Source: Parcubacteria group bacterium Gr01-1014_31 (GTDB lineage Bacteria > Patescibacteriota > Patescibacteriia > Buchananbacterales > GWA2-38-13). Taken from it: DNA of 64,000 nucleotides. Within the stretch, counting starts at the first letter, position 1. Each line of letters starts with the position of its first letter. The translations under genes and the position numbers were made by a program. The DNA lies in assembly GCA_007376135.1 (NCBI GenBank), contig VMFR01000004.1, forward strand, positions 21,745 to 85,744, in the 5' to 3' direction. The notes beneath the pieces were generated by a model. It searched no databases. It saw nothing but the letters and a program-made list of their open reading frames with translations, and was not told where the DNA came from. Shown in pieces: positions 1 to 64,000 of the stretch.

Positions 1-2929
1 CTTTCTTGCCGTTATTCAGTACGGCATTGCGATAGATGAAGTCAATGCTATTCCCCCGCAACTCGATACCCCCGGCGAAATTGTTCGCGATCGTATTGTT
101 ATACTCGCCGGGCAGCAGCCCGATGGGCCACACCGGGATGTCAAAAAGAGCATAACCATAGCACGGTGAGGTCGGGAATATATCTTCGCACAATGACGAA
201 GCACCAGCACTGTACCCGTAATAGCTGCCCCAGGGAGTATCCGAACCCTGCGTGCCGTATACTCCGCGCCCGTTCACGCTCCCGGAAAACGTATTCAGCC
301 ACAGATAGTTGCTGCGCGAGGATACGTTCCGACCGCCCGTGGATGGGACAAGCACGAGATTATCTCCCCGGCTGTCCGTCACCGTATTCGCGTAGTGCTG
401 CCCGTACTGCGCGCCGTAGAGCAGCAGCCCGATGGCGTCGTTTGCGCCTCCCGTCCCGGTATCGTCGATGGTGTTGTGGTGGGTGATGACCTTGTCCATA
501 TCGTAGACCAGGAGTCCGCCGTTGGCGTTGGCAGAAAAGAGCGCGTTCCACACCAGCAGCCGTTCGGCAACCAGCCCGCGGGATTGCGCCCGCAACCCTT
601 CATCGTTGTTGCTCAGTTGCGACTGCAGGCAGCCTGGACCGGCGCAGCCGATGGTCGTGCTGCTGGTATCGAACAGGAGTACGCCGTACCCGTTGCCGTT
701 GAATTGGCTATTGGCAACCGCGATGTTGTAACTGTTGAGCGCGTACAGCCCGACCTGCGCGCCGCTGACCGCGACGTTCGTGACCTTCTGCGACGAAGCA
801 ACGGTCGTGTCGCACTTCCCGCTGCCCAGGCTCATGCCGACGCACGCCAATTTCAGCGGGTCGCCGTTGGCAAACGCCGCACCGCCGCCGGACAGTCCGC
901 CGAAGTTCCGCACCTCGATGTTCTTCGCGCCCACGATGGTCAGATGCCCGACATTGGCCAGGTACGGGTCAGTCGCGCCGTCGAACACTAAACCATCAAT
1001 GGTCGGGCCGAAGTAGTAGAGCACCTGTTTGCCGCTGACGCCCAGCCAGTTGAACGGCACGGGAGCACCGCCCCCGGGACGATAGGCGGGATTCGCGAAC
1101 ACGTGCCGGTAGTCGTTCAGCCGTAGGCCCGCGGGATAATTGGAGTCAATATCGGGAACGCCGTCCCCGTCCACCCCTTTTTCGCAGTACACTTTGTCAT
1201 TATCATTGTCCGGAAAACAGTCTTGCAGGTGGTCGGACAGGACGTTGTAGTACTGGCCGTAGCGGCCGTTGCGGATGGTCCAGACATTGTTCCAGCGCAG
1301 AAGGAAATCCTCGGTGTTCTCGAGTTTGATACCCGAGCCGAATCCCTCCAGCTCGCAGCCGACAACGGTTCCACGCCGGCGCGTTTGGTAGGTCAGGTCG
1401 ACAAGCCGCGTAGAGGTGGCGTGGATGCCGACCGTGGTGGTGGCGAAGAGATCCGGCACCGCGGGGTTCAGCCGCAGCTTACCGCCGAAATCGGACTGGG
1501 CCTCCCAGTCGCAATCCAAAATGATATTGTCGGCGGCAAAACCAATGGCATCGCGCGTGGCATCCCCCGGCGGATCGGGCGGATCGAACGTATAGAGGGT
1601 ATTGGGGGCCAAACAGGTATTTTCCTGGAGAATGCGCGAGGAGGTCCATGTCCCGCCCGCCAAGCATGCCTTGCGGTAATTTTCAGCATTATAAAAATCG
1701 GTCCGCGGCAATCCGTAGCAGTCAGGGTCGACGGATGGCGTGAAGCAGTCGTAATCGCAGAGATTGTTGCTCGCGGTATTGCAGCTCCCCGGGGTTCCGG
1801 TATCCTGCGGTTCGACGCTCGTGAAAATATTGTACTTTGTGACATCGTTGCCCGGCGGCTGAAAATTGATGTCGTGCCCAACGCCGCTCAGGGACTCCAG
1901 GCGGATACCGACCCCACGGCCCGAAAATACGTTGTTGTAGACGTCGATGTAGTCCATCCGGGGCGTCAAAGCCCCGCCATTGTCGAAATACAGGTCGTTG
2001 AGCGCGCAGTCGGTGCTCATCGGCACGGTCTTGGTCGCGCAATCGATGTAGTTGGAGTGGATGGGCAGCCGGGCGGCGACCTGGCCCAGCGGCGTAGTCA
2101 AGTAGATGCCGGCCTCATTGGTGTAACTGTCGGCCGCCGTCTCGTAGACGGTGATGCGGTTACCCGAGATCTCGCTGTCGGGCATGCGCAGGTTCGCAAG
2201 GGAGATGCCCTGCTGGCCCACCTCCAGGATATCGTTCTCCAAAATTTTGATACCGGTCCCATTGCCGGAACCAAAACTCCCGCGGATACCGATTTCCGTG
2301 GTCGCCAATACGCTGCCGGTCCAGCGGCTGCGAATGGTGTTATTCTGGAGCGTCCAGTCGACCGTGCTCTGAAAGGTGATGCCCTGGCCGAATCCTTCAA
2401 TGACGCAATTTTTGATAGTGACGTTCCGCTTGCAGGCATCCTGGCCGCCGCTGGCACAGGGCTGCGAGCAGGTATCATACTGCCGCGCCTCCGCAAAACA
2501 GGCGGTACACGCCCAGCCCCCCCGGAAGTAATCCCAACGCGCGTCAATGCCAACGCCCGGGATGTTACCGATGTTATTGCGATTTGTGAACAGCCGATGC
2601 CCCTGGCAATCAATGGTGATGGGCGTTGCGTCATCGGTCGCGGCGATGCGCAAACCATAATAGTAATTATCCGACTGCACGTTGCAGTGGCCCGCGCCGG
2701 CGTAGTAATCAGACTCATACCCATCGCACGGCCCCAGGTCGCTGGCGAGCGTAACGTTGCCCACCACATAGCTGCCGCAGGCGCACTGCCCCTGCCCGCC
2801 ACCGCACTCATCGTAGAGGTACTCCTGGGCACCGACCGCGCGGGGCAGCAGGAACATCGCGCCGGCAGCAACCACTGCCGCCGCCCAAAAACGAACCAAA
2901 CTCGCTTGTTCCGGACTACCGTGCCTCAT
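1..2929 (-). CDS. Secreted right-handed parallel beta-helix repeat protein (pectate-lyase-fold-like). The 3' end is truncated by the window edge.
   Basis: Hand translation of the minus strand from the ATG at 2927-2929 gives MRHGSPEQASLVRFWAAAVVAAGAMFLLPRAVGAQE (signal peptide). The frame then stays open to position 1, with recurring N-x-I/V, G-x-G and T/S-rich beta-helix-like repeats. It is absent from the ORF track only because it has no stop inside the window. The long plus-strand ORF 1223..3007 is its antisense shadow. Confidence 0.6.
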   Translation of the reverse strand, partial: MRHGSPEQASLVRFWAAAVVAAGAMFLLPRAVGAQEYLYDECGGGQGQCACGSYVVGNVTLASDLGPCDGYESDYYAGAGHCNVQSDNYYYGLRIAATDDATPITIDCQGHRLFTNRNNIGNIPGVGIDARWDYFRGGWACTACFAEARQYDTCSQPCASGGQDACKRNVTIKNCVIEGFGQGITFQSTVDWTLQNNTIRSRWTGSVLATTEIGIRGSFGSGNGTGIKILENDILEVGQQGISLANLRMPDSEISGNRITVYETAADSYTNEAGIYLTTPLGQVAARLPIHSNYIDCATKTVPMSTDCALNDLYFDNGGALTPRMDYIDVYNNVFSGRGVGIRLESLSGVGHDINFQPPGNDVTKYNIFTSVEPQDTGTPGSCNTASNNLCDYDCFTPSVDPDCYGLPRTDFYNAENYRKACLAGGTWTSSRILQENTCLAPNTLYTFDPPDPPGDATRDAIGFAADNIILDCDWEAQSDFGGKLRLNPAVPDLFATTTVGIHATSTRLVDLTYQTRRRGTVVGCELEGFGSGIKLENTEDFLLRWNNVWTIRNGRYGQYYNVLSDHLQDCFPDNDNDKVYCEKGVDGDGVPDIDSNYPAGLRLNDYRHVFANPAYRPGGGAPVPFNWLGVSGKQVLYYFGPTIDGLVFDGATDPYLANVGHLTIVGAKNIEVRNFGGLSGGGAAFANGDPLKLACVGMSLGSGKCDTTVASSQKVTNVAVSGAQVGLYALNSYNIAVANSQFNGNGYGVLLFDTSSTTIGCAGPGCLQSQLSNNDEGLRAQSRGLVAERLLVWNALFSANANGGLLVYDMDKVITHHNTIDDTGTGGANDAIGLLLYGAQYGQHYANTVTDSRGDNLVLVPSTGGRNVSSRSNYLWLNTFSGSVNGRGVYGTQGSDTPWGSYYGYSAGASSLCEDIFPTSPCYGYALFDIPVWPIGLLPGEYNNTIANNFAGGIELRGNSIDFIYRNAVLNNGKK

Positions 2930-2973
2930 CGCTGGAGTGAAATACCAAACGGCGTTATACTGAAAATGACAGT

Positions 2974-3477
2974 ATGGGAAAAAATCGCGCTCCGCTCGTC
3001 GGCCTGATCGTTGCCCTAGGACTCGTCCTCTTTGGGCTGTTCATGGGCGCGCGCTGGCTGACCACGTCACGCCGTACACCCGTCCCGCCGGTAACCGTCT
3101 GGGGCCGGTTCCTCGAATATACCCCGAGCTCGCTGACGGTAACCATTGACCAAGCCCCCGTGGCGCCGACCGGACAGGATACCCTGCCGCCGGTGGGCAC
3201 GGAACGGCGCACGGTCTTCCCACTCACGCCGCAAACGACCCTGGTGGCGGAATACTTCATGGGCGACGGTGAACGGGCAACCCTCATCCTGTCAGAGCCG
3301 CTGAACTTCATGAATCTCCTTCCCGGCACCGCGCTCCAGATCGAAGCCATCCCGCTCGGCAATGGGAAGTGGCGCACGCTGTCGGTCAGACGCCGCCAGT
3401 CCATTTCTCGGCCAAACGCAGACGACCCCGCTACCGCCGGCGATACGAACATCCCGCCGCCCATCAGCCCCCCGTAA
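2974..3477 (+). CDS. Hypothetical membrane-anchored protein (N-terminal TM helix, Pro/Thr-rich)
   Basis: ATG at 2974, high GC3, N-terminal hydrophobic segment LVGLIVALGLVLFGLFMG. Divergent from the beta-helix gene. No recognisable family. Confidence 0.45.
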   Translation: MGKNRAPLVGLIVALGLVLFGLFMGARWLTTSRRTPVPPVTVWGRFLEYTPSSLTVTIDQAPVAPTGQDTLPPVGTERRTVFPLTPQTTLVAEYFMGDGERATLILSEPLNFMNLLPGTALQIEAIPLGNGKWRTLSVRRRQSISRPNADDPATAGDTNIPPPISPP

Positions 3478-3504
3478 CGGGCATGCCGGCAGCGGGAAAA
3501 TATT

Positions 3505-3534
3505 TTGACAATGGAGGGCATTTTATTTTATAAT
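3505..3534 (+). promoter_or_regulatory. Sigma70-type promoter: TTGACA (3505-3510), 18-bp spacer, TATAAT (3529-3534)
   Basis: Exact consensus -35 and -10 hexamers lie ~65 bp upstream of the lemA ATG at 3601. Confidence 0.6.
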
Positions 3535-3600
3535 GCAGTGGTGGGGACCACTATTTTTTGTCCCTCAAGTCTAATTATTATACCATAAACGCACGAACGT

Positions 3601-4158
3601 ATGAACTTCAACGTGCTCTACGTCGTCCTCGGGGTCGTCCTGGTCGTCGCCGTGTGGCTGATCGCCGTCTACAACGGCCTTATCCGCCTGAAAAACCGGG
3701 TCCAGGAGGCCTGGTCGGACATCGAAGTCCAGCTCAAACGCCGCTACGACCTTATCCCCAACCTGATCGAGACGGTCAAAGGCTACGCCACCCATGAACG
3801 CGAGCTGCTGGAGAAGGTGACCGCGGCCCGCACCGCGGCGATGACCTCAGGGTCCCTGGCGGAAAAAGCGCAGGCCGAGAACATGCTGTCACAGACCTTG
3901 AAATCCTTATTCGCCGTCGCCGAGAATTACCCGTCTCTGCGCGCTTCGGAGAATTTCGCCAAGCTGCAGGATGAACTTTCCGACACCGAGAACAAGATCC
4001 AGGCCGCGCGCCGTTTCTACAACAGCCAGGTGCGCGACTTCAACACCAAGATCCAGGTCTTCCCCAACAATTTGATGGCGTCCAGCCTCGGCTTCAAGTC
4101 CCAGGAATTCTTCGATGCGGAAGCGGAGGCCGAGCAGCCGGTCAAAGTGAAGTTTTAA
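3601..4158 (+). CDS. lemA: LemA family protein
   Basis: 185 aa with N-terminal TM followed by a conserved LemA core: NGLIRLKNRVQEAWSDIEVQLKRRYDLIPNLIETVKGYATHERELLEKVTAAR. Confidence 0.9.
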   Translation: MNFNVLYVVLGVVLVVAVWLIAVYNGLIRLKNRVQEAWSDIEVQLKRRYDLIPNLIETVKGYATHERELLEKVTAARTAAMTSGSLAEKAQAENMLSQTLKSLFAVAENYPSLRASENFAKLQDELSDTENKIQAARRFYNSQVRDFNTKIQVFPNNLMASSLGFKSQEFFDAEAEAEQPVKVKF

Positions 4159-4169
4159 ACAATTTACAT

Positions 4170-4253
4170 TTGACGATTAACCTTTGACCGTTGACCTTTA
4201 ACGCGGTCGTCACCCAAGGTCAAATGGTAAATGTCAAAGGTTAAGTGTCGCGC
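4170..4253 (+). promoter_or_regulatory. Heptad-periodic repeat array: five TTGACNN units, a 14-bp spacer, then five GTCAANN units ending 5 bp before the htpX ATG
   Basis: TTGACGA TTAACCT TTGACCG TTGACCT TTAACGC / GTCAAAT GGTAAAT GTCAAAG GTTAAGT GTCGCGC. The same architecture recurs upstream of clpC and of the ligase-like gene. Confidence 0.5.
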
Positions 4254-4258
4254 CACGC

Positions 4259-5146
4259 ATGTATTCCCAGATCACGGCCAATAAGCGCAAAACCTGGCTG
4301 CTGATCGCGATCTTCACCGTCGTTATCCTGGCGGCCGGGTATGCGTTCGGCGAATACGCCGGCATCGGCTACGGCGGGCTGGCGTTTGCCGCCATCGTTT
4401 CCCTGACGATGACGCTCTTCTCGTATTTCGCCGGGGATAAGGTGGCGCTGGCAACCGCAGGGGCCAAGTTGGTCGACCAACAACAAAATCCCTACCTCTG
4501 CCGGATGGTGGAAAATCTGGCCATCACCGCCGGACTCCCCATGCCCCGAGTCTACGTCATCAACGACGGAGCGATCAACGCGTTTGCGACCGGCCGCGAC
4601 CCGCACCACGCGTCGGTCGCGGTCACCACCGGCGCAATGGAAAAATTGGAGAACGAAGAATTGGAAGGAGTGCTGGCCCACGAGTTGTCCCACATCGGCA
4701 ACTACGACATCCGGCTTATGACGATGGTTATCGTGCTCGTCGGCCTCGCCACCCTGCTGTCCGATCTGTTCTTCCGCGCCCGCTGGTTTCACGGCAGCCG
4801 CGGACGCTCCGACAGCCGCGGCGGCAGCGGCATCATCCTGGTCATCGGTATGATCGCACTCATCCTGGCGCCCATCCTCGGCAAACTCATCCAGCTGGCG
4901 GTGTCTCGCAAACGAGAATTCTTAGCGGATGCGAGCGGGGCCCTGCTCACCCGCTACCCCGAGGGGCTGGCGCGAGCGCTGGAAAAGATCGGTGCCGTAA
5001 ACGTTGCGCCGATGCGCGGCGCGCACGAAGCGACTGCGCACCTCTACATCAGCTCACCGTTCGGTGCGGGAAATCGGGTAGCGAAACTCTTCTCCACCCA
5101 CCCGCCGCTCCAAGAACGTATCAAAGTGCTGCGCCAAATGGCGTAA
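4259..5146 (+). CDS. htpX: Zinc metalloprotease HtpX (peptidase M48)
   Basis: HELSHIGNYD (HExxH) motif, N-terminal TM helices, 295 aa, typical HtpX organisation. Confidence 0.9.
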   Translation: MYSQITANKRKTWLLIAIFTVVILAAGYAFGEYAGIGYGGLAFAAIVSLTMTLFSYFAGDKVALATAGAKLVDQQQNPYLCRMVENLAITAGLPMPRVYVINDGAINAFATGRDPHHASVAVTTGAMEKLENEELEGVLAHELSHIGNYDIRLMTMVIVLVGLATLLSDLFFRARWFHGSRGRSDSRGGSGIILVIGMIALILAPILGKLIQLAVSRKREFLADASGALLTRYPEGLARALEKIGAVNVAPMRGAHEATAHLYISSPFGAGNRVAKLFSTHPPLQERIKVLRQMA

Positions 5147-5157
5147 GACAAACCATT

Positions 5158-5238
5158 GACAATTGACTATCACCCGAAGAACGTCAACGGTGAATGGTCA
5201 ACAGTCAAATGCCAATGGTCAAGGGTCAACGGTGAACA
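5158..5238 (+). promoter_or_regulatory. Heptad-periodic repeat array: two ATTGACN units, then eight consecutive GTCAANN-like units ending 4 bp before the clpC ATG
   Basis: ATTGACA ATTGACT ... GTCAACG GTGAATG GTCAACA GTCAAAT GCCAATG GTCAAGG GTCAACG GTGAACA ccgt ATG. Confidence 0.5.
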
Positions 5239-5242
5239 CCGT

Positions 5243-7717
5243 ATGGACATCCTGGAAAAATTCTCTACCCACGGCCGTGCGGCCCTCCGCCAGGCTTTTT
5301 TGCTCAGCCGTGAGTGCGGGAGCCTGACGGTCGAGCCGGAACACCTGCTGTGCGGTATTGCCTTGCAGCGCGGCTCCATCGGCGCGGAAATGCTGGCGAA
5401 GGCCAACCTGAACATCCAAACCATCCAGCAGGCGCTGCCCACGCAGTCACCCAAAGCCATTTTGCTGCCGCGGCTGTCGGAAACGTCGCGACGCAGTCTG
5501 GAGCGCGCCACGCTGCTGTCCAGCCGCTTCGGACACCGGTACATCGGCACCGAGCACCTGCTCGCGGGGCTCCTGGAGCAATCGGCGGGGCGCCTGGAAC
5601 GACTCCTGGCCGTCCAGGGCGTCTCGCGGGAACAGTTGCGTGACCGGCTGGGCGTAGTGTTCAAAAGCACGACGAAATTCCCTGAACTGGCGGAAGCGCT
5701 GGATATCATGAGTGGAAGCGCCCACGAGGACGAGGGTATGCCCGCGACGACCCGCGTTGCGGCCAAGCCGGGCGCCTCGCCGCTCACCAGCTACGCCATT
5801 GAACTCACCGACGACGTGGTGCAGCGGCGCATTGACCCTCTGATCGGCCGGGAATCCGAGGTGGAACGGCTGGTGCAGATCCTGTGCCGGCGCACGAAGA
5901 ACAACCCCCTGCTTTTGGGCGACCCCGGCGTCGGAAAGACGGCCATTGTTGAAGGCCTGGCAAAAAAGATCGTACAAGGCGACGTCCCCGATCCGCTGCG
6001 GCGCCGTCATATCTGGCAGCTGGATCTGGGACTATTGGTTGCCGGGTCGTCCTACCGCGGTGAGTTCGAGCAACGGCTGAAGCTTTTACTGGCCGAGATC
6101 CGGCATCGTCCTGACGTCATTCTCTTCATTGACGAACTGCATGCGATCGTCGGCGCCGGGTCGGCCAGCGGTTCCATGGATGCGGCTAATCTGATGAAAC
6201 CCGCGCTGGCGCGCGGCGAAGTGCGCTGCATCGGCGCGACGACCCAGGAGGATTACAAACGCCATGTGGAGCATGACGCGGCGCTGGAGCGCCGTTTCCA
6301 GCCCATTCTGGTCCGTCAGCCCGATCAGCGCCAAACGGTGGCGATCCTGCGCGGCCTGCGCCCAAGCTACGAACGCTTCCACGGCGTTGCCATCACCGAT
6401 GACGCCATCAGCGCGGCGGTGCAGCTGGCCGACCGCTATGTGATGGGGAAAGCGCAGCCGGATAAATCCATCGACGTGCTGGATGAAGCCTCGGCGATCC
6501 GCAAGATCGCCAGCGTCAAAACGGGCGGCCGCGATCCGTTGCGGACGGCCGAACAGCAGTTGGATGAACTGCTTGCCGGCAAACAACGCGCGGTGGCAGA
6601 GGAACGATTTGAAGATGCGCTGCAGTTGCGCGACCATGAGGCGCGCCTGCGGACAAAGATGACACGGCTGAAGGAGCGTCGCGCGCAGCTGCCGCCGACG
6701 GCGCTGCCGCGCGTCACCGTTGCCGACGTGCACGCGGTCATCGCGAAAATGACCGGGGTGCAATTGGCCGTGCTGCGCACGGGAGAACGGCAGCAATTAC
6801 GCCGCCTGGAACGGCAGCTGGGAGAACGAATTGCCGGCCAAACCGAGGCGCTCCGCAAGGTCGCCCAAGTCATCCGGCGCGCCAAGACCGGCGTTGCCAG
6901 CGTCCGCCGTCCCCTCGGTTCCTTCCTCTTTCTCGGCCCATCCGGCGTCGGAAAAACCGAATTGGCGCGGGTGCTGGCCGATACCGTCTTTGGGGGTGTG
7001 GATGCGCTGGTGCGGCTGGATATGTCCGAATTCGCCGAACCCTTCACCGTCTCGAGGCTGATCGGAGCGCCCGCCGGGTATGTAGGCTACCGCGACTCAG
7101 CGCAGCTCACCGACCTGGTGCGTAAACGCCCCCACAGCGTCGTGCTATTCGACGAAGTAGAGAAAGCCCATCCGCAGGTGCTCACCCTGCTCTTGCAGAT
7201 CCTCGAAGACGGCATCCTCACCGACGCCACGGGAAAAACCGCCAGCTTCCGCAACGCCGTGGTCATCATGACCGCCAACCTCGGCACCGAGGAATTCCTG
7301 CAGCAAGCCGCCATCGGCTTTGACGACCGCCAGGCGGAGCATGAGGAGCGCTTCGCCGCGGTGCAGCAGGCGGTGCTGGCGACGGTCGCGCAGGAGTTCC
7401 CCCCGGAACTGCTCAACCGCATCGACCAAACGATCATTTTCAATCCTCTTTCACTCCCAACTATCGCGCACATCGCCCACCGCCAGCTGCAGGAGCTGGC
7501 CGCCCGGCTGAAAGAACAGGGCACCCAGCTGCGCTGGGGTCCGGCGGTTTGCCGCGCCATTGCCCAGGCCAGTTTTTCGCCCGACCAGGGCGCACGCGCC
7601 GTTCGGCGCACTATCCAGGACTTGGTAGAGACCCCGGCGGCTGAACGCCTGCTGCGGCAACGACGTCCCCCGCGCTTGACGATCCGCGCGCGCGGCGGCG
7701 TCATTACGCTCTCCTAA
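5243..7717 (+). CDS. clpC: ClpC-type Clp/Hsp100 AAA+ chaperone ATPase (ClpA/B family)
   Basis: Two Clp_N repeats. Two AAA modules with Walker A motifs GDPGVGKTA and [11 protein letters not shown]. Short middle domain containing a UVR-like motif ([18 protein letters not shown]), which argues for ClpC rather than ClpB. The likely start is the internal ATG at 5243, since the ORF-track start at 5156 translates the repeat array. Confidence 0.85.
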
Positions 7718-7723
7718 AACCCT

Positions 7724-8962
7724 ATGGTCCGCCTCCAACGCGCCCTGCTCATCGTCACTTTTGTCCTGGTCACTATCATGCTCGGGGTGTTACTCTACGC
7801 GGTCTTTTTCGGCGGCGGTTTTTCCGACCTCGGTGGCAACGAACAGGTGGGTGGCAGCGGCAGTGCGATCTACGGCAACCAAGAGGTCCCCATCGGGGGC
7901 GGTGGCCAGCTCCCCGCCGGCCGCCCCTCGCCCAGCCCGAGCGCTTCCCCCGTGCGCCAACCCAGTCCGGCGGCTTCAGTGGCGAGCGGCGGCACGACCG
8001 TTACCCAGCGGGTAGTCGACGTCGACGCCCAGCAGCTGACCTTGGATCGCGACGGGGTCAGCGTCCTGTACTACAACCCAACGGATGGACGCTTCTACCG
8101 GTTGACGTCCCGCGGCACCGTCGAAACGCTGGATGACCGGGTGTTCCATAACGTCGAGCGTATCACCTGGTCGGATGACCGCCAGCGGGCGGTGCTGGAA
8201 TACCCGGATGGTGCGAATATCGTGTATGATTTTTCAACGGATCGACAAACCACGCTGCCCAAACACTGGGAAGCCTTTGATTTCGCCCCGGACGGCGAAC
8301 AATTGATCGCCAAGAGCATCGGCTTGGATACCGAGAACCGCTGGCTGGTCGTGACGGATGCGAGCGGCAGCCGGACGCGGCCCATTGTCGCGCTCGGCGA
8401 GAACGCCGACACCGTCATTCCTTCATGGTCGCCCAATGGACAGATGGTTGCCATGCAGGTCGAAACCAGCGGCGAGCAGCGGCAGGAAGTATTTTTTATC
8501 GGCCAGAACGACGAGCGCTTCCCTTCGGCACAGGTGCCGGGCTGGGGATTTGAGGCGGAGTGGACCCCCAGCGGGAACCAGCTCCTTTACTCAGTCTACA
8601 GCAGCCGTTCCGGCAACCGGCCGGAATTATGGCTCTCCGATGCCACACCCTCGAGCGTCGGTACCAACCGCCTGTCGGTGGGATTACAGACCTGGGCCCA
8701 CAAATGCACGTTCAGTAGCCCCTCCGTTGCCTACTGTGCGGTCCCCAGCGAACTCCCGAGCGGCGCGGGCCTGTTCCCGAATGAAATGGATGCCGGTGTG
8801 GACAGCGTCTACCGGGTTGACCTGGCCAGCGGGGCAACTTCGCTCGTCGGTACGCCGGATCAGCCGCACACGATGGGAAATCTCCTGGTCTCCAGCGACG
8901 GACGTTCCCTCTACTACACCGCCAAACAAGACGGCAGCGTTTATCGGCTCCAGCTGAAGTAG
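7724..8962 (+). CDS. Membrane-anchored TolB-like / WD40-like beta-propeller (PD40 repeat) protein
   Basis: N-terminal TM followed by a Gly/Pro/Ser linker. Repeated WSPNGQ / WTPSGNQLLY / SSDGRSLYY motifs are typical of PD40 beta-propeller blades. Confidence 0.55.
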   Translation: MVRLQRALLIVTFVLVTIMLGVLLYAVFFGGGFSDLGGNEQVGGSGSAIYGNQEVPIGGGGQLPAGRPSPSPSASPVRQPSPAASVASGGTTVTQRVVDVDAQQLTLDRDGVSVLYYNPTDGRFYRLTSRGTVETLDDRVFHNVERITWSDDRQRAVLEYPDGANIVYDFSTDRQTTLPKHWEAFDFAPDGEQLIAKSIGLDTENRWLVVTDASGSRTRPIVALGENADTVIPSWSPNGQMVAMQVETSGEQRQEVFFIGQNDERFPSAQVPGWGFEAEWTPSGNQLLYSVYSSRSGNRPELWLSDATPSSVGTNRLSVGLQTWAHKCTFSSPSVAYCAVPSELPSGAGLFPNEMDAGVDSVYRVDLASGATSLVGTPDQPHTMGNLLVSSDGRSLYYTAKQDGSVYRLQLK

Positions 8963-9024
8963 CAACCCGCGCCGACGCAACACCCCGGATTCCAGATTCT
9001 CGTTGCGGGAAATGGAATTTTTTT

Positions 9025-10377
9025 ATGCCCAAAGCCAAAGCCGTGTACGTGTGCGCAAAATGTGACGCCCAGTTCCCGAAGTGGGTCGGGCGCTGCGCGG
9101 AGTGCGGCAACTGGGGTACCGTTGCGACCGCGCCCGTCGCGGTCAGCACACCCACAGCTCCCCGTTCGCCGGCCGGTCAGGTCATCAGTTTCGCCGACGT
9201 CCTCGGTGACAATGTCCAGCGGCTGCCCAGCGGTATGGATGAATTCGACCGGGTCGTGGGCGGCGGCTTGACCCAGGGGTCCGTGACCCTGCTCACCGGA
9301 GAACCCGGCATCGGGAAATCGACGCTGGTGCTCCAGGTGGCTGACCGCATTGCCCGGCACACCGGCAAAACGGTACTCTACGTATCCGGCGAAGAGTCCG
9401 CAGGGCAGATCAAGGATCGCATCACCCGCCTCGGCGTGACGGCGGCTGGCATCTCCTACCTCGGCGCGACGTCCGCGGAGACCATTACGGCCACGATCAC
9501 GGCGCTTCGTCCGCCGCTGGCAATCGTTGATTCCGTCCAGACCATCCGCGCCGACCGGAGCGCCAGCGAACCCGGAAGTGTCGGCCAGATCCGCGCGGCG
9601 ACCGCGGTGCTCATGGAGGCGGCAAAAATTTCGGCGACCGCGGTGCTGCTGATCGGCCATATTACCAAGAGCGGCGACGTGGCCGGGCCAAAAACACTCG
9701 AGCACCTCGTGGATACGGTCATCGGCCTTGAGAGCGATGGTACCCAGCACTACCGACTGCTCCGGACGGTCAAGAACCGCTTTGGCGCTACCAGCGAACT
9801 GGGCGTATTCGAAATGAAAGGCGGCGGCCTGCAGGAGGTCGCGAACCCCTCGGCGATGTTCTTGGCCGGACGGGTGACCCAGCAGCCGGGCGCCGTCGTC
9901 GCCCCGGTCGTGATCGGCACCCGCGTATTTTTGGCCGAGATCCAGGCGCTCGTGTCCTGGACGCGGTTCGGCTACCCGCAGCGCAAGGCGGTGGGTTACG
10001 ACTATAACCGGCTCAATCTCATCGCCACAGTGCTGGACCAGCGGGCCGGCGTCCGGCTCGCGAAAAGTGATATCCACGTGAAGATCGCCGGGGGCCTGCG
10101 GGTCAATGATCCGGCCGCCGACCTGGCAGTCGCGCTCGCCATCATCTCCGCGCAGCGCAAACGGGCGGTCGACCCCCACACCGCCGCGTGCGGCGAACTG
10201 GGATTAAGCGGCGAGATCCGGCCGATCGCGCGCTTAGACGCACGGCTGCAAGAATCCACCAAACTTGGCTTCACATCCGTGCTCTGCCCCCGTTCCGGGG
10301 ATTCCGCCCAGTTGCCGCCCGCGGCGCTCCCGATCGACAGCGTCCAAACCGCGGTGCGCGAGTTGTGGGGTAGCTAG
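9025..10377 (+). CDS. radA: DNA repair protein RadA/Sms
   Basis: N-terminal C4 zinc finger (CAKCDAQF...CAECGNW), Walker A GEPGIGKSTL, RadA-specific KNRFG motif, Lon-like C-terminal domain. Confidence 0.9.
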   Translation: MPKAKAVYVCAKCDAQFPKWVGRCAECGNWGTVATAPVAVSTPTAPRSPAGQVISFADVLGDNVQRLPSGMDEFDRVVGGGLTQGSVTLLTGEPGIGKSTLVLQVADRIARHTGKTVLYVSGEESAGQIKDRITRLGVTAAGISYLGATSAETITATITALRPPLAIVDSVQTIRADRSASEPGSVGQIRAATAVLMEAAKISATAVLLIGHITKSGDVAGPKTLEHLVDTVIGLESDGTQHYRLLRTVKNRFGATSELGVFEMKGGGLQEVANPSAMFLAGRVTQQPGAVVAPVVIGTRVFLAEIQALVSWTRFGYPQRKAVGYDYNRLNLIATVLDQRAGVRLAKSDIHVKIAGGLRVNDPAADLAVALAIISAQRKRAVDPHTAACGELGLSGEIRPIARLDARLQESTKLGFTSVLCPRSGDSAQLPPAALPIDSVQTAVRELWGS

Positions 10378-10386
10378 TCCCGTTGC

Positions 10387-12474
10387 TCACTCCAGGTGAA
10401 CGGAGGCCTGCAACGCGACAACCTGCCGTTGCAGCACGGCATGCTGGGCAAGCTCAGGATCTTTGTGGAGAAGGGCTGCCGCCTCGGTCTTGGCCCATTC
10501 CGCCAGGTCCAGGTCGGCTAATGTCGCCAAACGCAAATGGGTAAAACCGGACTGCAGCGTGCCCAACAGCTGCCCCGGCCCCCGAAATTTCAGATCCATC
10601 TCCGCCAGCGCGAACCCGTCCTCAGCCCGCAGGAATGCAGCCAGGCGCTCGATAACCACGGGATTGGTCGCCTCAGTGCAAAGAAAGCAGTGCGACTGGT
10701 AGCCCGAACGGCCTACCCTTCCGCGCAGCTGATGCAGTTGGCTCAGCCCGAACCGTTCGGCTCCTTCGATGACCATGATCGTAGCATTGGGAACGTCGAC
10801 GCCCACTTCCACGACAGTGGTCGTGACCAGCACCGACGTTCGATTCGCCAAAAAATCCGCCATAGTGGCGGCCTTTTTTTCCGCCGAAAGCTTACCATGG
10901 AGCACGCTGACGCGAAGGTCGGGAAAGACCCGCTGCTGCAGCTCCGCCTGCTCGGCAGTGACCGCCTTGACCCCGAACCGATCCGAGAGGTCGATCAACG
11001 GGCAGACCACGAATGCCTGACGCCCCGCCGCCACCTGGCCGCGAATGAACTGGTAGAGTCGCGGGCGCGCCGCGGCGGAAACCAGCTGGGTCATAATGGG
11101 TTTGCGTTCGCGCGGCCGCTGACGGATGGCGGTGATCGAAAGGTCGCCGTAGAGTACCAGTGCCAGCGAACGCGGGATTGGTGTGGCTGTCAACGACAGA
11201 AAATGCGGGCTGACGCCATTTCCCGCGGCGACCAAAAGCTGGCGCTGCTCGACCCCGAACCGATGCTGCTCATCAACCACGGCCAGCGTTAGCCGTTGCC
11301 ACCGCACCGACTCCTGCAGTAACGCATGCGTACCAACCACAAGGTCGAGTTCGCCTCGGCTGAGCATGGCAAGAATTTCCGATTTTTTCAGACGGTCGGA
11401 TCGAGGTGAGGCGGCGTCGCGCAGCTGCACCAATCGCTGGGTCCGGGTGAATAAGCCGACGGCAACCGGAAAACCGCCGAACCACCGGCAAAAAGTTTGG
11501 AAATGCTGGGCCGCCAAGATCTCGGTCGGCGCCATCACCGCGGTCTGCCCGCCGGACAGGGCGACGTTCAACGCGGCGAGGGCAACCACCACCGTCTTGC
11601 CGGCGCCAACATCGCCCTCCAGCAGCCGGTGCATCGGCACTGATCGCTGGAGATCCTGCAAAATTTTCCACGCCGCCACTCGCTGGTCTTGGGTCAACGT
11701 GAACGGAAGCGACCGCACCAGCCGGGCCGTCGCGTCGCGCTGGAACAAAATGGCCTGAGCGGGAACCTGACGCAGCTGCCAGCGCGCCTGCTGCAGCGCC
11801 AGTTGCAGGACGAAAAGTTCTTCGAATTTTAAACGCCGCAATGCCGCCTCGAGATGACGCCGGTGGTCAGGAAAGTGCAGCTGCTGCAAAGACCACGACC
11901 GTGCCGGCAACGCCGTCCGCTTTCGCAGCTCTGACGGCAAGGGGTCAACCACCTCGCGACATGCCGGCAACGCCTGCTGGATCAGGAACCGGATCTGCCG
12001 CTGCGTTAACCCGGTGGTCGTCGGATAAATGGGAACGAGCCGCGCCGTATGGAGCGTAAAACTTTTCTTTTGCTCGAGACTGGGGTTGATGAACTGGAGC
12101 TGATGGAATTCATACGTCACTTGTCCTGCGAGGTACACCTCATCGCCGGGTTTGAACATTCGCGTCAGGTACGGCTGGTTGAACCACACGGCGCTGATCT
12201 CCCCGCTCGCATCGCTAATCACCGCTTCGGTCAGCATCATCCGCCGCCGCGGACTGCGCCGGTTGGTGATGAGCTCGATCTTGCCGCCCACCGTGGCGGT
12301 TATGCCGGCGGATAATTTCGCGATCGGCAGGATCAACCCAAAATCGTCGTAACGAAAAGGATAGTGCCGCAAGAGCTCGGCAACGATTCTTATGCCGAGT
12401 TTGCCAAGTAGGGTCGCGGTTGACCTCCCGACCCTTGTGAGCTGCTCGATCTTTGTATCCAGTGTCAATAGCAT
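10387..12474 (-). CDS. recG: ATP-dependent DNA helicase RecG
   Basis: 695 aa with a wedge/OB N-domain, Walker A GDVGAGKT, DEQH box (VVDEQHRFGV) and helicase C-domain. Confidence 0.9.
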   Translation of the reverse strand: MLLTLDTKIEQLTRVGRSTATLLGKLGIRIVAELLRHYPFRYDDFGLILPIAKLSAGITATVGGKIELITNRRSPRRRMMLTEAVISDASGEISAVWFNQPYLTRMFKPGDEVYLAGQVTYEFHQLQFINPSLEQKKSFTLHTARLVPIYPTTTGLTQRQIRFLIQQALPACREVVDPLPSELRKRTALPARSWSLQQLHFPDHRRHLEAALRRLKFEELFVLQLALQQARWQLRQVPAQAILFQRDATARLVRSLPFTLTQDQRVAAWKILQDLQRSVPMHRLLEGDVGAGKTVVVALAALNVALSGGQTAVMAPTEILAAQHFQTFCRWFGGFPVAVGLFTRTQRLVQLRDAASPRSDRLKKSEILAMLSRGELDLVVGTHALLQESVRWQRLTLAVVDEQHRFGVEQRQLLVAAGNGVSPHFLSLTATPIPRSLALVLYGDLSITAIRQRPRERKPIMTQLVSAAARPRLYQFIRGQVAAGRQAFVVCPLIDLSDRFGVKAVTAEQAELQQRVFPDLRVSVLHGKLSAEKKAATMADFLANRTSVLVTTTVVEVGVDVPNATIMVIEGAERFGLSQLHQLRGRVGRSGYQSHCFLCTEATNPVVIERLAAFLRAEDGFALAEMDLKFRGPGQLLGTLQSGFTHLRLATLADLDLAEWAKTEAAALLHKDPELAQHAVLQRQVVALQASVHLE

Positions 12475-12556
12475 GGAAAGATTCTTTCTCTTTCATCAGT
12501 ATAACAAAAAATACGGAAGACCAAAGCAAAAAACCATGACCAGCGCAGCGGGGAAA

Positions 12557-12601
12557 TAAAAAAAGACCCAAGGTATGGCACGAACTGTGGCATACCTTGG
12601 G
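12557..12601 (-). terminator. Rho-independent terminator downstream of the plsC-like gene (minus strand)
   Basis: 11-bp perfect stem cccaaggtatg/cataccttggg (12567-12577 / 12591-12601). The adjacent A-run on plus (12557-12566) is a T-run on the minus strand. Confidence 0.6.
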
Positions 12602-12626
12602 CATGAATCCAAGGGGTGGCGGGAAA

Positions 12627-13361
12627 CTACACCGAGGTTTCGTCGGCGAGACGCAGGAGCGACGTGGCAACGTCGCTGGTAATTTCCTCCTTGTGGTCGC
12701 GCCGAGAAAAACGTAATCCCGAACCGACCCGAATTACGACGGTATGCCCGAGAAATTTGGGCACACGGTGGTACAGGACCTTCCGGTCCGGATCATTCGG
12801 CAGCACCGCATCGGTACCATCGACCCAAACCGGCACGACCAGCGCCTGCGTTGTTTGCGCCAGGTACGCTAGCCCTTGTTTGAGCTCGCGCAGGCGTTTT
12901 CCATTCGTGCTCTGAAGAACGGTTCCATTTCCACCCGCCGATGAAGTTCTCCCGCCCTCAGGGAACATCACGACAATACCGCCATCCTCCAGAATGCGCC
13001 GTAAACGGCGCAACGAACGCATTTGCGCTCGGACATCCCCGCGGGGGATAAACACCACGCGCGGCCGCATCCACCACCACCAGAAACCCCCGAAATTGTT
13101 CAGGTCAGGAGTGCTCCATGGGCTGAAAAGGAACGGATGCAGGAGGAACTGCCGCAGAAAAAGAACCGGAAGAATGATGGGCTCCAAGAGCGACGGATGA
13201 TTGGACACCAGGATGACCCCGCGCTGCCACCGCGGGAAACATTCCGGGTGCACCAGCCTGATGAGTCCGCGCCAACGGAGGTACCACACCAGGGCCCCTA
13301 ACACTACCCCCATCGGGTAGGTGAACACCAGAAAGTGCAGAGCTTCGAATAATCTCTTCAT
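12627..13361 (-). CDS. plsC: 1-acyl-sn-glycerol-3-phosphate acyltransferase-like (PlsC/LPLAT family)
   Basis: NHPSLLEP (HxxxxD-like block I) and FPEGGRTSS (FPEGTR block III) motifs, N-terminal TM. Confidence 0.75.
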   Translation of the reverse strand: MKRLFEALHFLVFTYPMGVVLGALVWYLRWRGLIRLVHPECFPRWQRGVILVSNHPSLLEPIILPVLFLRQFLLHPFLFSPWSTPDLNNFGGFWWWWMRPRVVFIPRGDVRAQMRSLRRLRRILEDGGIVVMFPEGGRTSSAGGNGTVLQSTNGKRLRELKQGLAYLAQTTQALVVPVWVDGTDAVLPNDPDRKVLYHRVPKFLGHTVVIRVGSGLRFSRRDHKEEITSDVATSLLRLADETSV

Positions 13362-13573
13362 GACGCCTCCTCATTGTGAAAGGTCCGCGGAAACGCAGGC
13401 GATACGTTACCACCCGGTCGATAAAAAAACAACCCCGCGCTCTCCTCAGGGGAAAAAATTCTGGAACGGAAAACTCGTGGCGACGCCGTTCCTCGTCCTC
13501 TCCCCTTTGCGCCCAATCAGGACTTTCGCCCCACACCTTTTTGGTATGGATGAGGGGTATGTCTTTTTACCTT

Positions 13574-13647
13574 TGCGCCCGGCAGGGCTCGAACCTGCGG
13601 CCTCAAGGTCCGCAACCTTGCGCTCTGTCCAGCTGAGCTACGGGCGC
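13574..13647 (-). tRNA. tRNA-Arg (anticodon read as GCG)
   Basis: GCGCCCGTAGCTCAGCTGGACAGAGCGCAAGGTTGCGGACCTTGAGGCCGCAGGTTCGAGCCCTGCCGGGCGCA has a 7-bp acceptor stem, a D-arm, anticodon loop TTGCGGA, T-loop TTCGAGC and discriminator A. No encoded CCA. A 20-bp perfect inverted repeat extends the acceptor stem. Confidence 0.8.
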
Positions 13648-13791
13648 AAAGGTAAAAAGACAATATGAGAGTACACGGGAAAAAGGTGTGGGGCAAGCCT
13701 GCGAACTTCCCGCCAACGGCGGGACGCTCTGTTCAGCGGAGCCCTGCCGGCAGGCAGCTACGGGCGCAAAGGGGAGACAACGATCGCACTC

Positions 13792-14301
13792 CTACAATTT
13801 CAATAATCGCGAGATCTGATCCAGGACCGGCTCGTCCTCCCGCCGGAGGTCTTCCGGCAAATAATCCAAGAGCGAATGCCGCGCCGTCACCGGATTCTGC
13901 GGACCCAACGGCAGGGGAAGGTATGGCTTGAACGGATTACGGAACTCCAAGTACAGATTCTTCACCTCGGGCGGCTGGTAAATGATCCAAAAACCTTTCA
14001 ACTCCTGGTAGGAATAAAAGGTTTGACCCACGGCAACGCCGTTATCGGTGATGGCCAAAACCAGCGCCTTGGCCGGCTGACGGCGCATCAGCCCAAAGGT
14101 TAAACCGAACAATACCAGTAATCCGGAGAAAAGGAAATCCCTCGTCCACACCCCGTAGGCGATCAGCAATACGGCAACGACACCGGCGATCACATACCAA
14201 CGGCGGCTGCGCGCCTGCTGGGTTCCATCGTCGCATTGCCACTGGATGATCACCCGACCGATACCTGGAGGCAAACTTGGTGACACTGTCGATTCTGCCA
14301 T
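13792..14301 (-). CDS. Hypothetical small membrane protein (two TM helices plus a PH-like soluble domain)
   Basis: ATG at 14301, 169 aa, TM pair VIAGVVAVLLIAYGVW...LLVLFGLTFGL. No confident family call. Confidence 0.45.
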   Translation of the reverse strand: MAESTVSPSLPPGIGRVIIQWQCDDGTQQARSRRWYVIAGVVAVLLIAYGVWTRDFLFSGLLVLFGLTFGLMRRQPAKALVLAITDNGVAVGQTFYSYQELKGFWIIYQPPEVKNLYLEFRNPFKPYLPLPLGPQNPVTARHSLLDYLPEDLRREDEPVLDQISRLLKL

Positions 14302-14515
14302 ATGCCAAATTCCTTACGCTGCGCGTGGACCAAAATTTCTCATCCAGGGCGGTGGGGGTGGGATTCTCTGCCTACGGCAGATCCGCCCGTAACTATCACC
14401 TATGGTGGCGGAGAACCCACGGTACCATTGCTTCCTTTTATACTGAGCGGACCACTCGGGTTTGGTACGCGAAATGTATAGGCAGTATAGAGGTTTTTCC
14501 GCTATTTTTCAAGGC

Positions 14516-15613
14516 TCACGATTGAGGCACGTGGGTCGGGGTTACAGAATTATTTTTTAAGGCATCCGCTTCTTTTAATTGAACAGTGCCTTGTAGCATA
14601 TAATATGGTGCAAATGGTGCTAGCTTCTCAATTATCACCTTGCTCTCATCGCCTGTCAGATACTCATTACATAGAATTGCCCAATCTTTCGAATTGAGGT
14701 GGCCGTAAAGCTGTCTGCGGGCAGCGCTTGCTATTGATCGGTTAATGTGATTTACATCATCCCTGGTTAGTAATAAATTGTGGCTGTTTAGAGGGATTCT
14801 CCGGAATGATAAACAATATTTCGGCGAAATCGTTAATAATACTGTGCCATTTAGAACACCACCAGCTATGTGCGGCGGACAGAACGCTGGCTCTTGGGTT
14901 ACAACAGGATTGTCTGAAGTAATGAAATGGCGATTGTGTGGCGCAATAAGTAAGTGCCATGATTTTTTGCTCATTAGAATTTCATAGATTTCCTTACTCA
15001 AATCCATTGCTTGCTTGAAATAGTGCCCTTCTCCCCCCTCCATCGTAATGGAGTATTTATTGGGGTCTTGCATAAATTTTCTCATCTCTTCAAACTCCTC
15101 GTTAGATGAGAAAGATACCCCTGCTTGTTTAAATTTTTCCCTAAGAGAATCTGGATGTTCAGTTTGAATTTTCTGTAACAATTTAATATGTCCAATATCC
15201 ATATTTTTAAGCCATTCATTAAATGATGGCCCCCGTACCCGCAGTAGGGAAACGAAGGCGGCGATATCAGAACGTTCTCTTTCTGTTGCGGGCAGATTTC
15301 CAATCCTAATTATTTCAGCAAGTACAGCGGCTACAGCACCTTCGTGCTCAGCAAATACCCCCTCCATTACCCTGGTCTTTTGGCCGGTATCCTTTTCCTC
15401 AAAAGTGTATAAATCTTTACTTGTGGCAATATTCGCAATGCTAACTAATAGAGGATTATTTCCTGGTTGATACATGTATATCTGATTACCACCTTCGTTT
15501 GCTGCAAAAAATTTTAAGTAAAATTGCGGAATCCAATGATGGCGCTTGGTGTTCTGAGCAATTTTTTCGTACTTCTCTTTAAATTCTTGGAATGACTCAC
15601 TTACATTTTCCAT
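14516..15613 (-). CDS. Hypothetical protein, DUF4238-like (N-terminal HHWIPQFYLKFF motif). Low GC, likely horizontally acquired.
   Basis: 365-aa ORF with ATG at 15613 in a markedly AT-rich segment. The N-terminal H-x-x-P-x-x-Y-L-x-x-F resembles the DUF4238 signature, but this is a memory-based family call. Confidence 0.55.
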   Translation of the reverse strand: MENVSESFQEFKEKYEKIAQNTKRHHWIPQFYLKFFAANEGGNQIYMYQPGNNPLLVSIANIATSKDLYTFEEKDTGQKTRVMEGVFAEHEGAVAAVLAEIIRIGNLPATERERSDIAAFVSLLRVRGPSFNEWLKNMDIGHIKLLQKIQTEHPDSLREKFKQAGVSFSSNEEFEEMRKFMQDPNKYSITMEGGEGHYFKQAMDLSKEIYEILMSKKSWHLLIAPHNRHFITSDNPVVTQEPAFCPPHIAGGVLNGTVLLTISPKYCLSFRRIPLNSHNLLLTRDDVNHINRSIASAARRQLYGHLNSKDWAILCNEYLTGDESKVIIEKLAPFAPYYMLQGTVQLKEADALKNNSVTPTHVPQS

Positions 15614-15644
15614 ATGTTATATAGTAGACGCAAATATTATCTAT

Positions 15645-15675
15645 GATAAGACCCAGCTATGCAGCTGGGTCTTAT
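15645..15675 (-). terminator. Strong hairpin (14-bp perfect stem gataagacccagct/agctgggtcttatc, loop atgc) downstream of the minus-strand tRNA-Ser region
   Basis: Perfect inverted repeat directly after the pseudo-tRNA/tRNA-Ser transcription unit. The flanking sequence on minus is AT-rich but lacks a clean T-run. Confidence 0.45.
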
Positions 15676-15693
15676 CCGATAAAAAGTTGTTAT

Positions 15694-15830
15694 GGCGATG
15701 GGGCAGGGATTCTCCGCCTTCGGAAGACGACCCGTAGGGTGGAAACCCACCGAACCATTGCTGGTTCAGCAGTTTTTCCGCCTGCGGACTTCGACGGTGA
15801 GCTCAGTCGAACCGCGGATCCGCCGTAATG
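15694..15830 (-). pseudogene. Degenerate tRNA-Ser-like remnant (att-type duplication), not foldable into a canonical cloverleaf
   Basis: Shares AAAACTG..ACCAGCAATGGT..TCG.TGGGTT and a GGAGAATCCC 3' block with the adjacent tRNA-Ser(TGA), but its T-loop and anticodon arm are non-canonical. Confidence 0.35.
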
Positions 15831-15841
15831 TTCATCGAGAA

Positions 15842-15928
15842 CGGAGGGGGTGGGATTCGAACCCACGATACCATTGCTGGTATAACAGTTTTCAAGACTG
15901 TCCGATTCAACCTCTCTCGCACCCCTCC
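15842..15928 (-). tRNA. tRNA-Ser (anticodon TGA)
   Basis: GGAGGGGTGCGAGAGAGGTTGAATCGGACAGTCTTGAAAACTGTTATACCAGCAATGGTATCGTGGGTTCGAATCCCACCCCCTCCG has a 7-bp acceptor stem, anticodon loop CTTGAAA, a long variable arm and T-loop TTCGAAT. Confidence 0.8.
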
Positions 15929-16022
15929 GTTCTCGATGCTATTACACCATGGAGGCGGAGAAGACCCTCGTGCAACACTCTCGCCCGCCTACCGGCAGGC
16001 AGGCCGCTGGATGCGACCTTCC

Positions 16023-16343
16023 CTAGCGCGCCACCGAATTCTTACGATCCAAAAATCTCGTGACCTGGCCCTCCAATTTATCCACTGACAGATCGAGCGC
16101 TTTATGCAGCGCGTGGCTAGTCGCCTGCGCATACCCTTCATCCCATGACGGCACCCCCAACTGCAGCGTGACCTCGAAGGCGTTGTGGTGACGGAAATAA
16201 ACGGCGTGCACCTGCAGACTGACACTGTCGGGCGGGTAGTGCGAGAGCAATTTCTCGAGCCGGGTCTGCTTCTGGTCCAAATAGGCGCGAAAACCATCTT
16301 TCGCATTCTCAGCGACATCCTGGAACGTGACCGTCACCAACAT
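16023..16343 (-). CDS. hpf: Ribosome hibernation promoting factor / ribosome-associated inhibitor A (short HPF/RaiA form)
   Basis: 106 aa. MLVTVTFQDVAENAKDGFRAYLDQKQTRLEKLL...GYAQATSHALHKALDLSVDKLEGQVTRFLDRK matches the S30AE/HPF fold pattern (AIDxxxDKLERQ-like C-terminal helix). Confidence 0.7.
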   Translation of the reverse strand: MLVTVTFQDVAENAKDGFRAYLDQKQTRLEKLLSHYPPDSVSLQVHAVYFRHHNAFEVTLQLGVPSWDEGYAQATSHALHKALDLSVDKLEGQVTRFLDRKNSVAR

Positions 16344-16364
16344 AGAAAAGAGGGAATTAAAAAA

Positions 16365-16774
16365 CGGAGAGGGTGGGATAGTTCGACGGGCTCACTATTA
16401 TTTACCGCCACTCATACTTCGCCAGGCGCAGTACTTTTACTCAACGTTTTAAGTCGAACAAATTCGCCTGCAATCAACGCTTTCTTCTTTGCAACCGACC
16501 AACCTTTCAATTGTCGCTCGCGTGTTTCTGCTTCTTGGTGGGTTGCAAAGCTCTCAGTGTAAACGAGTCGAACACCAGAAAACTTTTTTGTGAAGTTGGA
16601 ATATCCTCTCATATGTTCGTCCAGTCTTCGTTCGACATTATCGGTCATACCAACGTAAAAAGTTTTCTGGTTGCAAAAAAGAATGTAAACATGCCATAAC
16701 ATACCCCAAATTGTGGGCGTAAAGTACTGAGCCATTCGGCACTGAGCTCATGGCCGAAGTGCCTGTCGAAGTAC
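16365..16774 (-). mobile_element. Putative ~0.4-kb low-GC micro-islet at tRNA-Ser(GCT) carrying a GIY-YIG nuclease gene, bounded by a 15-nt duplicate of the tRNA 3' end
   Basis: cggagagggtgggat at 16365-16379 duplicates the tRNA-Ser(GCT) 3' end at 16774-16788. On the minus strand it is followed by TTTTTT. Enclosed DNA is ~43% GC. Confidence 0.4.
16412..16702 (-). CDS. GIY-YIG nuclease superfamily protein (UPF0213/YhbQ-like)
   Basis: MLWHVYILFCNQKTFYVGMTDNVERRLDEH...QLKGWS is a GIY-YIG core with a YhbQ-like N-terminus. The start is chosen at the internal ATG at 16702, with an alternative upstream ATG at 16735. Confidence 0.7.
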   Translation of the reverse strand: MLWHVYILFCNQKTFYVGMTDNVERRLDEHMRGYSNFTKKFSGVRLVYTESFATHQEAETRERQLKGWSVAKKKALIAGEFVRLKTLSKSTAPGEV

Positions 16775-16860
16775 GGAGAGGGTGGGATTCGAACCCACGA
16801 GGGACTTTCATCCCCAACGCCTTAGCACGGCGCCGCTTTCGACCGCTCAGCCACCTCTCC
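16774..16860 (-). tRNA. tRNA-Ser (anticodon GCT)
   Basis: GGAGAGGTGGCTGAGCGGTCGAAAGCGGCGCCGTGCTAAGGCGTTGGGGATGAAAGTCCCTCGTGGGTTCGAATCCCACCCTCTCCG has anticodon loop GTGCTAA, a long variable arm and T-loop TTCGAAT. Confidence 0.8.
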
Positions 16861-16951
16861 CCAGGCGTACTCCGTCAAGGCACGACATCGGCCGTTATTT
16901 TTCCGCGACTGACCGTTTCATCATACCAGAAACGCGGCTTCCTGTCCAGCC

Positions 16952-17665
16952 TTACCCGTGTGCCAGGGCCACGGCGACCACCTCACCGGACCCTGCGTCC
17001 CGCAACGCTTTCGCGCAGGCACGCATCGTGCTGGCGGTCGTGACCACATCGTCCACCAGCAGGACCCGGCGCGGGGCCGCACCGCGGACGACGAACGCTC
17101 CCCTGACGTTATTCTGTCTTATGCGCTGCGGAAGCCCAACCTGCGGACGGGTCGCCCGCCGGCGGAACAGAATATCCTCGCGCAAAGGCCAGCCAAAATG
17201 TTGCGCCACGGGCGCAGCAAGCAGCGCCGCCTGCTGATAGCCACGCGCGAGGAGCCGGCGGCGGTGGAGGGGTATAGGAATGACCGCATCAAATGCGTCC
17301 GACCACGCTGCTGCGTAACGGAGGTGCTCCAGATGTGCAACCAGCAGCCCCGCCAAGGGATTTGCCAGTGCCTGCACCCCGGTGTACTTCAAAGATTCCA
17401 CCGCCTTTACCAAGGTTCCCTGCCGGTACGGACAAGCCGCGAAAAGCTGCGTCAACGGACAGGAGGCGGCGCATACAAAGCACGGCCGGCCATCCGTGGA
17501 CGGCCGTAAACAACCGGGACAAAACCCGCCCGCGCACTGCCGCAGGCCACCCAGGCAGGCTGTACACAGCCAACTGCCCCGCTCCGCGCATCCGACGCAA
17601 TGGGATGGGAACAGTGTTTCCAGAATTTGCTCACGGGCCTTGGCGGCCCATCTCGGTGGGACCAC
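16952..17665 (-). CDS. comFC: ComF family protein ComFC (phosphoribosyltransferase domain with N-terminal Cys-rich zinc-finger-like region)
   Basis: N-terminal CVGC...CTAC...C..C clusters. C-terminal PRTase motif VLLVDDVVTTASTMRACAKALRDAG. Non-ATG (GTG) start at 17665. Confidence 0.8.
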   Translation of the reverse strand: MVPPRWAAKAREQILETLFPSHCVGCAERGSWLCTACLGGLRQCAGGFCPGCLRPSTDGRPCFVCAASCPLTQLFAACPYRQGTLVKAVESLKYTGVQALANPLAGLLVAHLEHLRYAAAWSDAFDAVIPIPLHRRRLLARGYQQAALLAAPVAQHFGWPLREDILFRRRATRPQVGLPQRIRQNNVRGAFVVRGAAPRRVLLVDDVVTTASTMRACAKALRDAGSGEVVAVALAHG

Positions 17666-17715
17666 AAAATTCCGCTTGCCGGAAGTGGCGGGCGCTCAGG
17701 CGCGACGCGTTACGC

Positions 17716-18288
17716 TCACTGCCATGAGGCCCCATCGACGCGCCAGCCGGCGGTGTTCTTCAGTAGAGTCACCGTCAATTTTTGGTAAAATTGCTGCCGT
17801 CCCGCACCGGTCCGGGTTTCGGAACGCTGCGTCTGCACCACGATCTGCGCTTCCGTTTCCTCGCCGTTGAGGGCGACGATCTCGGCCGACAGTACTTTGG
17901 TCGTGACGCCGTAGAAGCCGTCACCCAGCAGCAGCTGTTGCTGAGCGGCGCGCGCCGTGGCGGCGAATTGCTCCGTCATCAACGGCTGGAGTTGCTGTAA
18001 ATTCGTGCTCCCGCCGTCCGTGGAAAAACTTCCGTAGCGTTCCGCAAAAGTCTTGGCCAGCGCCTCGAGCGTCGCCTGGGTCTTTGGCTCTTTGGTCACC
18101 GGCGGCTCCACCGGTTGAGTTACCGCGCCCCCCGCGGGCGGCAACGTCGTACCTGCCCCGGGCAAAGGGGACGGCTGCCCCAGACCCGCTGGGCGCGCCG
18201 GGCGAGGAGCGCGCGCCACCAACACCAGCGCCAACACCACCAGCAGCGCCAAGACGATTATAGTGATGATCTTCGTCCGCTTGGTCAT
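17716..18288 (-). CDS. Hypothetical membrane-anchored protein, last gene of the T4SS-like block (possible VirB8/TcpC-like NTF2-fold ectodomain; speculative)
   Basis: ATG at 18288 overlaps the virB4-like stop (ATGA). N-terminal TM IITIIVLALLVVLALVLV, a Pro-rich linker, then a ~120-aa soluble domain. Confidence 0.5.
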   Translation of the reverse strand: MTKRTKIITIIVLALLVVLALVLVARAPRPARPAGLGQPSPLPGAGTTLPPAGGAVTQPVEPPVTKEPKTQATLEALAKTFAERYGSFSTDGGSTNLQQLQPLMTEQFAATARAAQQQLLLGDGFYGVTTKVLSAEIVALNGEETEAQIVVQTQRSETRTGAGRQQFYQKLTVTLLKNTAGWRVDGASWQ

Positions 18289-20252
18289 ACGCTTTCACTC
18301 CGATTATCGGCAGCTTTCCGCGTCCCCGGAGCGCCGGTCTGCTCTTCCATCGACTGTGCAAAGTCCTTTTTCGCCTGCTCGATCTCCAACAACTGCCGCG
18401 GGTCCGACGTGATCAGCTGGTCTTCGGCGTACGACGCGACGACCTTGATGGCCGCGTGCTTGTCGCCGGCAAAGAAGATCCCCTCCCCGACGCCGCACTC
18501 CAGCAGCAGGTACTTTTCCCCGTCGGTCAGGACGAACGTTTTGGCGATGAGGTCGATGGATGCGGACGACTGACGCATCAACACCTGGATGGAACTGTTG
18601 GTGACGATCGCCGATCCATACGGCGAAAGCAGGAAATCATTGACGTCCTGGGTGATGGTGGTCACCCCCAGGTAGTACTTGCGGCAACGCTTCACGAGGG
18701 CATAGATGAACTTTGCCGAGTCCTCGTACTGCATCAGCCACCAGGCTTCATCGATGACCATGATGCGGCGCTTCAGCTCGGAGCGCACGACGTTCCAGAT
18801 ATAATTGATAATGGTGTAAATGGCGATCGGCCGCAGCTCGTCCTCCAAATCACGGACGGAAAAGACCACCAGCTGGTTATGGACGTCGATGTTGGTGGGA
18901 CTGTTGAACAAACCGGAGAACGTCCCCTGCGTGTACTTCTGTAACCGAATGACCAGGTCGCCGGACCCTTCCATGCCTTCGAGCACCTCCTGGAAGTCCT
19001 GCATGATCGGGGCCTCCACCGTGGCCAGGTCGGAATTGGCGGTGATGTCTTTCTTGGCGTAGGTTTCCAGCAGCGCGCGGTCAATGAGCGAGTCTTCCTG
19101 TGGAGAGAAGCCAAGCTTGCCCGAATCGCCGATCGGCTTGCCCAGCATGATGCGCAGCAGCCCCTTGAGCGTGATGACCGCGCCGCGGATGATGTCGCCG
19201 GCGCGCTGGTCGCCGACGGGCCGCGGCAGGTCGAACGGATTGAGTTTGCTCTCCGAAGACAGCGAAATATTGATGTACGTGCCGCCGACCGCGTCGCACA
19301 GATGCTGGTACTCGCGCTCGGGGTCGATGATGATGACGTCGGTTCCTAGCATCAGCGACCGCAGCACCTCCAGTTTAATAGTGTAGCTCTTACCGGCGCC
19401 GGAGGTCGCGAACACCACCATGTTGGCGTTCTGCAGGCTGAAACGGTCGAACAAGATCAAACTGTTGTTGTGGCGGTTGATGCCATACAGCACGCCATCG
19501 TCCGAGGTCAGTTCCGACGAAATGAACGGGAATGAGCTGGCGATCGGCGACGAATTCATGTTGAACGCGATCATCAGCATATCCTCGCCCAACGGCATCG
19601 TCGAGGTGAACCCCTGCTCGGCCTGATAGAGCACCTTGCGCGAGTACACCAGCTTGCTGCCGAACAGCGCCTCCACGTCGTCGGTCAGCCGCTCCAGCTT
19701 CTTACGGTCCTCGGCGTAGACCGTCACATACAGCCCGAACTGGAAAAAATGCTCGATCCCCTGGGTCAAATCGTCCCGCAGCTGCTCGATGTCGCGCAAG
19801 GCCGTTTCGCGAATGGGGTCGCGGGGAGCACCTTTCTCGCGGTCGGCCAGGATCTGTGCCTCAAGGTTGCCGACCCGCTTCTTTAGCTGCTTGAGGATGA
19901 CATCCGACCGCACGGGATAGAAGTACATCGAAATGTCCAACGGCAAATTGAGGTTGATGATAGGCGCGAACCACCCGACCGTAATGTACCTGGGGTACCC
20001 GATGACAAACAGCGTCCGCACGAACAGGTCGCCCAGCATCAGGAACGACGGCTTGACCTGGAAAGCCGCCGGCGCGATCAGATCCCGGATGGAAATAAGA
20101 CCTTCGCGGTAGATCCGCTCCTCCTCGAGGATGATCTTCTCCTCGGTGATCTGCCGCTGCTCCAGGCGCTTACGCTCCTCGGCCGACAGCGTCGGGGTCA
20201 AGGGCTTGGCCGCCTGTCTTTCCTCGCGTTCAATTTGCTGTGGTTTGAACAT
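18285..20252 (-). CDS. virB4: VirB4/TrbE/CagE-like type IV secretion ATPase
   Basis: 655 aa. Walker A VVFATSGAGKSYTIK. Walker B RRIMVIDEAWWLM. Overall length and architecture of VirB4-family (AAA_10/DUF87) proteins. Confidence 0.85.
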   Translation of the reverse strand: MFKPQQIEREERQAAKPLTPTLSAEERKRLEQRQITEEKIILEEERIYREGLISIRDLIAPAAFQVKPSFLMLGDLFVRTLFVIGYPRYITVGWFAPIINLNLPLDISMYFYPVRSDVILKQLKKRVGNLEAQILADREKGAPRDPIRETALRDIEQLRDDLTQGIEHFFQFGLYVTVYAEDRKKLERLTDDVEALFGSKLVYSRKVLYQAEQGFTSTMPLGEDMLMIAFNMNSSPIASSFPFISSELTSDDGVLYGINRHNNSLILFDRFSLQNANMVVFATSGAGKSYTIKLEVLRSLMLGTDVIIIDPEREYQHLCDAVGGTYINISLSSESKLNPFDLPRPVGDQRAGDIIRGAVITLKGLLRIMLGKPIGDSGKLGFSPQEDSLIDRALLETYAKKDITANSDLATVEAPIMQDFQEVLEGMEGSGDLVIRLQKYTQGTFSGLFNSPTNIDVHNQLVVFSVRDLEDELRPIAIYTIINYIWNVVRSELKRRIMVIDEAWWLMQYEDSAKFIYALVKRCRKYYLGVTTITQDVNDFLLSPYGSAIVTNSSIQVLMRQSSASIDLIAKTFVLTDGEKYLLLECGVGEGIFFAGDKHAAIKVVASYAEDQLITSDPRQLLEIEQAKKDFAQSMEEQTGAPGTRKAADNRSESV

Positions 20253-20335
20253 TGATGTTTGGGGCTAGTACCCGGTGCTCTGTGCCCAGTGCTCCGTGCG
20301 TATCGTCACCGTCGTAACTATACTGAGCACATGCG

Positions 20336-21058
20336 CTAGGGCTCGACCTGCAGTTGGTTAAGATCGGCGAGCTTCTGCCGTTCGGACGCCCCGGGGTTAT
20401 AGGTATTGTAATACAGTTCGATCAACCCCTGGGTGTCCAAGAGTGCTGCTTTCAACCCGATACTGCCCAACGACGCCACAACATGGTCAACCCGCTGCAT
20501 CAGATCACGCCGACGCTGCAAGAACCGTTCGCGCGACAGCCGTACTGACCCCGCCGCCTTGAAGACCTCGAGCAGACGCTTGAACCACCCCTTCTGCTTG
20601 TCCGACAGGGGATTATGCGGCACCACGACATAGAAACGCTTGGTCATGATCTCACCCAGCTCCACCAGCTCGGTGACGTAGTTGCGGTACTCGGCGATCT
20701 GGAGTTTCAGCAACTCATTGGTCTGCTCCTTTTCTTTCTGCTCCAAGCGCGTCAGATATCCGCTGATGTTAAGCTTGCGCGACTGAATGAGAATCTGGAG
20801 GGGAAAATCGATGGCATTCAGAAAATTCACGTAGGCCGCAATGATCGCATTTTGCTCTTCCTCCGACTTGAGCGAAAAATTGATGCTCGACACCAACAGC
20901 ACCGCCCGTAAGGTCCCGTCCTTGAGCACGACGCAATCCTCCTTGACCTCGGCGATCGGCAGATGCCGCTGCGTCGACGGCGTTTTCGCCGCCGGACGAG
21001 CCGGCAATCCGGTGGAAGCGGCGTCCTTTGCCCCTGCGGTCTTCTTGGCTTTTGCCAT
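20336..21058 (-). CDS. Hypothetical protein, T4SS-associated (between the PrgI-like and VirB4-like genes)
   Basis: 240 aa with ATG at 21058, an N-terminal Lys/Ala-rich segment and no TM. Its position suggests an apparatus component. Confidence 0.5.
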   Translation of the reverse strand: MAKAKKTAGAKDAASTGLPARPAAKTPSTQRHLPIAEVKEDCVVLKDGTLRAVLLVSSINFSLKSEEEQNAIIAAYVNFLNAIDFPLQILIQSRKLNISGYLTRLEQKEKEQTNELLKLQIAEYRNYVTELVELGEIMTKRFYVVVPHNPLSDKQKGWFKRLLEVFKAAGSVRLSRERFLQRRRDLMQRVDHVVASLGSIGLKAALLDTQGLIELYYNTYNPGASERQKLADLNQLQVEP

Positions 21059-21071
21059 ACTGTTGTGCAGC

Positions 21072-21509
21072 TCAGTCCTGGGCCGTTTCGCCCTCGTAAA
21101 CGCCGCCGGTATCCACGATCAGGGATAATTCCACCAGCCGCGAACTACCCACGAGCGGTTTATGACGGGGCGGTACGATCGGCTTGGTCGTTATTTCCTT
21201 CATCGCCAGCTGGAGCTCGGCCAGCGTCAATCGTTTGTCCCAGAGGGTCAGGCGCGGCCGCTTTATGGTTTGGATGAAATTGAGGATAAAATAATGGACC
21301 GGGCGACCGTTGATCTTGATGAACGCGAACACAATGGTAAACACCGCGATTACCAGTAACCAGAGCAGGAACAAAGTGAAATCGGAAACCTTATACGCCA
21401 GGAACACCAGCCCGCCGGACACCAGTAAAATAATGAACTGGCGCACCGTGATGGGACCGATGACCTTGTCCTCCACGTCGAGGAATTGCGGAACCACGAA
21501 CTGCTGCAT
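21072..21509 (-). CDS. PrgI/VirB3-like small membrane protein
   Basis: 145 aa. MQQFVVPQFLDVEDKVIGPITVRQFIILLVSGGLVF followed by two TM helices. It lies immediately upstream of the VirB4 region, as PrgI-family proteins do in Gram-positive-type T4SS. Confidence 0.55.
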   Translation of the reverse strand: MQQFVVPQFLDVEDKVIGPITVRQFIILLVSGGLVFLAYKVSDFTLFLLWLLVIAVFTIVFAFIKINGRPVHYFILNFIQTIKRPRLTLWDKRLTLAELQLAMKEITTKPIVPPRHKPLVGSSRLVELSLIVDTGGVYEGETAQD

Positions 21510-21613
21510 TACCGTAGTGCTAGGTACTACGTACTATGTGCAAAGTACTTTTCGTGCGCGGATGAACAACTGCCGACCGAACGCACATAGAACTTAGCAC
21601 TTAGAACGTAATA

Positions 21614-22768
21614 CTAAAACCTCAACGTCCGATTAAAATCCGCAACGGCCTCGAACTCGGCAATGCTCAGCACCGGCGTTCCGGGGGTCGCCTGCGCACC
21701 CAGCATCTCGCTGATCGGCCGCTTCTCCGCCATCGCACGACCGGCCGTCGCCGTGTACAGGTTGAATACTTCGCAGGACCGCCAGGCCGCGATTGCTGCC
21801 GCTTTCTGGGCAAAGGACTGCTGCTCAAGCAGAGCGATCTTTTCGCGTAAGTGTTCCGTGGCGCGGCGCGGATCGGCATCCAAGCGGCGGAAGTCCTGCA
21901 GGGTCATCTGACCGATCTCTTCCAGGGGACCGACCAACTGCGGCCGGTACCGCACTTCCGGCACTTGCTCTGCCGCGGGTTCGGCGGCAGGCGCGGGCGG
22001 TTCCGCCAGTCGCGGTAAAGGAGGCAACATTGCCGGCGGCGCGATGGGTAAAACTGCGGGCTCAGGCTGCAGGGACCTCGTCGGCACCAATAACGACGGC
22101 AACTCTGGCGGTAGCGCGGACGGACCCGGCGGAACGGCGACGGACGGACGGCTGATCAACGATGGACGCTTGGGCGGGGGCGGTGGTACCGTCATCCGGG
22201 CGGGAGCGGCGGGCGGGAGCGGCTGCAAGGACATGCGCCGCGGCGGCGCGATCGGCGCGGTTGAGATGGGGATGGAGGGCCCTTGCGGTATGACCCCGCT
22301 GACGTTGGCCTGCAACTGGGCGACGGCCTGGTCCTGCTGCTGACGGCTGCCCTCGCTGAACTGGCGGTAGTATTTTTCAATGACCGCAGAGGCTGTTTCC
22401 GCCTGCTCGGCAGCGAACCCCAACCCGCCGACCTTCACCGGTCGGGCCATCGCTTCGCGAGTTTCAATGGCATCCCGAATGTCTTTGAACCGCGCCAAAA
22501 CCTGGGTGCGCAGCCGTTTCTGCAATATTGGGTCGGGCAATGGCAGCGCCAATTCTTTAATGACCTGGCCAACGAACGATTCCACTGGGGATGGTTGAGG
22601 GGAAAGCGGCACGGGAGGGGATGCGAGAACCGATGGCGCGGCCGTCGGCTGCGCGGCACTGCGCCACGGCTCTACGATGCCGCCGCGCAACACCTTCAGC
22701 TGCCCATCAGCATCCTTGAAGAGTACCTCCTCGCTGCCGGTGAACGGGTTGTATACAGCCTCAGGCAT
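21614..22768 (-). CDS. Proline-rich hypothetical protein
   Basis: Long Pro/Ala low-complexity core flanked by structured N- and C-terminal regions. Start chosen at the ATG at 22768 (ORF-track start 22792 is GTG). Confidence 0.5.
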   Translation of the reverse strand: MPEAVYNPFTGSEEVLFKDADGQLKVLRGGIVEPWRSAAQPTAAPSVLASPPVPLSPQPSPVESFVGQVIKELALPLPDPILQKRLRTQVLARFKDIRDAIETREAMARPVKVGGLGFAAEQAETASAVIEKYYRQFSEGSRQQQDQAVAQLQANVSGVIPQGPSIPISTAPIAPPRRMSLQPLPPAAPARMTVPPPPPKRPSLISRPSVAVPPGPSALPPELPSLLVPTRSLQPEPAVLPIAPPAMLPPLPRLAEPPAPAAEPAAEQVPEVRYRPQLVGPLEEIGQMTLQDFRRLDADPRRATEHLREKIALLEQQSFAQKAAAIAAWRSCEVFNLYTATAGRAMAEKRPISEMLGAQATPGTPVLSIAEFEAVADFNRTLRF

Positions 22769-22779
22769 GAATAGAAGGT

Positions 22780-24072
22780 TTACGGCAACCACTTGAAAGT
22801 CTTTTCCCGCACATCAAAGTACGCCAACTTTTCATACTGATGCCGCCCGCGCTGCTTGAAGATGTTGGACAGCTGCGCTCCGACACGAGCGGCGTCATGC
22901 TCGGGCACATCCAAACGCTCCTGTAGAACGTATTGTATAAACAACTGCACCGACTGTCTACTTAACGGCTGCTGCGCAAGGGTATCCGCCGCCGCCTGGC
23001 CGTACAACGATGGCCACACGGACAGCAAATGCTGCCGCAAAGCCTGATCCTCGGCCAGCATTCGCTCCAACTGGTCGGCCTGCGCCAATAAACGCAGCGC
23101 CGCCACCGCGCGAGGCACATTCCGCGACTGTACCGCCGCGAAGAATTCGGCGGCCAATTTTTTTGGGTCATCACCGACCTTGGCCCGGATACCGGACGCC
23201 GCTTCGGTGACTGCCCGCTGGTCGGCGTCGCCGCCGCGGTAGGCGGCCACGATATGTCCCAAAGCGGGGGCCGTCACCGTTGCAGCGGCAGGCTCCGTTA
23301 TCGCTCTGCCGCCGACGCGCTCCACTACTGGCTCCAGTGCGGCGCGCTCTTCCACGATAGGCGCCTTATGCGGAAAGCGCAGCAGATCGTAGGTCTCCAA
23401 AAGCTTCGTCAAGATCTCTCGGTCGGCATTATTCAACCGTTTCACGTTGGCATCGCGCTGCAAAAAATGGGCTCGCTCCACCGGTCCGCGTTCCTGGTTC
23501 AACGGGAACGAACCGTTGTAGACCCGCAGCCAGTTCTGTACCGTCGGGTCTATGCGTTCCGGACTCTCCGGCACGGTCAGGGGCGTTTCACCGATCGTTT
23601 CCGCATTCAATCCGATCACCCGGAGAATGATATTGCTCACGTTCACCGCCAGGTCGGGCTCGCCATAGCTGATGAGCGCCGCCTGCATCCCTGAGGCCAG
23701 GTCCAACCCTGCCCGCAACGCCATCACGGTGCTGGACTGGAATACCTCCTCGACGTCGCGAACCCGCAGTACGGCGACACCGGCCACCTTCAGGAGCGCG
23801 ATGATCTGCTGCAGGCGCTCTTCATCGGTTACATCCAGGAGCGTCCGGTCCGAGGACGGGGAAAGCAGACCCTGCAACCGATGCGCCAACTGTAACGCCA
23901 ACCCCCATTCATGTGCTGCGTCCAGGTAAAGTAGGGTGGCATACAGGCGGTCGAAGGCCTTGGGCTGTTTCACCCAGCGCACGTCGACAAATCCGAACTC
24001 TTCCTCGGTCAAACCCTGATCGAGGTCCGGCTTCCGGTTCGCCAAAAAATGGTAACTCAATCGCTCGGCCAT
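22780..24072 (-). CDS. Hypothetical protein (T4SS-like block)
   Basis: ~430 aa with no recognisable motifs. Start chosen at the ATG at 24072 (MAERLSYHF), just after the upstream stop. The ORF-track ATG at 24165 would overlap the giant gene. Confidence 0.5.
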   Translation of the reverse strand: MAERLSYHFLANRKPDLDQGLTEEEFGFVDVRWVKQPKAFDRLYATLLYLDAAHEWGLALQLAHRLQGLLSPSSDRTLLDVTDEERLQQIIALLKVAGVAVLRVRDVEEVFQSSTVMALRAGLDLASGMQAALISYGEPDLAVNVSNIILRVIGLNAETIGETPLTVPESPERIDPTVQNWLRVYNGSFPLNQERGPVERAHFLQRDANVKRLNNADREILTKLLETYDLLRFPHKAPIVEERAALEPVVERVGGRAITEPAAATVTAPALGHIVAAYRGGDADQRAVTEAASGIRAKVGDDPKKLAAEFFAAVQSRNVPRAVAALRLLAQADQLERMLAEDQALRQHLLSVWPSLYGQAAADTLAQQPLSRQSVQLFIQYVLQERLDVPEHDAARVGAQLSNIFKQRGRHQYEKLAYFDVREKTFKWLP

Positions 24073-24076
24073 AAAA

Positions 24077-27000
24077 TTAAATGGTGGGCCGGCTTTTCGG
24101 CGGTTCACCGGGTAATGATTCCGGCGGGATCGAAGGGATCTCCGAGGCGCCAGCCGACCCTTCATTACGCTGTGCCATCTCCTGCAGAGACCTATTGATC
24201 TGGAAGAGAATATCTGCGAGTTCGTCGGCTTGTTCCTGGGTCACCCCCGTCCCCATTGCCGCCGCTGACTCGAAATCTTGGACGCGACCCATCCCTTCCC
24301 GCAGATTCTTGCTCAGGGTATCGAACTTCTTCGCCGCATCTTTTTCGTCCTTACCGGCGCTCTCGCTGGCCCCCTCCTGCACCGCCTGCAGCGATTGGAT
24401 CCCATTGGCGACCTCCTGTAAACCGGTAGCCATCGACTTCAGCGTCGTCTCCAACGATTTAACATCAACTGACGGTAACTGCTTTGCCGCCCGCGTCTGG
24501 GTATCGACTTCCTCCACCACCGCCTGCACCGCAGCGGTACGCTGCCCGGTCGGCGAACCTGCGGGTGCCGCCGATCGCGTTTCTCCCGCTGCCGCGAAAC
24601 CGGCCGACGACTCGCGGGATGTAGGCGAAGGGGCTGCCGCAGCGGATGGCGCAGGTTTGGCTTTCGGCGGCGGAACGGCCCGCACCGACGGCGGCGCAAT
24701 GCCCTCGGCCGCAGCCTCGGCTGCGCGGCCGACATTTTCTTCTGCCGCGGTGGCGATATTCTCGGCCTGCTCAACCAGATCCATAAGACCCGCAGAGAAA
24801 CCCTGGATCTCTCCCATGCGCTGTTCGATCTGCTCCATCTCTCCGCTCTGTTCGGCGATCGCTTGCTGCGCCTTACGCAGTGCGGCGACATTACCCGTTG
24901 ACTGGGCCCGCTGCGCCGCAGCACTCTGCTGCTGCAAGGCAGCCCCTACCGCGAGACGGCGCTTGTCCAGATGCTCATACTCCTTGCTCATGGCCGGGAG
25001 CTCCTGCTCCCCCATCGTCTTTGCTTCCCCGAGCCGCCGCCGAGCGATCGCCAACTCCTCCTGTGCGAGAACAAGATCACTTACGTCAGCAGCGTTCTTT
25101 AATACCAAATCATCCCATTCGCCGATCTCTTTATCGACGCCTTTGATCTGACTGCCCACCGCGTTGAAACGGTCTTGTGCGGTTTTCACGGCGTCATTGG
25201 CGCGCTTGCGTTCCGCACCCGGCGCGGCCTTGGCCTGGCGCGCTTGCTGCTTTTGCAGGTCTTTCTCTGCGGCTTGATGCTGTTGGACCAATCCCGACCG
25301 TTTCTCAGTGAGCTCACGATAGTTGAAATCGCGCTTTGTTTTTGCGGTCGAGAGTTCCTGACCCGCTTCTTTCAGGCCGCTGCCCCTTGCCTTGGGAGCG
25401 AGGCCCAAACGGCGGCGCTTCACGGTGTAATCAAGCTGGTCCCGAATGATCTGTGCTCGCTGGGCGCGGTCGTGGGCTGCCCGGGCCCCGGCATCATCCC
25501 CCTGGGTTGCCTTTTCCTCCGCTTCCTTATTGTTCGCTTCCAATTCGGATTGGGCATTGCTTAATTGCTGGGCGAGCTCGTCCTTGCTCAAAGTACCCGC
25601 GGCGTCACGGACCGCGGCAGCGAACGTTTCCAGGGATTGCACAGATTCCTCAACCCGGCGCCGGTAATCGGCTTGAACGCCATCAAACGCCTGGGAATCC
25701 TTCGCGACAACGCCTTGTTGTTCGGTAACGGCGTCGGCGGCGGCGACAACCTCCTGCTGCTTGACCCGCGCGAGCGTTTGGGCTTCTTCCTGGGCCTGAT
25801 AATTCCCCTCTTCGGCGGCCTTGCGGGCCTGCGCGTTCAATTCCGCGAGTTCAACCTGCCGTTGGTCGCGCACCTTAACGCGATTCCCCAATTCCAGTTG
25901 GCTGGCCTGTAATGCTTGCTCCTTGGCCCCGATCTCCTGCTTGGCGCCAACCACTTCCTCGCGGTTTCCCTGGCGCGCCGCCAAAAACTTCTCTTCCACG
26001 GCAGTCAGCGCCTGCTGGCCCTTACTGACCGGTACGGGCTTGGGTTGCTGCGCCTGCACCGCGCGCTCCTTGGCCTGCACCTCCTGCTGCTGTTTTGCGA
26101 TGCGCTGTTGTGCGGCACGCAAATCCCGTTCCGCGGCCTGGGCCAGGCGCTCCTGCCTCCCGGCTTCTTCCTGGTTGCCTTGGTCTGCGGCCCGCTTCCT
26201 CAATCGGTGATGCACCTGGGCGCGACGGGCAAGCTCATCGTGATTCTGTTCCAATTCCGCCAATTTGCCGCGGCTTCCCGATAGCTCCTGCTGCGCGCGC
26301 GCCGCTACATTCTCAGGCTTTGCCGCCTCACGACGTTCTTGGGTGTATCGAACGCGCTCCTGCAGCGTCGTCAAGAGTTCAGGGAAAGCCTGGTCGGCCT
26401 GCCGCGCGTTGTCCAGCGCCTCTTCCTTGCCCGCCACGTCGCGACGCTTGGTGCTGATTTGCTGGTCAAGTTGCGCCAGCTGCTGAGCGGACTGGTCGGC
26501 CTGCTGGCGCGCTGCCGCGATCTCCTGGGGCGTCAGACCAATACCTGCCTGCTGCACCGCCGCCTGGTTGATCTGCACCGCCTCGCCCAACGCCTGCTGG
26601 TCAGCACGATGCTGTACGAGCGTACGCCTGGACTCCTGCAGGCGAAGGTACTCGGCGTCGTAGGCCTGACGCTTTACGCCAACGTCCTGGCGCGCCCTTC
26701 CATGATGTTCGACAGCCGCCGCAACGCGCGTTTCCTGTGCGGCCTTGGCGGCGTTCTGCGCGTCGATCTGCTCGTTCAGCTGCGCCAACGGTGCGGCGAT
26801 CTTTTCCTCGGCGGTGGCGGCCAGCGCCTGCTCACGGGTCGCTTCCTCAAGCGCCTGCTGTTCGGCCAAAGCATTACCACTCGCCCTCGCGGCGTTCAAA
26901 CGCTGGCTCGCAGCGTTCTGGTTGGTGAGATGTTGGTCGCGTTCACGAGTCAAGACATCGCGATTTCCCATCAACGTCGTCAACTGGGTTTGTATCGCCT

Positions 27001-30000
27001 GCAAAGCTGATCCCTCTTGTCCCACTGCTGCGGCCGCTGCGGGCAGCTCCACCTTAGCGTTCTGCAGCTCAATGCGGGCATGCTCAACATTTTCCTCCTG
27101 GGTCTGCACCACCTGCTCCTGTTCGTTGACGCGTTGATTGGCCGCGCCCAACTGCCCCGCGCTGCGGTCATAGGCCTCTTGAGCGGCGTTCACATCGCGC
27201 GCCTCCGCATACCGGGCAGCCTGCTGGCGCACGAGCGTCGAGGATTTCAGCTTACTGCGGTCGGCCTCCAGCGCTGCCAGCTCCCCGCGCTCTCCCTCGA
27301 GCGCCGCTTGCGCCCCCTCGGTCGCCGACCCCCACTGCGGACTGACCTCGGCCAAAACTTTTTCAGCGATATCATCCAGCTCCGCATCCGGCAGCTGGTC
27401 GAGCGATTTTTGCAATGCCGCAATGAACGCCTGACTGTTGGGCCCCGCACTCGCGGCTGCCCTCTGGCGCAACGCCTCGGCTTGCCGCAGAGCCTCCTGG
27501 CGCTGGTCCACCACGCCCCGCTGGTCTGCGACCTGTTTGTTGAGGGCGTCCAACTGCGGCTGCACCTTGGCCTGGGAATCGCGCGCCAGATCGCGTTCCT
27601 TGATGGCTTCCCGGTCATTCACGGTAAAACCCAATTGGTCGCCGCGCGCTTTTGCCTGCTCCGCCCGCTGGCGCGCCGCCTGGCCTTTGGCGATATGTGC
27701 ATCCGTTTCCCCAAGCAACTCGCCGCGCTGGCCTTCCAGCTGATCGAGTTTTTGCTGTTCCGCGGTCAGCGCGGTATTTGCCTGCCGCACCTGCGCTTCG
27801 GCCCGGGTGGACTCCTGGGCGCGCGAACCTTGCTGGCCCGCTGCGCCCGTCAAAAGTTTTCCGATCTGTACATCCGGCTTTTGCTGCCGTCGGCGATGAA
27901 TTTCTACGATCTCCTCGTCGGTGATGGCGCGCTCCGACTTCTCCTGCGGCGGCAGCGTTTCATCGGGCTTGAGCGTGCGACCGCGGTAGCGGGCACCCTT
28001 TGCTTTATTGCCGGCCTTATCGGTCACCTCCAGTTCATCCAGGAACTTCCGCGTCTGCTCGGACAACGTGTGGGCGTTATCGTTCACGCCCAACGAGTGC
28101 GCCAGATATTCTTCCGGCGTTTCCTGGTCGAACAGTTGCTGCTGCTCCTCGGACAACGTGCCTCGGAACGCCTGACGCTGCTCGTCGTTCAGCTGATTGG
28201 CAAGAGTATGACCGTACTCGTGGCGACGGGCGGTGAAGCGGCTACCGAACGCGGCGTTGTTATGCAGGGACAGCGTTGAAGCGGTATCCAACCGTTTTTT
28301 GAATTCTGCCTCGCGCTGCTGGGCGCTGACCTCTCCGGCCGCCAGTGAGGAAACGTCCTTATCCTGGGACATCTGCCGCAGCGCCTCACCCTGCTGATTC
28401 TCCGCTATCGCGGCATCCTTGTAGCGATAGCCGGAAACGGCACCCGACGCATCGCGGAGCTCCTCAACGCGGCCAGCGGCATTGCCCTCCTTGAACTCCG
28501 CCGCTGCCCATTGCCCGACCACGCGGTCAGCGTACTGCTTGTCCGCGTCGGCTGGTTTCAATGTTTGATACTTCGCAGCATAGGCATCGTGCAATTCTTC
28601 ATTCGTCACAGCGTGGGGCTGCTTACCCAACCGTTGCGCGGTTTCCTGACGGAAGGCAACCCCTCTGCCAACCAGCTCTTTCCTGTAATCCTCCGCCAAA
28701 TTCTTGGCGACGATATCCTTGTTCAATTTCCGCTCCGCGGTTGACTCATCGTAGTTGACGGCGGTCATCCCCGGAACGACGCCATACCGCTGACCGGCTT
28801 CGGCGGACTCGAAGTTCACGCCGATACCGGCCACCGCCCTGCGTCCATATTCTGCCAATGGGCCTTCGGCGTAGCCCTCGGCTGGCCGCCGCTCGATGGA
28901 GGCAACACCCCGCATCGCATCAAGGCTCTCGCTCCGCTTTTCTTCCACCTGCTCATGGCGGACGATCGCCGACGCCGCATACAGCGTCCCGGCGCGAATC
29001 TCTTCCTGGTGCAGGCGTCCATACGCTTCATTGGCCTCGGGCTCCGACATCCCGGCGGCAATCAGCCGCTGATACGCTTCCTGCGAAGCGGCCTGGACCT
29101 CGGGGCTGTAGGTTTCCATCAACGGCCGTCCACCCTTCGGGGCGTACCCATCATGCAGCCGCCATTCTTCGGGGACCTCCTCATCTTGCAGCGCCGCAGG
29201 TTTTCCGTTGATATCGGTCGCCCCTGGTATACCATGTTGCAAATATTCCAGCCATTTAGCGGCGGTTCGGCTTTTGACGTAGGTTTCCAACTCGGGCGAG
29301 AGCGGCCCCGTACGAGCGGCGGCATAACTTGTAGGTTCGTAGGTCTTTCCTGATTTTGTAAACTGCTCCTCTGTATACTTATCTAATTCAATCCCAGGGG
29401 TGCCATCGTAGTTTTTCACCCCAGCCAAATTCATGATCCTTTCAACCGCTACCGCCTGCTGAGAGGAGATATTCTTCTGCCCAAAAAGGTTGGCTACCCC
29501 ATGGTGGCCCTTCGCCTTCAGCTGGTCGTAGACCGACCTGATATCCAGTGCCATGGAACCGGTTTTTTGGTCAAAACGGAAGCCGGCGAATTCCGCGGCG
29601 CGGGGCTGCAGGCCATGGCCGCGTTGCGCCACCACGCGACCGAAAAAGACGGTATCGAACTTCGCCGACGCGATCTTACCCAAGCGGTCCATCCGGCCCA
29701 TGCGAGAATGGACGACCTTTCCGCCCGACAGCACGTCTTCAAACGGCTGCGCGGTGGGATGGAATTTGAAAAAGGCTTTGCCTTCAGTCTTGGCAACAAA
29801 ATTTTCCATTTTTCCGCGGCCGATGATCGTACCGAACTCTTCGCCGAACTTCTCCTCGAGTTTCCGCAATACATTCGCGCGGATATTCGGGTTGTTATGG
29901 ATGGTCGGAGCCGCTTTGTGCTCCGCCGCCAGCTCTTCCCGGGCGCTGTCTTCAGACACCAGGACGTTTTCCACGTCCCCGGTGGGGCGCCCCTTGCTGT

Positions 30001-31822
30001 CCAGCACGGGGCGCGTGAACCCATAGCCAAACCCGCGCAGAAGCGCGCCCTCTTCCGATTGGTCCTTGAGCAGTACCCCGAGGTCGCCCGCGGACCGCTT
30101 GCCGAATGCCCCGCCGATGCGCTTCATCAAATGTTCACGGAAACTGGTTTGTGAGTGTTCTTTATCTCCGTACTCATCGGGGTACCGCTGCGCCATGTAG
30201 CCCATGTAGTCGTCGGTTTGGTTGGCCTTGTTCAACGCAAGCGCGGCCGCGAACGCGCGTACCTGGTTCTTGTTCTTGATGGCCAGATCGAACTCGCTGG
30301 CCTTTTCCGTTTCCGTCAAGGAATGCAGCTCGGACATTTCCTTATTGACGAGCGAACGGAATGCCTTGTCCCCTTCCTTGGTTTTTTCGCCCTCCAGCCG
30401 AGGAATAGCTCCGACGGTCACCCCCGCGACCTTGAGCCGCTGCCAACGCAAGCGCGGCTTGGTCGTACTGTTGAAAAAGTCGGCCATGTCGCCAACCGAT
30501 TTACCGAACGATTGCTGCTCAGAGAGCTGCCGCGCGCGCGTCCAACCCTGCCGACGAAGGGTGGGGCTCAATATCCCGGCAATCGGCGAATACCACCGTT
30601 TGTCCTGAACGCGCCGACCGAGCCATCGGTCAGTCAGCCGGCCCGCGGCGAAAGTACCCTCGCGCGCCAGCCAGCCGGCGCCGCGCAACGGAGAGGTACC
30701 CGCGCGGATGCCGGCGCGGGCCATGCGCTGGCCGTACGACCGTAGACTTCCCATGACCGAGCCGGCAAACTGCGAACCGGCAACTCCGGCCTTCTGGGCG
30801 GCCACCAGCCCGCCCAGCATCAGGCAGGTCATCACCAAAAACTTCAACACGTTCTCTTTCTCTCCGGCCTTGCCGATGCCCACCCGCAATGACGGTTCCA
30901 GTTGGGCAACACCCCCTTCGCTCAAGGTGGTGGTCGGCGCACGCGTGGTATCCAGCGTTTCCGTGAAGGCCTGTTCCGATGTGGCGATGGCCAACCAGAA
31001 GAAGAACATCAAGATCGGCCCGACGGTTACATATTTGGAGAAAGTCTGCCACCACTCGCGGCTGTAGCGCTCCCCCTGCGGGAACGCCGACAGTACGTAC
31101 GCCAAGGGTGAAAGGATGATGAGGATCCACAACGCGACGATGCGCAGCGCGAACACCACGAGGTACGCCAAGATGACGGAAAACGCGATGATGAGCATGA
31201 TGGTCGCCAGCAGCAGCGACAGGAAGAGATAGAACAGCGCGATATTCTCCTCGCCCGAACCGGGGAGGAACGCATCCTGGCTGATGGCGAACAGCTCTGC
31301 CAGCCCAAACTTGGCGTAGAGGTTGCCGGCCGTCACCTGCACGATGGCGTTGGCGAACGTCAGGGTCACCACCTGGGCGGCATCAATGAGCAGGCCGGAG
31401 ATGACCTTGCTGAAGTTGACGAGGATCGCCATCAACAGCAATTTAGGTAGCAACCGTTTGAGGTTGTACGACTCCAGGCGCAGGATGGTCGCGACCGCAA
31501 TGAGCAGCAGCACGACCACGAAGAACATGTTGCCAATGTCGCGCACCAGCACCCACCCGAGGTTGACCGCTTCAAAATTGATGAAATCGTTGTAGACGAT
31601 GACCGACGTCAGCAGACCCGTGATCATCACGGTCAGCTGCCCGACGAGACCGGCGACCGCCTGCAGCACGTAGCTCAGGATGAGGTAGACGTACCCCGAC
31701 AGGTTGCGGATGAACGTCTGCGCCGACGCGGGCTGCGCGAACAGCAAACCCATGACCAGCAGCGCGGGCCACCAGCGGCGGCTCGTTGCGGTCAGCACTA
31801 TGGTCAATCGGCGTAAGCGCAT
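24077..31822 (-). CDS. Giant (~2,580 aa) protein with an N-terminal VirB6/TrbL-like polytopic membrane domain fused to a long hydrophilic region that includes >1,000 aa of Gln/Ala/Glu/Arg-rich coiled coil
   Basis: Signal-peptide-like N-terminus (MRLRRLTIVL...AQPASAQ), then ~6 TM helices over ~300 aa. Residues ~1,200-2,300 are heptad-like and Q/A/E/R-rich, followed by a Pro/Ala/Ser-rich segment and an acidic C-terminus. Start at the ATG at 31822, with an alternative at 31846. Confidence 0.7.
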   Translation of the reverse strand: MRLRRLTIVLTATSRRWWPALLVMGLLFAQPASAQTFIRNLSGYVYLILSYVLQAVAGLVGQLTVMITGLLTSVIVYNDFINFEAVNLGWVLVRDIGNMFFVVVLLLIAVATILRLESYNLKRLLPKLLLMAILVNFSKVISGLLIDAAQVVTLTFANAIVQVTAGNLYAKFGLAELFAISQDAFLPGSGEENIALFYLFLSLLLATIMLIIAFSVILAYLVVFALRIVALWILIILSPLAYVLSAFPQGERYSREWWQTFSKYVTVGPILMFFFWLAIATSEQAFTETLDTTRAPTTTLSEGGVAQLEPSLRVGIGKAGEKENVLKFLVMTCLMLGGLVAAQKAGVAGSQFAGSVMGSLRSYGQRMARAGIRAGTSPLRGAGWLAREGTFAAGRLTDRWLGRRVQDKRWYSPIAGILSPTLRRQGWTRARQLSEQQSFGKSVGDMADFFNSTTKPRLRWQRLKVAGVTVGAIPRLEGEKTKEGDKAFRSLVNKEMSELHSLTETEKASEFDLAIKNKNQVRAFAAALALNKANQTDDYMGYMAQRYPDEYGDKEHSQTSFREHLMKRIGGAFGKRSAGDLGVLLKDQSEEGALLRGFGYGFTRPVLDSKGRPTGDVENVLVSEDSAREELAAEHKAAPTIHNNPNIRANVLRKLEEKFGEEFGTIIGRGKMENFVAKTEGKAFFKFHPTAQPFEDVLSGGKVVHSRMGRMDRLGKIASAKFDTVFFGRVVAQRGHGLQPRAAEFAGFRFDQKTGSMALDIRSVYDQLKAKGHHGVANLFGQKNISSQQAVAVERIMNLAGVKNYDGTPGIELDKYTEEQFTKSGKTYEPTSYAAARTGPLSPELETYVKSRTAAKWLEYLQHGIPGATDINGKPAALQDEEVPEEWRLHDGYAPKGGRPLMETYSPEVQAASQEAYQRLIAAGMSEPEANEAYGRLHQEEIRAGTLYAASAIVRHEQVEEKRSESLDAMRGVASIERRPAEGYAEGPLAEYGRRAVAGIGVNFESAEAGQRYGVVPGMTAVNYDESTAERKLNKDIVAKNLAEDYRKELVGRGVAFRQETAQRLGKQPHAVTNEELHDAYAAKYQTLKPADADKQYADRVVGQWAAAEFKEGNAAGRVEELRDASGAVSGYRYKDAAIAENQQGEALRQMSQDKDVSSLAAGEVSAQQREAEFKKRLDTASTLSLHNNAAFGSRFTARRHEYGHTLANQLNDEQRQAFRGTLSEEQQQLFDQETPEEYLAHSLGVNDNAHTLSEQTRKFLDELEVTDKAGNKAKGARYRGRTLKPDETLPPQEKSERAITDEEIVEIHRRRQQKPDVQIGKLLTGAAGQQGSRAQESTRAEAQVRQANTALTAEQQKLDQLEGQRGELLGETDAHIAKGQAARQRAEQAKARGDQLGFTVNDREAIKERDLARDSQAKVQPQLDALNKQVADQRGVVDQRQEALRQAEALRQRAAASAGPNSQAFIAALQKSLDQLPDAELDDIAEKVLAEVSPQWGSATEGAQAALEGERGELAALEADRSKLKSSTLVRQQAARYAEARDVNAAQEAYDRSAGQLGAANQRVNEQEQVVQTQEENVEHARIELQNAKVELPAAAAAVGQEGSALQAIQTQLTTLMGNRDVLTRERDQHLTNQNAASQRLNAARASGNALAEQQALEEATREQALAATAEEKIAAPLAQLNEQIDAQNAAKAAQETRVAAAVEHHGRARQDVGVKRQAYDAEYLRLQESRRTLVQHRADQQALGEAVQINQAAVQQAGIGLTPQEIAAARQQADQSAQQLAQLDQQISTKRRDVAGKEEALDNARQADQAFPELLTTLQERVRYTQERREAAKPENVAARAQQELSGSRGKLAELEQNHDELARRAQVHHRLRKRAADQGNQEEAGRQERLAQAAERDLRAAQQRIAKQQQEVQAKERAVQAQQPKPVPVSKGQQALTAVEEKFLAARQGNREEVVGAKQEIGAKEQALQASQLELGNRVKVRDQRQVELAELNAQARKAAEEGNYQAQEEAQTLARVKQQEVVAAADAVTEQQGVVAKDSQAFDGVQADYRRRVEESVQSLETFAAAVRDAAGTLSKDELAQQLSNAQSELEANNKEAEEKATQGDDAGARAAHDRAQRAQIIRDQLDYTVKRRRLGLAPKARGSGLKEAGQELSTAKTKRDFNYRELTEKRSGLVQQHQAAEKDLQKQQARQAKAAPGAERKRANDAVKTAQDRFNAVGSQIKGVDKEIGEWDDLVLKNAADVSDLVLAQEELAIARRRLGEAKTMGEQELPAMSKEYEHLDKRRLAVGAALQQQSAAAQRAQSTGNVAALRKAQQAIAEQSGEMEQIEQRMGEIQGFSAGLMDLVEQAENIATAAEENVGRAAEAAAEGIAPPSVRAVPPPKAKPAPSAAAAPSPTSRESSAGFAAAGETRSAAPAGSPTGQRTAAVQAVVEEVDTQTRAAKQLPSVDVKSLETTLKSMATGLQEVANGIQSLQAVQEGASESAGKDEKDAAKKFDTLSKNLREGMGRVQDFESAAAMGTGVTQEQADELADILFQINRSLQEMAQRNEGSAGASEIPSIPPESLPGEPPKSRPTI

Positions 31823-31835
31823 GGTTGACAGTTCA

Positions 31836-32837
31836 TTATGCGGCAACGCGATACTCCTCCTCCGCTTCTTCCGAGGCCAACTGCTCGTCTTCCATCACCG
31901 TAGTGGCGTATTCGGATTCCAGCATGGCTCCCTGGGATGCGCGTTTTTTTCGCTGGTGCCGGGCATACGACCACACGTACAGGGCCGAAATCGTCCAGGT
32001 CGGGATAATGCCAACGATCGGTATCCACTCCACCAGCATCGTAAAAAGCTTGCTCGCCACCCACGCCATCCAGCCGATCTCATGCTGTTTAATGAAGAGC
32101 CTCGCCCCCAGCATCAGCGCAAGACACGCGAAATCGAACAGCTGGTCAATGCCCAGCCCGATACTGACGTCAAAGATATCCACCAGATCGTTGATGATGG
32201 AAACTGCCAGCACCAGCAGATACGGCCAATCGGAGTTCTGCGCCGCGCCGCTGATGAACCCGGCGACCGAGCGTCCTTGGGCCGCCACTTTTTGCTTATT
32301 ATCTTTCGATAAACGCCCGCCCATACCTCCCATGCGGCGCAACTCCCGCAGGCTCGCAGCTTGCTCACGGCGCAAGGCCACTTCCCGTTCCAGCGCTTGC
32401 TGGAGAGCGTCGCTCTCTTCTGTTGCCTGCGCCTGCTGCTGAGTCTCCACGCCTGCCTCCTTGTTCCCCCGCCGCTGCGCCATCGTGTCGGTGAACTGTT
32501 CCAGCTTCGGCGCCAGGGTCATCTCCCCGGGACGCGACGGCCGTTGGCCTGCATTCCTGAATGTTTCCGCTTCATGTTGCTGCCGGACCGCCACGAATGC
32601 ATCCCGCGCGCTGGCAAACCCATCCGGACCGCCCCGGGACGCCTTTCCGCGGTTTGCCCGCTGCCGGTCGCGCTGGCGCATCGCGGCAAGCTCTTGCGCA
32701 TATCGCTGCTCGGGTACCGCCGTTTCCATCTCCATCACCGGAACGTCCAGCTCCCCTTCGGCCTGGGCGGACGCGCCTTTCCCCGGCCGCGGTGGCGGCG
32801 GTGGTGCTGCGGGTCGGCGTGTCGTAAGGTCTGCCAT
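31836..32837 (-). CDS. Hypothetical membrane protein (C-terminal four-TM bundle, Pro/Ala/Gln-rich N-region)
   Basis: Start chosen at the ATG at 32837 (MADLTTRR), 5 nt after the giant gene's stop. The C-terminal hydrophobic segments begin WPYLLVLAVSIINDLV... Confidence 0.5.
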   Translation of the reverse strand: MADLTTRRPAAPPPPPRPGKGASAQAEGELDVPVMEMETAVPEQRYAQELAAMRQRDRQRANRGKASRGGPDGFASARDAFVAVRQQHEAETFRNAGQRPSRPGEMTLAPKLEQFTDTMAQRRGNKEAGVETQQQAQATEESDALQQALEREVALRREQAASLRELRRMGGMGGRLSKDNKQKVAAQGRSVAGFISGAAQNSDWPYLLVLAVSIINDLVDIFDVSIGLGIDQLFDFACLALMLGARLFIKQHEIGWMAWVASKLFTMLVEWIPIVGIIPTWTISALYVWSYARHQRKKRASQGAMLESEYATTVMEDEQLASEEAEEEYRVAA

Positions 32838-32842
32838 ATGCT

Positions 32843-35800
32843 CTACCGTCCGCACAATTCCGGCCGAGCCGAGTCGCAGACACGCACCAGAGCCGACCGG
32901 GCCTCCACCCACGCGCCGTTATTATCATCGGCGATCGCCGGTGTCCCATCATCGGGGCAAGTATTACAGGCGAGGTTGGTCGTATTCACGTCCGCAAAAA
33001 TGGCGTTGGAACACCAGCACCAGTTGTCGCGCACCAACACGCCGACCTGGAAATCGCAGTAGCCGTCCGGAGTACCACTCCCGCCAGGAAGCACCCCCTT
33101 GTCACAGGTGGTCTGCACGTACTTATAGGTATGGGTGAACTGGAACGGGTCGGCCGGGTCGGACTTATCGCGCAACCCCGAACGCCAGTCGTTGTCGGTT
33201 ACCATCGTATCGCGGTTCTCCATATCCCAGCGCACGCGCAGCAACCGCAGCGGAAGCTGGTCGTTGTCCACCTTGACGTTGAAACTCAAGGTCACGTTCC
33301 CTTGGCCGACGATGTAGAAGATCGGGGCTTCGGCGTTCTCGATCTTGACGTTGAATACTTCGGGCGACACGCCGCACCAGTCCCCGCTGCCGTCCGGGTC
33401 GGTGAGCGGCGTTTCCGTGAACCGCGAGGGGCGGATATTGTCACGGCAACGGTCAGCCGGCGGCCGCCAGGCGGTCGTTTCCTGGCAGCTGCCCGATACC
33501 TGGCATTCGACGTCGGTGATGCAGGTGCCCGGGTTTTTAGCCGACCCCGCGGAACACTGCCCGACGCAGCTGGCCTGGTGGGCGGCCGGGTTCCAACAGT
33601 CACCAATATTCTGGCAGGCTCCCAGCACATTCACGCCGGCTGAACAGTAGCCATAGGTGCCATTGGCCGGTGCCTGGCCATCCGGGTCCTCGCCGACGCA
33701 GGTGCCAACGCCGCTGCCGTCGGACTTGGTATTGCACATTTCATCATTGAAGCAAGCCACGCCGCGCAAGGGGTAGGTGGGGCTGGCGTCATCGCACCGT
33801 CCGTAGATGAAGCCGGTGATATCGCACGTTTCGCTTCCGCCACCCGGGCAGTCGGCGGTGGTGCGGCACGGCACTTCCGAATCGTTCAGGTCATTGCCGT
33901 CGCCAAATGACCCGCAGCGGCCGGTCGCACAGAAGATCTTGGGATTCCCGGCGCACGCGGTATCCGAGGTGCAGGTGATGTTGAGCGCCGTTTCCGCGTT
34001 CTCGGGCTCGCCGGTCGGGTAGTAGGCGCAGTACCCGCCGCTCTTCACGCACACCGACGTAGAATCCACACAATCGTTGGACCCCGGGGCGCAACTGTCG
34101 CCCGACCTCGGGCCGCCCGCGCAGTAGTTGGTCGGCACGGTGTAGGTCTCATAGGCACTGCCGTTCCAGCGCCAGTCGCCGTAGCTGGTCGCAAACAGGC
34201 GCTTGAGGCGTTCGCGCGCGGTATGGAACGACGCCACCTCCACCGAGTCGTTCGGCAAACGGCCCGCCGCGGCCGACCACCGATCGTAGAAATGATCAAA
34301 GTAGACTTGCCCCGCCTGGTCGCCCGGGTATTCGTACGGATGGCCGAAATCCGCGGCCTGCACGCGGTCGGAAACCAGCGGCCACTTGGTCGGGTCGCCG
34401 ACGAAATTGCGTCCGATGACGCCGAACGGCGCAGCCAGGTCGGAAACCTTGTAGTTGAGGGTAGGCACCTGGTAATCGGCGGACAAAAAGTCCTGCACGG
34501 TTTCCAGGCGCTCCTGCCAGCCGCGCTGCGCGCCGTCTTCATCCACCACCTGCACCACCTCGTGGCAGGCACGCTGCCAGTAGGTGGGCACCCGCCGCTG
34601 TTCTTCACTGTTGAAGCCGAAAATGGTCGTCGGGTCTTCGGGGTCCCACAACACCAGCCCGGTGGCGCCGCATTTCGGGCAGAACATCAGGTGTTTCTTG
34701 GTCGGCCGATCGCTGGCATCCTCGCGCGCCTTGTAGTCGTACCATTGGTTACTCTCGGTATCCGTCAGGTAAAGGTCGGATTGGTCGGGCGTGCAGTACC
34801 AGCGGCAGCGAATACCGGGCTCGAAGAAATTCCCGCATTTTGAACGCCGCTGTTCCGGGAGGTAGCCGGGCGGGCAGGAAACCGTACCGCAGGTCATGGA
34901 ATTACGTTCGGCGTGGTTGGCCGCGGTCTCGGCGATCGCGCCGATCGGATTGAACATCCCCCACCAGCCGAAGTCCGTCTGGTAGCAATGATTTAATTCG
35001 AACCGCCCCGGCCGCCGGGTTTCCAAAATGACCGACTCATTGCACATGAAGGTCGACGCCCGCAAGTTGCCGCGCCAGCCGGTGATGCCGACCCAGCCGC
35101 CGGTCAATTCGTCCACGGGCAGCCAGTTGAGGCACAGGTACGGGCTGCGCGGGTCTTTCTCCACGCAGAACCCGTAGAGGCCGAGGAATTCGCTCCGGCC
35201 CTGCACGTAGTGGCATTCGCTCGCCTCCGCCAGCGACGTTTGCGACAGCAAACTGCCCGTCAACGGGTCGGTCAGCGGGTCATTGATATCGACGATCTGG
35301 GATTTGGCGGGCTCGTCGCCGGTATCCACCGGAGCCTGCGCGGTCCAGCGCGGAGCGCTGCCCGACGGATAGACGCGGCAGGATTCAAAGATAAGGTCCT
35401 CGGTAGGGTTGGTGCCGACCTGCAGCACCGGCTGGCAGACGCCGTCACGCTCGTCGCCGGTATGGCAATCCGCGTCCTCCAGGCATGCCGCGCCGCGGTT
35501 GCCGGCCACGCAGACCTTGCGCTGGGTCATCACGCCGTAGGGGAAATACCCGTCCACCTTGGTATCCGCGTCCCACTGGAAACCGACCTTGGCGTAACCG
35601 CTGAAGAATTGGCTCAGTTGCACGCTGCCGGCATCAAAGGTGAGCGCCTGCAATTCCTCGGTCGGGTAGCTGGAACAGCGGCCCGAGATCGAGTCCAAAC
35701 GGTCGCAGGTGGCGATCTGCTGGCAGAACTCCTGGACCTGGCCGGTGCGGAAGCTAACCTGCTTGCGGCTGGAGATACAGTCGAGCCAGCGCGCGCAGGT

Positions 35801-38800
35801 CCGGTCCGGCGCGACTTTCACCAGCAGATTGCTATCGCAGGTACCGGGCCGGCAGATGCCGCCCGCACCGCAGTCGCCGTCCGAGGTGCAGCCCGCCCCC
35901 GGACGCGTCCCGCCGACGCACTGCTGGGGCTGGCAGACCGATGGCGGCTGGCCGGCAACGGTCGCCGTAGTGCTGTATTTGAGTGTCGGGTCGCTGGTGT
36001 CATTCACCAGAACGCATCCCTGCGCCGGGTCATACACCCCGTTGCAGGAACTGCGCTCGATGCTGTCAGCCAGGTAATGGTAGACTCCCGTCGGCTTGAG
36101 GTCGACGTCATCGTAGGTGCCGGCGTTCACGATCTTCACGGTCACTGCCCGATCGCTTTCCAGGACGAAGAATCGGCCGGTGAAGCGCCGGAATGTTGAT
36201 TCCGTTACGCCACCGACCGGCAGCACGACCGTGTCGCCGCGGGTCGCCAGCACCCCGTTCGAGAAGATCGCCACCGAATGGTCGAATTGGGTGAAGATCG
36301 GACGTTTGCTGCCATCGACGGTGGTCACGACGATGGACGCATCGCGCGCCGAATTCTTCACGGACGCGGTGACCGTATAGAGCGTGCCGCCGTTCAACCC
36401 GAGACTCTGCCGGACCTCGGTACCCGCCGGGGTCGGGGCCGTCACCCGCACGGCGGAACTGCGGTTGACTCCCTCGCCGCGCTGGTGGTCGGCCGGAGAC
36501 CCCGCCAAATTCCACGAATTCAGTTTACTCGCGCTGCAGACGGAAAGTTCGCACGCCTCGCCGCCGCAATCGACAGGCCCGCTGCAAAGTGTGCCGTCGG
36601 CACAGAACCGCAACCCGCCGCTGGCCGCCGAGCAATCAGTGTCCAGACGGCAGACCGTTTGCGCGTCATGACTGCAAACCCGGAAGAACCCCTCAAAATT
36701 ACTGTTGGGGAGCATCCCGGCCTGCGGGTCAGACATCGGATCGACGTAGGCGGTGCAACTGGCGTACTCGGCTGGACACTGGCCCACCCACGTGCGGCAG
36801 TCGCCGCCCGATGTTTCGCAGACCCCCGTGCCACAATCGATATTGCTGTCGCACCGCGCACCCTCGAAGGTTCCGCCGCCGCGGCACACTTTAAAACTGC
36901 AATCCGCATCGCTGGTACACACCTGGCCCTCGAGGTCGCCGCCCTGGCAGGTTTTCCCCGGCTGTGTTTGGCCGAATCGCGTGGTAATGGCCGGACAGTC
37001 GGGCACCGACGAGGTGCTGCCGGTGATGAACCAACCGAAATCCTGACGATGCGGGATCTGCTTGTACTCGCAAGTGCGCGCACCCGGATCGCGGAAATAG
37101 ACCGTGCCGACCTGCGGCGAGACATACTCACGGCAACCGACCTGGTCTTCGGTGCACAAGCTGACCCCGTACCGTTCCGGATCGTTGACGAGGTAGCGCG
37201 TTTGGTACCCGCTGATTTGGCCACGCGCGTCCTGGACGGGCAGCCCGAACGCCTGGCAGCCCTCCGCCGCGGCGGCACACTCCTTGCTCAGGTCGCGCAC
37301 ATAGTACGCCAGGGTGTCGGCCGGCACCGTCACTTCTGCCTGCGCATGGCCGACATTGAACGGTTCGGCGAGCGCGCTGGTCGAATTCTTCGTGTCCACA
37401 AATTCCTCGCAGCCCACGGAGCTGTCGCGGCACAGCCGTTCGAACGACTTCAGGTAGGTTACCTGCCCTTTGCTGGTCGTGTATTCCTGGCAGCCGAGCG
37501 CGAACTGCGGAGAATTCGGCGCCGGGAAGCGAACCGGGTCCAGCGTCGGATCGGTGTCGCAGATGAGCGGCGTGCGCCAGGAATTCTTGACGAGGTAGCT
37601 GTACTCCTGCACTTCCGTCAGGGATACGAAGTCCACGGCCACCGGCGTCCCGCCAGCGGTCGTGAGCCGTAGGGTGGCGACCGGGTTGACGCTGGTCACC
37701 AAAATCGGCTCGGTAGTATACTCCTCCCAGTCCGTCAGTACCCGCAGGTTGTTCTTCAGTTCGCAGGAAGTGCCGTCCTGGCCGCAGTCCACCCCCAACA
37801 TGTTCACATTCACCGTGACAATACCGGTCTGCGCCTTGGCCCAGAACGTCAATTGGTAATTCCGTCCGGGAACTAAACGCTCCCGCAGGAACCCGCACCC
37901 GAGCTCCAAATTTTTCGCCCGGCATTCCTGGCCGGTGTTGAAAAGCCGACAGGTATCGGGCTCGGTGGAGGCATCAAAACAGTCAGCGGTCGATCCTGCG
38001 ACACAAGCAGGCAAAGCATTGCTGCAGACAGTGGCCTGCCGCATGGTCTCCATGGTTGTACCGGCGATCGAATGGCCGCCGATGGTCACCGCATCGCTAG
38101 AAATGGAGCCGACCATCCATCCCAACGTGTCGCCATCCTCAAAATCGTCATACCACACCGTGCGCAAATTACCGCCGGCATTGCCGCGGTACTCGCGGCA
38201 GCCGCTCTGTGCGGCCGGGCAGGCGATACTTTCATTGGGTACTGCCTGATAGATACACTCATTGCGCGGCTCGAACTCCTGGCCCCCAATGCCGACGCAG
38301 TCGTCCTGGTGCATGAAGCAGTCACTGCCGCCTACCAGCTGCATGCCGCCCTGTGCCAGGCAGTTGGCAAGCGGCGCATCGATGTCGCCGTCGGTGTCGG
38401 TGTCATCGCCGCACACGCCCCAGTACCCGCCACTGCCTTCGCAGGCCCCTTGCGACGAATCGATGAGGCGGAACGGATGGCATTCGTCTGAGCAGCTCAC
38501 CGTCTCGCGCAGTAACCGATAGTACACATTGCCATTCGTTGCATGGAATTCACGGCAGTTGGGGTTGATGACAGCGTCAAGAGCCGTCGCACACTGCCCC
38601 AGGTCAAGGAACGCATCTACCCAGTCCGGCTCGTCCGTATCGCCAACCGTCCCGCCGCTGACCGCCGGAACGCGGTCGGCAACGTCCCGCCGCAGTGTGT
38701 AGCTCTTCAGCTGATAGCCGTTCACTTCCGAGCCGACCCACGTGTAGTAGGTGCGGCAGACATTGGCGTCGGGCTTGGTGCACTGGCGCAGATACGTATA

Positions 38801-41800
38801 GCTGCCCCGCCCCTCGCCGCCGCGTGCCACCTCGTCAAGATTGGTGAACTGCTCACAGCCGGCAAAACGAGCCTCGCACGAACGGGCCGTGTCCGCGATG
38901 AAATACAGGAAGTCGGGCTGCCGCGCGGATGGGACCGCATCGGCAAAGAACGTCTCCGTCTGCGAAAACGCGCTGTAGTCCACGCACGCGGCCGGGCACA
39001 TATCGCCCGCCGTCGTGATACCCGGCAACGGCGGTTCGCCGTTGGTCGGCGTGTAGCGTTCGCACCCGACCTCGTCGGCGCGGCAGACCTGGCTGTAACG
39101 GCTGCACGCCGAGTGGTCGGTCTGCGGGTCGCCGGTACACCCAAGGTACGCGGGCGACGTTTTCAGATGCACCACGGGGTTGCTGATGAAGTCCCGGTAC
39201 GCCAACGCCGCGGGCTCCGCGCGCGGAGCGACCTCGACGATGTGCACTCCGTCCACGGCAATGTCGCTGGCCGCGGTCGAACCAAAGCGGAGACGGAATT
39301 CACGATGGCCGCTCGGTGCCGCCATCGGCTCGAAGAGGAAACGCTGCCATTCCGCGGTCAGCGGCAGCGGGCTGTGGCAGCTGCCTGCCCCCGCCGTAGT
39401 GCAATCCGCCTCGCGCCGGCAGGCCGGATTGGCGCCACCGTCGCACACCCCCAACCCGTCCGCGATCAATTCCAGACTGCGCGCCGTACCGCCGCTATCC
39501 ACGCTGTCCAGCCACGCCCGCCAGGTGACATTCGCGGTATTGGCCTTGGCGAAAAATGATACCTGGTAGGTCGCGCCGGATTTCAGGAGCGGCAAGGCGG
39601 CGGTGCGAAAATCTTCCGACGTGGCGTCACTGTCGGTGTAGTGCAGGTACGTACTGCCGAATGCCGCGCCTTCCGTTTCGCGCGCCACGATGTCGCCGGC
39701 GGTGTCCCCGCCATGCCGTTCCCAATTTGGCGGGAAACGGCTCGACGGGTCTGGCCACTGCTCAAAACTAGAATTGTAGATGAAATTAACCAAGCCCTGG
39801 GTGGCCGGGATGAGCGCGCGGCAGCCGCTTTCCTCCTGGCTGCAGGCGGCAATATCGCGGTCGAAGTAGAGCTTGCTGCCGTCGGCATCCTGGGTGCCTT
39901 CAAGGTAGACGGTCACATCCTGCAACGGACAAGCGCGCTCCAGCCGGACCTCATCGAACCAGACGGTTCCCACCGGATTAATGCCCGCGACGGCCTCCAC
40001 CACCATCCGCACGCGCCCGCCCGCCAGCGGATCGGAAGTGGTGCAGCTGACGGTTGCCCACTGCCCCTTGGCATAATCCGCGTCGATGGTACTGCAACCC
40101 CCGCTCGAGGACGGCACCACCTCAACGTAGGCACGGCCGAACTGTAGCGTGCTATAAATGCGCGCCGTCAAGGTGTAGGGCGGGTTCGCGGTCGGTGGCA
40201 CGGAAAGCGGATCGGATTGCGCGACCATCTGCGCAACGGTGCCGTCGGGATCGATCCGCACGGCGTAGTTGCCGACCGCCACTTGGTTGTTGACGCCGGC
40301 GATCCGTTGCCAACGGCTGCCGCCGCCGACCACGTCGTTGGTCGACCAACTGGCCGCGAAGATGACGCGGCCCGCCTGCACGCTCAAGTCGGCGCTCTCG
40401 GTCTCAAATCCGCTGTTGTCGGCAAAACTTTCCGCGGCCCCGCAGCGCGGTACCGTGCAAGCGACCGCCCCGTAGGGGATCTGACAACTGATACCCGTTG
40501 CTACGTCAGTCGCCAGGCAACTCGCCCCCTGGCAGGTTTCTCCGCGCGGGCATTCGGCGTCCTGGGCGCAGGAGCGGCCGCTCACGCTGCAGCGCCCCAG
40601 CTGCTGGCACGGTTTACGCACGCGCTCGGCTTCGCCGACGCACGACCACACCCCCGAACCCACATTGAAATCACGGCAGTACCACTGGCACCCGACGGCA
40701 TTGGCATCGCAGCCGCCGGCATCCAACGTGTCGCCGAGGTAGCTGACCGCGCGGTTGGCGTCATCCTCGTAGCTCCGGCAGCTGTCGTACTGCGGCGGAC
40801 ACTGGGTCCCGGCGAATTTCCAGACCGGGGTCTCCTGAGTGCACAGACCGTAGGCGCGACAGGTGCCGTTCGCATCCTCCACGATGCAGGATCGCGTATC
40901 GGTGCAGGTATTTTCGCGGGACACGGTCCGGCGTTCGAACTGGTAGCTGGGCAGCTGCCCCGTCAACGGGTCGGCGGGCTTGTTGCGCTGCACGATCGTC
41001 TCTTCGCGCGAGTAGACGCTGGTAAATTTATCCCCGGGCCCGGTCAGCCGGCAGTAGGTCTCGGGGGCCTTGAGCACCCAGCCGTCATCCACCAGCCCGT
41101 AGAACGGCGAATCGGGGTTACCGAAAGCGCGGATGATATCGTTGAGCGAGTAGGCCTGCCGCTGCTCCAGTTGGCCGATATACGCGGCCGCCAACTCCCA
41201 ACCGACGGGCAGGATGCGGTACTTGCGCAGAATGACGAATGACGAGTGCGCGTACCCATCATTGGCGGTCGGCTGCGTGCCCGCGCGCGTGTAGCCGAAG
41301 GTCGAACCCGGACCATCGGCGAACAACAATCCTTCCTGGATCGCCTGGCGCACCGTCAGTTTGCGGTCAATGGCCGTCTTGAATGATTGGTTGATAACGC
41401 CGTCGCCGACCAGGAGCGAGGTCACGTCCATTCGATTGAGGCGAGGGTCGCCAATGGCGAGGTTGGTGGAAAAGAACGCCTCAAAATCCTGGCGCGCGTC
41501 GGTCCGCAGTGCATTGGGGTCGGCGGTCGGCGAACGCAGACCCTCCAATTTGCTCCAGTTGAACTTATCCGGCTTGCTGCTGCCGCCGCCAAATCCCTTA
41601 GTGTACAGCCGCTGCAGCATCTTGGATACCAGCGTGGAGGTGAACGCGTCCACCGCATCAGCCACGGCCTCGCCGGTATACGTGAAGTAGACGTCACCCA
41701 GCGTACCGGGGGAAAGCGCATCGGCAGACCACTCCTTAACCAGCGACCCAGGCGTCAAAATATTTCCGGCGATGTCCACCACGGGCTTCAGCCCCTGGCT

Positions 41801-42589
41801 TTCCAGCCGGCTTAAGATCTGCTCCTCGTGGGCCTCGGCCTGCTTGGAGTAGAAGCTCGACCATACTCCGATGCCGATGCCAAAGTCATTCTGGTTGGGC
41901 GAGAACGAATCATGGATGATCTGGTCGAGCTTGGGCGGATTGTCGATGAACTGCTCCCAGTTGTCAGCCAGCTGTGTGAACGTACACGATGGTTCCGCCG
42001 GCGGCTGCGCGGCGTCCAAAAGCCCCAGGGACAGCTTTAACTTCAGGTCAAGCCGCGGCCGGCAGAGGTTGGGCAGCCCGACGCCTTCAGCGAACGACTG
42101 GATGAAGTGTCCGGCGGCCGAATCGCCGACGCGCGACAGGTACGCACCCCAGCCTTCCGTTTCATACAACGGCTTTTTTCCTTTACCACCCTCAGCTAAT
42201 TGCGTCGCCGTATCCACGGCCAGCCGCCGCAGAAAATAGCTCAAGGCGTTCTTATAGGCTACGGCCGCGGCGGTCTTCGCATACTTCTCCGCATTTTTTT
42301 TGATCCACTCCCAAACTTGCTGGAACAGATTCGGCTCGTCGCGATTATCCACTTCCTGGCCGGTGCGCGGCTGCGTTGGCGGGCTATCAAAGGAGCCGCC
42401 ATCACCGCTAAAAGTTGCCTCCCCGCCGCCATCAAAAGACCCGGCCCCGAAGCTTCCTTGGGCGAACGCAACCGGAGCAAGCGTGAAACTCTGAAGAGTA
42501 AACAGCGCAAGTAGCGACGCAGCACACCATTTCCGCCAGCGCAGGGCGCGACGGCGCGACGATCGAACCGAATATACCATCAGTCTCAT
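32843..42589 (-). CDS. Giant (3,248 aa) cysteine-rich secreted or surface protein
   Basis: ATG at 42589 overlaps the upstream stop (ATGA). N-terminal signal peptide (LLALFTLQSFTLAPVAFAQG). Hundreds of Cys residues in CxxC / C-x(n)-C patterns throughout, Gly/Thr/Asp-rich, no TM beyond the signal. Confidence 0.7.
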   Translation of the reverse strand: MRLMVYSVRSSRRRALRWRKWCAASLLALFTLQSFTLAPVAFAQGSFGAGSFDGGGEATFSGDGGSFDSPPTQPRTGQEVDNRDEPNLFQQVWEWIKKNAEKYAKTAAAVAYKNALSYFLRRLAVDTATQLAEGGKGKKPLYETEGWGAYLSRVGDSAAGHFIQSFAEGVGLPNLCRPRLDLKLKLSLGLLDAAQPPAEPSCTFTQLADNWEQFIDNPPKLDQIIHDSFSPNQNDFGIGIGVWSSFYSKQAEAHEEQILSRLESQGLKPVVDIAGNILTPGSLVKEWSADALSPGTLGDVYFTYTGEAVADAVDAFTSTLVSKMLQRLYTKGFGGGSSKPDKFNWSKLEGLRSPTADPNALRTDARQDFEAFFSTNLAIGDPRLNRMDVTSLLVGDGVINQSFKTAIDRKLTVRQAIQEGLLFADGPGSTFGYTRAGTQPTANDGYAHSSFVILRKYRILPVGWELAAAYIGQLEQRQAYSLNDIIRAFGNPDSPFYGLVDDGWVLKAPETYCRLTGPGDKFTSVYSREETIVQRNKPADPLTGQLPSYQFERRTVSRENTCTDTRSCIVEDANGTCRAYGLCTQETPVWKFAGTQCPPQYDSCRSYEDDANRAVSYLGDTLDAGGCDANAVGCQWYCRDFNVGSGVWSCVGEAERVRKPCQQLGRCSVSGRSCAQDAECPRGETCQGASCLATDVATGISCQIPYGAVACTVPRCGAAESFADNSGFETESADLSVQAGRVIFAASWSTNDVVGGGSRWQRIAGVNNQVAVGNYAVRIDPDGTVAQMVAQSDPLSVPPTANPPYTLTARIYSTLQFGRAYVEVVPSSSGGCSTIDADYAKGQWATVSCTTSDPLAGGRVRMVVEAVAGINPVGTVWFDEVRLERACPLQDVTVYLEGTQDADGSKLYFDRDIAACSQEESGCRALIPATQGLVNFIYNSSFEQWPDPSSRFPPNWERHGGDTAGDIVARETEGAAFGSTYLHYTDSDATSEDFRTAALPLLKSGATYQVSFFAKANTANVTWRAWLDSVDSGGTARSLELIADGLGVCDGGANPACRREADCTTAGAGSCHSPLPLTAEWQRFLFEPMAAPSGHREFRLRFGSTAASDIAVDGVHIVEVAPRAEPAALAYRDFISNPVVHLKTSPAYLGCTGDPQTDHSACSRYSQVCRADEVGCERYTPTNGEPPLPGITTAGDMCPAACVDYSAFSQTETFFADAVPSARQPDFLYFIADTARSCEARFAGCEQFTNLDEVARGGEGRGSYTYLRQCTKPDANVCRTYYTWVGSEVNGYQLKSYTLRRDVADRVPAVSGGTVGDTDEPDWVDAFLDLGQCATALDAVINPNCREFHATNGNVYYRLLRETVSCSDECHPFRLIDSSQGACEGSGGYWGVCGDDTDTDGDIDAPLANCLAQGGMQLVGGSDCFMHQDDCVGIGGQEFEPRNECIYQAVPNESIACPAAQSGCREYRGNAGGNLRTVWYDDFEDGDTLGWMVGSISSDAVTIGGHSIAGTTMETMRQATVCSNALPACVAGSTADCFDASTEPDTCRLFNTGQECRAKNLELGCGFLRERLVPGRNYQLTFWAKAQTGIVTVNVNMLGVDCGQDGTSCELKNNLRVLTDWEEYTTEPILVTSVNPVATLRLTTAGGTPVAVDFVSLTEVQEYSYLVKNSWRTPLICDTDPTLDPVRFPAPNSPQFALGCQEYTTSKGQVTYLKSFERLCRDSSVGCEEFVDTKNSTSALAEPFNVGHAQAEVTVPADTLAYYVRDLSKECAAAAEGCQAFGLPVQDARGQISGYQTRYLVNDPERYGVSLCTEDQVGCREYVSPQVGTVYFRDPGARTCEYKQIPHRQDFGWFITGSTSSVPDCPAITTRFGQTQPGKTCQGGDLEGQVCTSDADCSFKVCRGGGTFEGARCDSNIDCGTGVCETSGGDCRTWVGQCPAEYASCTAYVDPMSDPQAGMLPNSNFEGFFRVCSHDAQTVCRLDTDCSAASGGLRFCADGTLCSGPVDCGGEACELSVCSASKLNSWNLAGSPADHQRGEGVNRSSAVRVTAPTPAGTEVRQSLGLNGGTLYTVTASVKNSARDASIVVTTVDGSKRPIFTQFDHSVAIFSNGVLATRGDTVVLPVGGVTESTFRRFTGRFFVLESDRAVTVKIVNAGTYDDVDLKPTGVYHYLADSIERSSCNGVYDPAQGCVLVNDTSDPTLKYSTTATVAGQPPSVCQPQQCVGGTRPGAGCTSDGDCGAGGICRPGTCDSNLLVKVAPDRTCARWLDCISSRKQVSFRTGQVQEFCQQIATCDRLDSISGRCSSYPTEELQALTFDAGSVQLSQFFSGYAKVGFQWDADTKVDGYFPYGVMTQRKVCVAGNRGAACLEDADCHTGDERDGVCQPVLQVGTNPTEDLIFESCRVYPSGSAPRWTAQAPVDTGDEPAKSQIVDINDPLTDPLTGSLLSQTSLAEASECHYVQGRSEFLGLYGFCVEKDPRSPYLCLNWLPVDELTGGWVGITGWRGNLRASTFMCNESVILETRRPGRFELNHCYQTDFGWWGMFNPIGAIAETAANHAERNSMTCGTVSCPPGYLPEQRRSKCGNFFEPGIRCRWYCTPDQSDLYLTDTESNQWYDYKAREDASDRPTKKHLMFCPKCGATGLVLWDPEDPTTIFGFNSEEQRRVPTYWQRACHEVVQVVDEDGAQRGWQERLETVQDFLSADYQVPTLNYKVSDLAAPFGVIGRNFVGDPTKWPLVSDRVQAADFGHPYEYPGDQAGQVYFDHFYDRWSAAAGRLPNDSVEVASFHTARERLKRLFATSYGDWRWNGSAYETYTVPTNYCAGGPRSGDSCAPGSNDCVDSTSVCVKSGGYCAYYPTGEPENAETALNITCTSDTACAGNPKIFCATGRCGSFGDGNDLNDSEVPCRTTADCPGGGSETCDITGFIYGRCDDASPTYPLRGVACFNDEMCNTKSDGSGVGTCVGEDPDGQAPANGTYGYCSAGVNVLGACQNIGDCWNPAAHQASCVGQCSAGSAKNPGTCITDVECQVSGSCQETTAWRPPADRCRDNIRPSRFTETPLTDPDGSGDWCGVSPEVFNVKIENAEAPIFYIVGQGNVTLSFNVKVDNDQLPLRLLRVRWDMENRDTMVTDNDWRSGLRDKSDPADPFQFTHTYKYVQTTCDKGVLPGGSGTPDGYCDFQVGVLVRDNWCWCSNAIFADVNTTNLACNTCPDDGTPAIADDNNGAWVEARSALVRVCDSARPELCGR

Positions 42590-43404
42590 GGGCTTTCCGT
42601 GCCTCCTCGCAACGCTTCGAGCATCATCTGCTGGAGCTGTTCATCGGACAGTCGGTCAAGCGTTTCCTTGGGCAACCCCTGCTGGAGCAGCAACTGACGT
42701 AGGCCATCACCGGTGGGCGGTTGACCATCCGGCGCAGAGGGCGCCGTCCCGGACGCGGCCACGCCGGAGGACGCTTGCTCCTGTACGACTTCTCGGTATA
42801 CCTCTTCCAACTGCTGGTCGGAAAATCCGGCAAGCAATTCATCCGAAAGCCCAGCGCGCCGCAGCTGGTCGCGGACCGCAACTGGGTCGAATCCCGGGGC
42901 GCCGACCGAAGGGATGGCCGCTGGAGTTGGCGCAATTTCCGGTGCGACCGCCGTCACACAGGTTTGCCCCTCAGGGCAAGTCGGGTCCGTTCCCGCGGTC
43001 ACTTCGGCGCGGTCGGGCTGGCCGTCGGAATCGGTGTCTTCAAGATACGCCGACGTGCCAAGCGCCTGTTCCTCAAGGTCGGTCAGACCATCGCCATCGG
43101 TATCGGGAGCCTCACCGAGCGCCAACGATGCCGGGTTGAGCGCCGTAAAATCGCTCAAGCTCGGCGGCGCCAACTGGGAAATCCTTGCCACCGGGAAGCG
43201 CAGGCTGGCGCGCAGCTGCACCACCCCTACCACCAGCGTCAACACGCCAAATCCGATGGTCAGCGGCGCCACAACATTGGCGAAACGAAAACGTTCCCTG
43301 CGGTTCGCTTTGGGGCGCGAACCGGCGCGACCGTTCCCCGACTGGCGGTAAATCTCCTCCAGTACCGTCAGCGTACGTTCCGAATTTTGCCCGCTCAAAG
43401 ACAT
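42586..43404 (-). CDS. Membrane-anchored protein with thrombospondin-type-3-like Ca-binding Asp repeats. First gene of the block.
   Basis: TM FANVVAPLTIGFGVLTLVVGVV. Repeats DTDGDGLTDLEE and DTDSDGQPDRAE. A duplicated C-terminal helical motif: LSDELLAGFSDQQLEEV and LSDEQLQQMMLEAL. Confidence 0.55.
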   Translation of the reverse strand: MSLSGQNSERTLTVLEEIYRQSGNGRAGSRPKANRRERFRFANVVAPLTIGFGVLTLVVGVVQLRASLRFPVARISQLAPPSLSDFTALNPASLALGEAPDTDGDGLTDLEEQALGTSAYLEDTDSDGQPDRAEVTAGTDPTCPEGQTCVTAVAPEIAPTPAAIPSVGAPGFDPVAVRDQLRRAGLSDELLAGFSDQQLEEVYREVVQEQASSGVAASGTAPSAPDGQPPTGDGLRQLLLQQGLPKETLDRLSDEQLQQMMLEALRGGTESP

Positions 43405-43488
43405 TTTTGCCCGCTCAAATATCGAGAAATTACGTCAGAAAAACACCCAAAATACGGGGTTTGTACACCATCCCCAGAATATGAAGCA

Positions 43489-43497
43489 ATTATAACA
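43489..43497 (-). promoter_or_regulatory. Candidate extended -10 promoter (TGTTATAAT on minus) for the 26-kb minus-strand block
   Basis: The reverse complement of plus 43489-43497 is TGTTATAAT. It lies ~85 nt upstream of the ATG at 43404, and the -35 is weak. Confidence 0.4.
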
Positions 43498-43541
43498 AAT
43501 TTCCGACTATGCGGAAACAAAAAAAGACCCCCGAAAGGGCC

Positions 43542-44420
43542 TTAATTAAGATAATTTTTTACCTTTTTGGCAAGAGTTATCCACTGGGGGACGGTCAGCT
43601 CCTGGGCACGGGCATTTGGCGTCAAATCGCAAGACCGAATCATTTCGTCCAGCGACATTTTGCCTTGCCGATGCGCTGAGGAGAGAGCGGCCCACGCCCG
43701 CAGGTTGTTCGTCAGCGTTTTGCGGCGTGAAGCAAATCCGATCTTGCATACCCGCAGGACGGTTTCCGCCTCCAGCCCATCGCCGCACAACGTTGCCAGC
43801 TCGGGAAGCGAGCGCAGGCGCAGACGGACAATGGCGGAATCAACCGCCGGCACGGGCCAAAAACTTTTTCGCGGTACCGAGGCAACGATTTCCATGTCGG
43901 CATGGAGCTGGCACAGCACGGAAAGCATGCTCATCTTCCCCGGCGGCGTCGTCATGCGCTCGGCCACCTCGCGCTGCACCATTAGGACAGCGAGCTGTGG
44001 TCGCGGTACCTCGGTCAAAAGACGCCGCAGGAACCTCCCGGTAATCCCGTAGGGCAGGTTGCTGATCGCCTTGAACCCGTCAGGCACGCCAAGCGCAAGC
44101 CAGTCCAAGCGCAGCGCATTCCCTTGATGGAGGGAAACGTTCGCATGACTCGCGAGCAGTTCGCGCGCCGCCGCGGCAAGCGTCGGGTCCGCCTCAATGG
44201 CGACTACTCGACCGGCCTGCGGAGCGAGCGCCTGCGTGAGTGTGCCGAAGCCCGGCCCGACCTCCAATACGACGTCGCTCAATGTCAATTCGCCCGCCGC
44301 CACCGCCGCGGACAAAGCCGCCCCGTCCACCAAAAAATTCTGTCCGGCGCTAGCACTTGGACGTACGCCAAAACGGCGGCACAGCTCTCGCAGATCGTCG
44401 GGATCGGTAAGCGTTGGCAT
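43542..44420 (-). CDS. rsmA: 16S rRNA (adenine1518/1519-N6)-dimethyltransferase RsmA/KsgA
   Basis: SAM-binding motif GQNFLVD...VLEVGPGFGTLT. NLPY motif ISNLPYGITGRFL. Start chosen at the ATG at 44420 (ORF-track start 44441 is TTG). Confidence 0.9.
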   Translation of the reverse strand: MPTLTDPDDLRELCRRFGVRPSASAGQNFLVDGAALSAAVAAGELTLSDVVLEVGPGFGTLTQALAPQAGRVVAIEADPTLAAAARELLASHANVSLHQGNALRLDWLALGVPDGFKAISNLPYGITGRFLRRLLTEVPRPQLAVLMVQREVAERMTTPPGKMSMLSVLCQLHADMEIVASVPRKSFWPVPAVDSAIVRLRLRSLPELATLCGDGLEAETVLRVCKIGFASRRKTLTNNLRAWAALSSAHRQGKMSLDEMIRSCDLTPNARAQELTVPQWITLAKKVKNYLN

Positions 44421-44570
44421 ACCCGGTAGGACAACGGTCAAACGGTATTGTTCTCAAAATGAATTTAAGTACTCCCGTCCTGGTTGAGGTGTTCTACCAC
44501 CCGTCCGTTGTACTGCCGGGCATACCCTTAACCACCACGGTGTTCCCATGGTATACTCGTGGCAGACAAC

Positions 44571-44975
44571 ATGGCTATGAAAAAATTACTTTTTGCGCGA
44601 TTACACTGGGGAGTGGCACTGGGAATTATCTCATTGGCGACCATGGTCGCGGGAACGCTGGTCGCCTACCAGTCGGTCGGCGCCTTCGGCTTGAACGTCG
44701 GCGGCCGAATCACTTTTGCACAACCATGCGTGGTTGACAATATCTCACTGCGTTGCGAGGAATGCGCCCTCTGCTCCAACCTCCTCGGACCAGCTTGCGG
44801 CGGGTACACCGAGATCCAGTGGATCCCCAGCGGCGGAACACCCGGACAAAATTATATTTGCGTCCCGAAAGGCTACCTCTACCGCGGCGGCGGAAAGCAG
44901 CCCCGCATCGGCGCGTGGCTCTGGGCCAAAATGTTAGCGCCGCAAATTCCGATCCAGGTCGGCATCAGCCCTTAG
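44571..44975 (+). CDS. Small Cys-containing secreted or membrane hypothetical protein
   Basis: An extended -10 (TGGTATACT, 44549-44557) lies immediately upstream. The ATG at 44571 implies a near-leaderless mRNA. N-terminal hydrophobic helix. The 3' end overlaps tsaC convergently by ~40 bp. Confidence 0.4.
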   Translation: MAMKKLLFARLHWGVALGIISLATMVAGTLVAYQSVGAFGLNVGGRITFAQPCVVDNISLRCEECALCSNLLGPACGGYTEIQWIPSGGTPGQNYICVPKGYLYRGGGKQPRIGAWLWAKMLAPQIPIQVGISP

Positions 44976-45542
44976 CCGAACCGATCCCGCCCGAATGATT
45001 TTCAGCGCTCCGCGCCCGTCAACCCGCACCACGGTTGACGGCTTTCTTTTTGGTAACGTCCCTCCATTCAGGAGCAGGTCAGGCGGTATCTCTCGTAATT
45101 GGCTGCATACAGCCGAAAAACGGTACGGCGTTCTCCCCCCCGTACGATTGGCGGAACTCGCGATGAGCGGTGCCCCCGCACGCTGCGCTAACTGTCGCGC
45201 AAGAGAATGTGCAGGTACTCGCACCGCAAAACGACGGCTGACGACGATAGAGAGCGGCCCTGGCCAAAAACGGCGTGCCAATGCCAGTGCCGCGGGCCGC
45301 AGCCAAAAGTGACGCTGCACCTGGGCGAGGCTGGCGGCAACTAACGTGAATCGACGGTCGCTTCGACCCTTTATCTCCAACACACGACGGGTTACCGCCG
45401 ACCGGTCATAACGGCCGCCCACGGCATAGGCAGTATCCGTCGGGAATACGATAACCCCGCCGCGGCGCAGCGTACGGCCGATGTCGCGTAGCTCGGAGGG
45501 ACGCAAGCGCCGGCAATTCAATGTTTGGATTTCCTGCCGCAT
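44934..45542 (-). CDS. tsaC: L-threonylcarbamoyladenylate synthase TsaC (YrdC/Sua5 family)
   Basis: VIVFPTDTAYAVGG (YrdC signature), ~200 aa. Start chosen at the ATG at 45542. Confidence 0.85.
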   Translation of the reverse strand: MRQEIQTLNCRRLRPSELRDIGRTLRRGGVIVFPTDTAYAVGGRYDRSAVTRRVLEIKGRSDRRFTLVAASLAQVQRHFWLRPAALALARRFWPGPLSIVVSRRFAVRVPAHSLARQLAQRAGAPLIASSANRTGGRTPYRFSAVCSQLREIPPDLLLNGGTLPKRKPSTVVRVDGRGALKIIRAGSVRLRADADLDRNLRR

Positions 45543-45560
45543 AACCACCGCCCATACGAA

Positions 45561-45589
45561 CGTGGCTGAAATCCGCGATTTCAGCCACG
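45561..45589 (-). terminator. Hairpin (13-bp stem cgtggctgaaatc/gatttcagccacg) downstream of the FN3-domain gene
   Basis: Perfect inverted repeat between the stop of 45617..46447 and the tsaC start. The T-run is weak. Confidence 0.4.
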
Positions 45590-45616
45590 TCGTGCGTTAT
45601 CGCCTTCAGCAAAAGT

Positions 45617-46447
45617 CTAGTACGGGACGGCACCTTCCGGAGTGTTTGCCACATCCTTCACGCAGAACGCCTCAACCGATGCCCTGCAACTGTTGATTTT
45701 ATGGCCGGTGACATCAAAGCCCAGCCATTCACCAAGCAGCGCGACAACCTCGGGCGGTATGTCAACGCATGTTGGCGTATCAGTTTTTGGTGGTTTAGGT
45801 TTATAGTACCGCTTGCAAGGGTTGGCACAGGTAAACTTCTGCATTTCGGTTGCCAGCGTTACCTGGGCCTCGGTACAGATGGCGGTATTATTATTCGCCG
45901 AACATTGCGGAACGGTTCGGGTTGCATCCCCGACGATGGTTTTTGATTTTACGCAAGTAACAACCAGCGGCGGAGTCGTCACAGTCTTACTGCCGGATTT
46001 TTTGGAGGTAGTGCCGTCCGCTCCCATCGCCGCGACCTGGAGCAGGTACGTGGTACCAACGGAAAGATAATTCAAACCGTAGAACCCAGACGCGACGGGA
46101 ACGAAAGTCTCAAACACCGATCCGGAGTTATATACCCGATACTCCGTCGCGCCGGCAACCGCGTCCCATTGCAGCACGGCGTGGGTCGTTCCCACGCTGG
46201 ATACCCCAAAATTACCAGGTGTTGCAAGGACCGGAACCGGCGTTGGGCTCGGGGACGGAGTCGGCGTGACCGTCGCATAGTACGCGATACGCACCTGGCC
46301 GCTGTTGTTGCGCGCGGAAATAACGCCGAGCGCTGCGGCAAATACACCAAGAGGCACGGCCAGCGCCGCAGCGATGATGACTTGCGACACAATAAGTGAA
46401 GTTTCGGTCGCCTCTCGGGTCTTTGTCCTCACCGCTACCTGGCGCAT
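45617..46447 (-). CDS. Membrane-anchored fibronectin type III domain protein with a Cys-rich C-terminus. Paralogue of 55147..55764.
   Basis: Conserved N-terminal segment VAVRTKTREATETSLIVSQVIIAAALAVPLGVFAAALG. FN3-like block GNFGVSSVGTTHAVLQWDAVAGATEYRVY. Confidence 0.55.
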   Translation of the reverse strand: MRQVAVRTKTREATETSLIVSQVIIAAALAVPLGVFAAALGVISARNNSGQVRIAYYATVTPTPSPSPTPVPVLATPGNFGVSSVGTTHAVLQWDAVAGATEYRVYNSGSVFETFVPVASGFYGLNYLSVGTTYLLQVAAMGADGTTSKKSGSKTVTTPPLVVTCVKSKTIVGDATRTVPQCSANNNTAICTEAQVTLATEMQKFTCANPCKRYYKPKPPKTDTPTCVDIPPEVVALLGEWLGFDVTGHKINSCRASVEAFCVKDVANTPEGAVPY

Positions 46448-46536
46448 ACGTTGCTCCGTTAAAATAATTATCCCCGCAGTTTATTATACCATAAAATCAT
46501 TACCCTGTCGGCTTCAATATCTTCCGTGTGGATAAG

Positions 46537-47529
46537 CTAGCGGTGAACGAATGCCGCCGCCCGACGAATGGATCGAAACAACGCGTACTCCCAGGGACGC
46601 ACCGGCAGCTCCCAAAGACCGCTGTAGCTGGTGAAGGCCGTCTCCGGAGCAAACCCCTGCTTGAAGCGGGTGATGCCGGCCCACGCCGCATTGGTCAAAG
46701 AAACGCCGCCGAAATTATAGGCACGGCATTTTTTTCTCTGCGCCAAAGCGATTCCCTCGGCGTGCAGCGCATACGGCGCCATCAATTCCTGCTGCGAATC
46801 CGTGCTGCCGCCATGCAGAAAGGTGAGCACGCCGTTGAATTCCGCCAGCATTGCGCACGCCAGCACGATATCGCTTCCGTAGGCTGTTAACAGGTGAACT
46901 TCGGGGAGGGTACGGGCAATTTCCAGGTAATAACGCCGGGGGTGCGGCCGGATGCCCTGGCGGACAGCGGTCGCGGAAAGCAGCCGCCAAAAATCCTCAA
47001 AGATTGCTCCGTCCGGGACAACGGACTGTACGCGTATGCCGTGGCGCTGGGCGAGACGGATATTGTAGCGGGTCTTCTGCTTCATGGCGGACAGCAGGAC
47101 ATCCATGGGTTTATGCACGTCGATGATCAACTCTTCGTGGGGCTGTACAGCTCCCGCCACTGAAGAAAAACCGGGAGCCGACCACGGGAGTGTTGCCGGG
47201 GCGTCCACGCGCACAAAAACCGCGCCGGCGCGGCTGGCAACACCGTGAATCCCGGCGACCAGCGCTGCTGACGCCTGACCGGAGGAACAGGGTCGAGGGC
47301 AGTACCAGTAGCGACGGTGGAACGGTAAAGCGTGCTCAAACAGCTGCCAACCGGCAACCAAACGGCCGTTCTCCAGCTGCGCCGCGTGGCGCACCGGCCG
47401 GTGGTAAGCGCGCTGCACTTCTCCCCACCCGAACGACTGGAGCAGTCCTCCATCGGGGCCGGCATTGGACGCGACGTACTGGTCCCAGGCCGCGCGATCG
47501 GAGAAATCGGCGACGAATTCCTTGGACAT
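46537..47529 (-). CDS. FemAB-family peptidyltransferase (peptidoglycan interpeptide bridge formation)
   Basis: FemAB-like core ...HLLTAYGSDIVLACAMLAEFNGVLTFLHGGS...ELMAPYALHAEGIALAQRKKCRAYNFGGVS. Start chosen at the ATG at 47529, after the upstream stop at 47538. Confidence 0.75.
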   Translation of the reverse strand: MSKEFVADFSDRAAWDQYVASNAGPDGGLLQSFGWGEVQRAYHRPVRHAAQLENGRLVAGWQLFEHALPFHRRYWYCPRPCSSGQASAALVAGIHGVASRAGAVFVRVDAPATLPWSAPGFSSVAGAVQPHEELIIDVHKPMDVLLSAMKQKTRYNIRLAQRHGIRVQSVVPDGAIFEDFWRLLSATAVRQGIRPHPRRYYLEIARTLPEVHLLTAYGSDIVLACAMLAEFNGVLTFLHGGSTDSQQELMAPYALHAEGIALAQRKKCRAYNFGGVSLTNAAWAGITRFKQGFAPETAFTSYSGLWELPVRPWEYALFRSIRRAAAFVHR

Positions 47530-47537
47530 AGGCAGCC

Positions 47538-49265
47538 TTACGGCAGCTTCCCCCGCAGCGTGCCGATAGGAATTTTCTCCAATGTGGCGGTGGTCGCCCC
47601 CAGACTGCGGTACCGCATCAGCCAGTAGGCCGCATCGCCGTCCCGCAGATAGTACCGATGGCCATCCGCGGGATTGAGGTACCACGCCTCGCCGGATTCA
47701 TCGACCGACAGCAGGATATGGCCGGATAAACGCTTGACCAGCGCCGCGTCGCCGCGGTCATCGGTGCCGGCGCGCGGAATTTCAGCCAGGTCTGCCGCGC
47801 TCACGCCAAGGCTCAGGTACCGCATCGCGGCATAGGCGATCTTCCCGTTGCGGAGGTAGTAGCGCTCCCCGCGCGTCGGGTGCACCCACCAGGCTTCCCC
47901 GCGCCGGTCCACCTGCAGGAGGATCTTGCCGGCCACGCGCTGGACCAGCCGGCGGTCGATGGTACGGGCGGTCGGCGGCCGCAACGGGTCGTACCCCGCG
48001 GCCACCTCCTGTCCGTCATCATAGCTGTCGTAGTCGGTGTCCGGATCGCCCGGGTCGGTCCCGTACTGTAGTTCATCGTAGTTTCGCAACCGATCGTGGT
48101 CGGGGTCCATGCGCTTGAGCAGTTCTTCGCCGCGCACTGTCAGCACGCTGCCGCGGGCGAAACCCGCAAGCGCGCTGGCCGGAACCAGCAGAATATCATC
48201 GCCGGAGAGGCCCAGCTCCTCGGGGGTGACGGTACTCTCGAGCGGCAAAAGGCTTCCGCCCTCCACCAGAAAAATGGTGCCGCTGCCATCGGTCACCAGG
48301 CTGCCGTCCGACGGCGGTGGCAAGAGCGCTGCGGAAACGACGGCGGACGCGCTGCTATTGGCCGCATGGTCGTAGGTGAACGCGGCGTACGTGTAGGTCG
48401 TGCCGGCCGCAACCGCGGCATCCGCGGTACTCGTCCCGAGGCCAATGAACACGGAGGTACCGTCCGTCGGGCTCGAGGGCGTGCTGCCGCTGGCGCGAAC
48501 GATCGCGACGCGCACGATCCCGGGGTCTGAAGGCATGGTCCATCGCAGGGTGATGTCCCCGTACCCCGACACGGCGTAAAAATCGGCGACGGACGCTGGT
48601 GGGGTCTCATCGGACGCCGTTCCCTGCCCATCGGGAGTGCTGGCCTCCGGCGGCAACGTTTGCGTCGAAATGACCGAGGACTGGGCGACCACGCTGCCGG
48701 CAGCGTCAATGACGCGTACCCCAAAATAATACGTCGTTGCCGGTTGCAGGCCGATGGCCGTGTACGTTTCTTGCGCCCCCGGAAACCCGGGCGATGGCGC
48801 CCCGGACAGAAAAGTCGCGCTGTCCATGGATGCCGCATCAAGCGGCGTTGCCGAACTGCGCAGATCGTAGCGGTAGGTCACGCCGGGAAGCACCGGGAAT
48901 TGTGCGGCGGTCCACCGCAGATCCACGGAAACGGCCCGGACCGTCGCCGCCGTGAGGTCCGTGATGACCGCCACGGACGGCGAGATACAGGATTGCTCGT
49001 CGATATTCGCATCACAGTTATCATCGACGGCGTTGCCGCAGCGCTCCAACAGCTGGGGGGATACGAACGGATTGCCGTCGTCGCAATCACCTTGTGCCGC
49101 GGTCACCCCATCCCCATCCCCGTCGCTGGCGGTCGTCTGGGTCGGGTTGCCGCAAGTCAAAATATCCGGCGGGCACAGCGGTGGCAATGCCCACGCGGTC
49201 AGTGCGAACGACGCGATGGCGCCCGCGCCTGCCACCGCCGCCAGCTTCCGTCCGGCAAACCTCAT
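47538..49265 (-). CDS. Secreted protein with an N-terminal Cys/Asp-rich putative metal-binding motif, FN3-like domains and a duplicated C-terminal ~45-aa repeat
   Basis: Signal peptide. DGDGDGVTAAQGDCDDGNP...CGNAVDDNCDANIDEQ resembles the DCDDxNxxxxPG...CDGxDNDC motif. The C-terminal repeats ILLQVDRRGEAWWVHPTRGERYYLRNGKIAYAAMRYLSLGVSAADLAEIP and ILLSVDESGEAWYLNPADGHRYYLRDGDAAYWLMRYRSLGATTATLEKIP are near-identical. The ATG overlaps the leuS stop (ATGA). Confidence 0.6.
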   Translation of the reverse strand: MRFAGRKLAAVAGAGAIASFALTAWALPPLCPPDILTCGNPTQTTASDGDGDGVTAAQGDCDDGNPFVSPQLLERCGNAVDDNCDANIDEQSCISPSVAVITDLTAATVRAVSVDLRWTAAQFPVLPGVTYRYDLRSSATPLDAASMDSATFLSGAPSPGFPGAQETYTAIGLQPATTYYFGVRVIDAAGSVVAQSSVISTQTLPPEASTPDGQGTASDETPPASVADFYAVSGYGDITLRWTMPSDPGIVRVAIVRASGSTPSSPTDGTSVFIGLGTSTADAAVAAGTTYTYAAFTYDHAANSSASAVVSAALLPPPSDGSLVTDGSGTIFLVEGGSLLPLESTVTPEELGLSGDDILLVPASALAGFARGSVLTVRGEELLKRMDPDHDRLRNYDELQYGTDPGDPDTDYDSYDDGQEVAAGYDPLRPPTARTIDRRLVQRVAGKILLQVDRRGEAWWVHPTRGERYYLRNGKIAYAAMRYLSLGVSAADLAEIPRAGTDDRGDAALVKRLSGHILLSVDESGEAWYLNPADGHRYYLRDGDAAYWLMRYRSLGATTATLEKIPIGTLRGKLP

Positions 49266-51823
49266 GACGTCACAAAATTTATCAGCCGGTCGGGCACGAA
49301 TACCACTCGCACCGCGGCCGCTGGCGCCAGATGGCGCTGAATATTGGGCAGTTGCCGCGCCTGGACGACGGCTTCCGTCTCACCGGTGCCGGCGGGCAGA
49401 ACAAGCCGGTCGCGCACCCGGCCGTTGACCTGCACCACGACGGTGACCGCGGCGGCCTGCGCTTTTGCCGCTTCATACCGCGGCCAGGATTGCGCAAAAA
49501 TACTGCCGCGGTGAGCGCGGTCGCAGCCTTTGTGTCCAAGCGTCTCCCACAATTCCTCCGCGAGATGCGGCGCGAACGGGGAAAGCAGCAGCAGGTATGC
49601 TTCCAATTGGGACAGGCTGGCGCGCTGCGCCTGCTGGCGGGCAGCCGACAGCGCGTTCCGCGCGATCATCAGCGCAGCTACCGCGGTATTGAACCGCATG
49701 GCTTCAATGTCCTCGCTGATCTTGAGTACCGCCGTCTGCAGCGCCTGATCAAGGTCGGGCGCTTCCGGGAGTTTGGCGGCCGACATCCACCAGGCAACGT
49801 ACTCCGCCACGCCGTCCAGGAACCGCTTCACGCCGATGATGCCCTTGGTGTCCCACGGCGACGGCTGGTCGAACGGCCCGATGAACATCTCGTAGACGCG
49901 CAAAACGTCCGCCCCGTACTCCGCGATGACCGCGTCGGGGTTGACGACGTTGCCGCGCGATTTCGACATTTTTTCGCCGCCCTCGCCCAGAATGAGCCCG
50001 TGGGACGTGCGCTTCTTGTACGGCTCGGGACCGCACTCCGGAGGAACGGCGCCGATGTCCCACAGGAATTTATAAATGAAGCGCGAATATAATAAGTGCA
50101 AAGTTGTGTGTTCCATGCCGCCGTTGTACCAATCCACCGGCAGCCAATACCGAAGCTTGGCGGGATCGGCTAACAGCTCGCCGTTCTCCGGGTCGGTATA
50201 CCGCAAGAAATACCAGTTGCTGCCCGCCCAATTCGGCATGACGTCGGTCTCGCGCCGCGCAGGCCCGCCGCACTGTGGACAGGTCGCCGCCACCCACTTG
50301 CCCACGGCCGCCAACGGCGATTCCCCGTTCGCGGTCGGCTCATACCGCTTCACTTTGGGCAACTCCAAGGGGAGCTGGTCTTCGGAAATCGGCACGACCG
50401 TGTGCTCGCGCCCGTCGAGCACCACCATATGGACGCCCGGCGTATTCTCGCCGCTCGCCAGCCGGCGGTTGCGGCACTCATCGGAATGGCAGTAGACCAG
50501 CGGTATCGGCTCTCCCCAGTAGCGCTGCCGGGAGAACACCCAATCGCGCAATTTATAGGTAATGGCCCGCTTGCCCACGCCCCGGTACTCGAGCCACGCG
50601 GTGATCTTGGGAACCGCTTCGGTGACGCTCAACCCGTTGAACTGGGTAGAGTTGATGATCGTTCCTCCCTGCGTGGCGACGTAGGCCGCCGTCAACGGCG
50701 CCCCATTCCCCGCGGGGTTAGCGACCACGGGAACGATCGGCAGCCGGTAGGCGCGGGCAAATTCGAAATCACGCTGATCGTGCGCGGGGACGGCCATGAT
50801 CGCGCCGGTCCCGTAGCTGGACAGCACGTAGTCGGCGACATAAATCGGGATCTCTTTCCCGGTCGCGGGGTTGACGGCAGAAAGCCCATCCAGACAAACG
50901 CCGGTCTTCGACTTAGCCAGGTCCGTGCGCTCCAGGTCCGACTTGCTCCGCGCGGCCTGCACGTAGCGCTGAACCTCGTCCAGATTCTTCAACAGTGCCG
51001 CGTGCTGAGAGATGAGCCCATGCTCGGGGGCGACCACCATAAAGGTGGCGCCGAAAATGGTATCGGGCCGCGTCGTGAAGACCGTCAACGCGCCGGAGGG
51101 CGTGGCGCCATTCACGCGCATCGGGAAGGTGATCTCCGCACCCTCGGAACGACCGATCCAGTTCAACTGCGACTGCCGCACCCGCTCGGGGTAATCCACG
51201 AGCTGCAGGTCATCGATCAGCCGCTGGGCGTAGACGGTGATTCGCAGGAGCCACTGGGCCTTCGTACGCTTCGACACCGGTCCTCCGCACCGCTCGCAAC
51301 GCCCATCCACGACCTCCTCATTGGCCAGCCCGATCGTGCAATGCTCGCACCAGTTGATCGGGATCTCGGCGCGGTAGGCCAGGCCGCGGCGATAGAGCTG
51401 CAAAAAGATCCACTGGGTCCAGCGGTAGTACTCCGGCTCGGTGGTGGCAAACGCGCGCGTCCAATCGAACGACAGCCCAAGCGCTTTGAGCTGCCGCATG
51501 AAATTCTTGATATTGGCGGCCGTCGTGACGGCCGGATGGGTTTTGGTCTTAATCGCATAATTCTCCGCGGGCAGACCGAACGAGTCAAAACCGATGGGGA
51601 AGAGTACGTTGACCCCCTCCATCCGCCGCTTGCGGCAGATGATGTCCATCGCGGTGTACGACCGCGGATGCCCAACGTGCAGGCCTTCGCCGGACGGATA
51701 GGGGAACTCGACCAGGGCGTAAAACTTTGGCCGCGGATCAAAATCAGCGGCTTGGTCAAGTTTCCCGGCAGCCCAACGCTTTTGCCATTTGCGTTCGGTC
51801 TTTTGTGGGTTTACGCGCCGCAT
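49262..51823 (-). CDS. leuS: Leucine--tRNA ligase
   Basis: HIGH motif (HVGHPRSY), KMSKS motif ([12 protein letters not shown]), 853 aa, canonical N-terminus [17 protein letters not shown]. Confidence 0.95.
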
Positions 51824-51855
51824 AAACTCATTGTACCGCCCCCACTGCTCCCCGC

Positions 51856-54765
51856 CTAGACCGCCGATGCGCGGGCGGTCATCAATTCCTTGAGGTACTG
51901 GCCCGTGAAGCTGCGCTTGACGGCGGCAACCTGCCGCGGCGTTCCGGCCGCAACGACCTCACCGCCCTTATCGCCGCCCTCCGGCCCCAGGTCGATGACC
52001 CAGTCGGCGCACTTGATGACGTCCAAATTGTGCTCGATGACCAGCACCGTATTGCCCTTGTCCACCAATTGGTTGAGGATGGCGAGCAGCCGCTTGATGT
52101 CGTCGAAATGCAGACCGGTGGTCGGCTCATCCAGGATGTAGAGCGTGCGGCCGGTGGCGCGGCGCGATAATTCCGTCGCCAGTTTGACGCGCTGCGCCTC
52201 GCCGCCCGACAGCGTCGTTGCCGGCTGCCCCAGCTTCAGGTAACCCAGGCCGACGTCGCGCAGCGTCTGCAATTTCTCCCGGATGATGGGGTGGCGGTGG
52301 AAGAATTCATAAGCCTCGTCGACGGACAGATCCAGCACGTCGGCGATATTTTTTCCGTTGCGGTGGATCTCCAGCACTTCCGGCTTGTAGCGCCGCCCGT
52401 GGCAGTACTCGCAAGGCAAGAACACGTCCGGCAAAAACTGCATCTCGATCTGCACCGCCCCGTCGCCGGCGCAGTGCTCACAGCGCCCTCCGCGGGCGTT
52501 GAAACTGAACTTGCCCACATCGTAACCGCGGATCTTTGCCTCCGGCGTTTCGGCGTAGAGGTCGCGGATGTAGGTGAACAGCCCAGTGTACGTTGCGGGG
52601 TTACTGCGCGGGGTACGGCCGATCGGCGACTGGTCAATGGAAATAACCTTGTCCACATGCTCCAGACCCTCGATCTTTTTGTGCGCGCCCGGCCGCTCCT
52701 TGGCGCGGTAGAAATGCTGGGCCAGCGCTCGCACCAAGATGTCCAACATCAACGTGGATTTGCCGGAACCCGATACCCCAGTAACGCACGTCAGGGTCGC
52801 CAACGGTATAGCGACGGTCACCTGCTTGAGATTGAATTCCGACGCCTCCACCACGGTCAGCTGTTTGCCGCTGCCGGGCCGGACTTTCGCCGGGGCCGGG
52901 ATCTCTTCGCGTCCGGACAGGTAGCGGCCGGTCAGCGATTGTTTGGCGGCCATGATCTGCTTGAGCGTACCCTGGGCAACCACCAATCCGCCGTATTCGC
53001 CCGCGCCCGGACCGATGTCCACGATCTGGTCGGCCGCGGCCATCATCATCGGGTCGTGTTCGACCACGATCACCGTATTGCCCAGATCGCGCAATTGCTT
53101 CAGGGTGGCAATCAATTTGGCGTTATCCTTCTGGTGCAGCCCGACGGACGGCTCATCCAGGATGTAGACGACCCCCGACAGCTGCAATGACAATTGCGTC
53201 GCCAGCCGGATGCGCTGCGCCTCCCCGCCGGAGAGCGAAACCGCCGACCGGTCCAGCGTCAGGTAGCTTAATCCCACGTCGCGCAGGTTATACAAACGCG
53301 TCTGGATCTCTTTCAGGAGCAGCGGGACCAGCTTCATCTCCCGCGCCGGGAGCGGGGTAACCCCGTTGCGCCGGCCGTTGGACTTGCCGTTCCCGCCCGA
53401 AAGCGCGGCAACGTAGGCGGCCACGGCGTCCACCGAACCGGCGGCGACCTCGGCGATCGTTTTGCCGCCGACGGTCACCCCCAGCACCTCCGGCCGCAGC
53501 CGGCAGCCCTTGCAGGCCGGGCACGTGAACACGCGCATGTACTGTCCGATCTCCTTGCGCAGATAATCCGACGACGTTTCGGCGTACTTCTGCTCCAGGA
53601 GCGCCATCACGCCGGGAAATTTTTTCTCCGTGCCGTCGGAGATCGGGTAGGATTGGTCGCCGCTGCCCGACAGCAGCACCGCCCGGGCCTTGGGCGTCAG
53701 TTCGCCGACGGGGGTGTCCATCGTGAACCCGTGCTGCTTGGCCACCAGCTCCATCAGTTCCCAGTACCAGTTCTGATTGAAAAAGTTGCGCGCCCACGGC
53801 TTGATCGCGCCCTGGGCCAGGGTCAGACGCGGATTGGGCATGACCAGCTCCGGGTCGACTTCCAGCCGGGTACCCAGGCCGAGGCACTTGGGGCAGGCGC
53901 CGGCCGGACTGTTGAACGAGAACGTCCGCGGCTCGATCGGCGGCAGGGTTACGCCGCAATCGGGGCAATGGTAGAAACGGCAATACACCAGGTCCTCCCC
54001 GACGCGACCCTTCCCCGCGATGATCGTCATGACGGTCATCCGCCCGTTGCCCAAATCCATTGCCGCGCGAATACTGGAATCCAGCGTTTCTCGCGGCCAC
54101 GCCTTCCGTTTGCCGCTCGGGGGGACGGTCAGGGACGCGACGACCGCTTCCAGCCGCTCCGCGCCGCTCCCCTTGGGACGCGCCGCGGCGGCGCTGATGG
54201 TCAGCAGCTCGCTGTTGAAACGCACCTGCTGGTAGCCCGCCTTGGCGGCTTCGGCCAGCACCCGGCTGCGGTCGGCCGCCGACGTCACCGGCAGGGGAGA
54301 CAGCAGCACGAACGTCTGCTCGCGGTCGGCAGCGGCGGAAATCAGGTCATCGGCGATCTGCGCCGCGGAATGCTGCTGGGTCACTTTGCCGCACTGCGGG
54401 CAATGCACCACCCCCACGCGCGCGTACAGCAGCCGCAGGTAATCGTAGATCTCGGTCATGGTGCCGACCGTGGAGCGGGGGTTGGCGGATGCCGTGCGCT
54501 GGTCGATGGCAATGGCTGGCGACAGGCCCTCAATGCGGTCCACGTCTGGCTTATCCATCACGCCCAAAAACTGCCGCGCGTACGAGGACAGCGATTCCAC
54601 GTACCGGCGCTGCCCTTCGGCGTAAAGCGTGTCGAACGCCAGGCTCGACTTCCCGGAACCCGAGATGCCGGTGAACACCACCAGCTGGTTCTTCGGGATA
54701 TCCAGGTCGATGTTTTTCAAATTATGAACGCGAGCCCCACGGATGCTGATGAAAGCGCTCGGCAT
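51856..54765 (-). CDS. uvrA: Excinuclease ABC subunit A
   Basis: Two ABC ATPase modules (GISGSGKSSLAFDTLYAEGQRRYVESLS and GVSGSGKSTLM), zinc-finger Cys clusters and a tandem ABC signature. Start chosen at the ATG at 54765 (MPSAFISIRGARVHNLK); the ORF-track start at 54777 is TTG. Confidence 0.95.
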   Translation of the reverse strand: MPSAFISIRGARVHNLKNIDLDIPKNQLVVFTGISGSGKSSLAFDTLYAEGQRRYVESLSSYARQFLGVMDKPDVDRIEGLSPAIAIDQRTASANPRSTVGTMTEIYDYLRLLYARVGVVHCPQCGKVTQQHSAAQIADDLISAAADREQTFVLLSPLPVTSAADRSRVLAEAAKAGYQQVRFNSELLTISAAAARPKGSGAERLEAVVASLTVPPSGKRKAWPRETLDSSIRAAMDLGNGRMTVMTIIAGKGRVGEDLVYCRFYHCPDCGVTLPPIEPRTFSFNSPAGACPKCLGLGTRLEVDPELVMPNPRLTLAQGAIKPWARNFFNQNWYWELMELVAKQHGFTMDTPVGELTPKARAVLLSGSGDQSYPISDGTEKKFPGVMALLEQKYAETSSDYLRKEIGQYMRVFTCPACKGCRLRPEVLGVTVGGKTIAEVAAGSVDAVAAYVAALSGGNGKSNGRRNGVTPLPAREMKLVPLLLKEIQTRLYNLRDVGLSYLTLDRSAVSLSGGEAQRIRLATQLSLQLSGVVYILDEPSVGLHQKDNAKLIATLKQLRDLGNTVIVVEHDPMMMAAADQIVDIGPGAGEYGGLVVAQGTLKQIMAAKQSLTGRYLSGREEIPAPAKVRPGSGKQLTVVEASEFNLKQVTVAIPLATLTCVTGVSGSGKSTLMLDILVRALAQHFYRAKERPGAHKKIEGLEHVDKVISIDQSPIGRTPRSNPATYTGLFTYIRDLYAETPEAKIRGYDVGKFSFNARGGRCEHCAGDGAVQIEMQFLPDVFLPCEYCHGRRYKPEVLEIHRNGKNIADVLDLSVDEAYEFFHRHPIIREKLQTLRDVGLGYLKLGQPATTLSGGEAQRVKLATELSRRATGRTLYILDEPTTGLHFDDIKRLLAILNQLVDKGNTVLVIEHNLDVIKCADWVIDLGPEGGDKGGEVVAAGTPRQVAAVKRSFTGQYLKELMTARASAV

Positions 54766-54993
54766 AGGATGTGACAAAATCCCTCGTTAAAAGGTTGCTT
54801 GCCCCGCACCAATTTTACCGTTCTCGGCAGCCCTGGTAGTACTGGACGAAAACCGCTGGTCAACGCTTGCAACCCGCGGGTGCAAAGCAGGCACCCCCCT
54901 CTGTTGGCGAAGCGGGTTGCCGTTGGAGACCGAGGTAAAATTGGTGCTGGGGTGGACGCGCGCTCCGCGGATGCTGATGGCTGGCTGTGGCAT
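54738..54993 (-). repeat. Duplicated uvrA 5' end (~16-bp direct repeat plus a pseudo-start ORF MPQPAISIRGARVH) bracketing a ~200-bp segment that carries an 18-bp inverted repeat
   Basis: ccacggatgctgatga (54738-54753) is matched by ccgcggatgctgatgg (54961-54976). The inverted repeat is ccccgcaccaattttacc (54797-54814) with ggtaaaattggtgctgggg (54926-54944). The small ORF 54787..54993 begins with the same ISIRGARVH peptide as uvrA. Confidence 0.5.
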
Positions 54994-55093
54994 AGCGTCG
55001 GGTAAAGAGGACGATCAACCGGGATAGATAGGTGGTACAAATGGACATTCTAGACGAAAAACGCCGTCCCGTCAACACTTGCGCCGCAGGACT

Positions 55094-55125
55094 AAAAAAA
55101 ACGGCGGGAGGAGCGCTCCCGCCGC
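55094..55125 (-). terminator. Rho-independent terminator for the minus-strand gene 55147..55764
   Basis: GC-rich hairpin cggcgggag-gagcg-ctcccgccg (55102-55125) is preceded on plus by an A-run (55094-55101), which is a T-run on minus. Confidence 0.55.
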
Positions 55126-55146
55126 TGATGAAAATCACGTTACCGG

Positions 55147-55764
55147 CTACTTTTTGGGCTTGGGCCCGGGTTTCCAGGTCTTCCCGTCGCCGTCGGGGTC
55201 TTTTGTATCGCAACGGTACTGCACGGAAATATCGCAACTGGAATTGTAGGGGTTAGAGGCCAAAAGTTGCTCGCCGCCCTCGTAGATCAGCCCGCCGGGG
55301 AACAGTACGACGTCGAACAATGCGATCTCCCACCACTCGGTCATCTCCCATGCGGAGCAATCGCGAACAATGGTCGCCGGCGCCTTCAGATACAGGCTGC
55401 AACCGCTCGCGCACGCGCCGATATCGTCAAGCGCCTCGCGTAACGCGTCGGGACAGGCCCGATTATCGGATGAAGCCGGGTCGGGACAGTCGGGCGCGGC
55501 CTTTTCCGCGTCGCCGTTGGCCGTGCCGCTCCGCACGCAGCTGGGGGTAGGCGTTGGCGATGTGGCAGACGATGTGTTGGTCCCGCCCAAAGCGATTCGC
55601 ACCTGGCCGACCTGGCTGCGGACCGACACCATGCCCAGCGCCGCGGCGAACATCCCGATGGGCACGGCCATAGCTGCCGCCACCACGACCTGCGTCACGA
55701 TCAGCGCAGCCGACGTTGCCGCCCGGGTTTCCGTTCTCACCGCCAATCTCTTCCCTCCCGCCAT
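55147..55764 (-). CDS. Membrane-anchored Cys-rich hypothetical protein. Paralogue of 45617..46447.
   Basis: N-terminus MAGGKRLAVRTETRAATSAALIVTQVVVAAAMAVPIGMFAAALG aligns with that of 45617..46447. Start chosen at the ATG at 55764 (ORF-track 55803 is GTG). Confidence 0.55.
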   Translation of the reverse strand: MAGGKRLAVRTETRAATSAALIVTQVVVAAAMAVPIGMFAAALGMVSVRSQVGQVRIALGGTNTSSATSPTPTPSCVRSGTANGDAEKAAPDCPDPASSDNRACPDALREALDDIGACASGCSLYLKAPATIVRDCSAWEMTEWWEIALFDVVLFPGGLIYEGGEQLLASNPYNSSCDISVQYRCDTKDPDGDGKTWKPGPKPKK

Positions 55765-56055
55765 AGAAGATTTGCTTAAGAATTGATAGACAAAGTATAC
55801 CACCGCGGCCGCGCGCGGATGTGGATAAAACGCCTACCGACCATTAAATGAACTGTATCCGTTGCGTCGCAGGAGTCCGATAACCTCCGCAATCAGATTC
55901 GCCACTCGGCGGTGTACTAAACGACCTCGCAACCTATCAAGGTTGACAAGACGAATGGGTTACCACCGGCTTTTTAATCGTAGCACACAATTCTCGGGCG
56001 GAAAACGTAGGTTATGCAGCCTTGGGCCGCACAACTCATCATCCGGCATGCTCTC

Positions 56056-57075
56056 TCACTGTACCCCGGTGACGATACCGGCATCACAAGGCCACACCGA
56101 GGGCTGCATTCTCTGAGCCTCCACACAGGTACCGATATAGGTATTCCAACGAAGCCCGTACTGGGATATCGATCGCGGATCGTACCATGAATAAAAATAG
56201 CTCTCGCAACTTTCCTGCTCGTTCCCAGTTGGTATTCGGAAACATTTTTGCCGCCCATAGAAAGAAGCGACCAGATCCGAAGCGCCGAACACATCCGTCT
56301 TGTCATTGGTTATTCCACAGCACGACTGGTTGTAAGGACCCAGCGAAATAACGCTCTGTGGGGTAGAATTGGCACCCTGGCAGGACCCATAATAATGCAT
56401 CTGGCTCATCGGTTTATTCCACTTCATATGGGTGGCCTGGCTCAGGAGAAATGGACTTGTACAACTGAAAGAATGCTGGGCATTGAACACACTAGCACCG
56501 TAGGTTCCCGCACCTGCCAACTGGCCGCAGACCATATTTTCGCAATTCTCAGGGGCACACGCCCCAATAACCCCTTGATCGGCAAACCCGGTAAAGCAAC
56601 AGCAGCCCGCATCGGCCAGCCCGGTCGGCCGCTTGGGCTGGATGGGTTGGAACACCACCAGCGCTGGGTTCACCGTTTGTAAAATAACGAACGAGGTCAT
56701 CGCCACCACCAGCCCGGTCAGCGCCGAGGTGATGTAGCTTTTGGCGTTCTCCACCCGCGAGGGGTTCCCGCCGGCGATGACCCATAAAAATCCGCCCACC
56801 ATCATCATGAAAATCGTCAAAAAAATGGACAGCCAGATGCCAAACCGGTAAATGGCCACCACGTAGTTACCCAGCAGGTTGGCGTTCACCACCTTATTGC
56901 CCTGGATCGCTCGGGCCTGCTCTGAACTGCCGGGAATTTGGACCTGGGCGTTGTAATTCAGCACCGGCGCGGATGCTTGCTGCCCCAGCGCGATGGCAGG
57001 CACCACGACCGCGACCAGCACCGCGACCAGCAGCACGGCGCGGATAACGACGGATGTTCTTTCTTTGGACAACAT
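56056..57075 (-). CDS. Exported protein with VirB2/TrbC-pilin-like topology (signal peptide, then two TM helices) fused to a ~190-aa cysteine-rich C-terminal domain
   Basis: Signal VLLVAVLVAVVVPAIALGQQA. TM1 GIWLSIFLTIFMMMVGGFLWVIA, loop GGNPSRVENAKSYI, TM2 TSALTGLVVAMTSFVILQTV. The C-terminal region contains a CCCF triplet and ~20 further Cys residues. Confidence 0.5.
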   Translation of the reverse strand: MLSKERTSVVIRAVLLVAVLVAVVVPAIALGQQASAPVLNYNAQVQIPGSSEQARAIQGNKVVNANLLGNYVVAIYRFGIWLSIFLTIFMMMVGGFLWVIAGGNPSRVENAKSYITSALTGLVVAMTSFVILQTVNPALVVFQPIQPKRPTGLADAGCCCFTGFADQGVIGACAPENCENMVCGQLAGAGTYGASVFNAQHSFSCTSPFLLSQATHMKWNKPMSQMHYYGSCQGANSTPQSVISLGPYNQSCCGITNDKTDVFGASDLVASFYGRQKCFRIPTGNEQESCESYFYSWYDPRSISQYGLRWNTYIGTCVEAQRMQPSVWPCDAGIVTGVQ

Positions 57076-57078
57076 AGG

Positions 57079-57798
57079 TTATGGCACCAGCGCGGCGGTG
57101 ATCGCCTGCTCAAGCTGCACCCTGGTCGGCAGCCCCGAAATCATATTTCCATTAATGAAATACGTCGGCGTCCCCTCCACCCCGGCCCGCACCCCGGCCC
57201 GCCAATCCTGCTCCACCGCCGTATAGGACGCGGGGTCAGCAAGGCACTGGGAGAAACGGGCTTCGTCAAGCTGCAGCTGCCGCGCATACTGGGGAAGATC
57301 AGCGGCGCGCAATCGCGCTTGGTTGGCAAAGAGGAGCTGGCGCATCTCCATGAATTTCCCCTGCAAATAGGCGCATTCCGCCGCGCGCGCGGCCGGAATG
57401 GCGTTGGGATGGGCGTCAGGGATTGGAAAATGTCGGAACACAAATCGAACTTTGCCTGCCCACGCCGGGTCGGCGGCTACCTGATCAACAATGGGGGCTG
57501 CCTCGCGGCAAAACGGGCATTCAAAATCGTAGAACTCGACGATCGTCACCGGTGCGTTCGCCGAACCCACGGATGGCCGGCCCTTCCCCTCGATCGGGTC
57601 GGCCCCGCGCGCCGCAGCCTCGGGCCGCGGCACACTCTCCTCACGAATTTGGCGCACGACCGCGAGCGTGAACGCTATCAGTATTGCCCCGGCAATGATT
57701 GCCGCCGCGACCCCGAACCGTTTCACCCAACGCCGCGGACGTCGGGGTGAAGACGTGGGGAAATCAGGGTAAGAAAAGGCCGAGTGGTCCATAGCCAT
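57079..57798 (-). CDS. DsbA-like thiol:disulfide oxidoreductase (thioredoxin fold), membrane-anchored
   Basis: CxxC active site FYDFECPFCRE. Signal-anchor VAAAIIAGAILIAFTLAVV. Start chosen at the internal ATG at 57798 (ORF-track start 57942 is TTG). Confidence 0.8.
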   Translation of the reverse strand: MAMDHSAFSYPDFPTSSPRRPRRWVKRFGVAAAIIAGAILIAFTLAVVRQIREESVPRPEAAARGADPIEGKGRPSVGSANAPVTIVEFYDFECPFCREAAPIVDQVAADPAWAGKVRFVFRHFPIPDAHPNAIPAARAAECAYLQGKFMEMRQLLFANQARLRAADLPQYARQLQLDEARFSQCLADPASYTAVEQDWRAGVRAGVEGTPTYFINGNMISGLPTRVQLEQAITAALVP

Positions 57799-58020
57799 CT
57801 GTGCGCCGTTCGCATCTTTACTATACCACAGGCAAGTACCAGGCGAAAAACCAGAGCCACTAAAATTCCTCGGGTTGCCTCCCGTATTGACATTGGCCAC
57901 GTTCTCTGGTATGGTTGCAATATTCCGCGCCACCGCCAGCAACGGCGGATAACGTGCGCACCCTCTGGACGATAGCGGACCGGACTGCTACCATCCTGGT
58001 ACCGCAAGTGCATTTTTTGT

Positions 58021-58338
58021 ATGAGCATTATTCCTATCATTCAATTTACAGCGGCGATCCTGCTGGTTGCCGCGATTCTCCTGCAGAGCCGCGGCACGGG
58101 TTTGGGCACGGCATTCGGCGGTGAAGGGAATATCTACCGCACCAAACGGGGATTGGAAAAATCCCTCTTTAAGGCGACCGTAGCGCTGGCCGTAGTGTTC
58201 CTGGGTGCGGCGCTTGCCAATACGCTGGCGAAACGCGACGGCGTCTCACTGCCCAACGTTGTCCCTGACGTGATGGACGTTGCCGCGTCACCGACCCCGA
58301 CCACGGCACCCGACCCAAGCCCTACCCCGACCCCATAA
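58021..58338 (+). CDS. secG: Preprotein translocase subunit SecG
   Basis: MSIIPIIQFTAAILLVAAILLQSRGTGLGTAFGG matches the typical SecG N-terminus. Two TM segments, 105 aa. Confidence 0.8.
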   Translation: MSIIPIIQFTAAILLVAAILLQSRGTGLGTAFGGEGNIYRTKRGLEKSLFKATVALAVVFLGAALANTLAKRDGVSLPNVVPDVMDVAASPTPTTAPDPSPTPTP

Positions 58339-58386
58339 ACCAAACTGGTACGGCCGTACATTGCCGGCCGCGCCGCCCCACCGTTC

Positions 58387-60354
58387 GTGCGTACCCTGAT
58401 CGCGTCGCTCCGCTGGCGGGTAAAAACCGCCTGGCACCGACTGACTGCCGCGCGGCGAAATCCGCCGGGGGTGGACGCTGCTGCCGCGCCTTCCGGCGTC
58501 GATTTGGACCAACAATTGGTGACCAAACTGTCGCGGCCGCAACGATTGACCCTAAGCCATCTTCGCCACCTGCCGCGGCTGCTCAACTCCCGGGAACGCC
58601 GTCAGGTCAACGCCTTGCTGATCCTCGCCCTCATCAGCTTGGCCTACTTGGGCTACCGCTGGTACGGACGCAACGTGGTCCAAATCCCGCTCCACCGGGG
58701 CAGTTATACGGAGGCGTTGGTGGGCGCACCGCAGTACCTTAACCCGCTGCTCCTCTCCACCAACGACGTCGACGCGGACATCGCGAGCCTATTGTTTGCC
58801 GGCTTGTTCCGCTACGACCGCCGCCTCACCCCGGTACCCGACCTAGCGGAAAGTTATACGACCAGCGAAGACGGCACTCGCTACGTCGTCAAACTCAAAC
58901 CCAACCTCCGCTGGCATGACGGCAACCCCGTCACCGCCGACGATGTCGTGTTCACCTTCACGAGCGCGCAGCTCCCCGAATTCAATAGCGCCCTGCGCCA
59001 CAGCCTGAGCGGCGTGAAGGTGAGCACAACCGGCGAACGCGAGGTCACATTCCAACTGCCGGAACGGCATGAACGATTCCTCGATCTGCTGACGACCGGG
59101 CTTTTGCCCGAGCACCTCTGGGGAGAGATCCCGCCGATCCACGCCACCCTCAACGAGTACAATCTGAACAATCCGATCGGCGCGGGCGCCTGGCGGTTCA
59201 AATCACTGACCAAGGACCGCCACGGCAACATCAAATCATACACCCTGGTGCCGTTCATCGATGCGGCGGGATCCAAACCCTACCTGCAGGAGATCACGTT
59301 CAAATTTTACGCCGACTACACCGACGCAGTGGCCGCGTTGAATAACCGTTCCGTGGATGGCGTCGGGTTCCTCCCCGTGAAAGAGGAAGGCGCGATCACC
59401 GATCCGCAGGTGAAGCGCTACCCCTTGGCCCTGCCGCAGTATACGGCGATCTTTTTCAACCCGAACGAGCAACCCGCGCTGAAGGAAAAGAATATTCGCC
59501 TGGCGCTCGCGCATGCGGTCGACCGGGCCAAGATCCTCAGCGAGGCGTTGAACCTGCGCGGCGAACCGGCCATTGGACCGCTCCTGCCGACCGCCCCGGG
59601 GTTCGACCCGGACCTCAAAGCGCCGGCCTACGACCAGGCCGCGGCGGCGCAGCTCTTGGATGACGCGGGATGGACGCGCCTGGAAAGTTCGGCCTACCGC
59701 GAACTGCTCGCGGCGACCAGCACCGCGACCACCACCCCCGCCACGGCGCCATCGGATACCACCACGACCGCGGCGGCGCCCGAAACCGCGAAAGAAGCAA
59801 CCGACCCCCAGCCCTATTACCGCCGTAACAAGGCCGGGACCATCCTGGAACTTGCGCTCACGACCGTCGACCGTCCCGAGAACGTTTCGGTGAGCGAGCT
59901 GGTTGCCAACGCCTGGCGCGCCATTGGCGTCAAGGTAGTGGTCAACCTCGTGCCGCCGCGACTGATCGCCCGCGAGGTCCTCAAACCGCGCGCCTACCAG
60001 GCGTTACTGTACGGCGAGGCGATCGGCGCCGACCCCGATCCGTACCCGTTCTGGCACTCGTCGCAAGCGGCCGACCCGGGGCTGAATCTCGCGCTGTTTG
60101 CCAACCGCCAGGCCGACAAGCTGCTGGAGGAAGCGCGGGCGGCCAGCGACAGCGAGGGTCGGGCGCTGAAATACCGAGAATTCGCCAATCTCATTGCCGC
60201 GGAAACGCCAGCCGTCTTCCTCTACATCCCGAATGCCACTTACGCGCTCCACGGAAAAATCAAAGGATTCACCATCAAACAAATTCTGCTGCCGCAGGAC
60301 CGGTTTCTCAACCTCCCCGAATGGTATGTAGCGACCGGCCGGCGCCTTCGCTAG
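58387..60354 (+). CDS. ABC transporter substrate-binding protein, family 5 (peptide/nickel type), N-terminally membrane-anchored
   Basis: 655 aa. GTG start at 58387. TM RQVNALLILALISLAYLGY. The SBP_bac_5-like core spans ~400 aa (LRWHDGNPVTADDVVFTF... through ...DPDPYPFWHSSQA). Confidence 0.7.
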   Translation: MRTLIASLRWRVKTAWHRLTAARRNPPGVDAAAAPSGVDLDQQLVTKLSRPQRLTLSHLRHLPRLLNSRERRQVNALLILALISLAYLGYRWYGRNVVQIPLHRGSYTEALVGAPQYLNPLLLSTNDVDADIASLLFAGLFRYDRRLTPVPDLAESYTTSEDGTRYVVKLKPNLRWHDGNPVTADDVVFTFTSAQLPEFNSALRHSLSGVKVSTTGEREVTFQLPERHERFLDLLTTGLLPEHLWGEIPPIHATLNEYNLNNPIGAGAWRFKSLTKDRHGNIKSYTLVPFIDAAGSKPYLQEITFKFYADYTDAVAALNNRSVDGVGFLPVKEEGAITDPQVKRYPLALPQYTAIFFNPNEQPALKEKNIRLALAHAVDRAKILSEALNLRGEPAIGPLLPTAPGFDPDLKAPAYDQAAAAQLLDDAGWTRLESSAYRELLAATSTATTTPATAPSDTTTTAAAPETAKEATDPQPYYRRNKAGTILELALTTVDRPENVSVSELVANAWRAIGVKVVVNLVPPRLIAREVLKPRAYQALLYGEAIGADPDPYPFWHSSQAADPGLNLALFANRQADKLLEEARAASDSEGRALKYREFANLIAAETPAVFLYIPNATYALHGKIKGFTIKQILLPQDRFLNLPEWYVATGRRLR

Positions 60355-60394
60355 CTGCGGAGGCGGAGGGACAACACGATGACGTCCTTTCAAA

Positions 60395-60783
60395 TTTCTG
60401 CTGCAGAACCGCGACGATTCAGCCCGGGTGGTAGAATTGGTAGATTCACCCCACACCTTTAGCCCCTTCAAAAAATATCCGACGCACAATTAGTAAATCA
60501 TCAAGCCGCGGTGGTGGAATTGGTAGACACGCATGGTTCAGGGCCATGTGATCGCAAGGTCGTGAGAGTTCGAGTCTCTCCCGCGGCAATTATCGTTGGA
60601 TATCGTCATGATAGGGGCTAAAGGTGTGGGGCAAGCGTCCCGCCAACGGCGGGATGATCGCAAGGTCGTGAGAGTTTCCCGCCACCGAGATTCCCCACAT
60701 TAATGGACGGCGGGACCCCGCCAACGGCGGTGGCGAGTCTCTCCCCGGGCATATCCCAACTTCTGCAGCAGAAATTTGAAAGG
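60395..60783 (+). repeat. Inverted-repeat-bounded tRNA cassette: 24-bp perfect outer inverted repeats and ~19-bp inner inverted repeats enclose tRNA-Leu(CAG), which is nested inside a split tRNA-Leu-like pseudogene
   Basis: Outer repeats are tcctttcaaatttctgctgcagaa (60395-60418) and ttctgcagcagaaatttgaaagga (60760-60783). Inner repeats are ccccacacctttagcccct (60446-60464) and aggggctaaaggtgtgggg (60612-60630). There is a pseudo 5' half GCCCGGGTGGTAGAATTGGTAGATTCACC (60420-60448) and pseudo 3' pieces gatcgcaaggtcgtgagagtt (60655-60675) and cgagtctctccccgggca (60734-60751). Confidence 0.6.
60505..60588 (+). tRNA. tRNA-Leu (anticodon CAG)
   Basis: GCCGCGGTGGTGGAATTGGTAGACACGCATGGTTCAGGGCCATGTGATCGCAAGGTCGTGAGAGTTCGAGTCTCTCCCGCGGCA has anticodon loop TTCAGGG, a long variable arm and T-loop TTCGAGT. 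Confidence 0.85.
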
Positions 60784-60996
60784 AAATCACAACCTCGCAG
60801 CACGCACGGCACGATCGGCGCATGCGGAGTACCGTCGTGCCCGCCCTCCTGACGTTAGCGCACCGGGCGACCTCGATCCGCGCGCTCCTCATCCCGCCAC
60901 CCTCACTTTATCTCGTCGGCGCTTTGACGCCGGCACGCTCACCCGACAATTAATCAATCCGAATACTTCGAGGCGATTTCGCCTCGCCAAACCGTT

Positions 60997-62805
60997 ATGG
61001 TTGTCAAACACACACCGGCGCGTCCTGACGTAACGTCAGGAGCGCGTCCATCGTCGTCGCGGCCTCCGCGGCGGCGCGATCGCCGTCCTTCCCGCCCCGT
61101 GGCGGTCAGTGCGGCACCACACCCGAAAATCGCTCCCGTTGCCAGCGATACGCTGCGCATCATCCCCCTCGGCGGCCAGGAAGAGGTCGGCCGCAACTGC
61201 ACCGTATTCGAATACGGTAACGACATCATCGTGCTGGACATGGGGTTGCAGTTCCCCGAGGAAGACATGCCGGGGATCGACTACATCATCCCCAACATGA
61301 ACTACCTGAAGGGGAAAGAGCGCAACATCCGCGCCGTCATCCTCAGCCATGGCCACCTCGACCACATCGGCGCCGCCCCTCACCTCCTGCCCCAGCTGGG
61401 CTGGCCGCCGGTCTACGCCAGCAAACTGACGCTGGCGCTGGTGCGCAAACGCCTCGAGGAATCCCATCTGACCCAGCAACTCAAGGCCCACGAGATCAAA
61501 TCCAGCCGCGAGCAGTTCCAATTCGGTAAGCTGCGCGTGAATTTTTTCGATGTTACCCACTCCATCATGGACGCGATGGGCGTCGTAGTCAGCACGCCCG
61601 ACCTGTCGGTCATCCACATGGGCGACTGGCGCTATGACCTGGACCCGGTGGAGGGCCGTCCCACCGACTTCTCGGCGCTGGCCCGCTGGAACACCAAGCA
61701 GCGACCCAGTCTCCTAATGATGGAAAGCCTCGGTTCGACCAAAGAAGGCCACCAAGGCTCCGAACGCGAGGTCTTTGAAACCATCCGCCGCATCGTGACC
61801 AACGCCAAAGGCCGCGTCATCATCGGCACGTTCTCCTCGATGCTGGAGCGCGTCGGACAGATCATCCGCATTGCGGAGGAAACCGGTCGCAAAGTCGCGC
61901 TCGACGGCTTCTCGATGAAGACCAACGTCGAGATCGGCAAACGCATCGGTTACCTGCGCTTCCGCCCGCAGACGCTCATCGACATTTCCCGCATCCACGA
62001 CTACCCGAAGAATCGGGTGGTAGTGATCTGCACGGGCGCCCAGGGCGAGGACCGGGCGGTGCTGATGCGCATTGCCACCGGCGAACACCGCCACGTCAAG
62101 GTGGAACCGCAGGACACCATCGTCTTTTCCTCTTCCATCATCCCGGGCAACGAGCGCACCATCCAGCGCCTCAAGGATACGCTCTACCGCCAAGGCGCCG
62201 AGGTCTACCACAAGGAGATCATGGACGTGCACGCCGGCGGCCATGCGTTCATCGAGGACATCAAACTGTTGCTGCGACAGGTCAACCCCACCTACCTGAC
62301 GCCGGTGTACGCCAACCACTACCTGCTGCGCGAGGCGACCAAGGTTGCCAAGTCGATCGGTTTCCCCGAAGAGCATATCTTCCTACTGGATAACGGCTCG
62401 ATCCTCGAGATCCGCGGCAACCGCTTGCGGGTGCTGCCCGAAAAGGTGCCGACCAACTACGTCTTTGTCGACGGGCTGGGCGTGGGCGACGTATCGCACG
62501 TCGTGCTGCGCGACCGCCAGATGATGGCGGAGGACGGCATGATCGTGGTCATCGCCACCATCGACGAACGCCGCGGCCGGCTGGTGCACAATCCCGATCT
62601 CATCTCCCGCGGGTTCGTCCACATGAAGGAAAACCGCAAGCTCATCGAGCAGACGCGCGCCAAGGTCAAGCAGATATTTGCGGGCAACCTCAAGGAAATG
62701 GACGAGAATTTCTACCGGGACAAGATCCGCAATGAGGTCGGCGAATTCCTCTACCAAAAAACGCAGCGCCGCCCGATGGTCCTCCCGGTCATCATCCAGG
62801 TGTAA
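60997..62805 (+). CDS. rnj: Ribonuclease J (metallo-beta-lactamase / beta-CASP)
   Basis: IIPLGGQEEVGRNCTVFEYGNDIIVLDMGLQFPE and HGHLDHIG motifs, beta-CASP and C-terminal domain. The annotated ATG at 60997 adds a ~55-aa Arg/Pro/Ser-rich extension containing a 13-bp palindrome, so the true start may be downstream (e.g. GTG ~61100). Confidence 0.85.
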   Translation: MVVKHTPARPDVTSGARPSSSRPPRRRDRRPSRPVAVSAAPHPKIAPVASDTLRIIPLGGQEEVGRNCTVFEYGNDIIVLDMGLQFPEEDMPGIDYIIPNMNYLKGKERNIRAVILSHGHLDHIGAAPHLLPQLGWPPVYASKLTLALVRKRLEESHLTQQLKAHEIKSSREQFQFGKLRVNFFDVTHSIMDAMGVVVSTPDLSVIHMGDWRYDLDPVEGRPTDFSALARWNTKQRPSLLMMESLGSTKEGHQGSEREVFETIRRIVTNAKGRVIIGTFSSMLERVGQIIRIAEETGRKVALDGFSMKTNVEIGKRIGYLRFRPQTLIDISRIHDYPKNRVVVICTGAQGEDRAVLMRIATGEHRHVKVEPQDTIVFSSSIIPGNERTIQRLKDTLYRQGAEVYHKEIMDVHAGGHAFIEDIKLLLRQVNPTYLTPVYANHYLLREATKVAKSIGFPEEHIFLLDNGSILEIRGNRLRVLPEKVPTNYVFVDGLGVGDVSHVVLRDRQMMAEDGMIVVIATIDERRGRLVHNPDLISRGFVHMKENRKLIEQTRAKVKQIFAGNLKEMDENFYRDKIRNEVGEFLYQKTQRRPMVLPVIIQV

Positions 62806-62813
62806 AAAAACAA

Positions 62814-62848
62814 TTGACCATGAACAATTGACAATTAACATTGAGACG
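62814..62848 (+). promoter_or_regulatory. TTGACNN heptad array (5 units) immediately after the rnj stop. Distal half of the third heptad-array pair.
   Basis: TTGACCA TGAACAA TTGACAA TTAACAT TGAGACG. Confidence 0.4.
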
Positions 62849-62985
62849 GCAGAAAAATGAGTGAAAAGTCAAAAAATGTAGTCTTCGAGCTGGTCGAGAA
62901 GCTACATTTCGGCCAACTTCTCGACTCGTCCGCCTGCGGCGGACTCGCTCGAAGTATAAAAAATCCTTTTTCTACAGTCTCAACC

Positions 62986-63051
62986 TTTGACCTCTGACTG
63001 CGGTCAAGGGTCGCAAGTCAAATGTCAACGGTCAACGGTCAACGGTCAAAT
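62986..63051 (+). promoter_or_regulatory. GTCAANN heptad array, including a perfect (GTCAACG)x3, overlapping the annotated start of the ligase-like gene
   Basis: TTGACCT CTGACTG ... GTCAAGG GTCGCAA GTCAAAT GTCAACG GTCAACG GTCAACG GTCAAAT. Confidence 0.5.
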
Positions 63052-64000
63052 CCTACTCCCTGGCTCCGCCTGGCCGAACTTGGCGTGCTGGCCGGGGCGC
63101 TCACGCCGCTGGCGTTCAGCAGCCACTTCATGTACCCGCTGGTGTTCCCGCGGGTCATGATCTTCCGCGCCATCGCGGTCCTGACCGTACTGGCGTGGTT
63201 CGCGGCATCCCGTCGCGACCCCGGGCTGCGCATTGACTTCCGCTCCCCGCTGGCTTCGGCGTGGCTCGGCTTCCTCGGCGTGCAAACGATCGCCGGCATC
63301 CTCGGAGTGAACCCGTACGCGAGTTTTGCCTCCAGCATCAGCCGGGGTGATGGGATCATCACCCTCGCCCATCTGGTGGCATTCGGGCTCGTGGCAACGG
63401 CGCTCCTGCGCGACCCGCAACGCCGGCAGCGGTTGTTCACCGCAGTTATTGGCATGCTCGCTCTCCAGGCGGTGCTGGGGCTGGCACAAACGCTCCGCTT
63501 GCCCGCGGTACCGCTGTTTGGCAGCGACCGTCCCACGGGCCTGACCGGCAACCCTTCCTACTTCGCCACGCTGATGATCTTTGGCATTTGGCTGCCGTTC
63601 GCGCTCTCGGTCCTGCCCGCAGCTGCGGCAAACCGAGAACGCCTGCGCCAAGTTGCCTACTACGCCGTTACCACCCTCTGCGCACTCGCACTTTGGCTGA
63701 CGCAAATCCGCGGCGCCATCCTCGCGACGCTGGCCGTCGGGGTCGTGGTTCTGGCCTACGCCGTTCGTCGGGCGAAAACCCCCGTTCTGCGAAAACGCGC
63801 CGGTGTGGCGCTGGCAACGCTGTCGGTCATCATCGCCGGTGCTTGGGTTGCCCGCAATACGGCGCTCGTGGCCTGGGACCGCACGCTCAAACGCGTTAGT
63901 GAAACGACGCTCTCGGCCATCACCGTCCAAAACCGCCTGATGACCTGGGGCGCAGGGCTGCAGGCTTTCCGCGAACACCCGTTCCTGGGTTGGGGACCGG
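63025..64000 (+). CDS. O-antigen ligase / O-antigen polymerase-like (Wzy_C) polytopic membrane protein. The 3' end runs off the window.
   Basis: Multiple TM helices. RPTGLTGNPSYFATLM (NPxY-type loop motif) and C-terminal WGAGLQAFREHPFLGWGP. The ATG at 63025 lies inside the heptad array, so the true start may be the in-frame GTG at 63088. Not in the ORF track because there is no stop inside the window. Confidence 0.7.

Follow-up and report, generated by a model that had tools for sequence, protein, structure and literature searches.

Among the T4SSs of the Patescibacteria, the type that concerns us here was described in 2025 (PMC12102498), unbeknown to the sequence-only reading from which this analysis follows. 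In these systems, the VirB4s form a monophyletic group inside MPF_FATA and are accompanied by TrsD, PrgI and VirB6; most of the clusters carry no relaxase, and the VirB8 homologues are few and nearly all found in ABY1 (PMC12102498). A homologous cluster of the Saccharibacteria was found by Tn-seq to be essential for epibiotic growth, and it has no recognisable coupling or relaxase proteins (PMC10633639; reviewed in PMC12857230). We found no cultured member of ABY1 in the literature that was searched.

In this work, we examine a block of ten genes within a 64-kb stretch of DNA (hereafter the window) from Parcubacteria group bacterium Gr01-1014_31, a groundwater Patescibacteria/CPR MAG, which supports the earlier placing of the block in an episymbiotic small-genome lineage. 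We consider, with a probability of about 0.85, that it encodes a chromosomal, vertically inherited T4SS of the Patescibacteria clade, which descends from the MPF_FATA conjugation machinery of monoderms and takes the shape usual in ABY1. The block encodes a cytoplasmic-membrane T4SS core, namely a two-part VirB4, a VirB3/PrgI anchor, an extended VirB6 and a VirB8-like NTF2 protein. The evidence supports a non-conjugative, pared-down, VirB4-powered envelope machine.

Organisation and expression signals of the block

The ten tightly packed minus-strand genes first proposed are all present, as ORFs lying where they had been placed, between 17716 and 43404 (Table 1). Both ATGA stop/start overlaps are borne out by the sequence: g01 and g02 share one at 42586/42589, g09 and g10 the other at 18285/18288. 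The other junctions read from the sequence measure 5 nt (g02 to g03), 4 nt (g04 to g05) and 13 nt (g07 to g08), while two depend on the start codon: g04 overlaps g03 by 11 nt from a TTG at 31846 or follows it after 13 nt from an ATG at 31822, and g06 overlaps g05 from a GTG at 22792 or follows it after 11 nt from an ATG at 22768. The remaining gaps had been given as 5-10 nt, which is not so for two of them: 83 nt (20253-20335) separate g08 from the VirB4 ATPase gene, and 104 nt precede PrgI. This last spacer is predicted to fold into an imperfect hairpin and may be an element of mRNA processing or stability, setting the 'giant' half of the block against its 'ATPase' half.

Upstream of g01, the extended -10 motif TGTTATAAT is found on the minus strand as proposed; a two-hexamer promoter scan returned no -35/-10 pair at this site. 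The string TGNTATAAT occurs three times in the 64 kb against 0.27 expected, a count that was reached in 0 of 100 shuffles, and its three copies are all intergenic and all on the minus strand. A terminator-like site (43543-43524) sets KsgA apart from the block.

Table 1. Features of the block and of its surroundings in the 64-kb window
Feature	Position	Strand	Evidence or remark
RadA/Sms	9025-10377	+	context gene; also in sister locus L084
RecG	10387-12474	-	context gene; also in sister locus L084
ComFC-type phosphoribosyltransferase, double zinc ribbon	16952..17665	-	PF00156 E=8e-7, PF18912
g10, VirB8-like and bitopic: TM helix at the N-terminus, then a disordered linker and an NTF2-like domain	17716..18288	-	AF2 + Foldseek
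g09, VirB4 ATPase, lacking the first quarter of canonical VirB4	18285..20252	-	NF045971, PF19044, Walker motifs
g08, TrsD-like, detached VirB4 N-terminal domain	20336..21058	-	NCBIfam profile matches
g07, PrgI/VirB3-like, two TM	21072..21509	-	PF12666
Intergenic spacer, imperfect long hairpin	21510..21613	-	MFE -36.2 kcal/mol, z = -2.9 vs shuffles
g06, 392 aa, Pro-rich (14.8%), conserved C-terminal domain	21614..22792	-	locus conservation
g05, 430 aa, soluble, no TM, no Cys	22780..24072	-	tblastn conservation
g04, extended VirB6, 2,589 aa	24077..31846	-	orthologue profile matches, composition, TM pattern
g03, 333 aa, charged N-terminal half, 2-3 C-terminal TM helices	31836..32837	-	translation, TM segments
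g02, 3,248 aa, Sec-exported, Cys-rich	32843..42589	-	signal peptide, composition, homologues
g01, 272 aa, one TM (~41-68), extracellular Ca-binding TSP3 repeats	42586..43404	-	PF18884, TM segment
Extended -10 promoter motif, 5' of g01	43489..43497	-	sequence reading
Terminator-like hairpin + T-run straight after KsgA	43524..43543	-	8 pairs, then TTTTTGTTTC
Candidate VirB2-like pilin (uncertain)	56056..57075	-	PF18895 T4SS_pilin E=7.2e-5, 23.2 bits, cut-off 26.6
DsbA-like thioredoxin	57079..57942	-	PF13462 E=8.6e-29, PF01323 E=5e-19

A two-part VirB4 and its membrane partners

The VirB4-type ATPase is well established: g09 matches NF045971 (conju_CD1110) at E=1e-100 over model positions 154-730 of 752 and PF19044 at E=8e-30, and the Walker A (GAGKS) and Walker B (DEAW) motifs can be read in its translation. 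It is 70-98% identical to the VirB4s of Uhr-, Magasanik-, Falkow- and Buchananbacteria MAGs of class ABY1. The small gene g08 matches NF045975 (VirB4_plasma, E=8e-12), NF041427 (TrsD, E=1.2e-8) and positions 2-104 of NF045971, and its orthologues bear PF26593 (TraC-like). Since g08 and g09 cover distinct parts of the same model, and since the TrsD-like domain has its own gene, apart from that of the ATPase, in 77 of the 80 related loci, the VirB4 of this system is encoded as two polypeptides. The PrgI/VirB3-like protein g07 was also recovered as proposed, with two TM segments and a match to PF12666 (E=1.4e-8; 35.6 bits, above the curated cut-off of 27), and it is present in 75/80 related loci.

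The last gene of the block, g10, gave an AF2 model with a pLDDT of 85.2. When this model was searched with Foldseek against the PDB, as had been suggested, it matched VirB8-type NTF2 domains, those of CagV (7e-5), the PrgL VirB8 domain (1.3e-4), TcpC (1.6e-4) and R388 TrwG/VirB8 (2.3e-4), together with Brucella and Agrobacterium VirB8, but all of them rank below the NTF2-like domains of plastid ARC6/PARC6, the NTF2 fold being widespread. The gene directly follows VirB4 in 60/80 related loci, and its product is probably a VirB8-like bitopic NTF2 protein. The identities of g08 and g10 had escaped the sequence-only reading.

A vertically inherited locus without recognisable conjugation functions

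No family match to a relaxase, a VirD4/T4CP, a VirB11, a lytic transglycosylase (VirB1) or an integrase was obtained in the ORFs scanned over the 64 kb, which were all but a few small or overlapping ones. Thus, the absence of VirD4, VirB11, relaxase and lytic transglycosylase that had been noted from the sequence holds for the scanned ORFs, although as regards the relaxase and T4CP it applies to a 64-kb window of a contig of at least 167 kb, and either could lie elsewhere on the genome. As for VirB2-like pilins, the window holds just one weak, sub-cut-off candidate, 12.6 kb upstream of the block, with a signal peptide, a two-TM hairpin and a Cys-rich C-terminal extension.

The comparison with CPR genomes that had been called for shows that 60-77 of the 80 related loci share the order VirB6 - PrgI - TrsD - VirB4 - VirB8-like - ComFC. 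The longer order UvrA-LeuRS-FemAB-Sua5-KsgA-small-giant-VirB6-...-PrgI-TrsD-VirB4 also occurs in one Buchananbacteria genome, and other genomes keep the same order with changed housekeeping genes upstream of KsgA; the conserved housekeeping neighbours are UvrA, LeuRS, FemAB, Sua5 and KsgA, as well as RecG and RadA. ComFC lies immediately downstream on the same strand, as noted from the start, 50 nt from the block, and it occupies this position in 66/80 related ABY1 loci. Because the gene order, housekeeping neighbours included, is conserved across ABY1 genera, the locus is a vertically inherited core locus, fixed in its place beside KsgA and ComFC across the class, and not an ICE.

A degraded or domesticated ICE that keeps its relaxase, coupling protein and integrase beyond the window, or that has lately lost them, could be suspected from the VirB4, whose best matches are conjugative MPF_FATA-type models (CD1110 family), from the PrgI, TrsD and VirB8-like parts, which are those of Gram-positive conjugation systems, and from the fact that the 64 kb are only part of the genome. 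This is however very improbable, and largely refuted by synteny: the conserved order and flanks go with a VirB4 identity of 70-98% across ABY1 genera, the GC content of the block (0.58-0.65) is inside the overall range of the window, and none of the three missing functions has a match in the scanned ORFs. Published counts point the same way, with only 109 relaxase homologues, in 103 of 3,035 genomes, and a nearest relative of the same class for 99.3% of the VirB4s (PMC12102498). The first impression that the block looks less like a conjugative element is thus supported both by its vertical conservation and by the lack of a relaxase and of a coupling protein in the window.

The extended VirB6 and the accessory genes

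The profile searches that had been proposed matched the VirB4 and PrgI families directly, and that of VirB6 through orthologues. The g04 protein is laid out as a signal peptide, a VirB6/TrbL-like domain of about five TM helices (~1-440), a middle region and the coiled-coil-like tail (~1200-2400) that had rightly been recognised, A/E/Q/R/K/L making up 60-71% of the residues past ~1200. The polytopic domain itself gave no Pfam match even at E<=0.1, so its identification as VirB6 relies on its orthologues: PF04610 (TrbL/VirB6) is matched by 11 of 41 orthologous domains, which are 28-37% identical to that of g04 (best E=6.4e-6), and PF19590 (TrbL_3) is carried by the orthologue in L082. The N-terminal domain is kept in 56/80 related loci. 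Orthologues of g04 range in size from 810 to 1,832 aa, and the sister genome has one of 2,825 aa; L085 encodes the coiled-coil part as a gene of its own (1,407 aa). The positive-inside rule favours a cytoplasmic location of the extension, on a side of the membrane that would be poorly suited to contact with the host.

Two of the accessory genes, g05 and g06, both coding for soluble proteins, are conserved genes of this T4SS locus. Matches to g05 were found by tblastn at the same position in 16/80 loci (84% identity in L084), and it has no relatives in Pfam, NCBIfam, PHROG or the PDB; g06, with no matches in the families scanned, is matched in 71/80 loci, each time between VirB6/g05 and PrgI. 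As to g03, a lineage-specific accessory gene, it has no family matches and no tblastn match in any of the 80 related loci, and its positional counterparts differ (a 165-aa gene in L082, absent in L081).

The giant Cys-rich protein and its small partner

The giant secreted protein g02 was correctly perceived as Cys-rich: it has a Sec-type signal peptide and 155 Cys (4.8%). It matches CBM_4_9 under the cut-off (E=1.5e-4), and PF02018 is listed for most of its 59 homologues (2,305-3,628 aa). Its N-domain is found in 1,316 cluster representatives, always N-terminal, in proteins mostly of 2,500-3,400 aa; residues 100-600 and 1150-1900 are the conserved stretches. It belongs to a large Patescibacteria family of ~3,000-aa Cys-rich secreted proteins, of which no mention was found in the literature searched. 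The DsbA-like protein encoded next to the pilin candidate is possibly an oxidative-folding factor for many Cys-rich exported proteins. A DsbA-like gene is also found near the giant gene in L088.

The product of g01 matches PF18884 (TSP3_bac, E=5.6e-6). A gene of 225-295 aa lies directly 5' of the giant in L081, L082, L083, L086, L087 and L088; tblastn matched g01 in the first two, and in L082, L083 and L086 the product of the small gene matches TSP3 weakly or faintly. The g01 protein is the conserved partner of the giant, whose family is usually accompanied by a small membrane protein, often one with TSP3 repeats.

The machine had been thought to be dedicated to the giant proteins, which it may or may not be. 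The family is often just upstream of the extended VirB6 (4/6 sampled family loci are next to a T4SS), and no more than 2.2 kb separate the giant from VirB6 in at least 21 of the 47 testable ABY1 loci. However, the small-protein and giant pair stands apart from T4SS genes in L083 and L088, and a giant with a Sec signal peptide need not be a T4SS substrate. From these same observations, one could hold that g01-g03, perhaps with the VirB6 tail, are an independent Sec-dependent adhesin module that just happens to stand between KsgA and the T4SS, the more so as the L088 pair still adjoins KsgA and a structured spacer separates g06 from PrgI. We regard such unrelated halves as a doubtful, though real, possibility, considering that g02 and VirB6 are 0-230 nt apart in ten loci, that all the genes are on one strand, with overlaps or gaps of 4-13 nt from g01 to g06, and that VirB6, a T4SS component, sits in the 'giant' half.

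Possible functioning and cargo

In the reading that we prefer, that of a non-conjugative Patescibacteria T4SS, VirB4 hexamers would sit on a platform of VirB6 and VirB8, to which PrgI and the TrsD-like domain would dock them, and would energise either the assembly of a channel spanning the single membrane and the wall or the transport through it. The disulfide-rich, CBM-bearing g02, held or assisted by g01, would be the extracellular part that contacts the host, through adhesion or by engaging the wall, and the VirB6 extension, of more than 2,000 residues, would serve as a scaffold. Such a machine would move macromolecules where the cell meets its host bacterium, either exporting protein or importing DNA or nucleotides that would be passed to ComFC, RadA and RecG.

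The import alternative, a ComB-like or Ced-like T4SS taking up host or environmental DNA and handing the strand to these three proteins, seems unlikely to us. It draws on the recurrent position of ComFC, on RadA and RecG being 5-8 kb from the block both here and in L084, and on a weak and partial match to the NCBIfam model of CedB, an ATPase of archaeal DNA import (E=1.8e-12), which is however far under the cut-off (46.7 vs 700 bits). Neither relaxase nor T4CP is seen in the window, and the H. pylori ComB system is likewise not known to use either. Yet adjacency is weak functional evidence in reduced, highly syntenic genomes, and a weak terminator-like hairpin with a T-run (17684-17670) lies between g10 and ComFC. 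In the Saccharibacteria, moreover, competence needs type IV pili and ComEC, and deletion of comEC ends competence and not viability, while the T4SS is essential (PMC10633639, PMC12857230), so that its essential role there is not transformation.

Comparison with the published systems

According to the published survey, KsgA abounds in the surroundings of virB4, and the T4SS loci of ABY1 commonly include comF, recG and radA, an association that was taken to suggest functional coordination and that also speaks for DNA uptake; its authors likewise concluded that the systems are non-conjugative (PMC12102498). The locus described here matches these T4SSs, down to the comF/recG/radA context that is specific to ABY1 and to its KsgA neighbour (PMC12102498), and it goes beyond the published system in the giant Cys-rich family, which stands here in one tight block with the T4SS genes.

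Components of the T4SS core

The block comprises ten consecutive genes on the minus strand (17716-43404), an arrangement first proposed from the sequence and borne out by the ORF listing. It encodes the inner-membrane core of a type IV secretion system (T4SS), made of a split VirB4, a VirB3, a VirB6 and a VirB8-like protein, without DNA-processing functions; the lineage is host-dependent and has this core at a fixed place in its chromosome. In profile searches the VirB4 ATPase matches NF045971 conju_CD1110 (E=1e-100) and PF19044 (E=8e-30), and its translation contains the Walker A (GAGKS) and Walker B (DEAW) motifs that the sequence-only reading had pointed out. This protein aligns only to positions 154-730 of the 752 of NF045971, and the neighbouring gene product, which also matches NF041427 TrsD (E=1.2e-8) and the mycoplasma VirB4 model NF045975 (E=8e-12), covers positions 2-104 of the same model. 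As the two proteins occupy separate stretches of one model, VirB4 is split here into a TrsD-like N-domain protein and an ATPase body. The window proteins were compared by tblastn with 80 related loci: the TrsD-like gene is found in 77 of them, its orthologues carrying the TraC-like domain PF26593. A terminase match of the TrsD-like P-loop-associated domain, the sole match that PHROGs gave among the unknown proteins, was discarded as spurious. The predicted PrgI/VirB3-like protein matches PF12666 above the cut-off (E=1.4e-8), has two TM segments and is present in 75 of the 80 loci.

The last gene of the block was recognised through its predicted structure, sequence profiles finding such proteins only rarely. 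In the AF2 model, a disordered linker joins the N-terminal TM helix (residues 3-25) to an NTF2-like domain of three helices and four strands. Its top Foldseek matches are the NTF2-like domains of ARC6/PARC6, and it also matches, with probability 1.0 and E=7e-5 to 1e-3, CagV, the VirB8 domain of PrgL, TcpC, R388 TrwG and the Brucella and Agrobacterium VirB8. A sequence-profile search of the PDB returned no relatives, so the likeness to VirB8 is a structural resemblance and homology is not proven. We call the protein VirB8-like because its gene directly follows that of VirB4 in 60/80 related loci, of which it is thus a regular member in ABY1. This structural identification of a VirB8-like component in the ABY1 T4SS is an addition of the present analysis.

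Features of the block and of its surroundings
Feature	Position	Strand	Remarks
ORF	395-991	+	
ORF	1223-3007	+	
RadA	9025-10377		near T4SS block
RecG	10387-12474		near T4SS block
tRNA-Arg	13573-13648		
DUF4238 gene	14516-15613	-	E=6e-37
tRNA-Ser	15841-15929		
Ribosome hibernation factor gene	16023-16343		
GIY-YIG nuclease	16412-16735	-	E=1e-15
tRNA-Ser	16774-16860		
ComFC	16952-17665		50 nt downstream of block
VirB8-like protein	17716-18288	-	AF2 model, pLDDT 85, built from 36 homologues
VirB4 ATPase	18285-20252	-	
Spacer ahead of VirB4 gene	20253-20335	-	83 nt; folds to stable hairpin, -28.7 kcal/mol, z = -2.0
TrsD-like protein	20336-21058	-	
PrgI/VirB3-like protein	21072-21509	-	
Spacer ahead of PrgI gene	21510-21613	-	104 nt; folds to stable hairpin, -36.2 kcal/mol, z = -2.9
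Pro-rich protein	21614-22792	-	392 aa, 14.8% Pro; same position in relatives
Soluble protein	22780-24072	-	430 aa; same position in relatives
VirB6 with long tail	24077-31846	-	2,589 aa; signal peptide, then about five TM segments
Accessory protein	31836-32837	-	lineage-specific; C-terminal TM helices
Giant protein	32843-42589	-	3,248 aa; Sec signal peptide; 155 cysteines
TSP3 membrane protein	42586-43404	-	single TM; TSP3 calcium-binding repeats
TGTTATAAT	43489-43497	-	proposed block promoter
Hairpin and T-run	43543-43524	-	after KsgA, just upstream of block
KsgA	43542-44441		upstream of block
276-aa paralogue	45617-46447	-	
TGGTATAAT motif	46483-46491		of the 276-aa gene
MopE-type protein	47538-49265	-	575 aa, secreted
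218-aa paralogue	55147-55803	-	
Candidate VirB2-like pilin	56056-57075	-	339 aa; PF18895 E=7.2e-5, below cut-off; about 36 kb from virB4, 12.6 kb from block
DsbA-like thioredoxin	57079-57942	-	

Transcription of the block

The sequence contains both ATGA overlaps that had been described (42586/42589 and 18285/18288). The remaining junctions had been given as gaps of 5-10 nt: most junctions are indeed overlaps or short gaps (4-13 nt), but two spacers are far longer. They bracket the PrgI-TrsD pair, each folds into a stable hairpin, and they might have a role in processing, attenuation or stability.

The proposed promoter TGTTATAAT lies on the minus strand where it had been placed. The extended -10 pattern TGNTATAAT occurs in three copies in the 64 kb, for 0.27 expected, and none of 100 shuffles reached three; all the copies in the window are intergenic and on the minus strand, and the pattern is probably a genuine promoter signal in Gr01-1014_31. 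A two-hexamer scan found no -35 partner for the block promoter, which is thus backed by an extended -10 motif standing by itself. The hairpin and T-run that follow KsgA suggest that the block probably starts its own transcript.

A core chromosomal locus of ABY1

The VirB8-like protein is 100% identical to a protein of Parcubacteria group bacterium Gr01-1014_31. The VirB4 has 8,000 matches at E<=1e-20 and is 70-98% identical to those of named Patescibacteria MAGs, its placement in the Patescibacteria clade being judged by this percent identity. Identity reaches 98% in the sister MAG GCA_030648715.1 and 70-90% in MAGs of Uhr-, Magasanik-, Falkow- and Buchananbacteria, all of which we take to belong to the GTDB class ABY1. 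By tblastn, the gene order in the related loci is VirB6, the 430-aa soluble protein, the Pro-rich protein, PrgI, TrsD, VirB4, the VirB8-like protein and ComFC. The individual genes occur in 56-77 of these 80 loci, with the exception of that of the soluble protein, which is detectable by sequence in 16/80. A 601-kb Buchananbacteria contig has the order of the window from UvrA through LeuRS, FemAB, Sua5, KsgA, a small protein, the giant and VirB6 to PrgI, the TraC-like protein and VirB4. In other genomes, the order of the KsgA-to-VirB4 core is kept and the housekeeping genes upstream of KsgA have changed. The sister genome is identical onward through HPF, RecG, RadA and ClpB.

On the strength of this synteny with housekeeping genes across ABY1, the reading as an ICE was rejected: the block is a core chromosomal locus and is inherited vertically. 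Its GC content (0.58-0.65) falls inside the overall range of the window, in whose scanned ORFs no integrase was found. The sequence-only reading had also stressed what the block lacks, and indeed the scanned ORFs of the 64-kb window yielded neither a relaxase or coupling protein nor a VirB11 or lytic transglycosylase, and they had no match to the MOB relaxase, VirD4, TcpA or FtsK-like families. ComFC does lie immediately downstream, as had been noticed. Its adjacency, together with that of RadA and RecG, would suit a machine that imports DNA and hands it to these three proteins. This alternative is attractive but, in our judgement, rather unlikely, and it is weakened by the Saccharibacteria data, which separate competence from T4SS essentiality.

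Two stretches next to this end of the block differ between relatives. The GIY-YIG nuclease gene, which sits between a tRNA-Ser and the ribosome hibernation factor gene, has matches in 5/80 related loci, and it looks like an insertion since the ComFC-HPF spacing is about 200 nt in the locus of the sister genome. The DUF4238 gene, flanked by tRNA-Arg and tRNA-Ser, falls within a low-GC stretch (14001-16000; 0.466, for about 0.6 elsewhere), and its place is taken in the sister genome by another gene, of 320 aa; the stretch looks like a small horizontally acquired island. Further left, two long ORFs of odd composition, rich in R, G, A and V, have no family match. They probably do not code and merely lie opposite real genes where GC content is high, so that gene calls at the left end need care.

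The extended VirB6

The window's own VirB6 copy gave nothing in Pfam at E<=0.1. The VirB6 identity that had been proposed is supported indirectly, through its orthologues: 11 of 41 orthologous N-domains match PF04610 TrbL/VirB6 (best E=6.4e-6), which points to a VirB6 by profile similarity, and PF19590 TrbL_3 is recorded for one orthologue (locus L082). A PDB profile search with the N-domain returned chance thermonuclease matches only. All the TM segments lie within residues 28-355 and are followed by a large hydrophilic C-terminal region. The 60 residues past the last TM segment contain 10 K/R, which suggests, by the positive-inside rule and as a rough estimate, a cytoplasmic tail.

Throughout ABY1, VirB6 carries an extension. 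Its orthologues measure 810-1,832 aa, and in this sublineage the protein is longer still, with 2,589 aa in the window and 2,825 aa in the sister genome. The idea that misassembly or a frameshift had produced the long ORF was rejected because the latter orthologue is 87% identical over residues 781-2420. A relative with 91% identity in VirB4 has the extension divided between genes of 1,487 and 1,407 aa, the coiled-coil part being the 1,407-aa gene. The searchable literature, which excludes most subscription journals, holds no mention of an extended VirB6 in ABY1.

The soluble and Pro-rich proteins that follow VirB6 belong to no detectable family, and a PDB profile search with the former gave no meaningful relatives either. 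Between their orthologues, the relative with the divided VirB6 carries an inserted 124-aa gene (6927-7301 of that locus) that matches 23S_rRNA_IVP (PF05635). The accessory protein on the other side of VirB6 has no match in any of the 80 related loci.

The giant protein and its partner

The giant protein belongs to a family of which 59 word-indexed homologues measure 2,305-3,628 aa. It resembles CBM_4_9 weakly and below the cut-off (E=1.5e-4), and most homologues are recorded with PF02018. Clustering at 50% leaves 1,316 representatives of the conserved N-terminal domain, which is always N-terminal in them, in proteins mostly of 2,500-3,400 aa. A PDB profile search with the giant found no meaningful relatives. 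The AF2 model of residues 60-620 is poor (pLDDT 59.9, confident about 389-560 only), and a Foldseek search of the PDB with it gave no match below E=0.5. No prior description of this family in CPR T4SS loci was found in the searchable literature, most subscription journals excluded.

Each of the six family loci sampled has a gene of 225-295 aa immediately upstream of the giant, and three of these small genes have weak or faint TSP3 matches. VirB6 and the remaining T4SS genes come after the giant in 4/6 loci. In the other two, the pair of small protein and giant is away from the T4SS, one pair still adjoining KsgA. At the scale of the class, the C-terminus of a family member lies 0-2.2 kb from VirB6 in at least 21 of the 47 ABY1 loci with sufficient upstream sequence, a lower bound because the C-terminus of the giant is poorly conserved. 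That the giant module is an independent adhesin is possible, though somewhat unlikely in our judgement. The interest of the block lies in its conserved link to the giants and to an extended VirB6, and in a VirB8-like protein seen by structure.

Other genes for exported proteins were observed further upstream. The candidate VirB2-like pilin has a signal peptide, a VirB2/T4SS_pilin-like two-TM hairpin and a Cys-rich C-terminal extension, and its gene is directly downstream of that of a DsbA-like thioredoxin; the two may be the pilin of the T4SS and an oxidative-folding helper. A DsbA-like gene is also close to the giant gene in another related locus (L088). Proteins of 276 and 218 aa share a clearly paralogous N-terminal region that includes a TM helix (consensus 'RT.TR.AT...LIV.QV..AAA.AVP.G.FAAALG..S.R...GQVRIA') and have Cys-containing C-terminal domains, with a Pro/Thr linker in the 276-aa copy, whose gene has its own TGGTATAAT motif. 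Neither has a Pfam match, and they may form a lineage-specific surface protein family. The 575-aa protein, a further Cys-containing surface protein near the T4SS, combines a Cys-rich metal-binding motif of the MopE type with fibronectin-III-like repeats, and its gene shares about 150 nt with the start of the longest FemAB ORF.

A possible mechanism and its meaning

VirB4 would dock through PrgI and the TrsD-like domain onto a VirB6/VirB8 platform and would power transport or assembly across the single membrane. The Sec-exported, disulfide-rich, CBM-bearing giant and its TSP3 partner would be the host-contact part, and the DsbA-like gene would fit the oxidative folding of Cys-rich exported proteins.

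A much bolder proposal is that in ABY1 a very large apparatus for host contact has the T4SS as its base and imports host DNA or nucleotides, which we regard as improbable (about 0.15, jointly with its details). The extracellular part would then be the undescribed family of disulfide-rich proteins of ~3,000 aa, which would bind carbohydrate and be held by the TSP3 protein, the scaffold would be the coiled-coil VirB6 extension of >2,000 residues, and the imported DNA or nucleotides would be processed by the co-located ComFC, RadA and RecG. If true, a ComB-like uptake machine would have been reinvented in a monoderm symbiont, and the T4SS would not be a minimal channel.

Across ABY1, the T4SS core is kept alongside the VirB8-like protein (60/80 loci), and many genomes combine this core with an extended VirB6 and with secreted Cys-rich proteins of ~3,000 aa, from a large family that is unannotated. 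The VirB8-like protein, the giants and the extended VirB6 offer concrete candidates for cargo, or for the part of the machine that is extracellular or in contact with the host.

Comparison with known systems

The ComB system of Helicobacter pylori and the archaeal Ced system resemble the block in being T4SS without relaxase or coupling protein, in genomic association with the competence and recombination genes ComFC, RadA and RecG. ComB, however, is diderm and MPF_T-type and has VirB7, VirB9 and VirB10. Systems of the ComB type are defined by a requirement for transformation, in which they work with ComEC and ComF. As for Ced, the likeness of VirB4 to CedB is a weak partial ATPase match, and the possible link of the block with DNA uptake is one of gene adjacency.

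The extended VirB6 proteins include TraG of the F plasmid, RvhB6 of Rickettsiales and those so named in a recent review (PMC12857230); Anaplasma VirB6-4 reaches 4,322 aa (PMC7648143). They share with ours a polytopic VirB6/TrbL-like N-domain that continues into a hydrophilic C-terminal part of very large size, in the T4SS of a host-dependent, genome-reduced bacterium. In contrast, the extension has no detectable sequence similarity to theirs, the tail is here of low complexity, A/E/Q/R-rich and coiled-coil-like, and the organism is monoderm.

The Gram-positive conjugative MPF_FATA systems (pGO1/pSK41 Trs, pIP501 Tra, pCF10 Prg, the CD1110 family of C. difficile CTn2 and C. perfringens pCW3 Tcp) are close in several respects. 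The best VirB4 model is conju_CD1110, the TrsD-like protein is apart from VirB4 as in pGO1, VirB3 is PrgI/TcpE-like, the VirB8-like NTF2 domain is structurally near PrgL and TcpC, and the architecture is monoderm, without VirB7, VirB9 or VirB10. In contrast to them, no relaxase, no T4CP of the PcfC, TraJ or TcpA type, no VirB1-like hydrolase (PrgK, TraG) and no PrgB-type adhesin was found, and the locus is off any mobile element and syntenic with housekeeping genes.

The closest likeness is with the Patescibacteria systems, a new branch of the T4SS superfamily according to a 2025 review (PMC12857230). In Southlakia epibionticum (class Saccharimonadia), the only species in which a requirement for epibiotic growth is shown, the homologous cluster SEML1_0006-0019 is essential for this growth by Tn-seq and has no recognisable coupling or relaxase proteins (Wang et al. 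2023, PMC10633639). The Patescibacteria VirB4 clade is monophyletic and nested in MPF_FATA; TrsD is its commonest accompanying component, PrgI/VirB3 and VirB6 are also found, and the few VirB8 homologues are nearly all from ABY1 (Quinonero-Coronel et al. 2025, Microb Genom, PMC12102498). In the same survey, relaxases are almost absent, coupling proteins are seldom near virB4, KsgA is abundant there, and comF, recG and radA are common in ABY1 T4SS loci (PMC12102498). VirB2-like pilin genes near virB4 are frequent in the Patescibacteria systems, not universal.

Our block has a similar VirB4, a separate adjacent TrsD-like gene, PrgI/VirB3, VirB6 and a VirB8-like protein; it is likewise chromosomal, with KsgA upstream, comF, recG and radA close, and relaxase and coupling protein missing nearby. 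It differs in that no VirB2-like pilin array lies in or beside it, the one weak candidate being 12.6 kb away, and in that no VirB1-like hydrolase was found. Its first two genes, for the TSP3 membrane protein and the Cys-rich secreted giant of 3,248 aa, and a VirB6 of 2,589 aa set it apart as well. Since the VirB4 clade, TrsD, PrgI, VirB6, VirB8-like, KsgA and comF/recG/radA features are all present, the block is the system of PMC12102498. The initial idea of a non-conjugative VirB4-powered machine is therefore supported, for a type of system already described there; the window adds no new kind of system, and the finding is a member of a described one.

Follow-up and report, generated by a model that had tools for sequence, protein, structure and literature searches.

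We analysed a stretch of 64,000 nucleotides (the window) containing a giant VirB6-like gene, the source of which is the ultra-small groundwater bacterium Parcubacteria bacterium Gr01-1014_31. Read from the ATG at 31822, this gene encodes 2,581 amino acids (24077-31822, minus strand, as are all parts of the gene described below; stop codon 24077-24079; open reading frame (ORF) list and translation). It belongs to a single unbroken ORF (24077-31846, minus strand) that has 2,589 codons when counted from a TTG. Because this TTG at 31846 has a Shine–Dalgarno sequence (GGAGGAGG) 9 nt upstream and none was found before the ATG, the true start of the ORF may lie at the TTG, eight codons earlier. The identical public protein (TSC76133.1, listed as a hypothetical protein from this same bacterium) is annotated by NCBI in the 2,589-aa form. 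The sequence derives from a metagenome assembly and part of the protein, a helical rod, is low in amino-acid complexity, so the giant ORF could be an artefact, produced either by mis-assembly of repetitive DNA, as the original prediction had allowed, or by fusion of two genes through a sequencing error. We regard this as extremely improbable. Tandem Repeats Finder detected no repeats in the gene, direct repeats were short and at chance level, and the one internal duplication, which lies in the rod (aa 1336-1435 and aa 1591-1690), has diverged to 37% amino-acid identity. Moreover, a second, independent metagenome-assembled genome (locus L004) encodes an orthologue of 2,825 aa with 87% identity. 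This orthologue is colinear with the window protein, with the frame undisturbed and no indel of at least 3 aa up to aa 2387, and dN/dS between the two was 0.14 overall and 0.05-0.21 across all segments. The giant ORF is a real gene.

The gene sits in a conserved cluster, the members of which are all on the minus strand. Upstream, a small membrane protein whose translation shows three hydrophobic helices towards the C terminus (31836-32837; 69% identity to its L004 counterpart, E 3e-102) separates it from a second giant gene, which encodes a 3,248-aa Cys-rich, presumably secreted protein (32843-42589) with a weak CBM_4_9 match. This neighbour is a conserved synteny partner, with a homologous C terminus in L001 (E 4e-13) and a counterpart of 3,426 aa in L003. 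Directly downstream lies a conserved protein of ~430 aa (22780-24072, probable ATG at 24072), which is homologous to the product of the gene after the L001 VirB6-like gene (E 1e-45) and holds the equal position in L002, L003 and L004. It is followed by a 392-aa Pro-rich protein (21614-22792; ORF list and translation) that had no match in Pfam or NCBIfam; ORFs of similar size in L003 (437 aa) and L004 (394 aa) correspond to it by position only. Three genes of a type IV secretion system (T4SS) come next, 2.6-6 kb downstream of the VirB6-like gene: PrgI (VirB3-like; 21072-21509; PF12666, E 1.4e-8, above the curated cut-off), a TrsD/TraC-like protein that represents the N-terminal part of VirB4 as a separate gene (20336-21058; NCBIfam VirB4_plasma 8e-12, TrsD 1.2e-8) and is arranged alike in L003, and a VirB4-like ATPase of the monoderm CD1110 family (18285-20252; NF045971, E 1e-100, with 338 bits exceeding the cut-off of 325; PF19044, E 8e-30). 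A protein of 190 aa that carries a hydrophobic anchor at its N terminus (17716-18288; ORF list and translation) had no match in Pfam or NCBIfam and shares only its position with a 197-aa ORF in L003. The cluster ends with a ComF/GntX-like protein (16952-17665; Pfam Pribosyltran and DZR_2; NCBIfam GntX 8e-30, ComF 6e-22), which is syntenic in L003. The whole gene order is repeated in L003, and portions of it in L001, L002 and L004. With a monoderm VirB4, a separate TrsD-like protein and PrgI/VirB3, the cluster has the composition of a monoderm-type (MPF-FATA-like) T4SS locus. Pfam and NCBIfam profile searches of the window found no coupling protein, and the sole candidate for a VirB2-like pilin, a T4SS_pilin match 24 kb away (56056-57075), was sub-threshold (E 7e-5, with 23 bits where the cut-off is 26.6).

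The giant protein begins with a putative Sec-type signal peptide (aa 1-34, 31721-31822), recognized from hydropathy and from a basic n-region (RLRR…SRR), a hydrophobic core and an ASA/QT junction in the translation. A polytopic membrane domain follows (aa 36-345, 30788-31717; dN/dS 0.05). The signal-like start was anticipated correctly, but the roughly six transmembrane helices expected after it became a range of six to nine hydrophobic stretches across aa 43-345 in single-sequence and family-averaged hydropathy profiles. Searches with the full 1,250-aa query recovered 119 homologues of aa ~40-400 from the CPR (Patescibacteria), with E values down to 4e-97, and the membrane domain alone matched relatives at E ~1e-50 to 1e-85. 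In the family alignment (A1), W90, R94, N98, N136, F137, R227, S238, P239 and F273 are invariant. An AF2 model of the domain consists of long helices (pLDDT 78.6, core >90).

Assignment of this domain to VirB6 comes through its relatives, its fold and its neighbours. The window protein itself matched no TrbL/VirB6 profile in Pfam or NCBIfam, even when the isolated domain was searched at E up to 10, whereas 13 of the 30 family members tested matched Pfam TrbL (PF04610; best E 1.7e-7), so the proposed TrbL check succeeded for close relatives only. Precomputed PF04610 or PF19590 matches exist for ~20 of the 119 homologues, and one relative (P0124) has weak matches to both TrbL and TrbL_3. A search of PDB sequences with the family profile found no solved VirB6. 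When the AF2 model was compared with the PDB by Foldseek, ranks 1-5 were all TrwI/VirB6 of R388, solved within the T4SS stalk (PDB 7o3v, 8rt9, 8rtd; probability 0.89-0.99), although these matches were weak (E 0.01-0.08, TM-score 0.20-0.36, 14-17% identity). The absence of a direct Pfam, NCBIfam or PDB profile match and the low TM-scores would also suit an unrelated polytopic membrane protein that lies beside T4SS genes by chance. We consider this very unlikely, given the TrbL matches among close family members, the ranking of VirB6 ahead of every other membrane protein in the five best fold matches, the retention of the PrgI, TrsD and VirB4 gene order in distant genomes, and an independent survey that calls such genes VirB6 homologues (PMC12102498). 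Relatives match TrbL, the best fold matches are TrwI/VirB6 and the gene keeps its place in a cluster with PrgI, TrsD and VirB4 in other genomes; on this indirect evidence we conclude that its product is probably the polytopic, VirB6-like membrane subunit of a monoderm-type T4SS, in an 'extended VirB6' form. The membrane domain, with PrgI and VirB4 as partners, would contribute to the translocon.

Extended VirB6 proteins are a known class, defined by Alvarez-Martinez and Christie, in the part of PMC12857230 that relays it, by at least five hydrophobic helices and at least one large central or C-proximal hydrophilic domain. The window protein has at least five such helices and a hydrophilic C-terminal extension of 2,236 aa; it is an uncommon variant of this class and not a new kind of system. 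The part conserved across the family is the signal peptide and membrane domain (aa 1-345). The remaining 2,236 residues are modular and comprise a basic segment, two regions that we call M1 and M2, the rod, a Pro/Ala/Ser linker and a C-terminal domain (CTD). The central claim of the original prediction, a VirB6/TrbL-like N-terminal domain joined to a helical extension of great length and heptad periodicity, is upheld, its VirB6 part by the relatives, fold ranking and synteny.

M1 and M2 are lineage-restricted globular regions. The expected mixed alpha/beta region of ~900 aa was recovered as a hydrophilic stretch at aa ~400-1250, the modelled portion of which (aa 881-1300) is mixed alpha/beta (AF2, pLDDT 71.5). 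M1 (aa 481-890, 29153-30382; dN/dS 0.12) is hydrophilic and contains no known domain, with no match in Pfam or the PDB. It is common to a few relatives (P0001, P0008, P0121, P0124 and P0125), and an exhaustive phmmer search returned 8 matches among 1.84 billion representatives. M2 (aa 891-1260, 28043-29152; dN/dS 0.10; alignment A2) is an alpha/beta domain, the AF2 model of which gave no significant match in a fold search. It ends in a putative metal-binding, gluzincin-like module (core aa 1183-1245, 28088-28276), found with a module HMM in nine family members. In the AF2 model, a strand (TLSLHN) is followed by a helix bearing H1201-E-Y-G-H1205 and by another helix bearing E1238 (EEYLAH). Alignment A4 compares eight sequences at 20-33% identity, and no column in it is invariant other than N1188, H1201, E1202, H1205 and E1238. 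Gluzincin-type metallopeptidases (M48/HtpX-like, minigluzincins and M78 ImmA/IrrE) combine HExxH with a downstream Glu in an ExxA motif. The module resembles them in its invariant HExxH on a helix with a beta-strand before it, and in its invariant Glu 33 residues downstream, within an EE[YF][LM]A motif on another helix. It therefore has the zincin hallmark of a helical HExxH and a conserved downstream Glu, but not zincin-like fold or profile similarity, as fold and profile searches against known peptidase families found no match. This orphan N…HExxH…E module, newly delineated here as a sequence pattern, would bind metal and may process its own protein or a partner.

The rod (aa 1300-2330, 24833-27925) accounts for much of the length of the protein and would measure ~153 nm as a single continuous helix. 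A, Q, E and R make up 52% of its 1,031 residues, which include 16 Pro and 2 Trp; Cys is absent. Large hydrophobic residues were spaced periodically, at lag 7 (z = +8.6), lag 14 (z = +3.6) and lag 21 (z = +1.9), and each quarter of the rod gave a lag-7 z of 3.2-5.6; tropomyosin, analysed as a control, gave z values of 4.6, 3.5 and 3.5 at the same lags. The same autocorrelation found no 7-residue periodicity in aa 401-1250. There was also no i+3/i+4 enrichment in the rod (lag 3, z -0.9; lag 4, z -0.1), which indicates that each heptad has only one core position that can be relied on to be hydrophobic, and the heptad profile showed a mix of A, Q and L at the +3/+4 positions, unlike tropomyosin. 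The Gln/Ala/Glu/Arg-rich coiled coil originally proposed therefore stands in composition and 7-residue periodicity but lacks the second (a/d) hydrophobic core position: the rod appears to have heptad character without being a canonical a/d coiled coil. It is under purifying selection (dN/dS 0.135), and its length is exactly equal in the L004 orthologue (87% identity), with no indel of at least 3 aa. The homologue search that had been proposed found no comparable stretch in the other 123 of the 124 family members, which makes the ~1,030-aa rod lineage-specific.

Beyond the rod, length is no longer fixed. The end of the rod and the Pro/Ala/Ser linker (aa 2331-2440, 24503-24832; the linker proper at aa ~2375-2440) are hypervariable in length, and all 246 additional residues of the L004 orthologue sit at aa 2388-2420. 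Exact conservation of the rod while the adjoining linker differs by 246 aa lends some support to the idea of a molecular ruler. The predicted Pro/Ala/Ser linker and acidic tail are both present, although the tail is only mildly acidic (net -6). At the end of the protein lies a conserved helical CTD (aa 2441-2581, 24080-24502; motif …ADILFQINRSLQEM…), which has amphipathic helices (periodicity z = 6.2) and a charged, unstructured extreme C terminus. A profile built from the tails of six relatives, with the window protein left out, matched it at E = 2e-6. This domain of ~140 aa, also newly delineated here by sequence comparison, is common to 12 family members that are 961-2,581 aa long. It is separated from the channel domain by ~1,970 residues in the window protein, compared with 350-535 where the relative is ~1,000 aa long and 857-1,233 where it bears the HExxH module. 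Since relatives of only ~1,000 aa also have the CTD, the rod is a lineage-specific spacer between the channel domain and the conserved end domain. It would serve as a semi-rigid spacer whose length is fixed and reaches at most ~150 nm at full extension, and would determine how far away the C-terminal binding domain sits or can reach.

In this Patescibacteria family, large C-terminal extensions are the rule, with a median of 517 aa and 9 of 124 members above 1,000 aa, the window protein being the longest of the 124, contrary to the expectation that giant VirB6 proteins are found mainly in Rickettsiales. Size by itself is unexceptional for VirB6 proteins: Anaplasma extended VirB6 proteins reach 4,322 and 9,935 aa (PMC7648143). 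The lineage-specific feature here is the unusually long rod of ~1,030 aa. The window protein shares with the Rickettsiales proteins (A. phagocytophilum VirB6-3 and VirB6-4, Rickettsia RvhB6) a TrbL/VirB6 membrane domain that leads into a huge hydrophilic extension at the C terminus. The Rickettsiales systems, however, are of the diderm MPF-T type and carry several paralogues in tandem, whereas here a single copy belongs to a monoderm-type system. The Rickettsiales extensions (in proteins of 4,322-9,935 aa) consist of tandem repeats at the DNA level and differ in length among strains (PMC7648143), whereas the window protein has no DNA repeats and combines a non-repetitive heptad rod of conserved length with distinct globular modules. 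F-like TraG likewise joins a VirB6-like membrane domain to a large hydrophilic C-terminal domain, TraG*, which has its own function in mating-pair stabilization and entry exclusion (PMC9797247, PMC4027160). TraG is a diderm protein of ~940 aa with a periplasmic C-terminal domain, whereas the window extension may be cytoplasmic, and Pfam profile searches found no sequence similarity between the two. The TrwI chains, with 260-272 residues, lack any extension, unlike the window protein.

The membrane side of the extension was assessed from charge. The juxtamembrane segment that opens it (aa 346-480, 30383-30787) is strongly basic, with 24 K/R against 8 D/E (net +16), and the family mean net charge in the first ~63 aa past the last membrane helix is +7.6. 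By the positive-inside rule, a strongly basic segment after the last helix points to a cytoplasmic start of the extension, a placement that we moderately favour. The count of six to nine membrane helices is ambiguous for topology and weighs against a firm orientation. In addition, the fast-diverging CTD and hypervariable linker resemble an exposed, partner-facing end, which weighs against the cytoplasmic side. If it is cytoplasmic, the extension could stand in for a coupling protein, which the window searches did not find, as an arm that recruits substrates or partners; alternatively, it might later be threaded out through the T4SS.

The original prediction had instead placed a stalk across the envelope towards a host cell. 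The extension would then lie outside the cell, and the rod would form an extracellular stalk of ~150 nm that carries the CTD through the wall to the host as an adhesin or contact sensor. The tested charge bias runs against this proposal, with the helix count ambiguous, and we consider it possible but distinctly less likely than a cytoplasmic start. In its favour, the signal peptide sets the N terminus outside, the C-terminal domains of Anaplasma VirB6-3 and VirB6-4 are trypsin-accessible at the cell surface (PMC7648143), and that of F-like TraG acts from the periplasm in mating-pair stabilization (PMC9797247, PMC4027160). Next to the hypervariable linker, the CTD diverges from its L004 counterpart about five-fold faster (dN 0.36 versus 0.07), with elevated dS. 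Fast divergence is common in exposed, partner-facing protein ends. Neighbouring genes, moreover, encode large Cys-rich proteins and proteins with fn3, TSP3-repeat or MopE-type metal-binding domains, of kinds usual in surface proteins. Against it stand the excess of basic residues in the 135 residues past the last helix and its recurrence across the family, as well as the complete lack of Cys in the 2,236-residue extension, compared with the Cys-rich secreted neighbour. The two hand-enumerated topologies that best fit the loop charges both end inside by our inference, and the C terminus of A. tumefaciens VirB6 is cytoplasmic, according to a passage in PMC7648143.

The charge bias towards the cytoplasmic side would also accommodate a role for the extension as effector-like cargo, made in the cytoplasm, recognized through its CTD and threaded or released through the T4SS, with the HExxH module freeing it from the membrane anchor or trimming it there. 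T4SS signals are usually C-terminal, which is why recognition by the CTD is proposed, and the conserved CTD has a charged, unstructured extreme C terminus. The invariant HExxH…E module is placed between anchor and rod. The C termini of Rickettsiales extended VirB6 proteins have been proposed to be released into target cells (PMC7648143), and the Saccharibacterial system reportedly has no coupling or relaxase proteins (PMC10633639), and the window searches likewise detected no coupling protein. However, this reading is inferred throughout, peptidase fold searches of the module came up empty, and the ~1,000-aa relatives have the CTD without the HExxH module. We therefore regard cargo as improbable. 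Similarly speculative is a composite of these ideas, in which the channel subunit of some Parcubacteria has a fixed tether of ~150 nm, a conserved, fast-evolving tip and a basal, minimal HExxH…E metalloprotease-like module not described before, the arm being made in the cytoplasm and afterwards either threaded out through the T4SS or deployed by it so as to reach or enter the host cell. If it were true, the channel subunit would double as a contact or 'harpoon' element at the episymbiont–host interface, and the HExxH…E module would be the founder of a new peptidase family.

T4SSs have been described in Patescibacteria, VirB6 homologues included (Quiñonero-Coronel et al. 2025, PMC12102498), and a T4SS locus is essential in Ca. 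Southlakia epibionticum, a Saccharibacterium (Wang et al. 2023, PMC10633639). The window cluster is of the same phylum and type as these monoderm systems (VirB4, TrsD, PrgI/VirB3 and a VirB6-like protein), likewise has no coupling protein or relaxase nearby, and encodes a membrane domain homologous to more than 100 CPR proteins. To the described VirB6 proteins it adds the heptad rod of ~1,030 aa, the HExxH…E module and a CTD shared by a subfamily. The domain content of the extensions is not described in PMC12102498 or PMC10633639, and a term search of PMC12102498 found neither 'coiled' nor 'giant'. The Patescibacteria T4SS is the sole T4SS reported to be essential to its carrier, with its cargo and direction not established (PMC10633639, PMC12102498, PMC12857230), and, according to reviews, what the hydrophilic domains of extended VirB6 proteins do is not known. 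The window protein offers a clear modular dissection of one such extension. A single end domain is found at 350, ~900-1,200 and ~2,000 residues from the membrane across relatives. These features open testable predictions about the membrane side of the arm, catalysis by the HExxH module, the binding partner of the end domain, and the relation of rod length to the symbiont–host gap or to cell dimensions in cryo-electron tomography.

The giant gene is a single, uninterrupted open reading frame (ORF) on the minus strand, with its stop at 24077 and its start at either TTG 31846 or ATG 31822; the original prediction, which ran from 24077 to 31822, corresponds to the ATG form of 2,581 amino acids (aa). 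A Shine–Dalgarno sequence, GGAGGAGG, lies 9 nt 5' of the TTG, whereas the ATG lacks one, and the protein may therefore start MPHNELST-MRLRR… (2,589 aa). The upstream TTG is also present in L004, a related locus in another genome. The NCBI record has the 2,589-aa form, and the identical public protein is TSC76133.1, 'hypothetical protein G01um101431_995' of Parcubacteria group bacterium Gr01-1014_31. One alternative is that so long an ORF is artefactual, and mis-assembled repetitive DNA had been raised as a possible source. Tandem Repeats Finder detected no repeats over 24000–42700, and direct repeats in the giant-gene DNA were short, chance matches only. A single-protein search for related loci returned one locus, L004, from the independent metagenome-assembled genome E14_metabat.bin.16. 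Its orthologue is 2,825 aa long and 87% identical, and the alignment over residues 1–2387 contains no indel of 3 aa or more. In this comparison, dN/dS was lowest in the membrane domain (0.05), intermediate in the middle regions (0.10–0.12) and the rod (0.135), and highest in the tail (0.21). We rejected a mis-assembly or repeat artefact because of the lack of DNA repeats, the colinear orthologue and the low dN/dS, and an artefactual giant ORF is unlikely. Together with the identical public protein, these observations indicate that the whole ORF is a coding gene under purifying selection.

The predicted layout of the protein (signal, helices, hydrophilic middle, Ala/Gln/Glu/Arg-rich stretch, linker and tail) proved accurate. 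It begins with a Sec-type signal, made up of a basic n-region, a hydrophobic core and the sequence ASA|Q, followed to aa ~345 by a block of hydrophobic helices. The VirB6/TrbL character proposed for this region is indicated indirectly, by its relatives, a weak fold ranking and its T4SS neighbours, but the protein itself matches no TrbL profile. Scans of the whole protein and three pieces against Pfam and NCBIfam gave no relevant match with E up to 10, the isolated N-terminal domain matched no model in either database even at E up to 10, and a family profile of the domain recovered no solved VirB6 from PDB sequences. Residues ~40–400 are homologous to 119 proteins, the named ones being Patescibacteria proteins, with E values to 4e-97 for the full 1,250-aa query and ~1e-50 to 1e-85 for the domain alone. 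About 20 of the 119 have precomputed TrbL (PF04610) or TrbL_3 (PF19590) matches, and PF04610 was matched by 13 of 30 trimmed family members (best E 1.7e-7). When an AlphaFold2 (AF2) model of aa 1–420 (pLDDT 78.6, core above 90) was compared with the PDB by Foldseek, the best five matches were R388 TrwI/VirB6 chains, all of them weak (probability 0.89–0.99, E 0.01–0.08, TM-score 0.36 or lower). In R388, VirB6 is a pentamer. From transitive homology, fold rank and context, with no direct profile match, we conclude that the N-terminal domain is best read as a divergent VirB6-family member. An unrelated membrane protein would also escape the profiles but would not account for the relatives' TrbL matches, and is unlikely.

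The gene order in the window is the 3,248-aa giant, a small membrane protein, the VirB6-like gene, a ~430-aa protein and a ~400-aa protein, continuing with PrgI, a TrsD-like gene, VirB4, a ~190-aa protein and a ComF-like gene. L003, a distant relative, repeats this order except that the small membrane protein has no called counterpart and metK is inserted; its VirB6-like gene encodes 1,048 aa with weak TrbL matches. Parts of the order also occur in L001, L002 and L004. Downstream of the VirB6-like gene, on the same strand, are PrgI (VirB3-like; PF12666, 1.4e-8) and VirB4, an ATPase belonging to the monoderm CD1110 family (338 bits against an NCBI cut-off of 325). VirB4 is split (18285–21058, minus strand) into genes for a TrsD/TraC-like N-terminal part (240 aa) and the ATPase proper (655 aa), 83 nt apart, and because the split also occurs in L003 it is a genuine arrangement, not a frameshift. 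The Patescibacteria T4SS has been described with VirB4, TrsD, PrgI/VirB3, VirB6 and VirB2-like components (Quiñonero-Coronel et al. 2025; PMC12102498), and the cluster in the window is this system. The giant protein is an extended VirB6-like subunit within it. In Ca. Southlakia epibionticum, the T4SS locus is essential for epibiotic growth (PMC10633639). No coupling protein was found in the 64-kb window. Within 56056–57942 (minus strand), 24 kb from the cluster and adjoining a DsbA-like thioredoxin-fold protein, a 339-aa protein has a sub-threshold T4SS_pilin match (PF18895, E 7e-5) and may be one of the reported VirB2-like pilins of Patescibacteria.

Several adjoining genes are shared with the related loci. 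Directly 5' of the VirB6-like gene, the 3,248-aa Cys-rich giant (32843–42589, minus strand) has weak CBM_4_9 and DUF7107 matches and probably works with the T4SS cluster as a secreted or adhesin-like protein. Its pairing with the VirB6-like gene is kept in L001, where the C termini are homologous (E 4e-13), and in L003, where the counterpart has 3,426 aa; in L004 the ORF in its position runs to the locus edge and is a counterpart by position alone. Between the two giants, the small membrane protein (31836–32837, minus strand; ~333 aa, three C-terminal hydrophobic helices) has its stop 13 nt 5' of the VirB6-like ATG and shares 69% identity with the one in L004 (E 3e-102); neither L001 nor L003 has a called gene in this position. 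On the other side, the ORF of the ~430-aa protein (22780–24165, minus strand) would overlap the 3' end of the VirB6-like gene by 89 nt from its first ATG; ATG 24072 is the likelier start. This protein has no known domain, but in L001 a homologue (E 1e-45) comes next after the VirB6-like gene, and L002, L003 and L004 each have a gene of similar size in that position. We regard it as a candidate functional partner, possibly one that binds the C-terminal domain of the VirB6-like protein. The ComF/GntX-like gene (16952–17665, minus strand; double zinc ribbon plus phosphoribosyltransferase fold, NCBIfam 8e-30) ends the cluster distally both here and in L003 (20774–21424). A competence-type protein near VirB4 fits published speculation that the Patescibacteria T4SS may import DNA.

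Two further features of the window were recorded. Upstream of the giant pair, at 42586–49265 (minus strand), is a run of probable surface-protein genes encoding a bacterial TSP3-repeat protein (42586–43404), an fn3 protein (45617–46447) and a protein with a MopE-like metal-binding motif and fn3 (47538–49265), with a FemAB-family gene (46537–47685) within the run, all on the minus strand. A stretch at 13573–16860 has a GC content of 0.466, against about 0.6 elsewhere, contains a DUF4238 gene (14516–15613) and is bracketed by tRNA-Arg (13573–13648) and two tRNA-Ser genes (15841–15929 and 16774–16860); these features suggest a small island gained by horizontal transfer at a tRNA cluster.

Beyond the membrane domain, aa ~400–1250 are hydrophilic, and the mixed alpha/beta character proposed for ~900 aa was seen in the portion that was modelled, aa 881–1300. 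An exhaustive phmmer search with aa 401–1250 against 1.84 billion representative proteins found eight proteins, so the middle region is lineage-restricted; its first module (aa 481–890) had no matches in the PDB. The end of the second module (aa 891–1260), aa ~1140–1260, recurs in nine members of the family. Eight of them, aligned at 20–33% identity, have just five invariant columns, N1188, H1201, E1202, H1205 and E1238, giving the pattern N…HExxH…E with the last Glu in an EE[YF][LM]A motif. The AF2 model of aa 881–1300 (pLDDT 71.5) places these residues on a strand (TLSLHN), the next helix and a later helix, an arrangement that we take to be the signature of a gluzincin-type metal site. The module matched no Pfam, PHROG or PDB profile, Foldseek with the modelled region gave E 0.6 or higher and no peptidase fold, and hhalign against the window's own M48 peptidase aligned the Glu motif alone, at 0.6% probability. 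Nothing scored when the alignment profile was searched against a large protein database. Because no peptidase family was reached by profile or fold, we treat the module as an orphan, predicted from conservation and the model to bind metal and putatively proteolytic.

The long Ala/Gln/Glu/Arg-rich segment was confirmed by the composition of aa 1300–2330, 52% of which is A, Q, E or R, with aromatics and Pro nearly absent and Cys absent. Register-scoring and Fourier-power heptad tests on the giant protein gave weak signals (z about 3), and we replaced these crude tests with lag autocorrelation of large hydrophobic residues against shuffles, using tropomyosin as a positive control. At lags 7, 14 and 21, the segment gave z = +8.6, +3.6 and +1.9 (tropomyosin 4.6, 3.5 and 3.5), and the 7-residue periodicity was present in every quarter (z 3.2–5.6); the same test found none in aa 401–1250. 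A 3–4 spacing of hydrophobics was absent: the heptad has one reliably hydrophobic position, and the would-be second core position mixes Ala, Gln and Leu. The >1,000-aa coiled coil originally predicted thus retains its heptad periodicity but lacks the second core position, and 'heptad-periodic helical rod' is justified where 'canonical coiled coil' is not. One diverged protein-level duplication of a ~100-aa unit was found (aa 1336–1435 matches aa 1591–1690, 37% identity), with no further copies by iterated HMM, and a phmmer search of rod plus tail against the PDB matched SSNA1 alone (E 0.0017). Rod length is unchanged relative to the L004 orthologue, whereas that of the adjacent linker is changed. 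From the HExxH module to the C-terminal domain, the helical segment spans 1,142 aa here versus 213–387 aa in relatives, and no long heptad-periodic stretch was found elsewhere among the 124 family members examined. Homologue searches thus indicate that the rod is a lineage-specific part of the extended VirB6-like protein, absent from the other members examined.

The predicted Pro/Ala/Ser linker and acidic tail follow, the tail being mildly acidic. All 246 extra residues of the L004 orthologue fall in the linker, aa 2388–2420. Pairwise phmmer comparison of the tail with relatives was not significant; a profile built from six relatives' tails, with the giant protein left out, matched aa ~2440–2581 (E = 2e-6). 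This ~140-aa helical C-terminal domain is common to 12 family members of 961–2,581 aa, and nothing scored when the profile of its alignment was searched against a large protein database. Its distance from the membrane domain is 350–535 residues in ~1,000-aa members, 857–1,233 in three members with the HExxH module and 1,966 in the giant protein. Divergence from L004 is about five-fold faster in this domain than in the rest, with dS also raised: at the 3' end of the gene (24077–24832, minus strand), dS is 1.7–1.9 versus 0.3–0.9 elsewhere, which suggests a recombining or hypervariable cassette on an otherwise conserved gene. The order of modules is therefore membrane channel domain, basic segment, aa 481–890, aa 891–1260 with HExxH…E, rod, variable linker and C-terminal domain. 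Across the 124 family members, C-terminal extensions have a median length of 517 aa and nine are longer than 1,000 aa, the longest being that of the giant protein (2,149 aa beyond the domain envelope); judged by these sequences, such extensions are the rule in this Patescibacteria family.

The signal peptide puts the N terminus outside, but the count of membrane helices in the hydrophobic block is anywhere from 6 to 9, depending on how the block is divided. We dropped orientation by helix count, since aa 43–77, 122–158 and 195–248 can each be one helix or two, and Pfam scans of other long family members gave TrbL only, with no domains informative on orientation. Family-averaged loop charges after the last helix are strongly basic (K+R 10.1 vs D+E 2.4), and aa 346–480 of the giant protein carry a net charge of +16. 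The two best-fitting topologies, hand-enumerated from loop charges, would both end in the cytoplasm, which agrees with the cytoplasmic C terminus of A. tumefaciens VirB6, as cited in PMC7648143. The extracellular stalk of the original prediction would place the extension on the opposite side, against this family-wide basic bias, these topologies and the A. tumefaciens precedent. It finds parallels in the surface-exposed C termini of Anaplasma extended VirB6-3 and VirB6-4 (PMC7648143) and the periplasmic C-terminal domain of F-like TraG (PMC9797247), and the hypervariable linker and the fast C-terminal domain with raised dS are as expected for an exposed, partner-facing end. Released effector-like cargo is a further alternative. 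We lean, with moderate confidence, towards an extension that starts in the cytoplasm, counting within this a later threading out by the T4SS.

Extended VirB6 proteins are a recognised class with hydrophilic domains without known role (PMC12857230), and a 2025 survey has already reported VirB6 homologues from Patescibacteria T4SS loci (PMC12102498), without using the words 'coiled' or 'giant'. Anaplasma has larger members of the class, which are built from DNA tandem repeats (PMC7648143). Our literature search, which was not exhaustive, found no description of a non-repetitive ~1,030-aa heptad rod of conserved length on a VirB6, of the HExxH…E module or of a shared C-terminal domain with variable spacing. 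We propose that the membrane domain, PrgI and VirB4 would form the translocon and that the rod would be a spacer governing how far the C-terminal domain can extend: up to ~153 nm for a rod formed by a single uninterrupted helix and less for a folded-back one, with a helical hairpin halving the distance. The putative HExxH site would bind metal and may process the giant protein or a partner, and a cytoplasmic arm could recruit a partner or substrate.

Follow-up and report, generated by a model that had tools for sequence, protein, structure and literature searches.

On balance, we favor the reading that the giant protein encoded in the 64,000-nucleotide stretch of DNA analyzed here (the window) is an adhesin or stalk with multiple lectin modules that is exported by Sec, folded by DsbA, kept at the cell surface and used by a Patescibacteria T4SS. 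In this model, Sec would export the ~346-kDa protein, and its extracellular folding, probably assisted by a membrane DsbA-like enzyme, would give a long all-beta scaffold clamped by disulfides, from which four CBM4/22-type lectin modules would stick out. It would be made together with a small Ca-binding TSP3 membrane protein via translational coupling, and this partner and/or an extended VirB6-like protein may hold its N-terminal domain (N-domain) at the cell surface. The TSP3–giant pair would head the operon of an ABY1-type, MPF-FATA-like T4SS, with the giant protein as the putative arm for host contact: the variable lectins would bind host-envelope glycans and keep both cells together, thereby allowing the VirB4/VirB6/PrgI translocon to act.

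The giant protein belongs to a family of at least 1,272 clusters at 50% identity in at least 581 GTDB species, all labeled Buchanan-, Falkow-, Uhr-, Parcubacteria or Patescibacteria. This family is undescribed until now: a literature search for an earlier description found nothing, and neither CBM_4_9 nor TSP3 was found in the supplements of the Patescibacteria T4SS survey (PMC12102498). The family layout comprises a conserved N-domain, a beta-hairpin scaffold with invariant cysteines, and four fast-evolving, CBM4/22-like jelly-roll inserts (Table 1).

Table 1 Features of the giant gene and of its neighborhood in the window (residue numbers refer to the giant protein)
Feature	Position	Strand	Description
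DsbA-like oxidoreductase	57079..57798	-	PF13462 101 bits, PF01323 69 bits; CPFC active site
Terminator-like hairpin and TATAAT-like box	43499..43543	-	directly after KsgA stop; consensus scan only
TSP3 partner gene	42586..43404	-	272 aa, bitopic, TM residues 44–62, 2 Cys
Giant exoprotein gene	32843..42589	-	3,248 aa; mature ~346 kDa; pI 4.65; 155 Cys; ATG start
Signal peptide	42461..42589	-	residues 1–43, Sec-type, AFA↓Q
Conserved N-domain	41000..42349	-	conservation, AF2 model
J1 jelly-roll	39932..40426	-	residues 722–886; hhalign J1–J2 96%, J1–J3 85% probability
J2 jelly-roll, CBM22-like	39290..39784	-	residues 936–1100; PDB profile matches, hhalign
Cys-rich beta-hairpin scaffold	38159..39289	-	residues 1101–1477; invariant Cys, motifs, AF2
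J3 jelly-roll, CBM4/9/22-like	37622..38158	-	residues 1478–1656; CBM_4_9, Foldseek, PDB profile
Cys-rich scaffold	36743..37621	-	residues 1657–1949; C-x5-GC at residues 1720, 1771, 1812; conserved
J4 variable jelly-roll-like	36080..36742	-	residues 1950–2170; N-S-N-F-E…YDDVDL frame; hhalign J2–J4 84%
Conserved Cys-rich region	35030..36079	-	residues 2171–2520; motifs DR-C-x2-WL, GFCVEKDP…CLNWLPVD
Lineage-specific variable region	33470..35029	-	residues 2521–3040; Cys-rich (C-x6-C) in source organism
C-terminal domain	32846..33469	-	residues 3041–3248; PKD-like motif QLPL…W(G)D…PF..H.Y…DNW.WC
Downstream gene, two TM near C-terminus	31836..32837	-	333 aa from ATG; starts 5 nt past stop of giant gene
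Extended VirB6-like protein	24077..31822	-	seven N-terminal TM-like segments
PrgI (VirB3-like)	21072..21509	-	PF12666 35.6 bits, cut-off 27
TrsD/TraC-like, resembles VirB4 N-terminal domain	20336..21058	-	NF041427 TrsD E=1.2e-8; VirB4_plasma E=8e-12
VirB4 ATPase	18285..20252	-	NF045971 conju_CD1110 338 bits, cut-off 325; PF19044
190-aa bitopic protein	17716..18288	-	ATGA-coupled to VirB4

A single uninterrupted gene for an exported protein

The single 9.7-kb reading frame proposed in the sequence-only reading runs from its ATG start to its stop codon without interruption, and its length is far beyond chance expectation. Alignment to homologues of 3,043–3,365 aa covers 95–100% of its length at 38–55% identity, with the full-length homologues collinear, and a partial homologue reaches 87% identity across the 77% that it covers. 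The classical signal peptide reported earlier is also present, consisting of an n-region (RSSRRRALRWRK) and an h-region at residues 21–40, followed by the cleavage site AFA↓Q after residue 43; homologues mostly carry an N-terminal hydrophobic segment and then a small-x-small site. The single unpaired cysteine, Cys22, lies inside this peptide. In agreement with the proposed lack of TM helices, a Kyte–Doolittle scan displayed no hydrophobic segment past the signal. Eight of 173 relatives harbor a hydrophobic insert or extra TM segment, every time at 74–84% of their length, in the variable region (residues 2521–3040). The composition had been described as rich in Gly, Thr and Asp; all three are enriched, but modestly (1.35-, 1.37- and 1.61-fold, respectively).

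The C-terminus (…ARPELCGR) contains neither an LPXTG motif nor a TM segment, and a lipobox is also absent. Given this lack of a recognizable wall anchor (LPXTG, C-terminal TM), the protein could simply be released. Scans of the whole sequence returned only sub-threshold CBM_4_9 and DUF7107 matches from Pfam and nothing from NCBIfam. No polymer adhesin or glucan-binding domain was found in either collection, and no toxin or enzyme domain in these two or in PDB sequence and profile searches.

A cysteine framework predicted to be disulfide-bonded

The ‘hundreds’ of cysteines first attributed to the protein are in fact 155 (4.77%, 4.85 times the window background). As for their spacing, the C-x(n)-C pattern stands, with C-x5-C, C-x6-C and C-x9-C (distances of 6, 7 and 10 residues) dominating, whereas CxxC, also claimed, occurs just twice; a CxxC-based, redox-active reading was dropped for this reason. 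The hairpin motif C-x5-GC is present eight times, against 0.76 expected from shuffles. At least 35 cysteines are invariant across 27 diverse family sequences, and the number of cysteines after the signal peptide is even in 55 of 60 members, which argues for complete disulfide pairing.

A DsbA-like oxidoreductase had been placed elsewhere in the window, and a membrane-anchored CPFC protein is indeed encoded there (57079..57798/57942). High Cys contents (2.9–4.1%, compared with 0.3–1.7% in cytoplasmic proteins) also characterize other exported proteins of the window, as had been suggested. The DsbA-like protein is presumed to be the folding catalyst for the giant protein and for these other Cys-rich exoproteins. 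Taken together, the signal peptide, the invariant cysteines, their even parity and the DsbA-like gene support the idea of an oxidatively folded extracellular protein, and point to a DsbA-dependent exoprotein with ~77 predicted disulfides.

Within the scaffold segment spanning residues 1101–1477, C-x5-GC-x2-[FY] motifs are located at residues 1169, 1238 and 1457, and the AF2 model is all-beta with a pLDDT of ~80–90. Residues 2521–3040 can be aligned in just 7–16 of 59 homologues (identity to family member P0002 0.25–0.5), and the C-terminal domain is kept in ~25 of 59, with F3103 and W3190 invariant. The latter domain has no Pfam match; at the level of motifs only, it may resemble PKD domains.

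The N-domain is the best-conserved part of the protein. In the AF2 model, residues 81–380 are helical with low confidence, and residues ~381–530 form a compact alpha/beta subdomain with a pLDDT above 90. C176, C202, R455, P461, E465, A467, W504 and C513 are invariant, and the domain contains the motifs ASGGxGQxPLF and ILRKYRIxPVGWELAA. Among the 150 best matches listed, the N-domain aligns near the N-terminus, and most of these proteins are 2,400–3,800 aa long. Foldseek searches of the N-domain model against PDB and BFVD gave nothing better than E=0.1, the N-domain family profile found no relatives in the PDB, and a Pfam scan of 33 members revealed no recurrent family. In total, ~2,000 aa of the giant protein, including the N-domain, are without known relatives in PDB, Pfam and Foldseek searches, and this region could hold an activity beyond the adhesin model.

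Jelly-roll modules resembling carbohydrate-binding modules

The four inserts, J1–J4, are related to one another according to hhalign comparisons, and they evolve faster than the scaffold. The CBM_4_9 (PF02018) match to J3 reached 22.6 bits, below the 25.9 cut-off, and PF02018 matches are precomputed for many homologues; for J3, the family profile also matched CBM4 (1gui) in the PDB (E=3.3e-4). The AF2 model of residues 1101–1950 is all-beta (pLDDT 78), and its top Foldseek matches in the PDB are CBM22, CBM4-2 and CBM16 (prob 1.0, target TM 0.55–0.68), with CBM22 4xup/4xuo at E ~1e-5, prob 1.0 and target TM 0.67. The Foldseek output gives no query ranges, and these matches were assigned to J3 because it is the sole jelly-roll segment in this model. 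At profile positions 892–1034, weak PDB profile matches (CBM22 4xuo, E=0.11; a GH31 CBM, E=0.03) were assigned by position to J2, whose identity to the 55%-identical homologue is low (0.40–0.47). J1 is missing from about half of the family (alignment occupancy 0.42–0.5), and J4 displays low occupancy and identity. In relatives, the variable sites are occupied by further kinds of lectin-type module (Laminin_G_3, DUF642, sialidase lectin, dockerin). The J modules fall short of the curated sequence cut-off for CBM_4_9 in Pfam; the model-based comparisons nevertheless point to a beta-jelly-roll (galactose-binding-like) fold. Foldseek also returned Vip3, Vip4, CDTb and Cry toxins, but with TM values below 0.25, and a toxin reading was rejected; these matches most likely reflect just the CBM-like receptor-binding domains of the toxins. 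The candidacy as an adhesin, proposed at the outset, thus gains support from four CBM4/22-like modules that are also the fastest-evolving parts of the protein.

The same modules would also be compatible with an extracellular enzyme, for example one whose N-domain has muralytic or glycan-degrading activity of a new kind, in which case the giant protein stands in for the missing VirB1 and its CBMs target the cell wall of the host or its own. Glycoside hydrolases are the usual companions of CBM4/22 modules in known proteins, the PDB matches are CBMs of a xylanase and a laminarinase, and E465, R455 and W504 are invariant in the compact, confidently predicted N-subdomain. In addition, VirB1 homologues have mostly not been found near virB4 in these bacteria, and other glycosidases may substitute (PMC12102498). 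We nonetheless consider an enzyme improbable: similarity to a catalytic family was detected neither in Pfam, NCBIfam and PDB sequence or profile searches nor by Foldseek, and it is pure conjecture that the invariant residues are catalytic.

A TSP3 partner at the head of a T4SS-like gene cluster

The translational coupling proposed for the upstream gene is supported by the overlap between the ATG of the giant gene and the TGA of the gene for a 272-aa TM protein (ATGA; …CCCATGAGA…). This partner contains two Ca-binding type repeats (DTDGDGLTD and DTDSDGQPD) and matches PF18884 TSP3_bac (26.5 bits, cut-off 25); a search of PDB sequences gave no match and no fold was assigned. A TSP3 homologue lies directly upstream of the giant gene in 66 of 69 loci, with a distance to the first ATG of the giant gene of at most 30 nt in 49 of 68. 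A single TM segment is predicted in 68 of 71 TSP3 homologues, and DxDxDGxxD motifs are present in 70 of 71. Upstream of the TSP3 gene, a hairpin (AAGGCCCTTTCGGGGGTCTT) followed by a T-run at 43543..43524 precedes …TTGTTATAAT at 43518..43499; these elements probably mark a boundary and the start of a transcription unit beginning with the TSP3 gene. A terminator-like hairpin was found solely at this location, with none convincing between the giant gene and the next two genes.

The reported tie to T4SS-like genes is also supported: the next two genes follow on the same strand with gaps of 5–13 nt (13 nt between the 333-aa and VirB6-like genes), and the order is kept in dozens of genomes. The 333-aa protein has no family match in Pfam. 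Past its TM block, the VirB6-like protein continues as a coiled coil of ~2,200 aa rich in Q/A/E/R with a single Cys; it has no Pfam match in the window, and its homologue in locus L004 has a weak TrbL_3 match. VirB6-like N-terminal TM blocks lie directly downstream of the giant gene in 36 of 43 loci, and PrgI/TrsD/VirB4 within 10 kb in 23 of 29; in the window, the TrsD NF041427 match falls under the curated cut-off. The position of the 190-aa protein suggests a possible VirB8-like role, although PDB sequences provided no match backing this. No relaxase or T4CP/VirD4-like coupling protein was matched within the window. The presence of ComF, RecG and a RadA-like gene agrees with the ABY1-type T4SS context, which is characterized by comF, recG and radA without a relaxase (PMC12102498).

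KsgA, LeuRS, FemAB, ComF and RecG are as syntenic across these genomes as the T4SS genes, so that conserved order alone is weak evidence and no proof of a functional link. Moreover, the TSP3–giant pair occurs apart from any T4SS gene in several genomes (loci L005, L037, L066 and L080). Both observations would suit an S-layer-type or other general envelope protein, or a free lectin that scavenges glycans, with T4SS adjacency as frozen gene order. That reading is quite improbable in view of the intergenic distances. The gap to the VirB6-like gene is 5–24 nt in the window and in L001, L002 and L006 (in L004, 94 nt and one extra small gene), whereas that to KsgA is 117–260 nt in three of four annotated T4SS-linked loci (25 nt in L002) and in the window is accompanied by the terminator-like hairpin. 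The Pfam scan also detected no SLH or other S-layer anchoring domain, and S-layer proteins are not typically Cys-rich, so that 4.8% Cys would be unusual among them.

Two closer relationships with the T4SS can be envisaged. In one, the giant protein is a structural extracellular core part (stalk or conduit) more than an accessory adhesin: anchored by the TSP3 and VirB6-like proteins, it would cross the wall or S-layer and form a bridge to the host, replacing the missing outer-membrane core or pilus. This would accord with the first position in the operon and translational coupling to membrane proteins on either side, with the high conservation of the N-domain and its location near the N-terminus in the 150 best matches listed, with long N-terminal helices of low monomer confidence, as an oligomeric coiled coil would give, and with a rigid disulfide-clamped beta scaffold that does not vary within the family. 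VirB8- and VirB1-like parts are also scarce in these systems (PMC12102498). Set against this are the occurrence of the pair apart from T4SS genes in some genomes, the hypothetical nature of any channel-like or oligomerization feature, lectin inserts whose high variability suits recognition better than conduit building, and T4SS pilin-like genes in these genomes that could supply a filament (PMC12102498). We regard a core part as unlikely.

In the other, the giant protein is T4SS cargo handled in two steps like pertussis toxin, with Sec export and disulfide folding followed by release or injection through the T4SS. The substrate of the Ptl system is disulfide-bonded. That system provides a precedent in exporting a Sec-exported substrate without a coupling protein (PMC12857230), and the giant protein is encoded inside the T4SS operon. 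However, these bacteria are monoderm, so that a Sec-exported protein is already outside, with no second membrane to cross. A 346-kDa protein with ~77 disulfides is implausible in a T4SS channel, coupling protein and relaxase are absent from the cluster, and the protein is built as a scaffold bearing lectins, in which no toxin or enzyme domain was found. T4SS substrates would be expected to have a cytoplasmic precursor, a coupling protein and no Sec signal, which is not the pattern seen here. The Sec signal, extracellular disulfide folding, monoderm envelope and missing coupling protein and relaxase thus leave the earlier suggestion of a ‘substrate of the adjacent apparatus’ without support, and we consider cargo very improbable.

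Comparison with known systems

Among the closest parallels to the proposed surface adhesin are PrgB/Asc10 of pCF10 and other proteins with polymer adhesin domains, which are likewise Sec-exported and encoded at a monoderm T4SS locus and have been proposed to keep donor and target cells together (PMC7726212; PMC12102498). The T4SS parts in the window (CD1110-type VirB4, TrsD, PrgI) are of the same class as those of Gram-positive MPF-FATA conjugation systems. By contrast with PrgB, the giant protein has no LPXTG/sortase anchor and no GbpC-like polymer-adhesin domain, is ~2.5 times larger and Cys-rich (~77 predicted disulfides), and has CBM4/22-like modules and a TSP3 partner; no relation in sequence or fold was detected. 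The J modules share their beta-jelly-roll with CBM4, CBM9, CBM22 and CBM16 of bacterial glycoside hydrolases (4xup, 1gui, 2zew), backed by a profile match that is weak yet specific, but they are inserts within a disulfide scaffold and are attached to no recognizable catalytic domain.

Proteins of several thousand residues are also encoded at other T4SS loci, namely the extended VirB6 proteins of Rickettsiales/Anaplasma (PMC7648143) and CagY of H. pylori (PMC10706595), which are believed to lengthen the machine in the direction of the target cell. The second giant in the window (24077..31822) is itself extended VirB6-like, whereas the Cys-rich giant protein is Sec-exported and has neither a membrane domain nor VirB6/VirB10 homology. 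Ultra-small, host-dependent bacteria also encode very large predicted exoproteins, including the Omnitrophota giants (bioRxiv 10.1101/2023.11.21.568195) and the FhaB/DUF2341 giants of Patescibacterium danicum (PMC11809585), which adjoin secretion or pilus genes and for which a role in host attachment or attack has been proposed. The giant protein contains no FhaB or DUF2341, and unlike the P. danicum giants, which are without full-length homologues (PMC11809585), its family is conserved along the full length in hundreds of species. Finally, the TSP3 partner recalls cellulosome dockerins in having mostly two tandem DxDxDGxxD Ca-binding repeats, here beside a membrane anchor, and family member P0026 has a faint Dockerin_1 match. 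The Pfam assignment of the partner is TSP3_bac, though, and the giant protein showed no cohesin-like module; by analogy, cellulosome-style Ca-dependent anchoring may be entertained as a lead only.

Implications for Patescibacteria

The Patescibacteria T4SS is essential in the one species tested, and its role has been called ‘completely unknown’ (PMC11665869, PMC12857230); the sole systematic survey reported no accompanying adhesin, and such genes carry no annotation in it (PMC12102498). Its spread among hundreds of ultra-small candidate phyla radiation (CPR) bacteria and its pairing with TSP3 at the head of T4SS clusters make the giant family a good but unproven candidate for gripping the host. 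A giant protein that is conserved along its full length and encoded with its membrane partner at the start of the T4SS operon in hundreds of ABY1-type species offers a concrete, testable candidate for host recognition and attachment in lineages never cultured. The fast-evolving lectin inserts could mark host specificity, and the N-domain and the scaffold of C-x5-GC hairpins would each add a new structural family. There is also some chance, albeit a small one, that TSP3 anchor and giant protein together form an unrecognized core extracellular module of the T4SS, a disulfide-rigid stalk that is built on a domain for which no relatives are known, bridges episymbiont and host and is required for transport. 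If so, swappable lectin inserts would set the host range, and the stalk would be needed for whatever the CPR T4SS moves, be it DNA, nutrients or effectors. Even if the link to the T4SS were only positional, the giant protein would still be a widespread, unannotated surface lectin.

An exported giant protein with an even-numbered cysteine framework

The 3,248-aa protein described by the sequence-only reading is encoded by a single, uninterrupted ORF with an ATG start, and the classical signal peptide claimed for it is present at the N terminus as a Sec signal, with a basic n-region (RSSRRRALRWRK), a hydrophobic core (residues 21–40) and an AFA/Q site after residue 43. A hydropathy scan likewise bore out the absence of any further TM-like segment. 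The mature protein (~346 kDa, pI 4.65) has neither an LPXTG motif nor a C-terminal TM anchor, and its C-terminal domain is PKD-like at motif level only, the Pfam scan returning no match.

That reading was largely correct, but it erred on cysteine count and cysteine motif. The 'hundreds' of cysteines were an exaggeration, with 155 counted (4.77%, 4.85-fold the level in the window's pooled housekeeping proteins), and the supposed CxxC spacing amounts to just two motifs. The frequent Cys-to-Cys distances are 6, 7 and 10 residues (C-x5-C, C-x6-C and C-x9-C), C-x5-GC occurs 8 times against 0.76 expected from shuffles, and the scaffold is characterised by a recurring unit, [hydrophobic]-x-C-x5-G-C-x2-[F/Y]. 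As proposed, the protein is rich in Gly, Thr and Asp, yet the enrichment is only 1.35- to 1.6-fold. This cysteine framework is conserved and even-numbered: at least 35 cysteines are invariant in a 27-sequence family alignment and, once the N-terminal hydrophobic segment is removed, 55 of 60 members (homologues P0001–P0059 and the window protein, with 154) have an even number, as would be expected if every cysteine were disulfide-paired. Of the five exceptions, two seem to be truncated (the annotation of P0001 says partial, and P0021 lacks the N-terminal hydrophobic segment).

The DsbA-like gene noted earlier was confirmed (PF13462, 101 bits; membrane-anchored, CPFC motif), as were other Cys-rich exported proteins in the window (2.9–4.1% Cys). 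Two exported proteins hardly differ in their N-terminal segment (…AVRT.TR.AT…QV..AAA.AVP.G.FAAALG…GQVRIA), which may be a common signal/anchor or pilin-like leader; their ectodomains differ, with 8 Cys each and an fn3 domain in one.

A widespread family

Word-indexed searching yielded 59 homologues (2,300–3,600 aa), among them a partial one with 87% identity and a full-length one with 55% identity over 100% of the query. All are labelled hypothetical, with sources named Buchananbacteria, Falkowbacteria, Uhrbacteria or 'Patescibacteria group'; the lineages so named belong to GTDB class ABY1. An exhaustive HMMER search with residues 81–560 against representatives of 50%-identity clusters gave 1,272 matches at E ≤ 1e-3 and 1,103 at E ≤ 1e-10; the best 150 of the 1,272 are mostly 2,400–3,800 aa, with the domain match near the N terminus. 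With each GTDB species represented by one genome, at least 581 of the genomes scanned carry a relative. Literature searches found no earlier description of the family.

A Gly-rich hydrophobic, TM-like insert occurs in 8 of 173 full-length members (P0002, residues ~2618–2665; P0010, ~2791; six other representatives), always at 74–84% of the length, and is lacking in the window protein; it may conceivably be a membrane-inserting tip. Among public MAG records with a clearly Patescibacteria-type giant locus, many are titled 'uncultured Gammaproteobacteria bacterium' (loci L008, L012, L013 and other 'binchicken'/'_co' records), titles that appear to be placeholders or wrong.

Jelly-roll inserts and a novel N-terminal domain

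The suggested segment-wise analysis revealed CBM-like jelly-roll inserts in a scaffold predicted to be all-beta. Residues about 100–650, 1100–1950 and 2150–2350 are common to all 59 homologues, and the C-terminal 150 residues to ~25 of them. Between the conserved blocks lie four inserts (J1–J4; residues 722–886, 936–1100, 1478–1656 and 1950–2170) that begin with N-x-x-F-E and end in [FY]-D-D/E-V-x-L, and hhalign relates four of their six pairs with 84–97% probability. These lectin-type inserts evolve faster than the scaffold: conservation is lowest in them, whether measured across the family or by comparison with the 55%-identical homologue.

The AF2 model of residues 1101–1950 (26-sequence alignment) is all-beta (pLDDT 78, pTM 0.59) and in the PDB best matches CBM22, CBM4-2 and CBM16 modules (E ~1e-5, probability 1.0, target TM 0.55–0.68). 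As the output carries no query ranges and the model contains no jelly-roll segment other than J3, these matches are assigned to J3 as the probable source. The full-length family profile matches CBM4 of laminarinase 16A (1gui; E = 3.3e-4). Pfam CBM_4_9 is just sub-threshold in the window protein and precomputed for most relatives; the modules match the CBM4/22 fold but fall short of the Pfam cut-off. Variable sites of some relatives hold Laminin_G_3, DUF642, sialidase-type lectin or dockerin domains. For toxin matches of the same model (Vip3, CDTb, Cry) TM was very low, and in all likelihood they reflect nothing more than the toxins' own CBM-like domains.

The N-terminal domain and the predicted disulfide scaffold are novel. 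AF2 gave long, low-confidence helices for residues 81–380 and a compact alpha/beta subdomain for about 381–530 (pLDDT >90), with R455, P461, E465, A467, W504 and C513 invariant. Neither Foldseek (against PDB and BFVD) nor profile searching of the PDB brought up relatives of the N-terminal domain, and no recurrent Pfam family emerged in it from 33 members. That this domain brings a new enzymatic activity in place of the scarce VirB1 strikes us as improbable.

Placement ahead of T4SS genes

The giant gene stands in operon-like placement ahead of T4SS membrane and ATPase genes and is tightly coupled to a membrane partner with Ca-binding, TSP3-type repeats; as claimed, its ATG overlaps the TGA of this upstream 272-aa ORF (…CCCATGAGA…). 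The second giant ORF is VirB6/TrbL-like by position. Its TM block is followed by a coiled coil of ~2,200 aa that is rich in Q/A/E/R and has a single Cys; homologues of the block in other genomes have ~800–1,450 aa, which makes it unusually extended. The window yielded neither a VirD4-like protein nor a relaxase.

Features of the window: the minus-strand neighbourhood 5' to 3' from KsgA to ComF, then other features
Feature	Position	Strand	Remarks
KsgA	43542-44441	-	housekeeping
Terminator-like hairpin and TATAAT-like box	43543-43499	-	between KsgA and TSP3 gene
TSP3 protein	42586-43404	-	one TM, two DxDxDGxxD repeats, 2 Cys
Giant exoprotein	32843-42589	-	
333-aa two-TM protein	31836-32837	-	start 5 nt past giant's stop
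2,58x-aa extended VirB6-like protein	24077-31822 (ORF 24077-31846)	-	seven N-terminal TM-like segments
Two unannotated proteins	22780-24165 and 21614-22792	-	no family match
PrgI (VirB3-like)	21072-21509	-	PF12666, 35.6 bits
TrsD	20336-21058	-	
VirB4	18285-20252	-	NF045971, 338 bits (cut-off 325)
190-aa bitopic protein	17716-18288	-	ATGA-coupled to VirB4
ComF	16952-17665	-	
T4SS-pilin-like protein	56056-57075	-	PF18895, 23.2 bits, just under 26.6 cut-off; three hydrophobic segments; 200-aa C-terminal extension with 14 Cys; DsbA-like gene directly 5'
Exported proteins with common N-terminal segment	55147-55803 and 45617-46447	-	
Low-GC island	~13570-16860		GC 0.47 versus about 0.61
tRNA-Arg (island bound)	13573-13648		
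tRNA-Ser (island bounds)	15841-15929 and 16774-16860		
DUF4238 gene (island)	14516-15613		
Small TM protein (island)	13792-14301		

The low-GC island adjoining the T4SS/ComF block resembles an integrated element of foreign origin.

When genes were called around five homologues, four of the loci (those of Buchananbacteria, of Falkowbacteria and two more) showed the window's order; L005 (contig_57506, 1.08 Mb), the fifth, keeps just the TSP3–giant pair, followed by NusA and YidC. Across 84 fetched loci, with informative loci as denominators, a TSP3-like gene lies immediately 5' of the giant in 66 of 69, a VirB6-like TM block immediately 3' in 36 of 43, and PrgI, TrsD or VirB4 within 10 kb in 23 of 29. 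The TSP3 stop is ≤30 nt from the giant's first ATG in 49 of 68 loci (seven overlaps), and the partner varies little (median length 259 aa; a single TM in 68 of 71, TSP3-type motifs in 70 of 71).

The claimed link to the T4SS-like genes holds as operon-like placement with short gaps, but synteny alone cannot prove cooperation, since KsgA, LeuRS, FemAB, ComF and RecG are equally kept in order. The stronger case for one transcription unit comes from the short gaps (5–24 nt) between giant and VirB6-like genes in the window and three of four annotated T4SS-linked loci (L001, L002, L006; in L004 a small gene follows 94 nt past the giant), the wider KsgA–TSP3 gaps (117–260 nt in three of these four loci, 25 nt in L002) and the window's hairpin. 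In a minority of genomes (L005, L037, L066, L080) T4SS genes do not follow the giant and the TSP3 partner is usually retained, so the giant can be uncoupled from the T4SS locus. That it is an envelope lectin independent of the T4SS we hold to be very unlikely.

Proposed role

The suggestion of an adhesin was reasonable and is now better grounded. On balance we lean slightly towards a model in which the giant would be exported by Sec, folded with DsbA help and then retained on the cell, where its N-terminal domain would attach to the TSP3 anchor and/or the VirB6-like protein, and the CBM-like modules would bind host-envelope glycans and so hold the host close to the T4SS translocon. The other role suggested, substrate of the adjacent apparatus, is disfavoured: a Sec-exported protein of a monoderm cell is outside already, ~77 predicted disulfides in 346 kDa are a poor fit to a T4SS channel, and the window showed no coupling protein.

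The closest functional analogues are Gram-positive conjugation surface adhesins such as PrgB, but the giant has neither their wall anchor nor their polymer-adhesin domain and therefore does not belong to the PrgB type. With extended VirB6 and CagY, giant proteins of T4SS loci, and with giant exoproteins known from Omnitrophota or Patescibacterium danicum, the analogy is limited to the theme. For the giant itself, the role of a structural stalk or conduit seems unlikely.

The window's neighbours comF, recG and radA agree with what a 2025 survey of Patescibacteria T4SS reports for ABY1 (PMC12102498). That survey detected no adhesins and does not mention the giant or TSP3 genes, and the available part of its supplements has no CBM_4_9 or TSP3 entries (PMC12102498). 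The role of the Patescibacteria T4SS is described as unknown both in a T4SS review of 2025 and in a perspective of 2024 (PMC12857230, PMC11665869). The giant's family is new and very widespread, and fits the known theme of a T4SS-associated surface adhesin.
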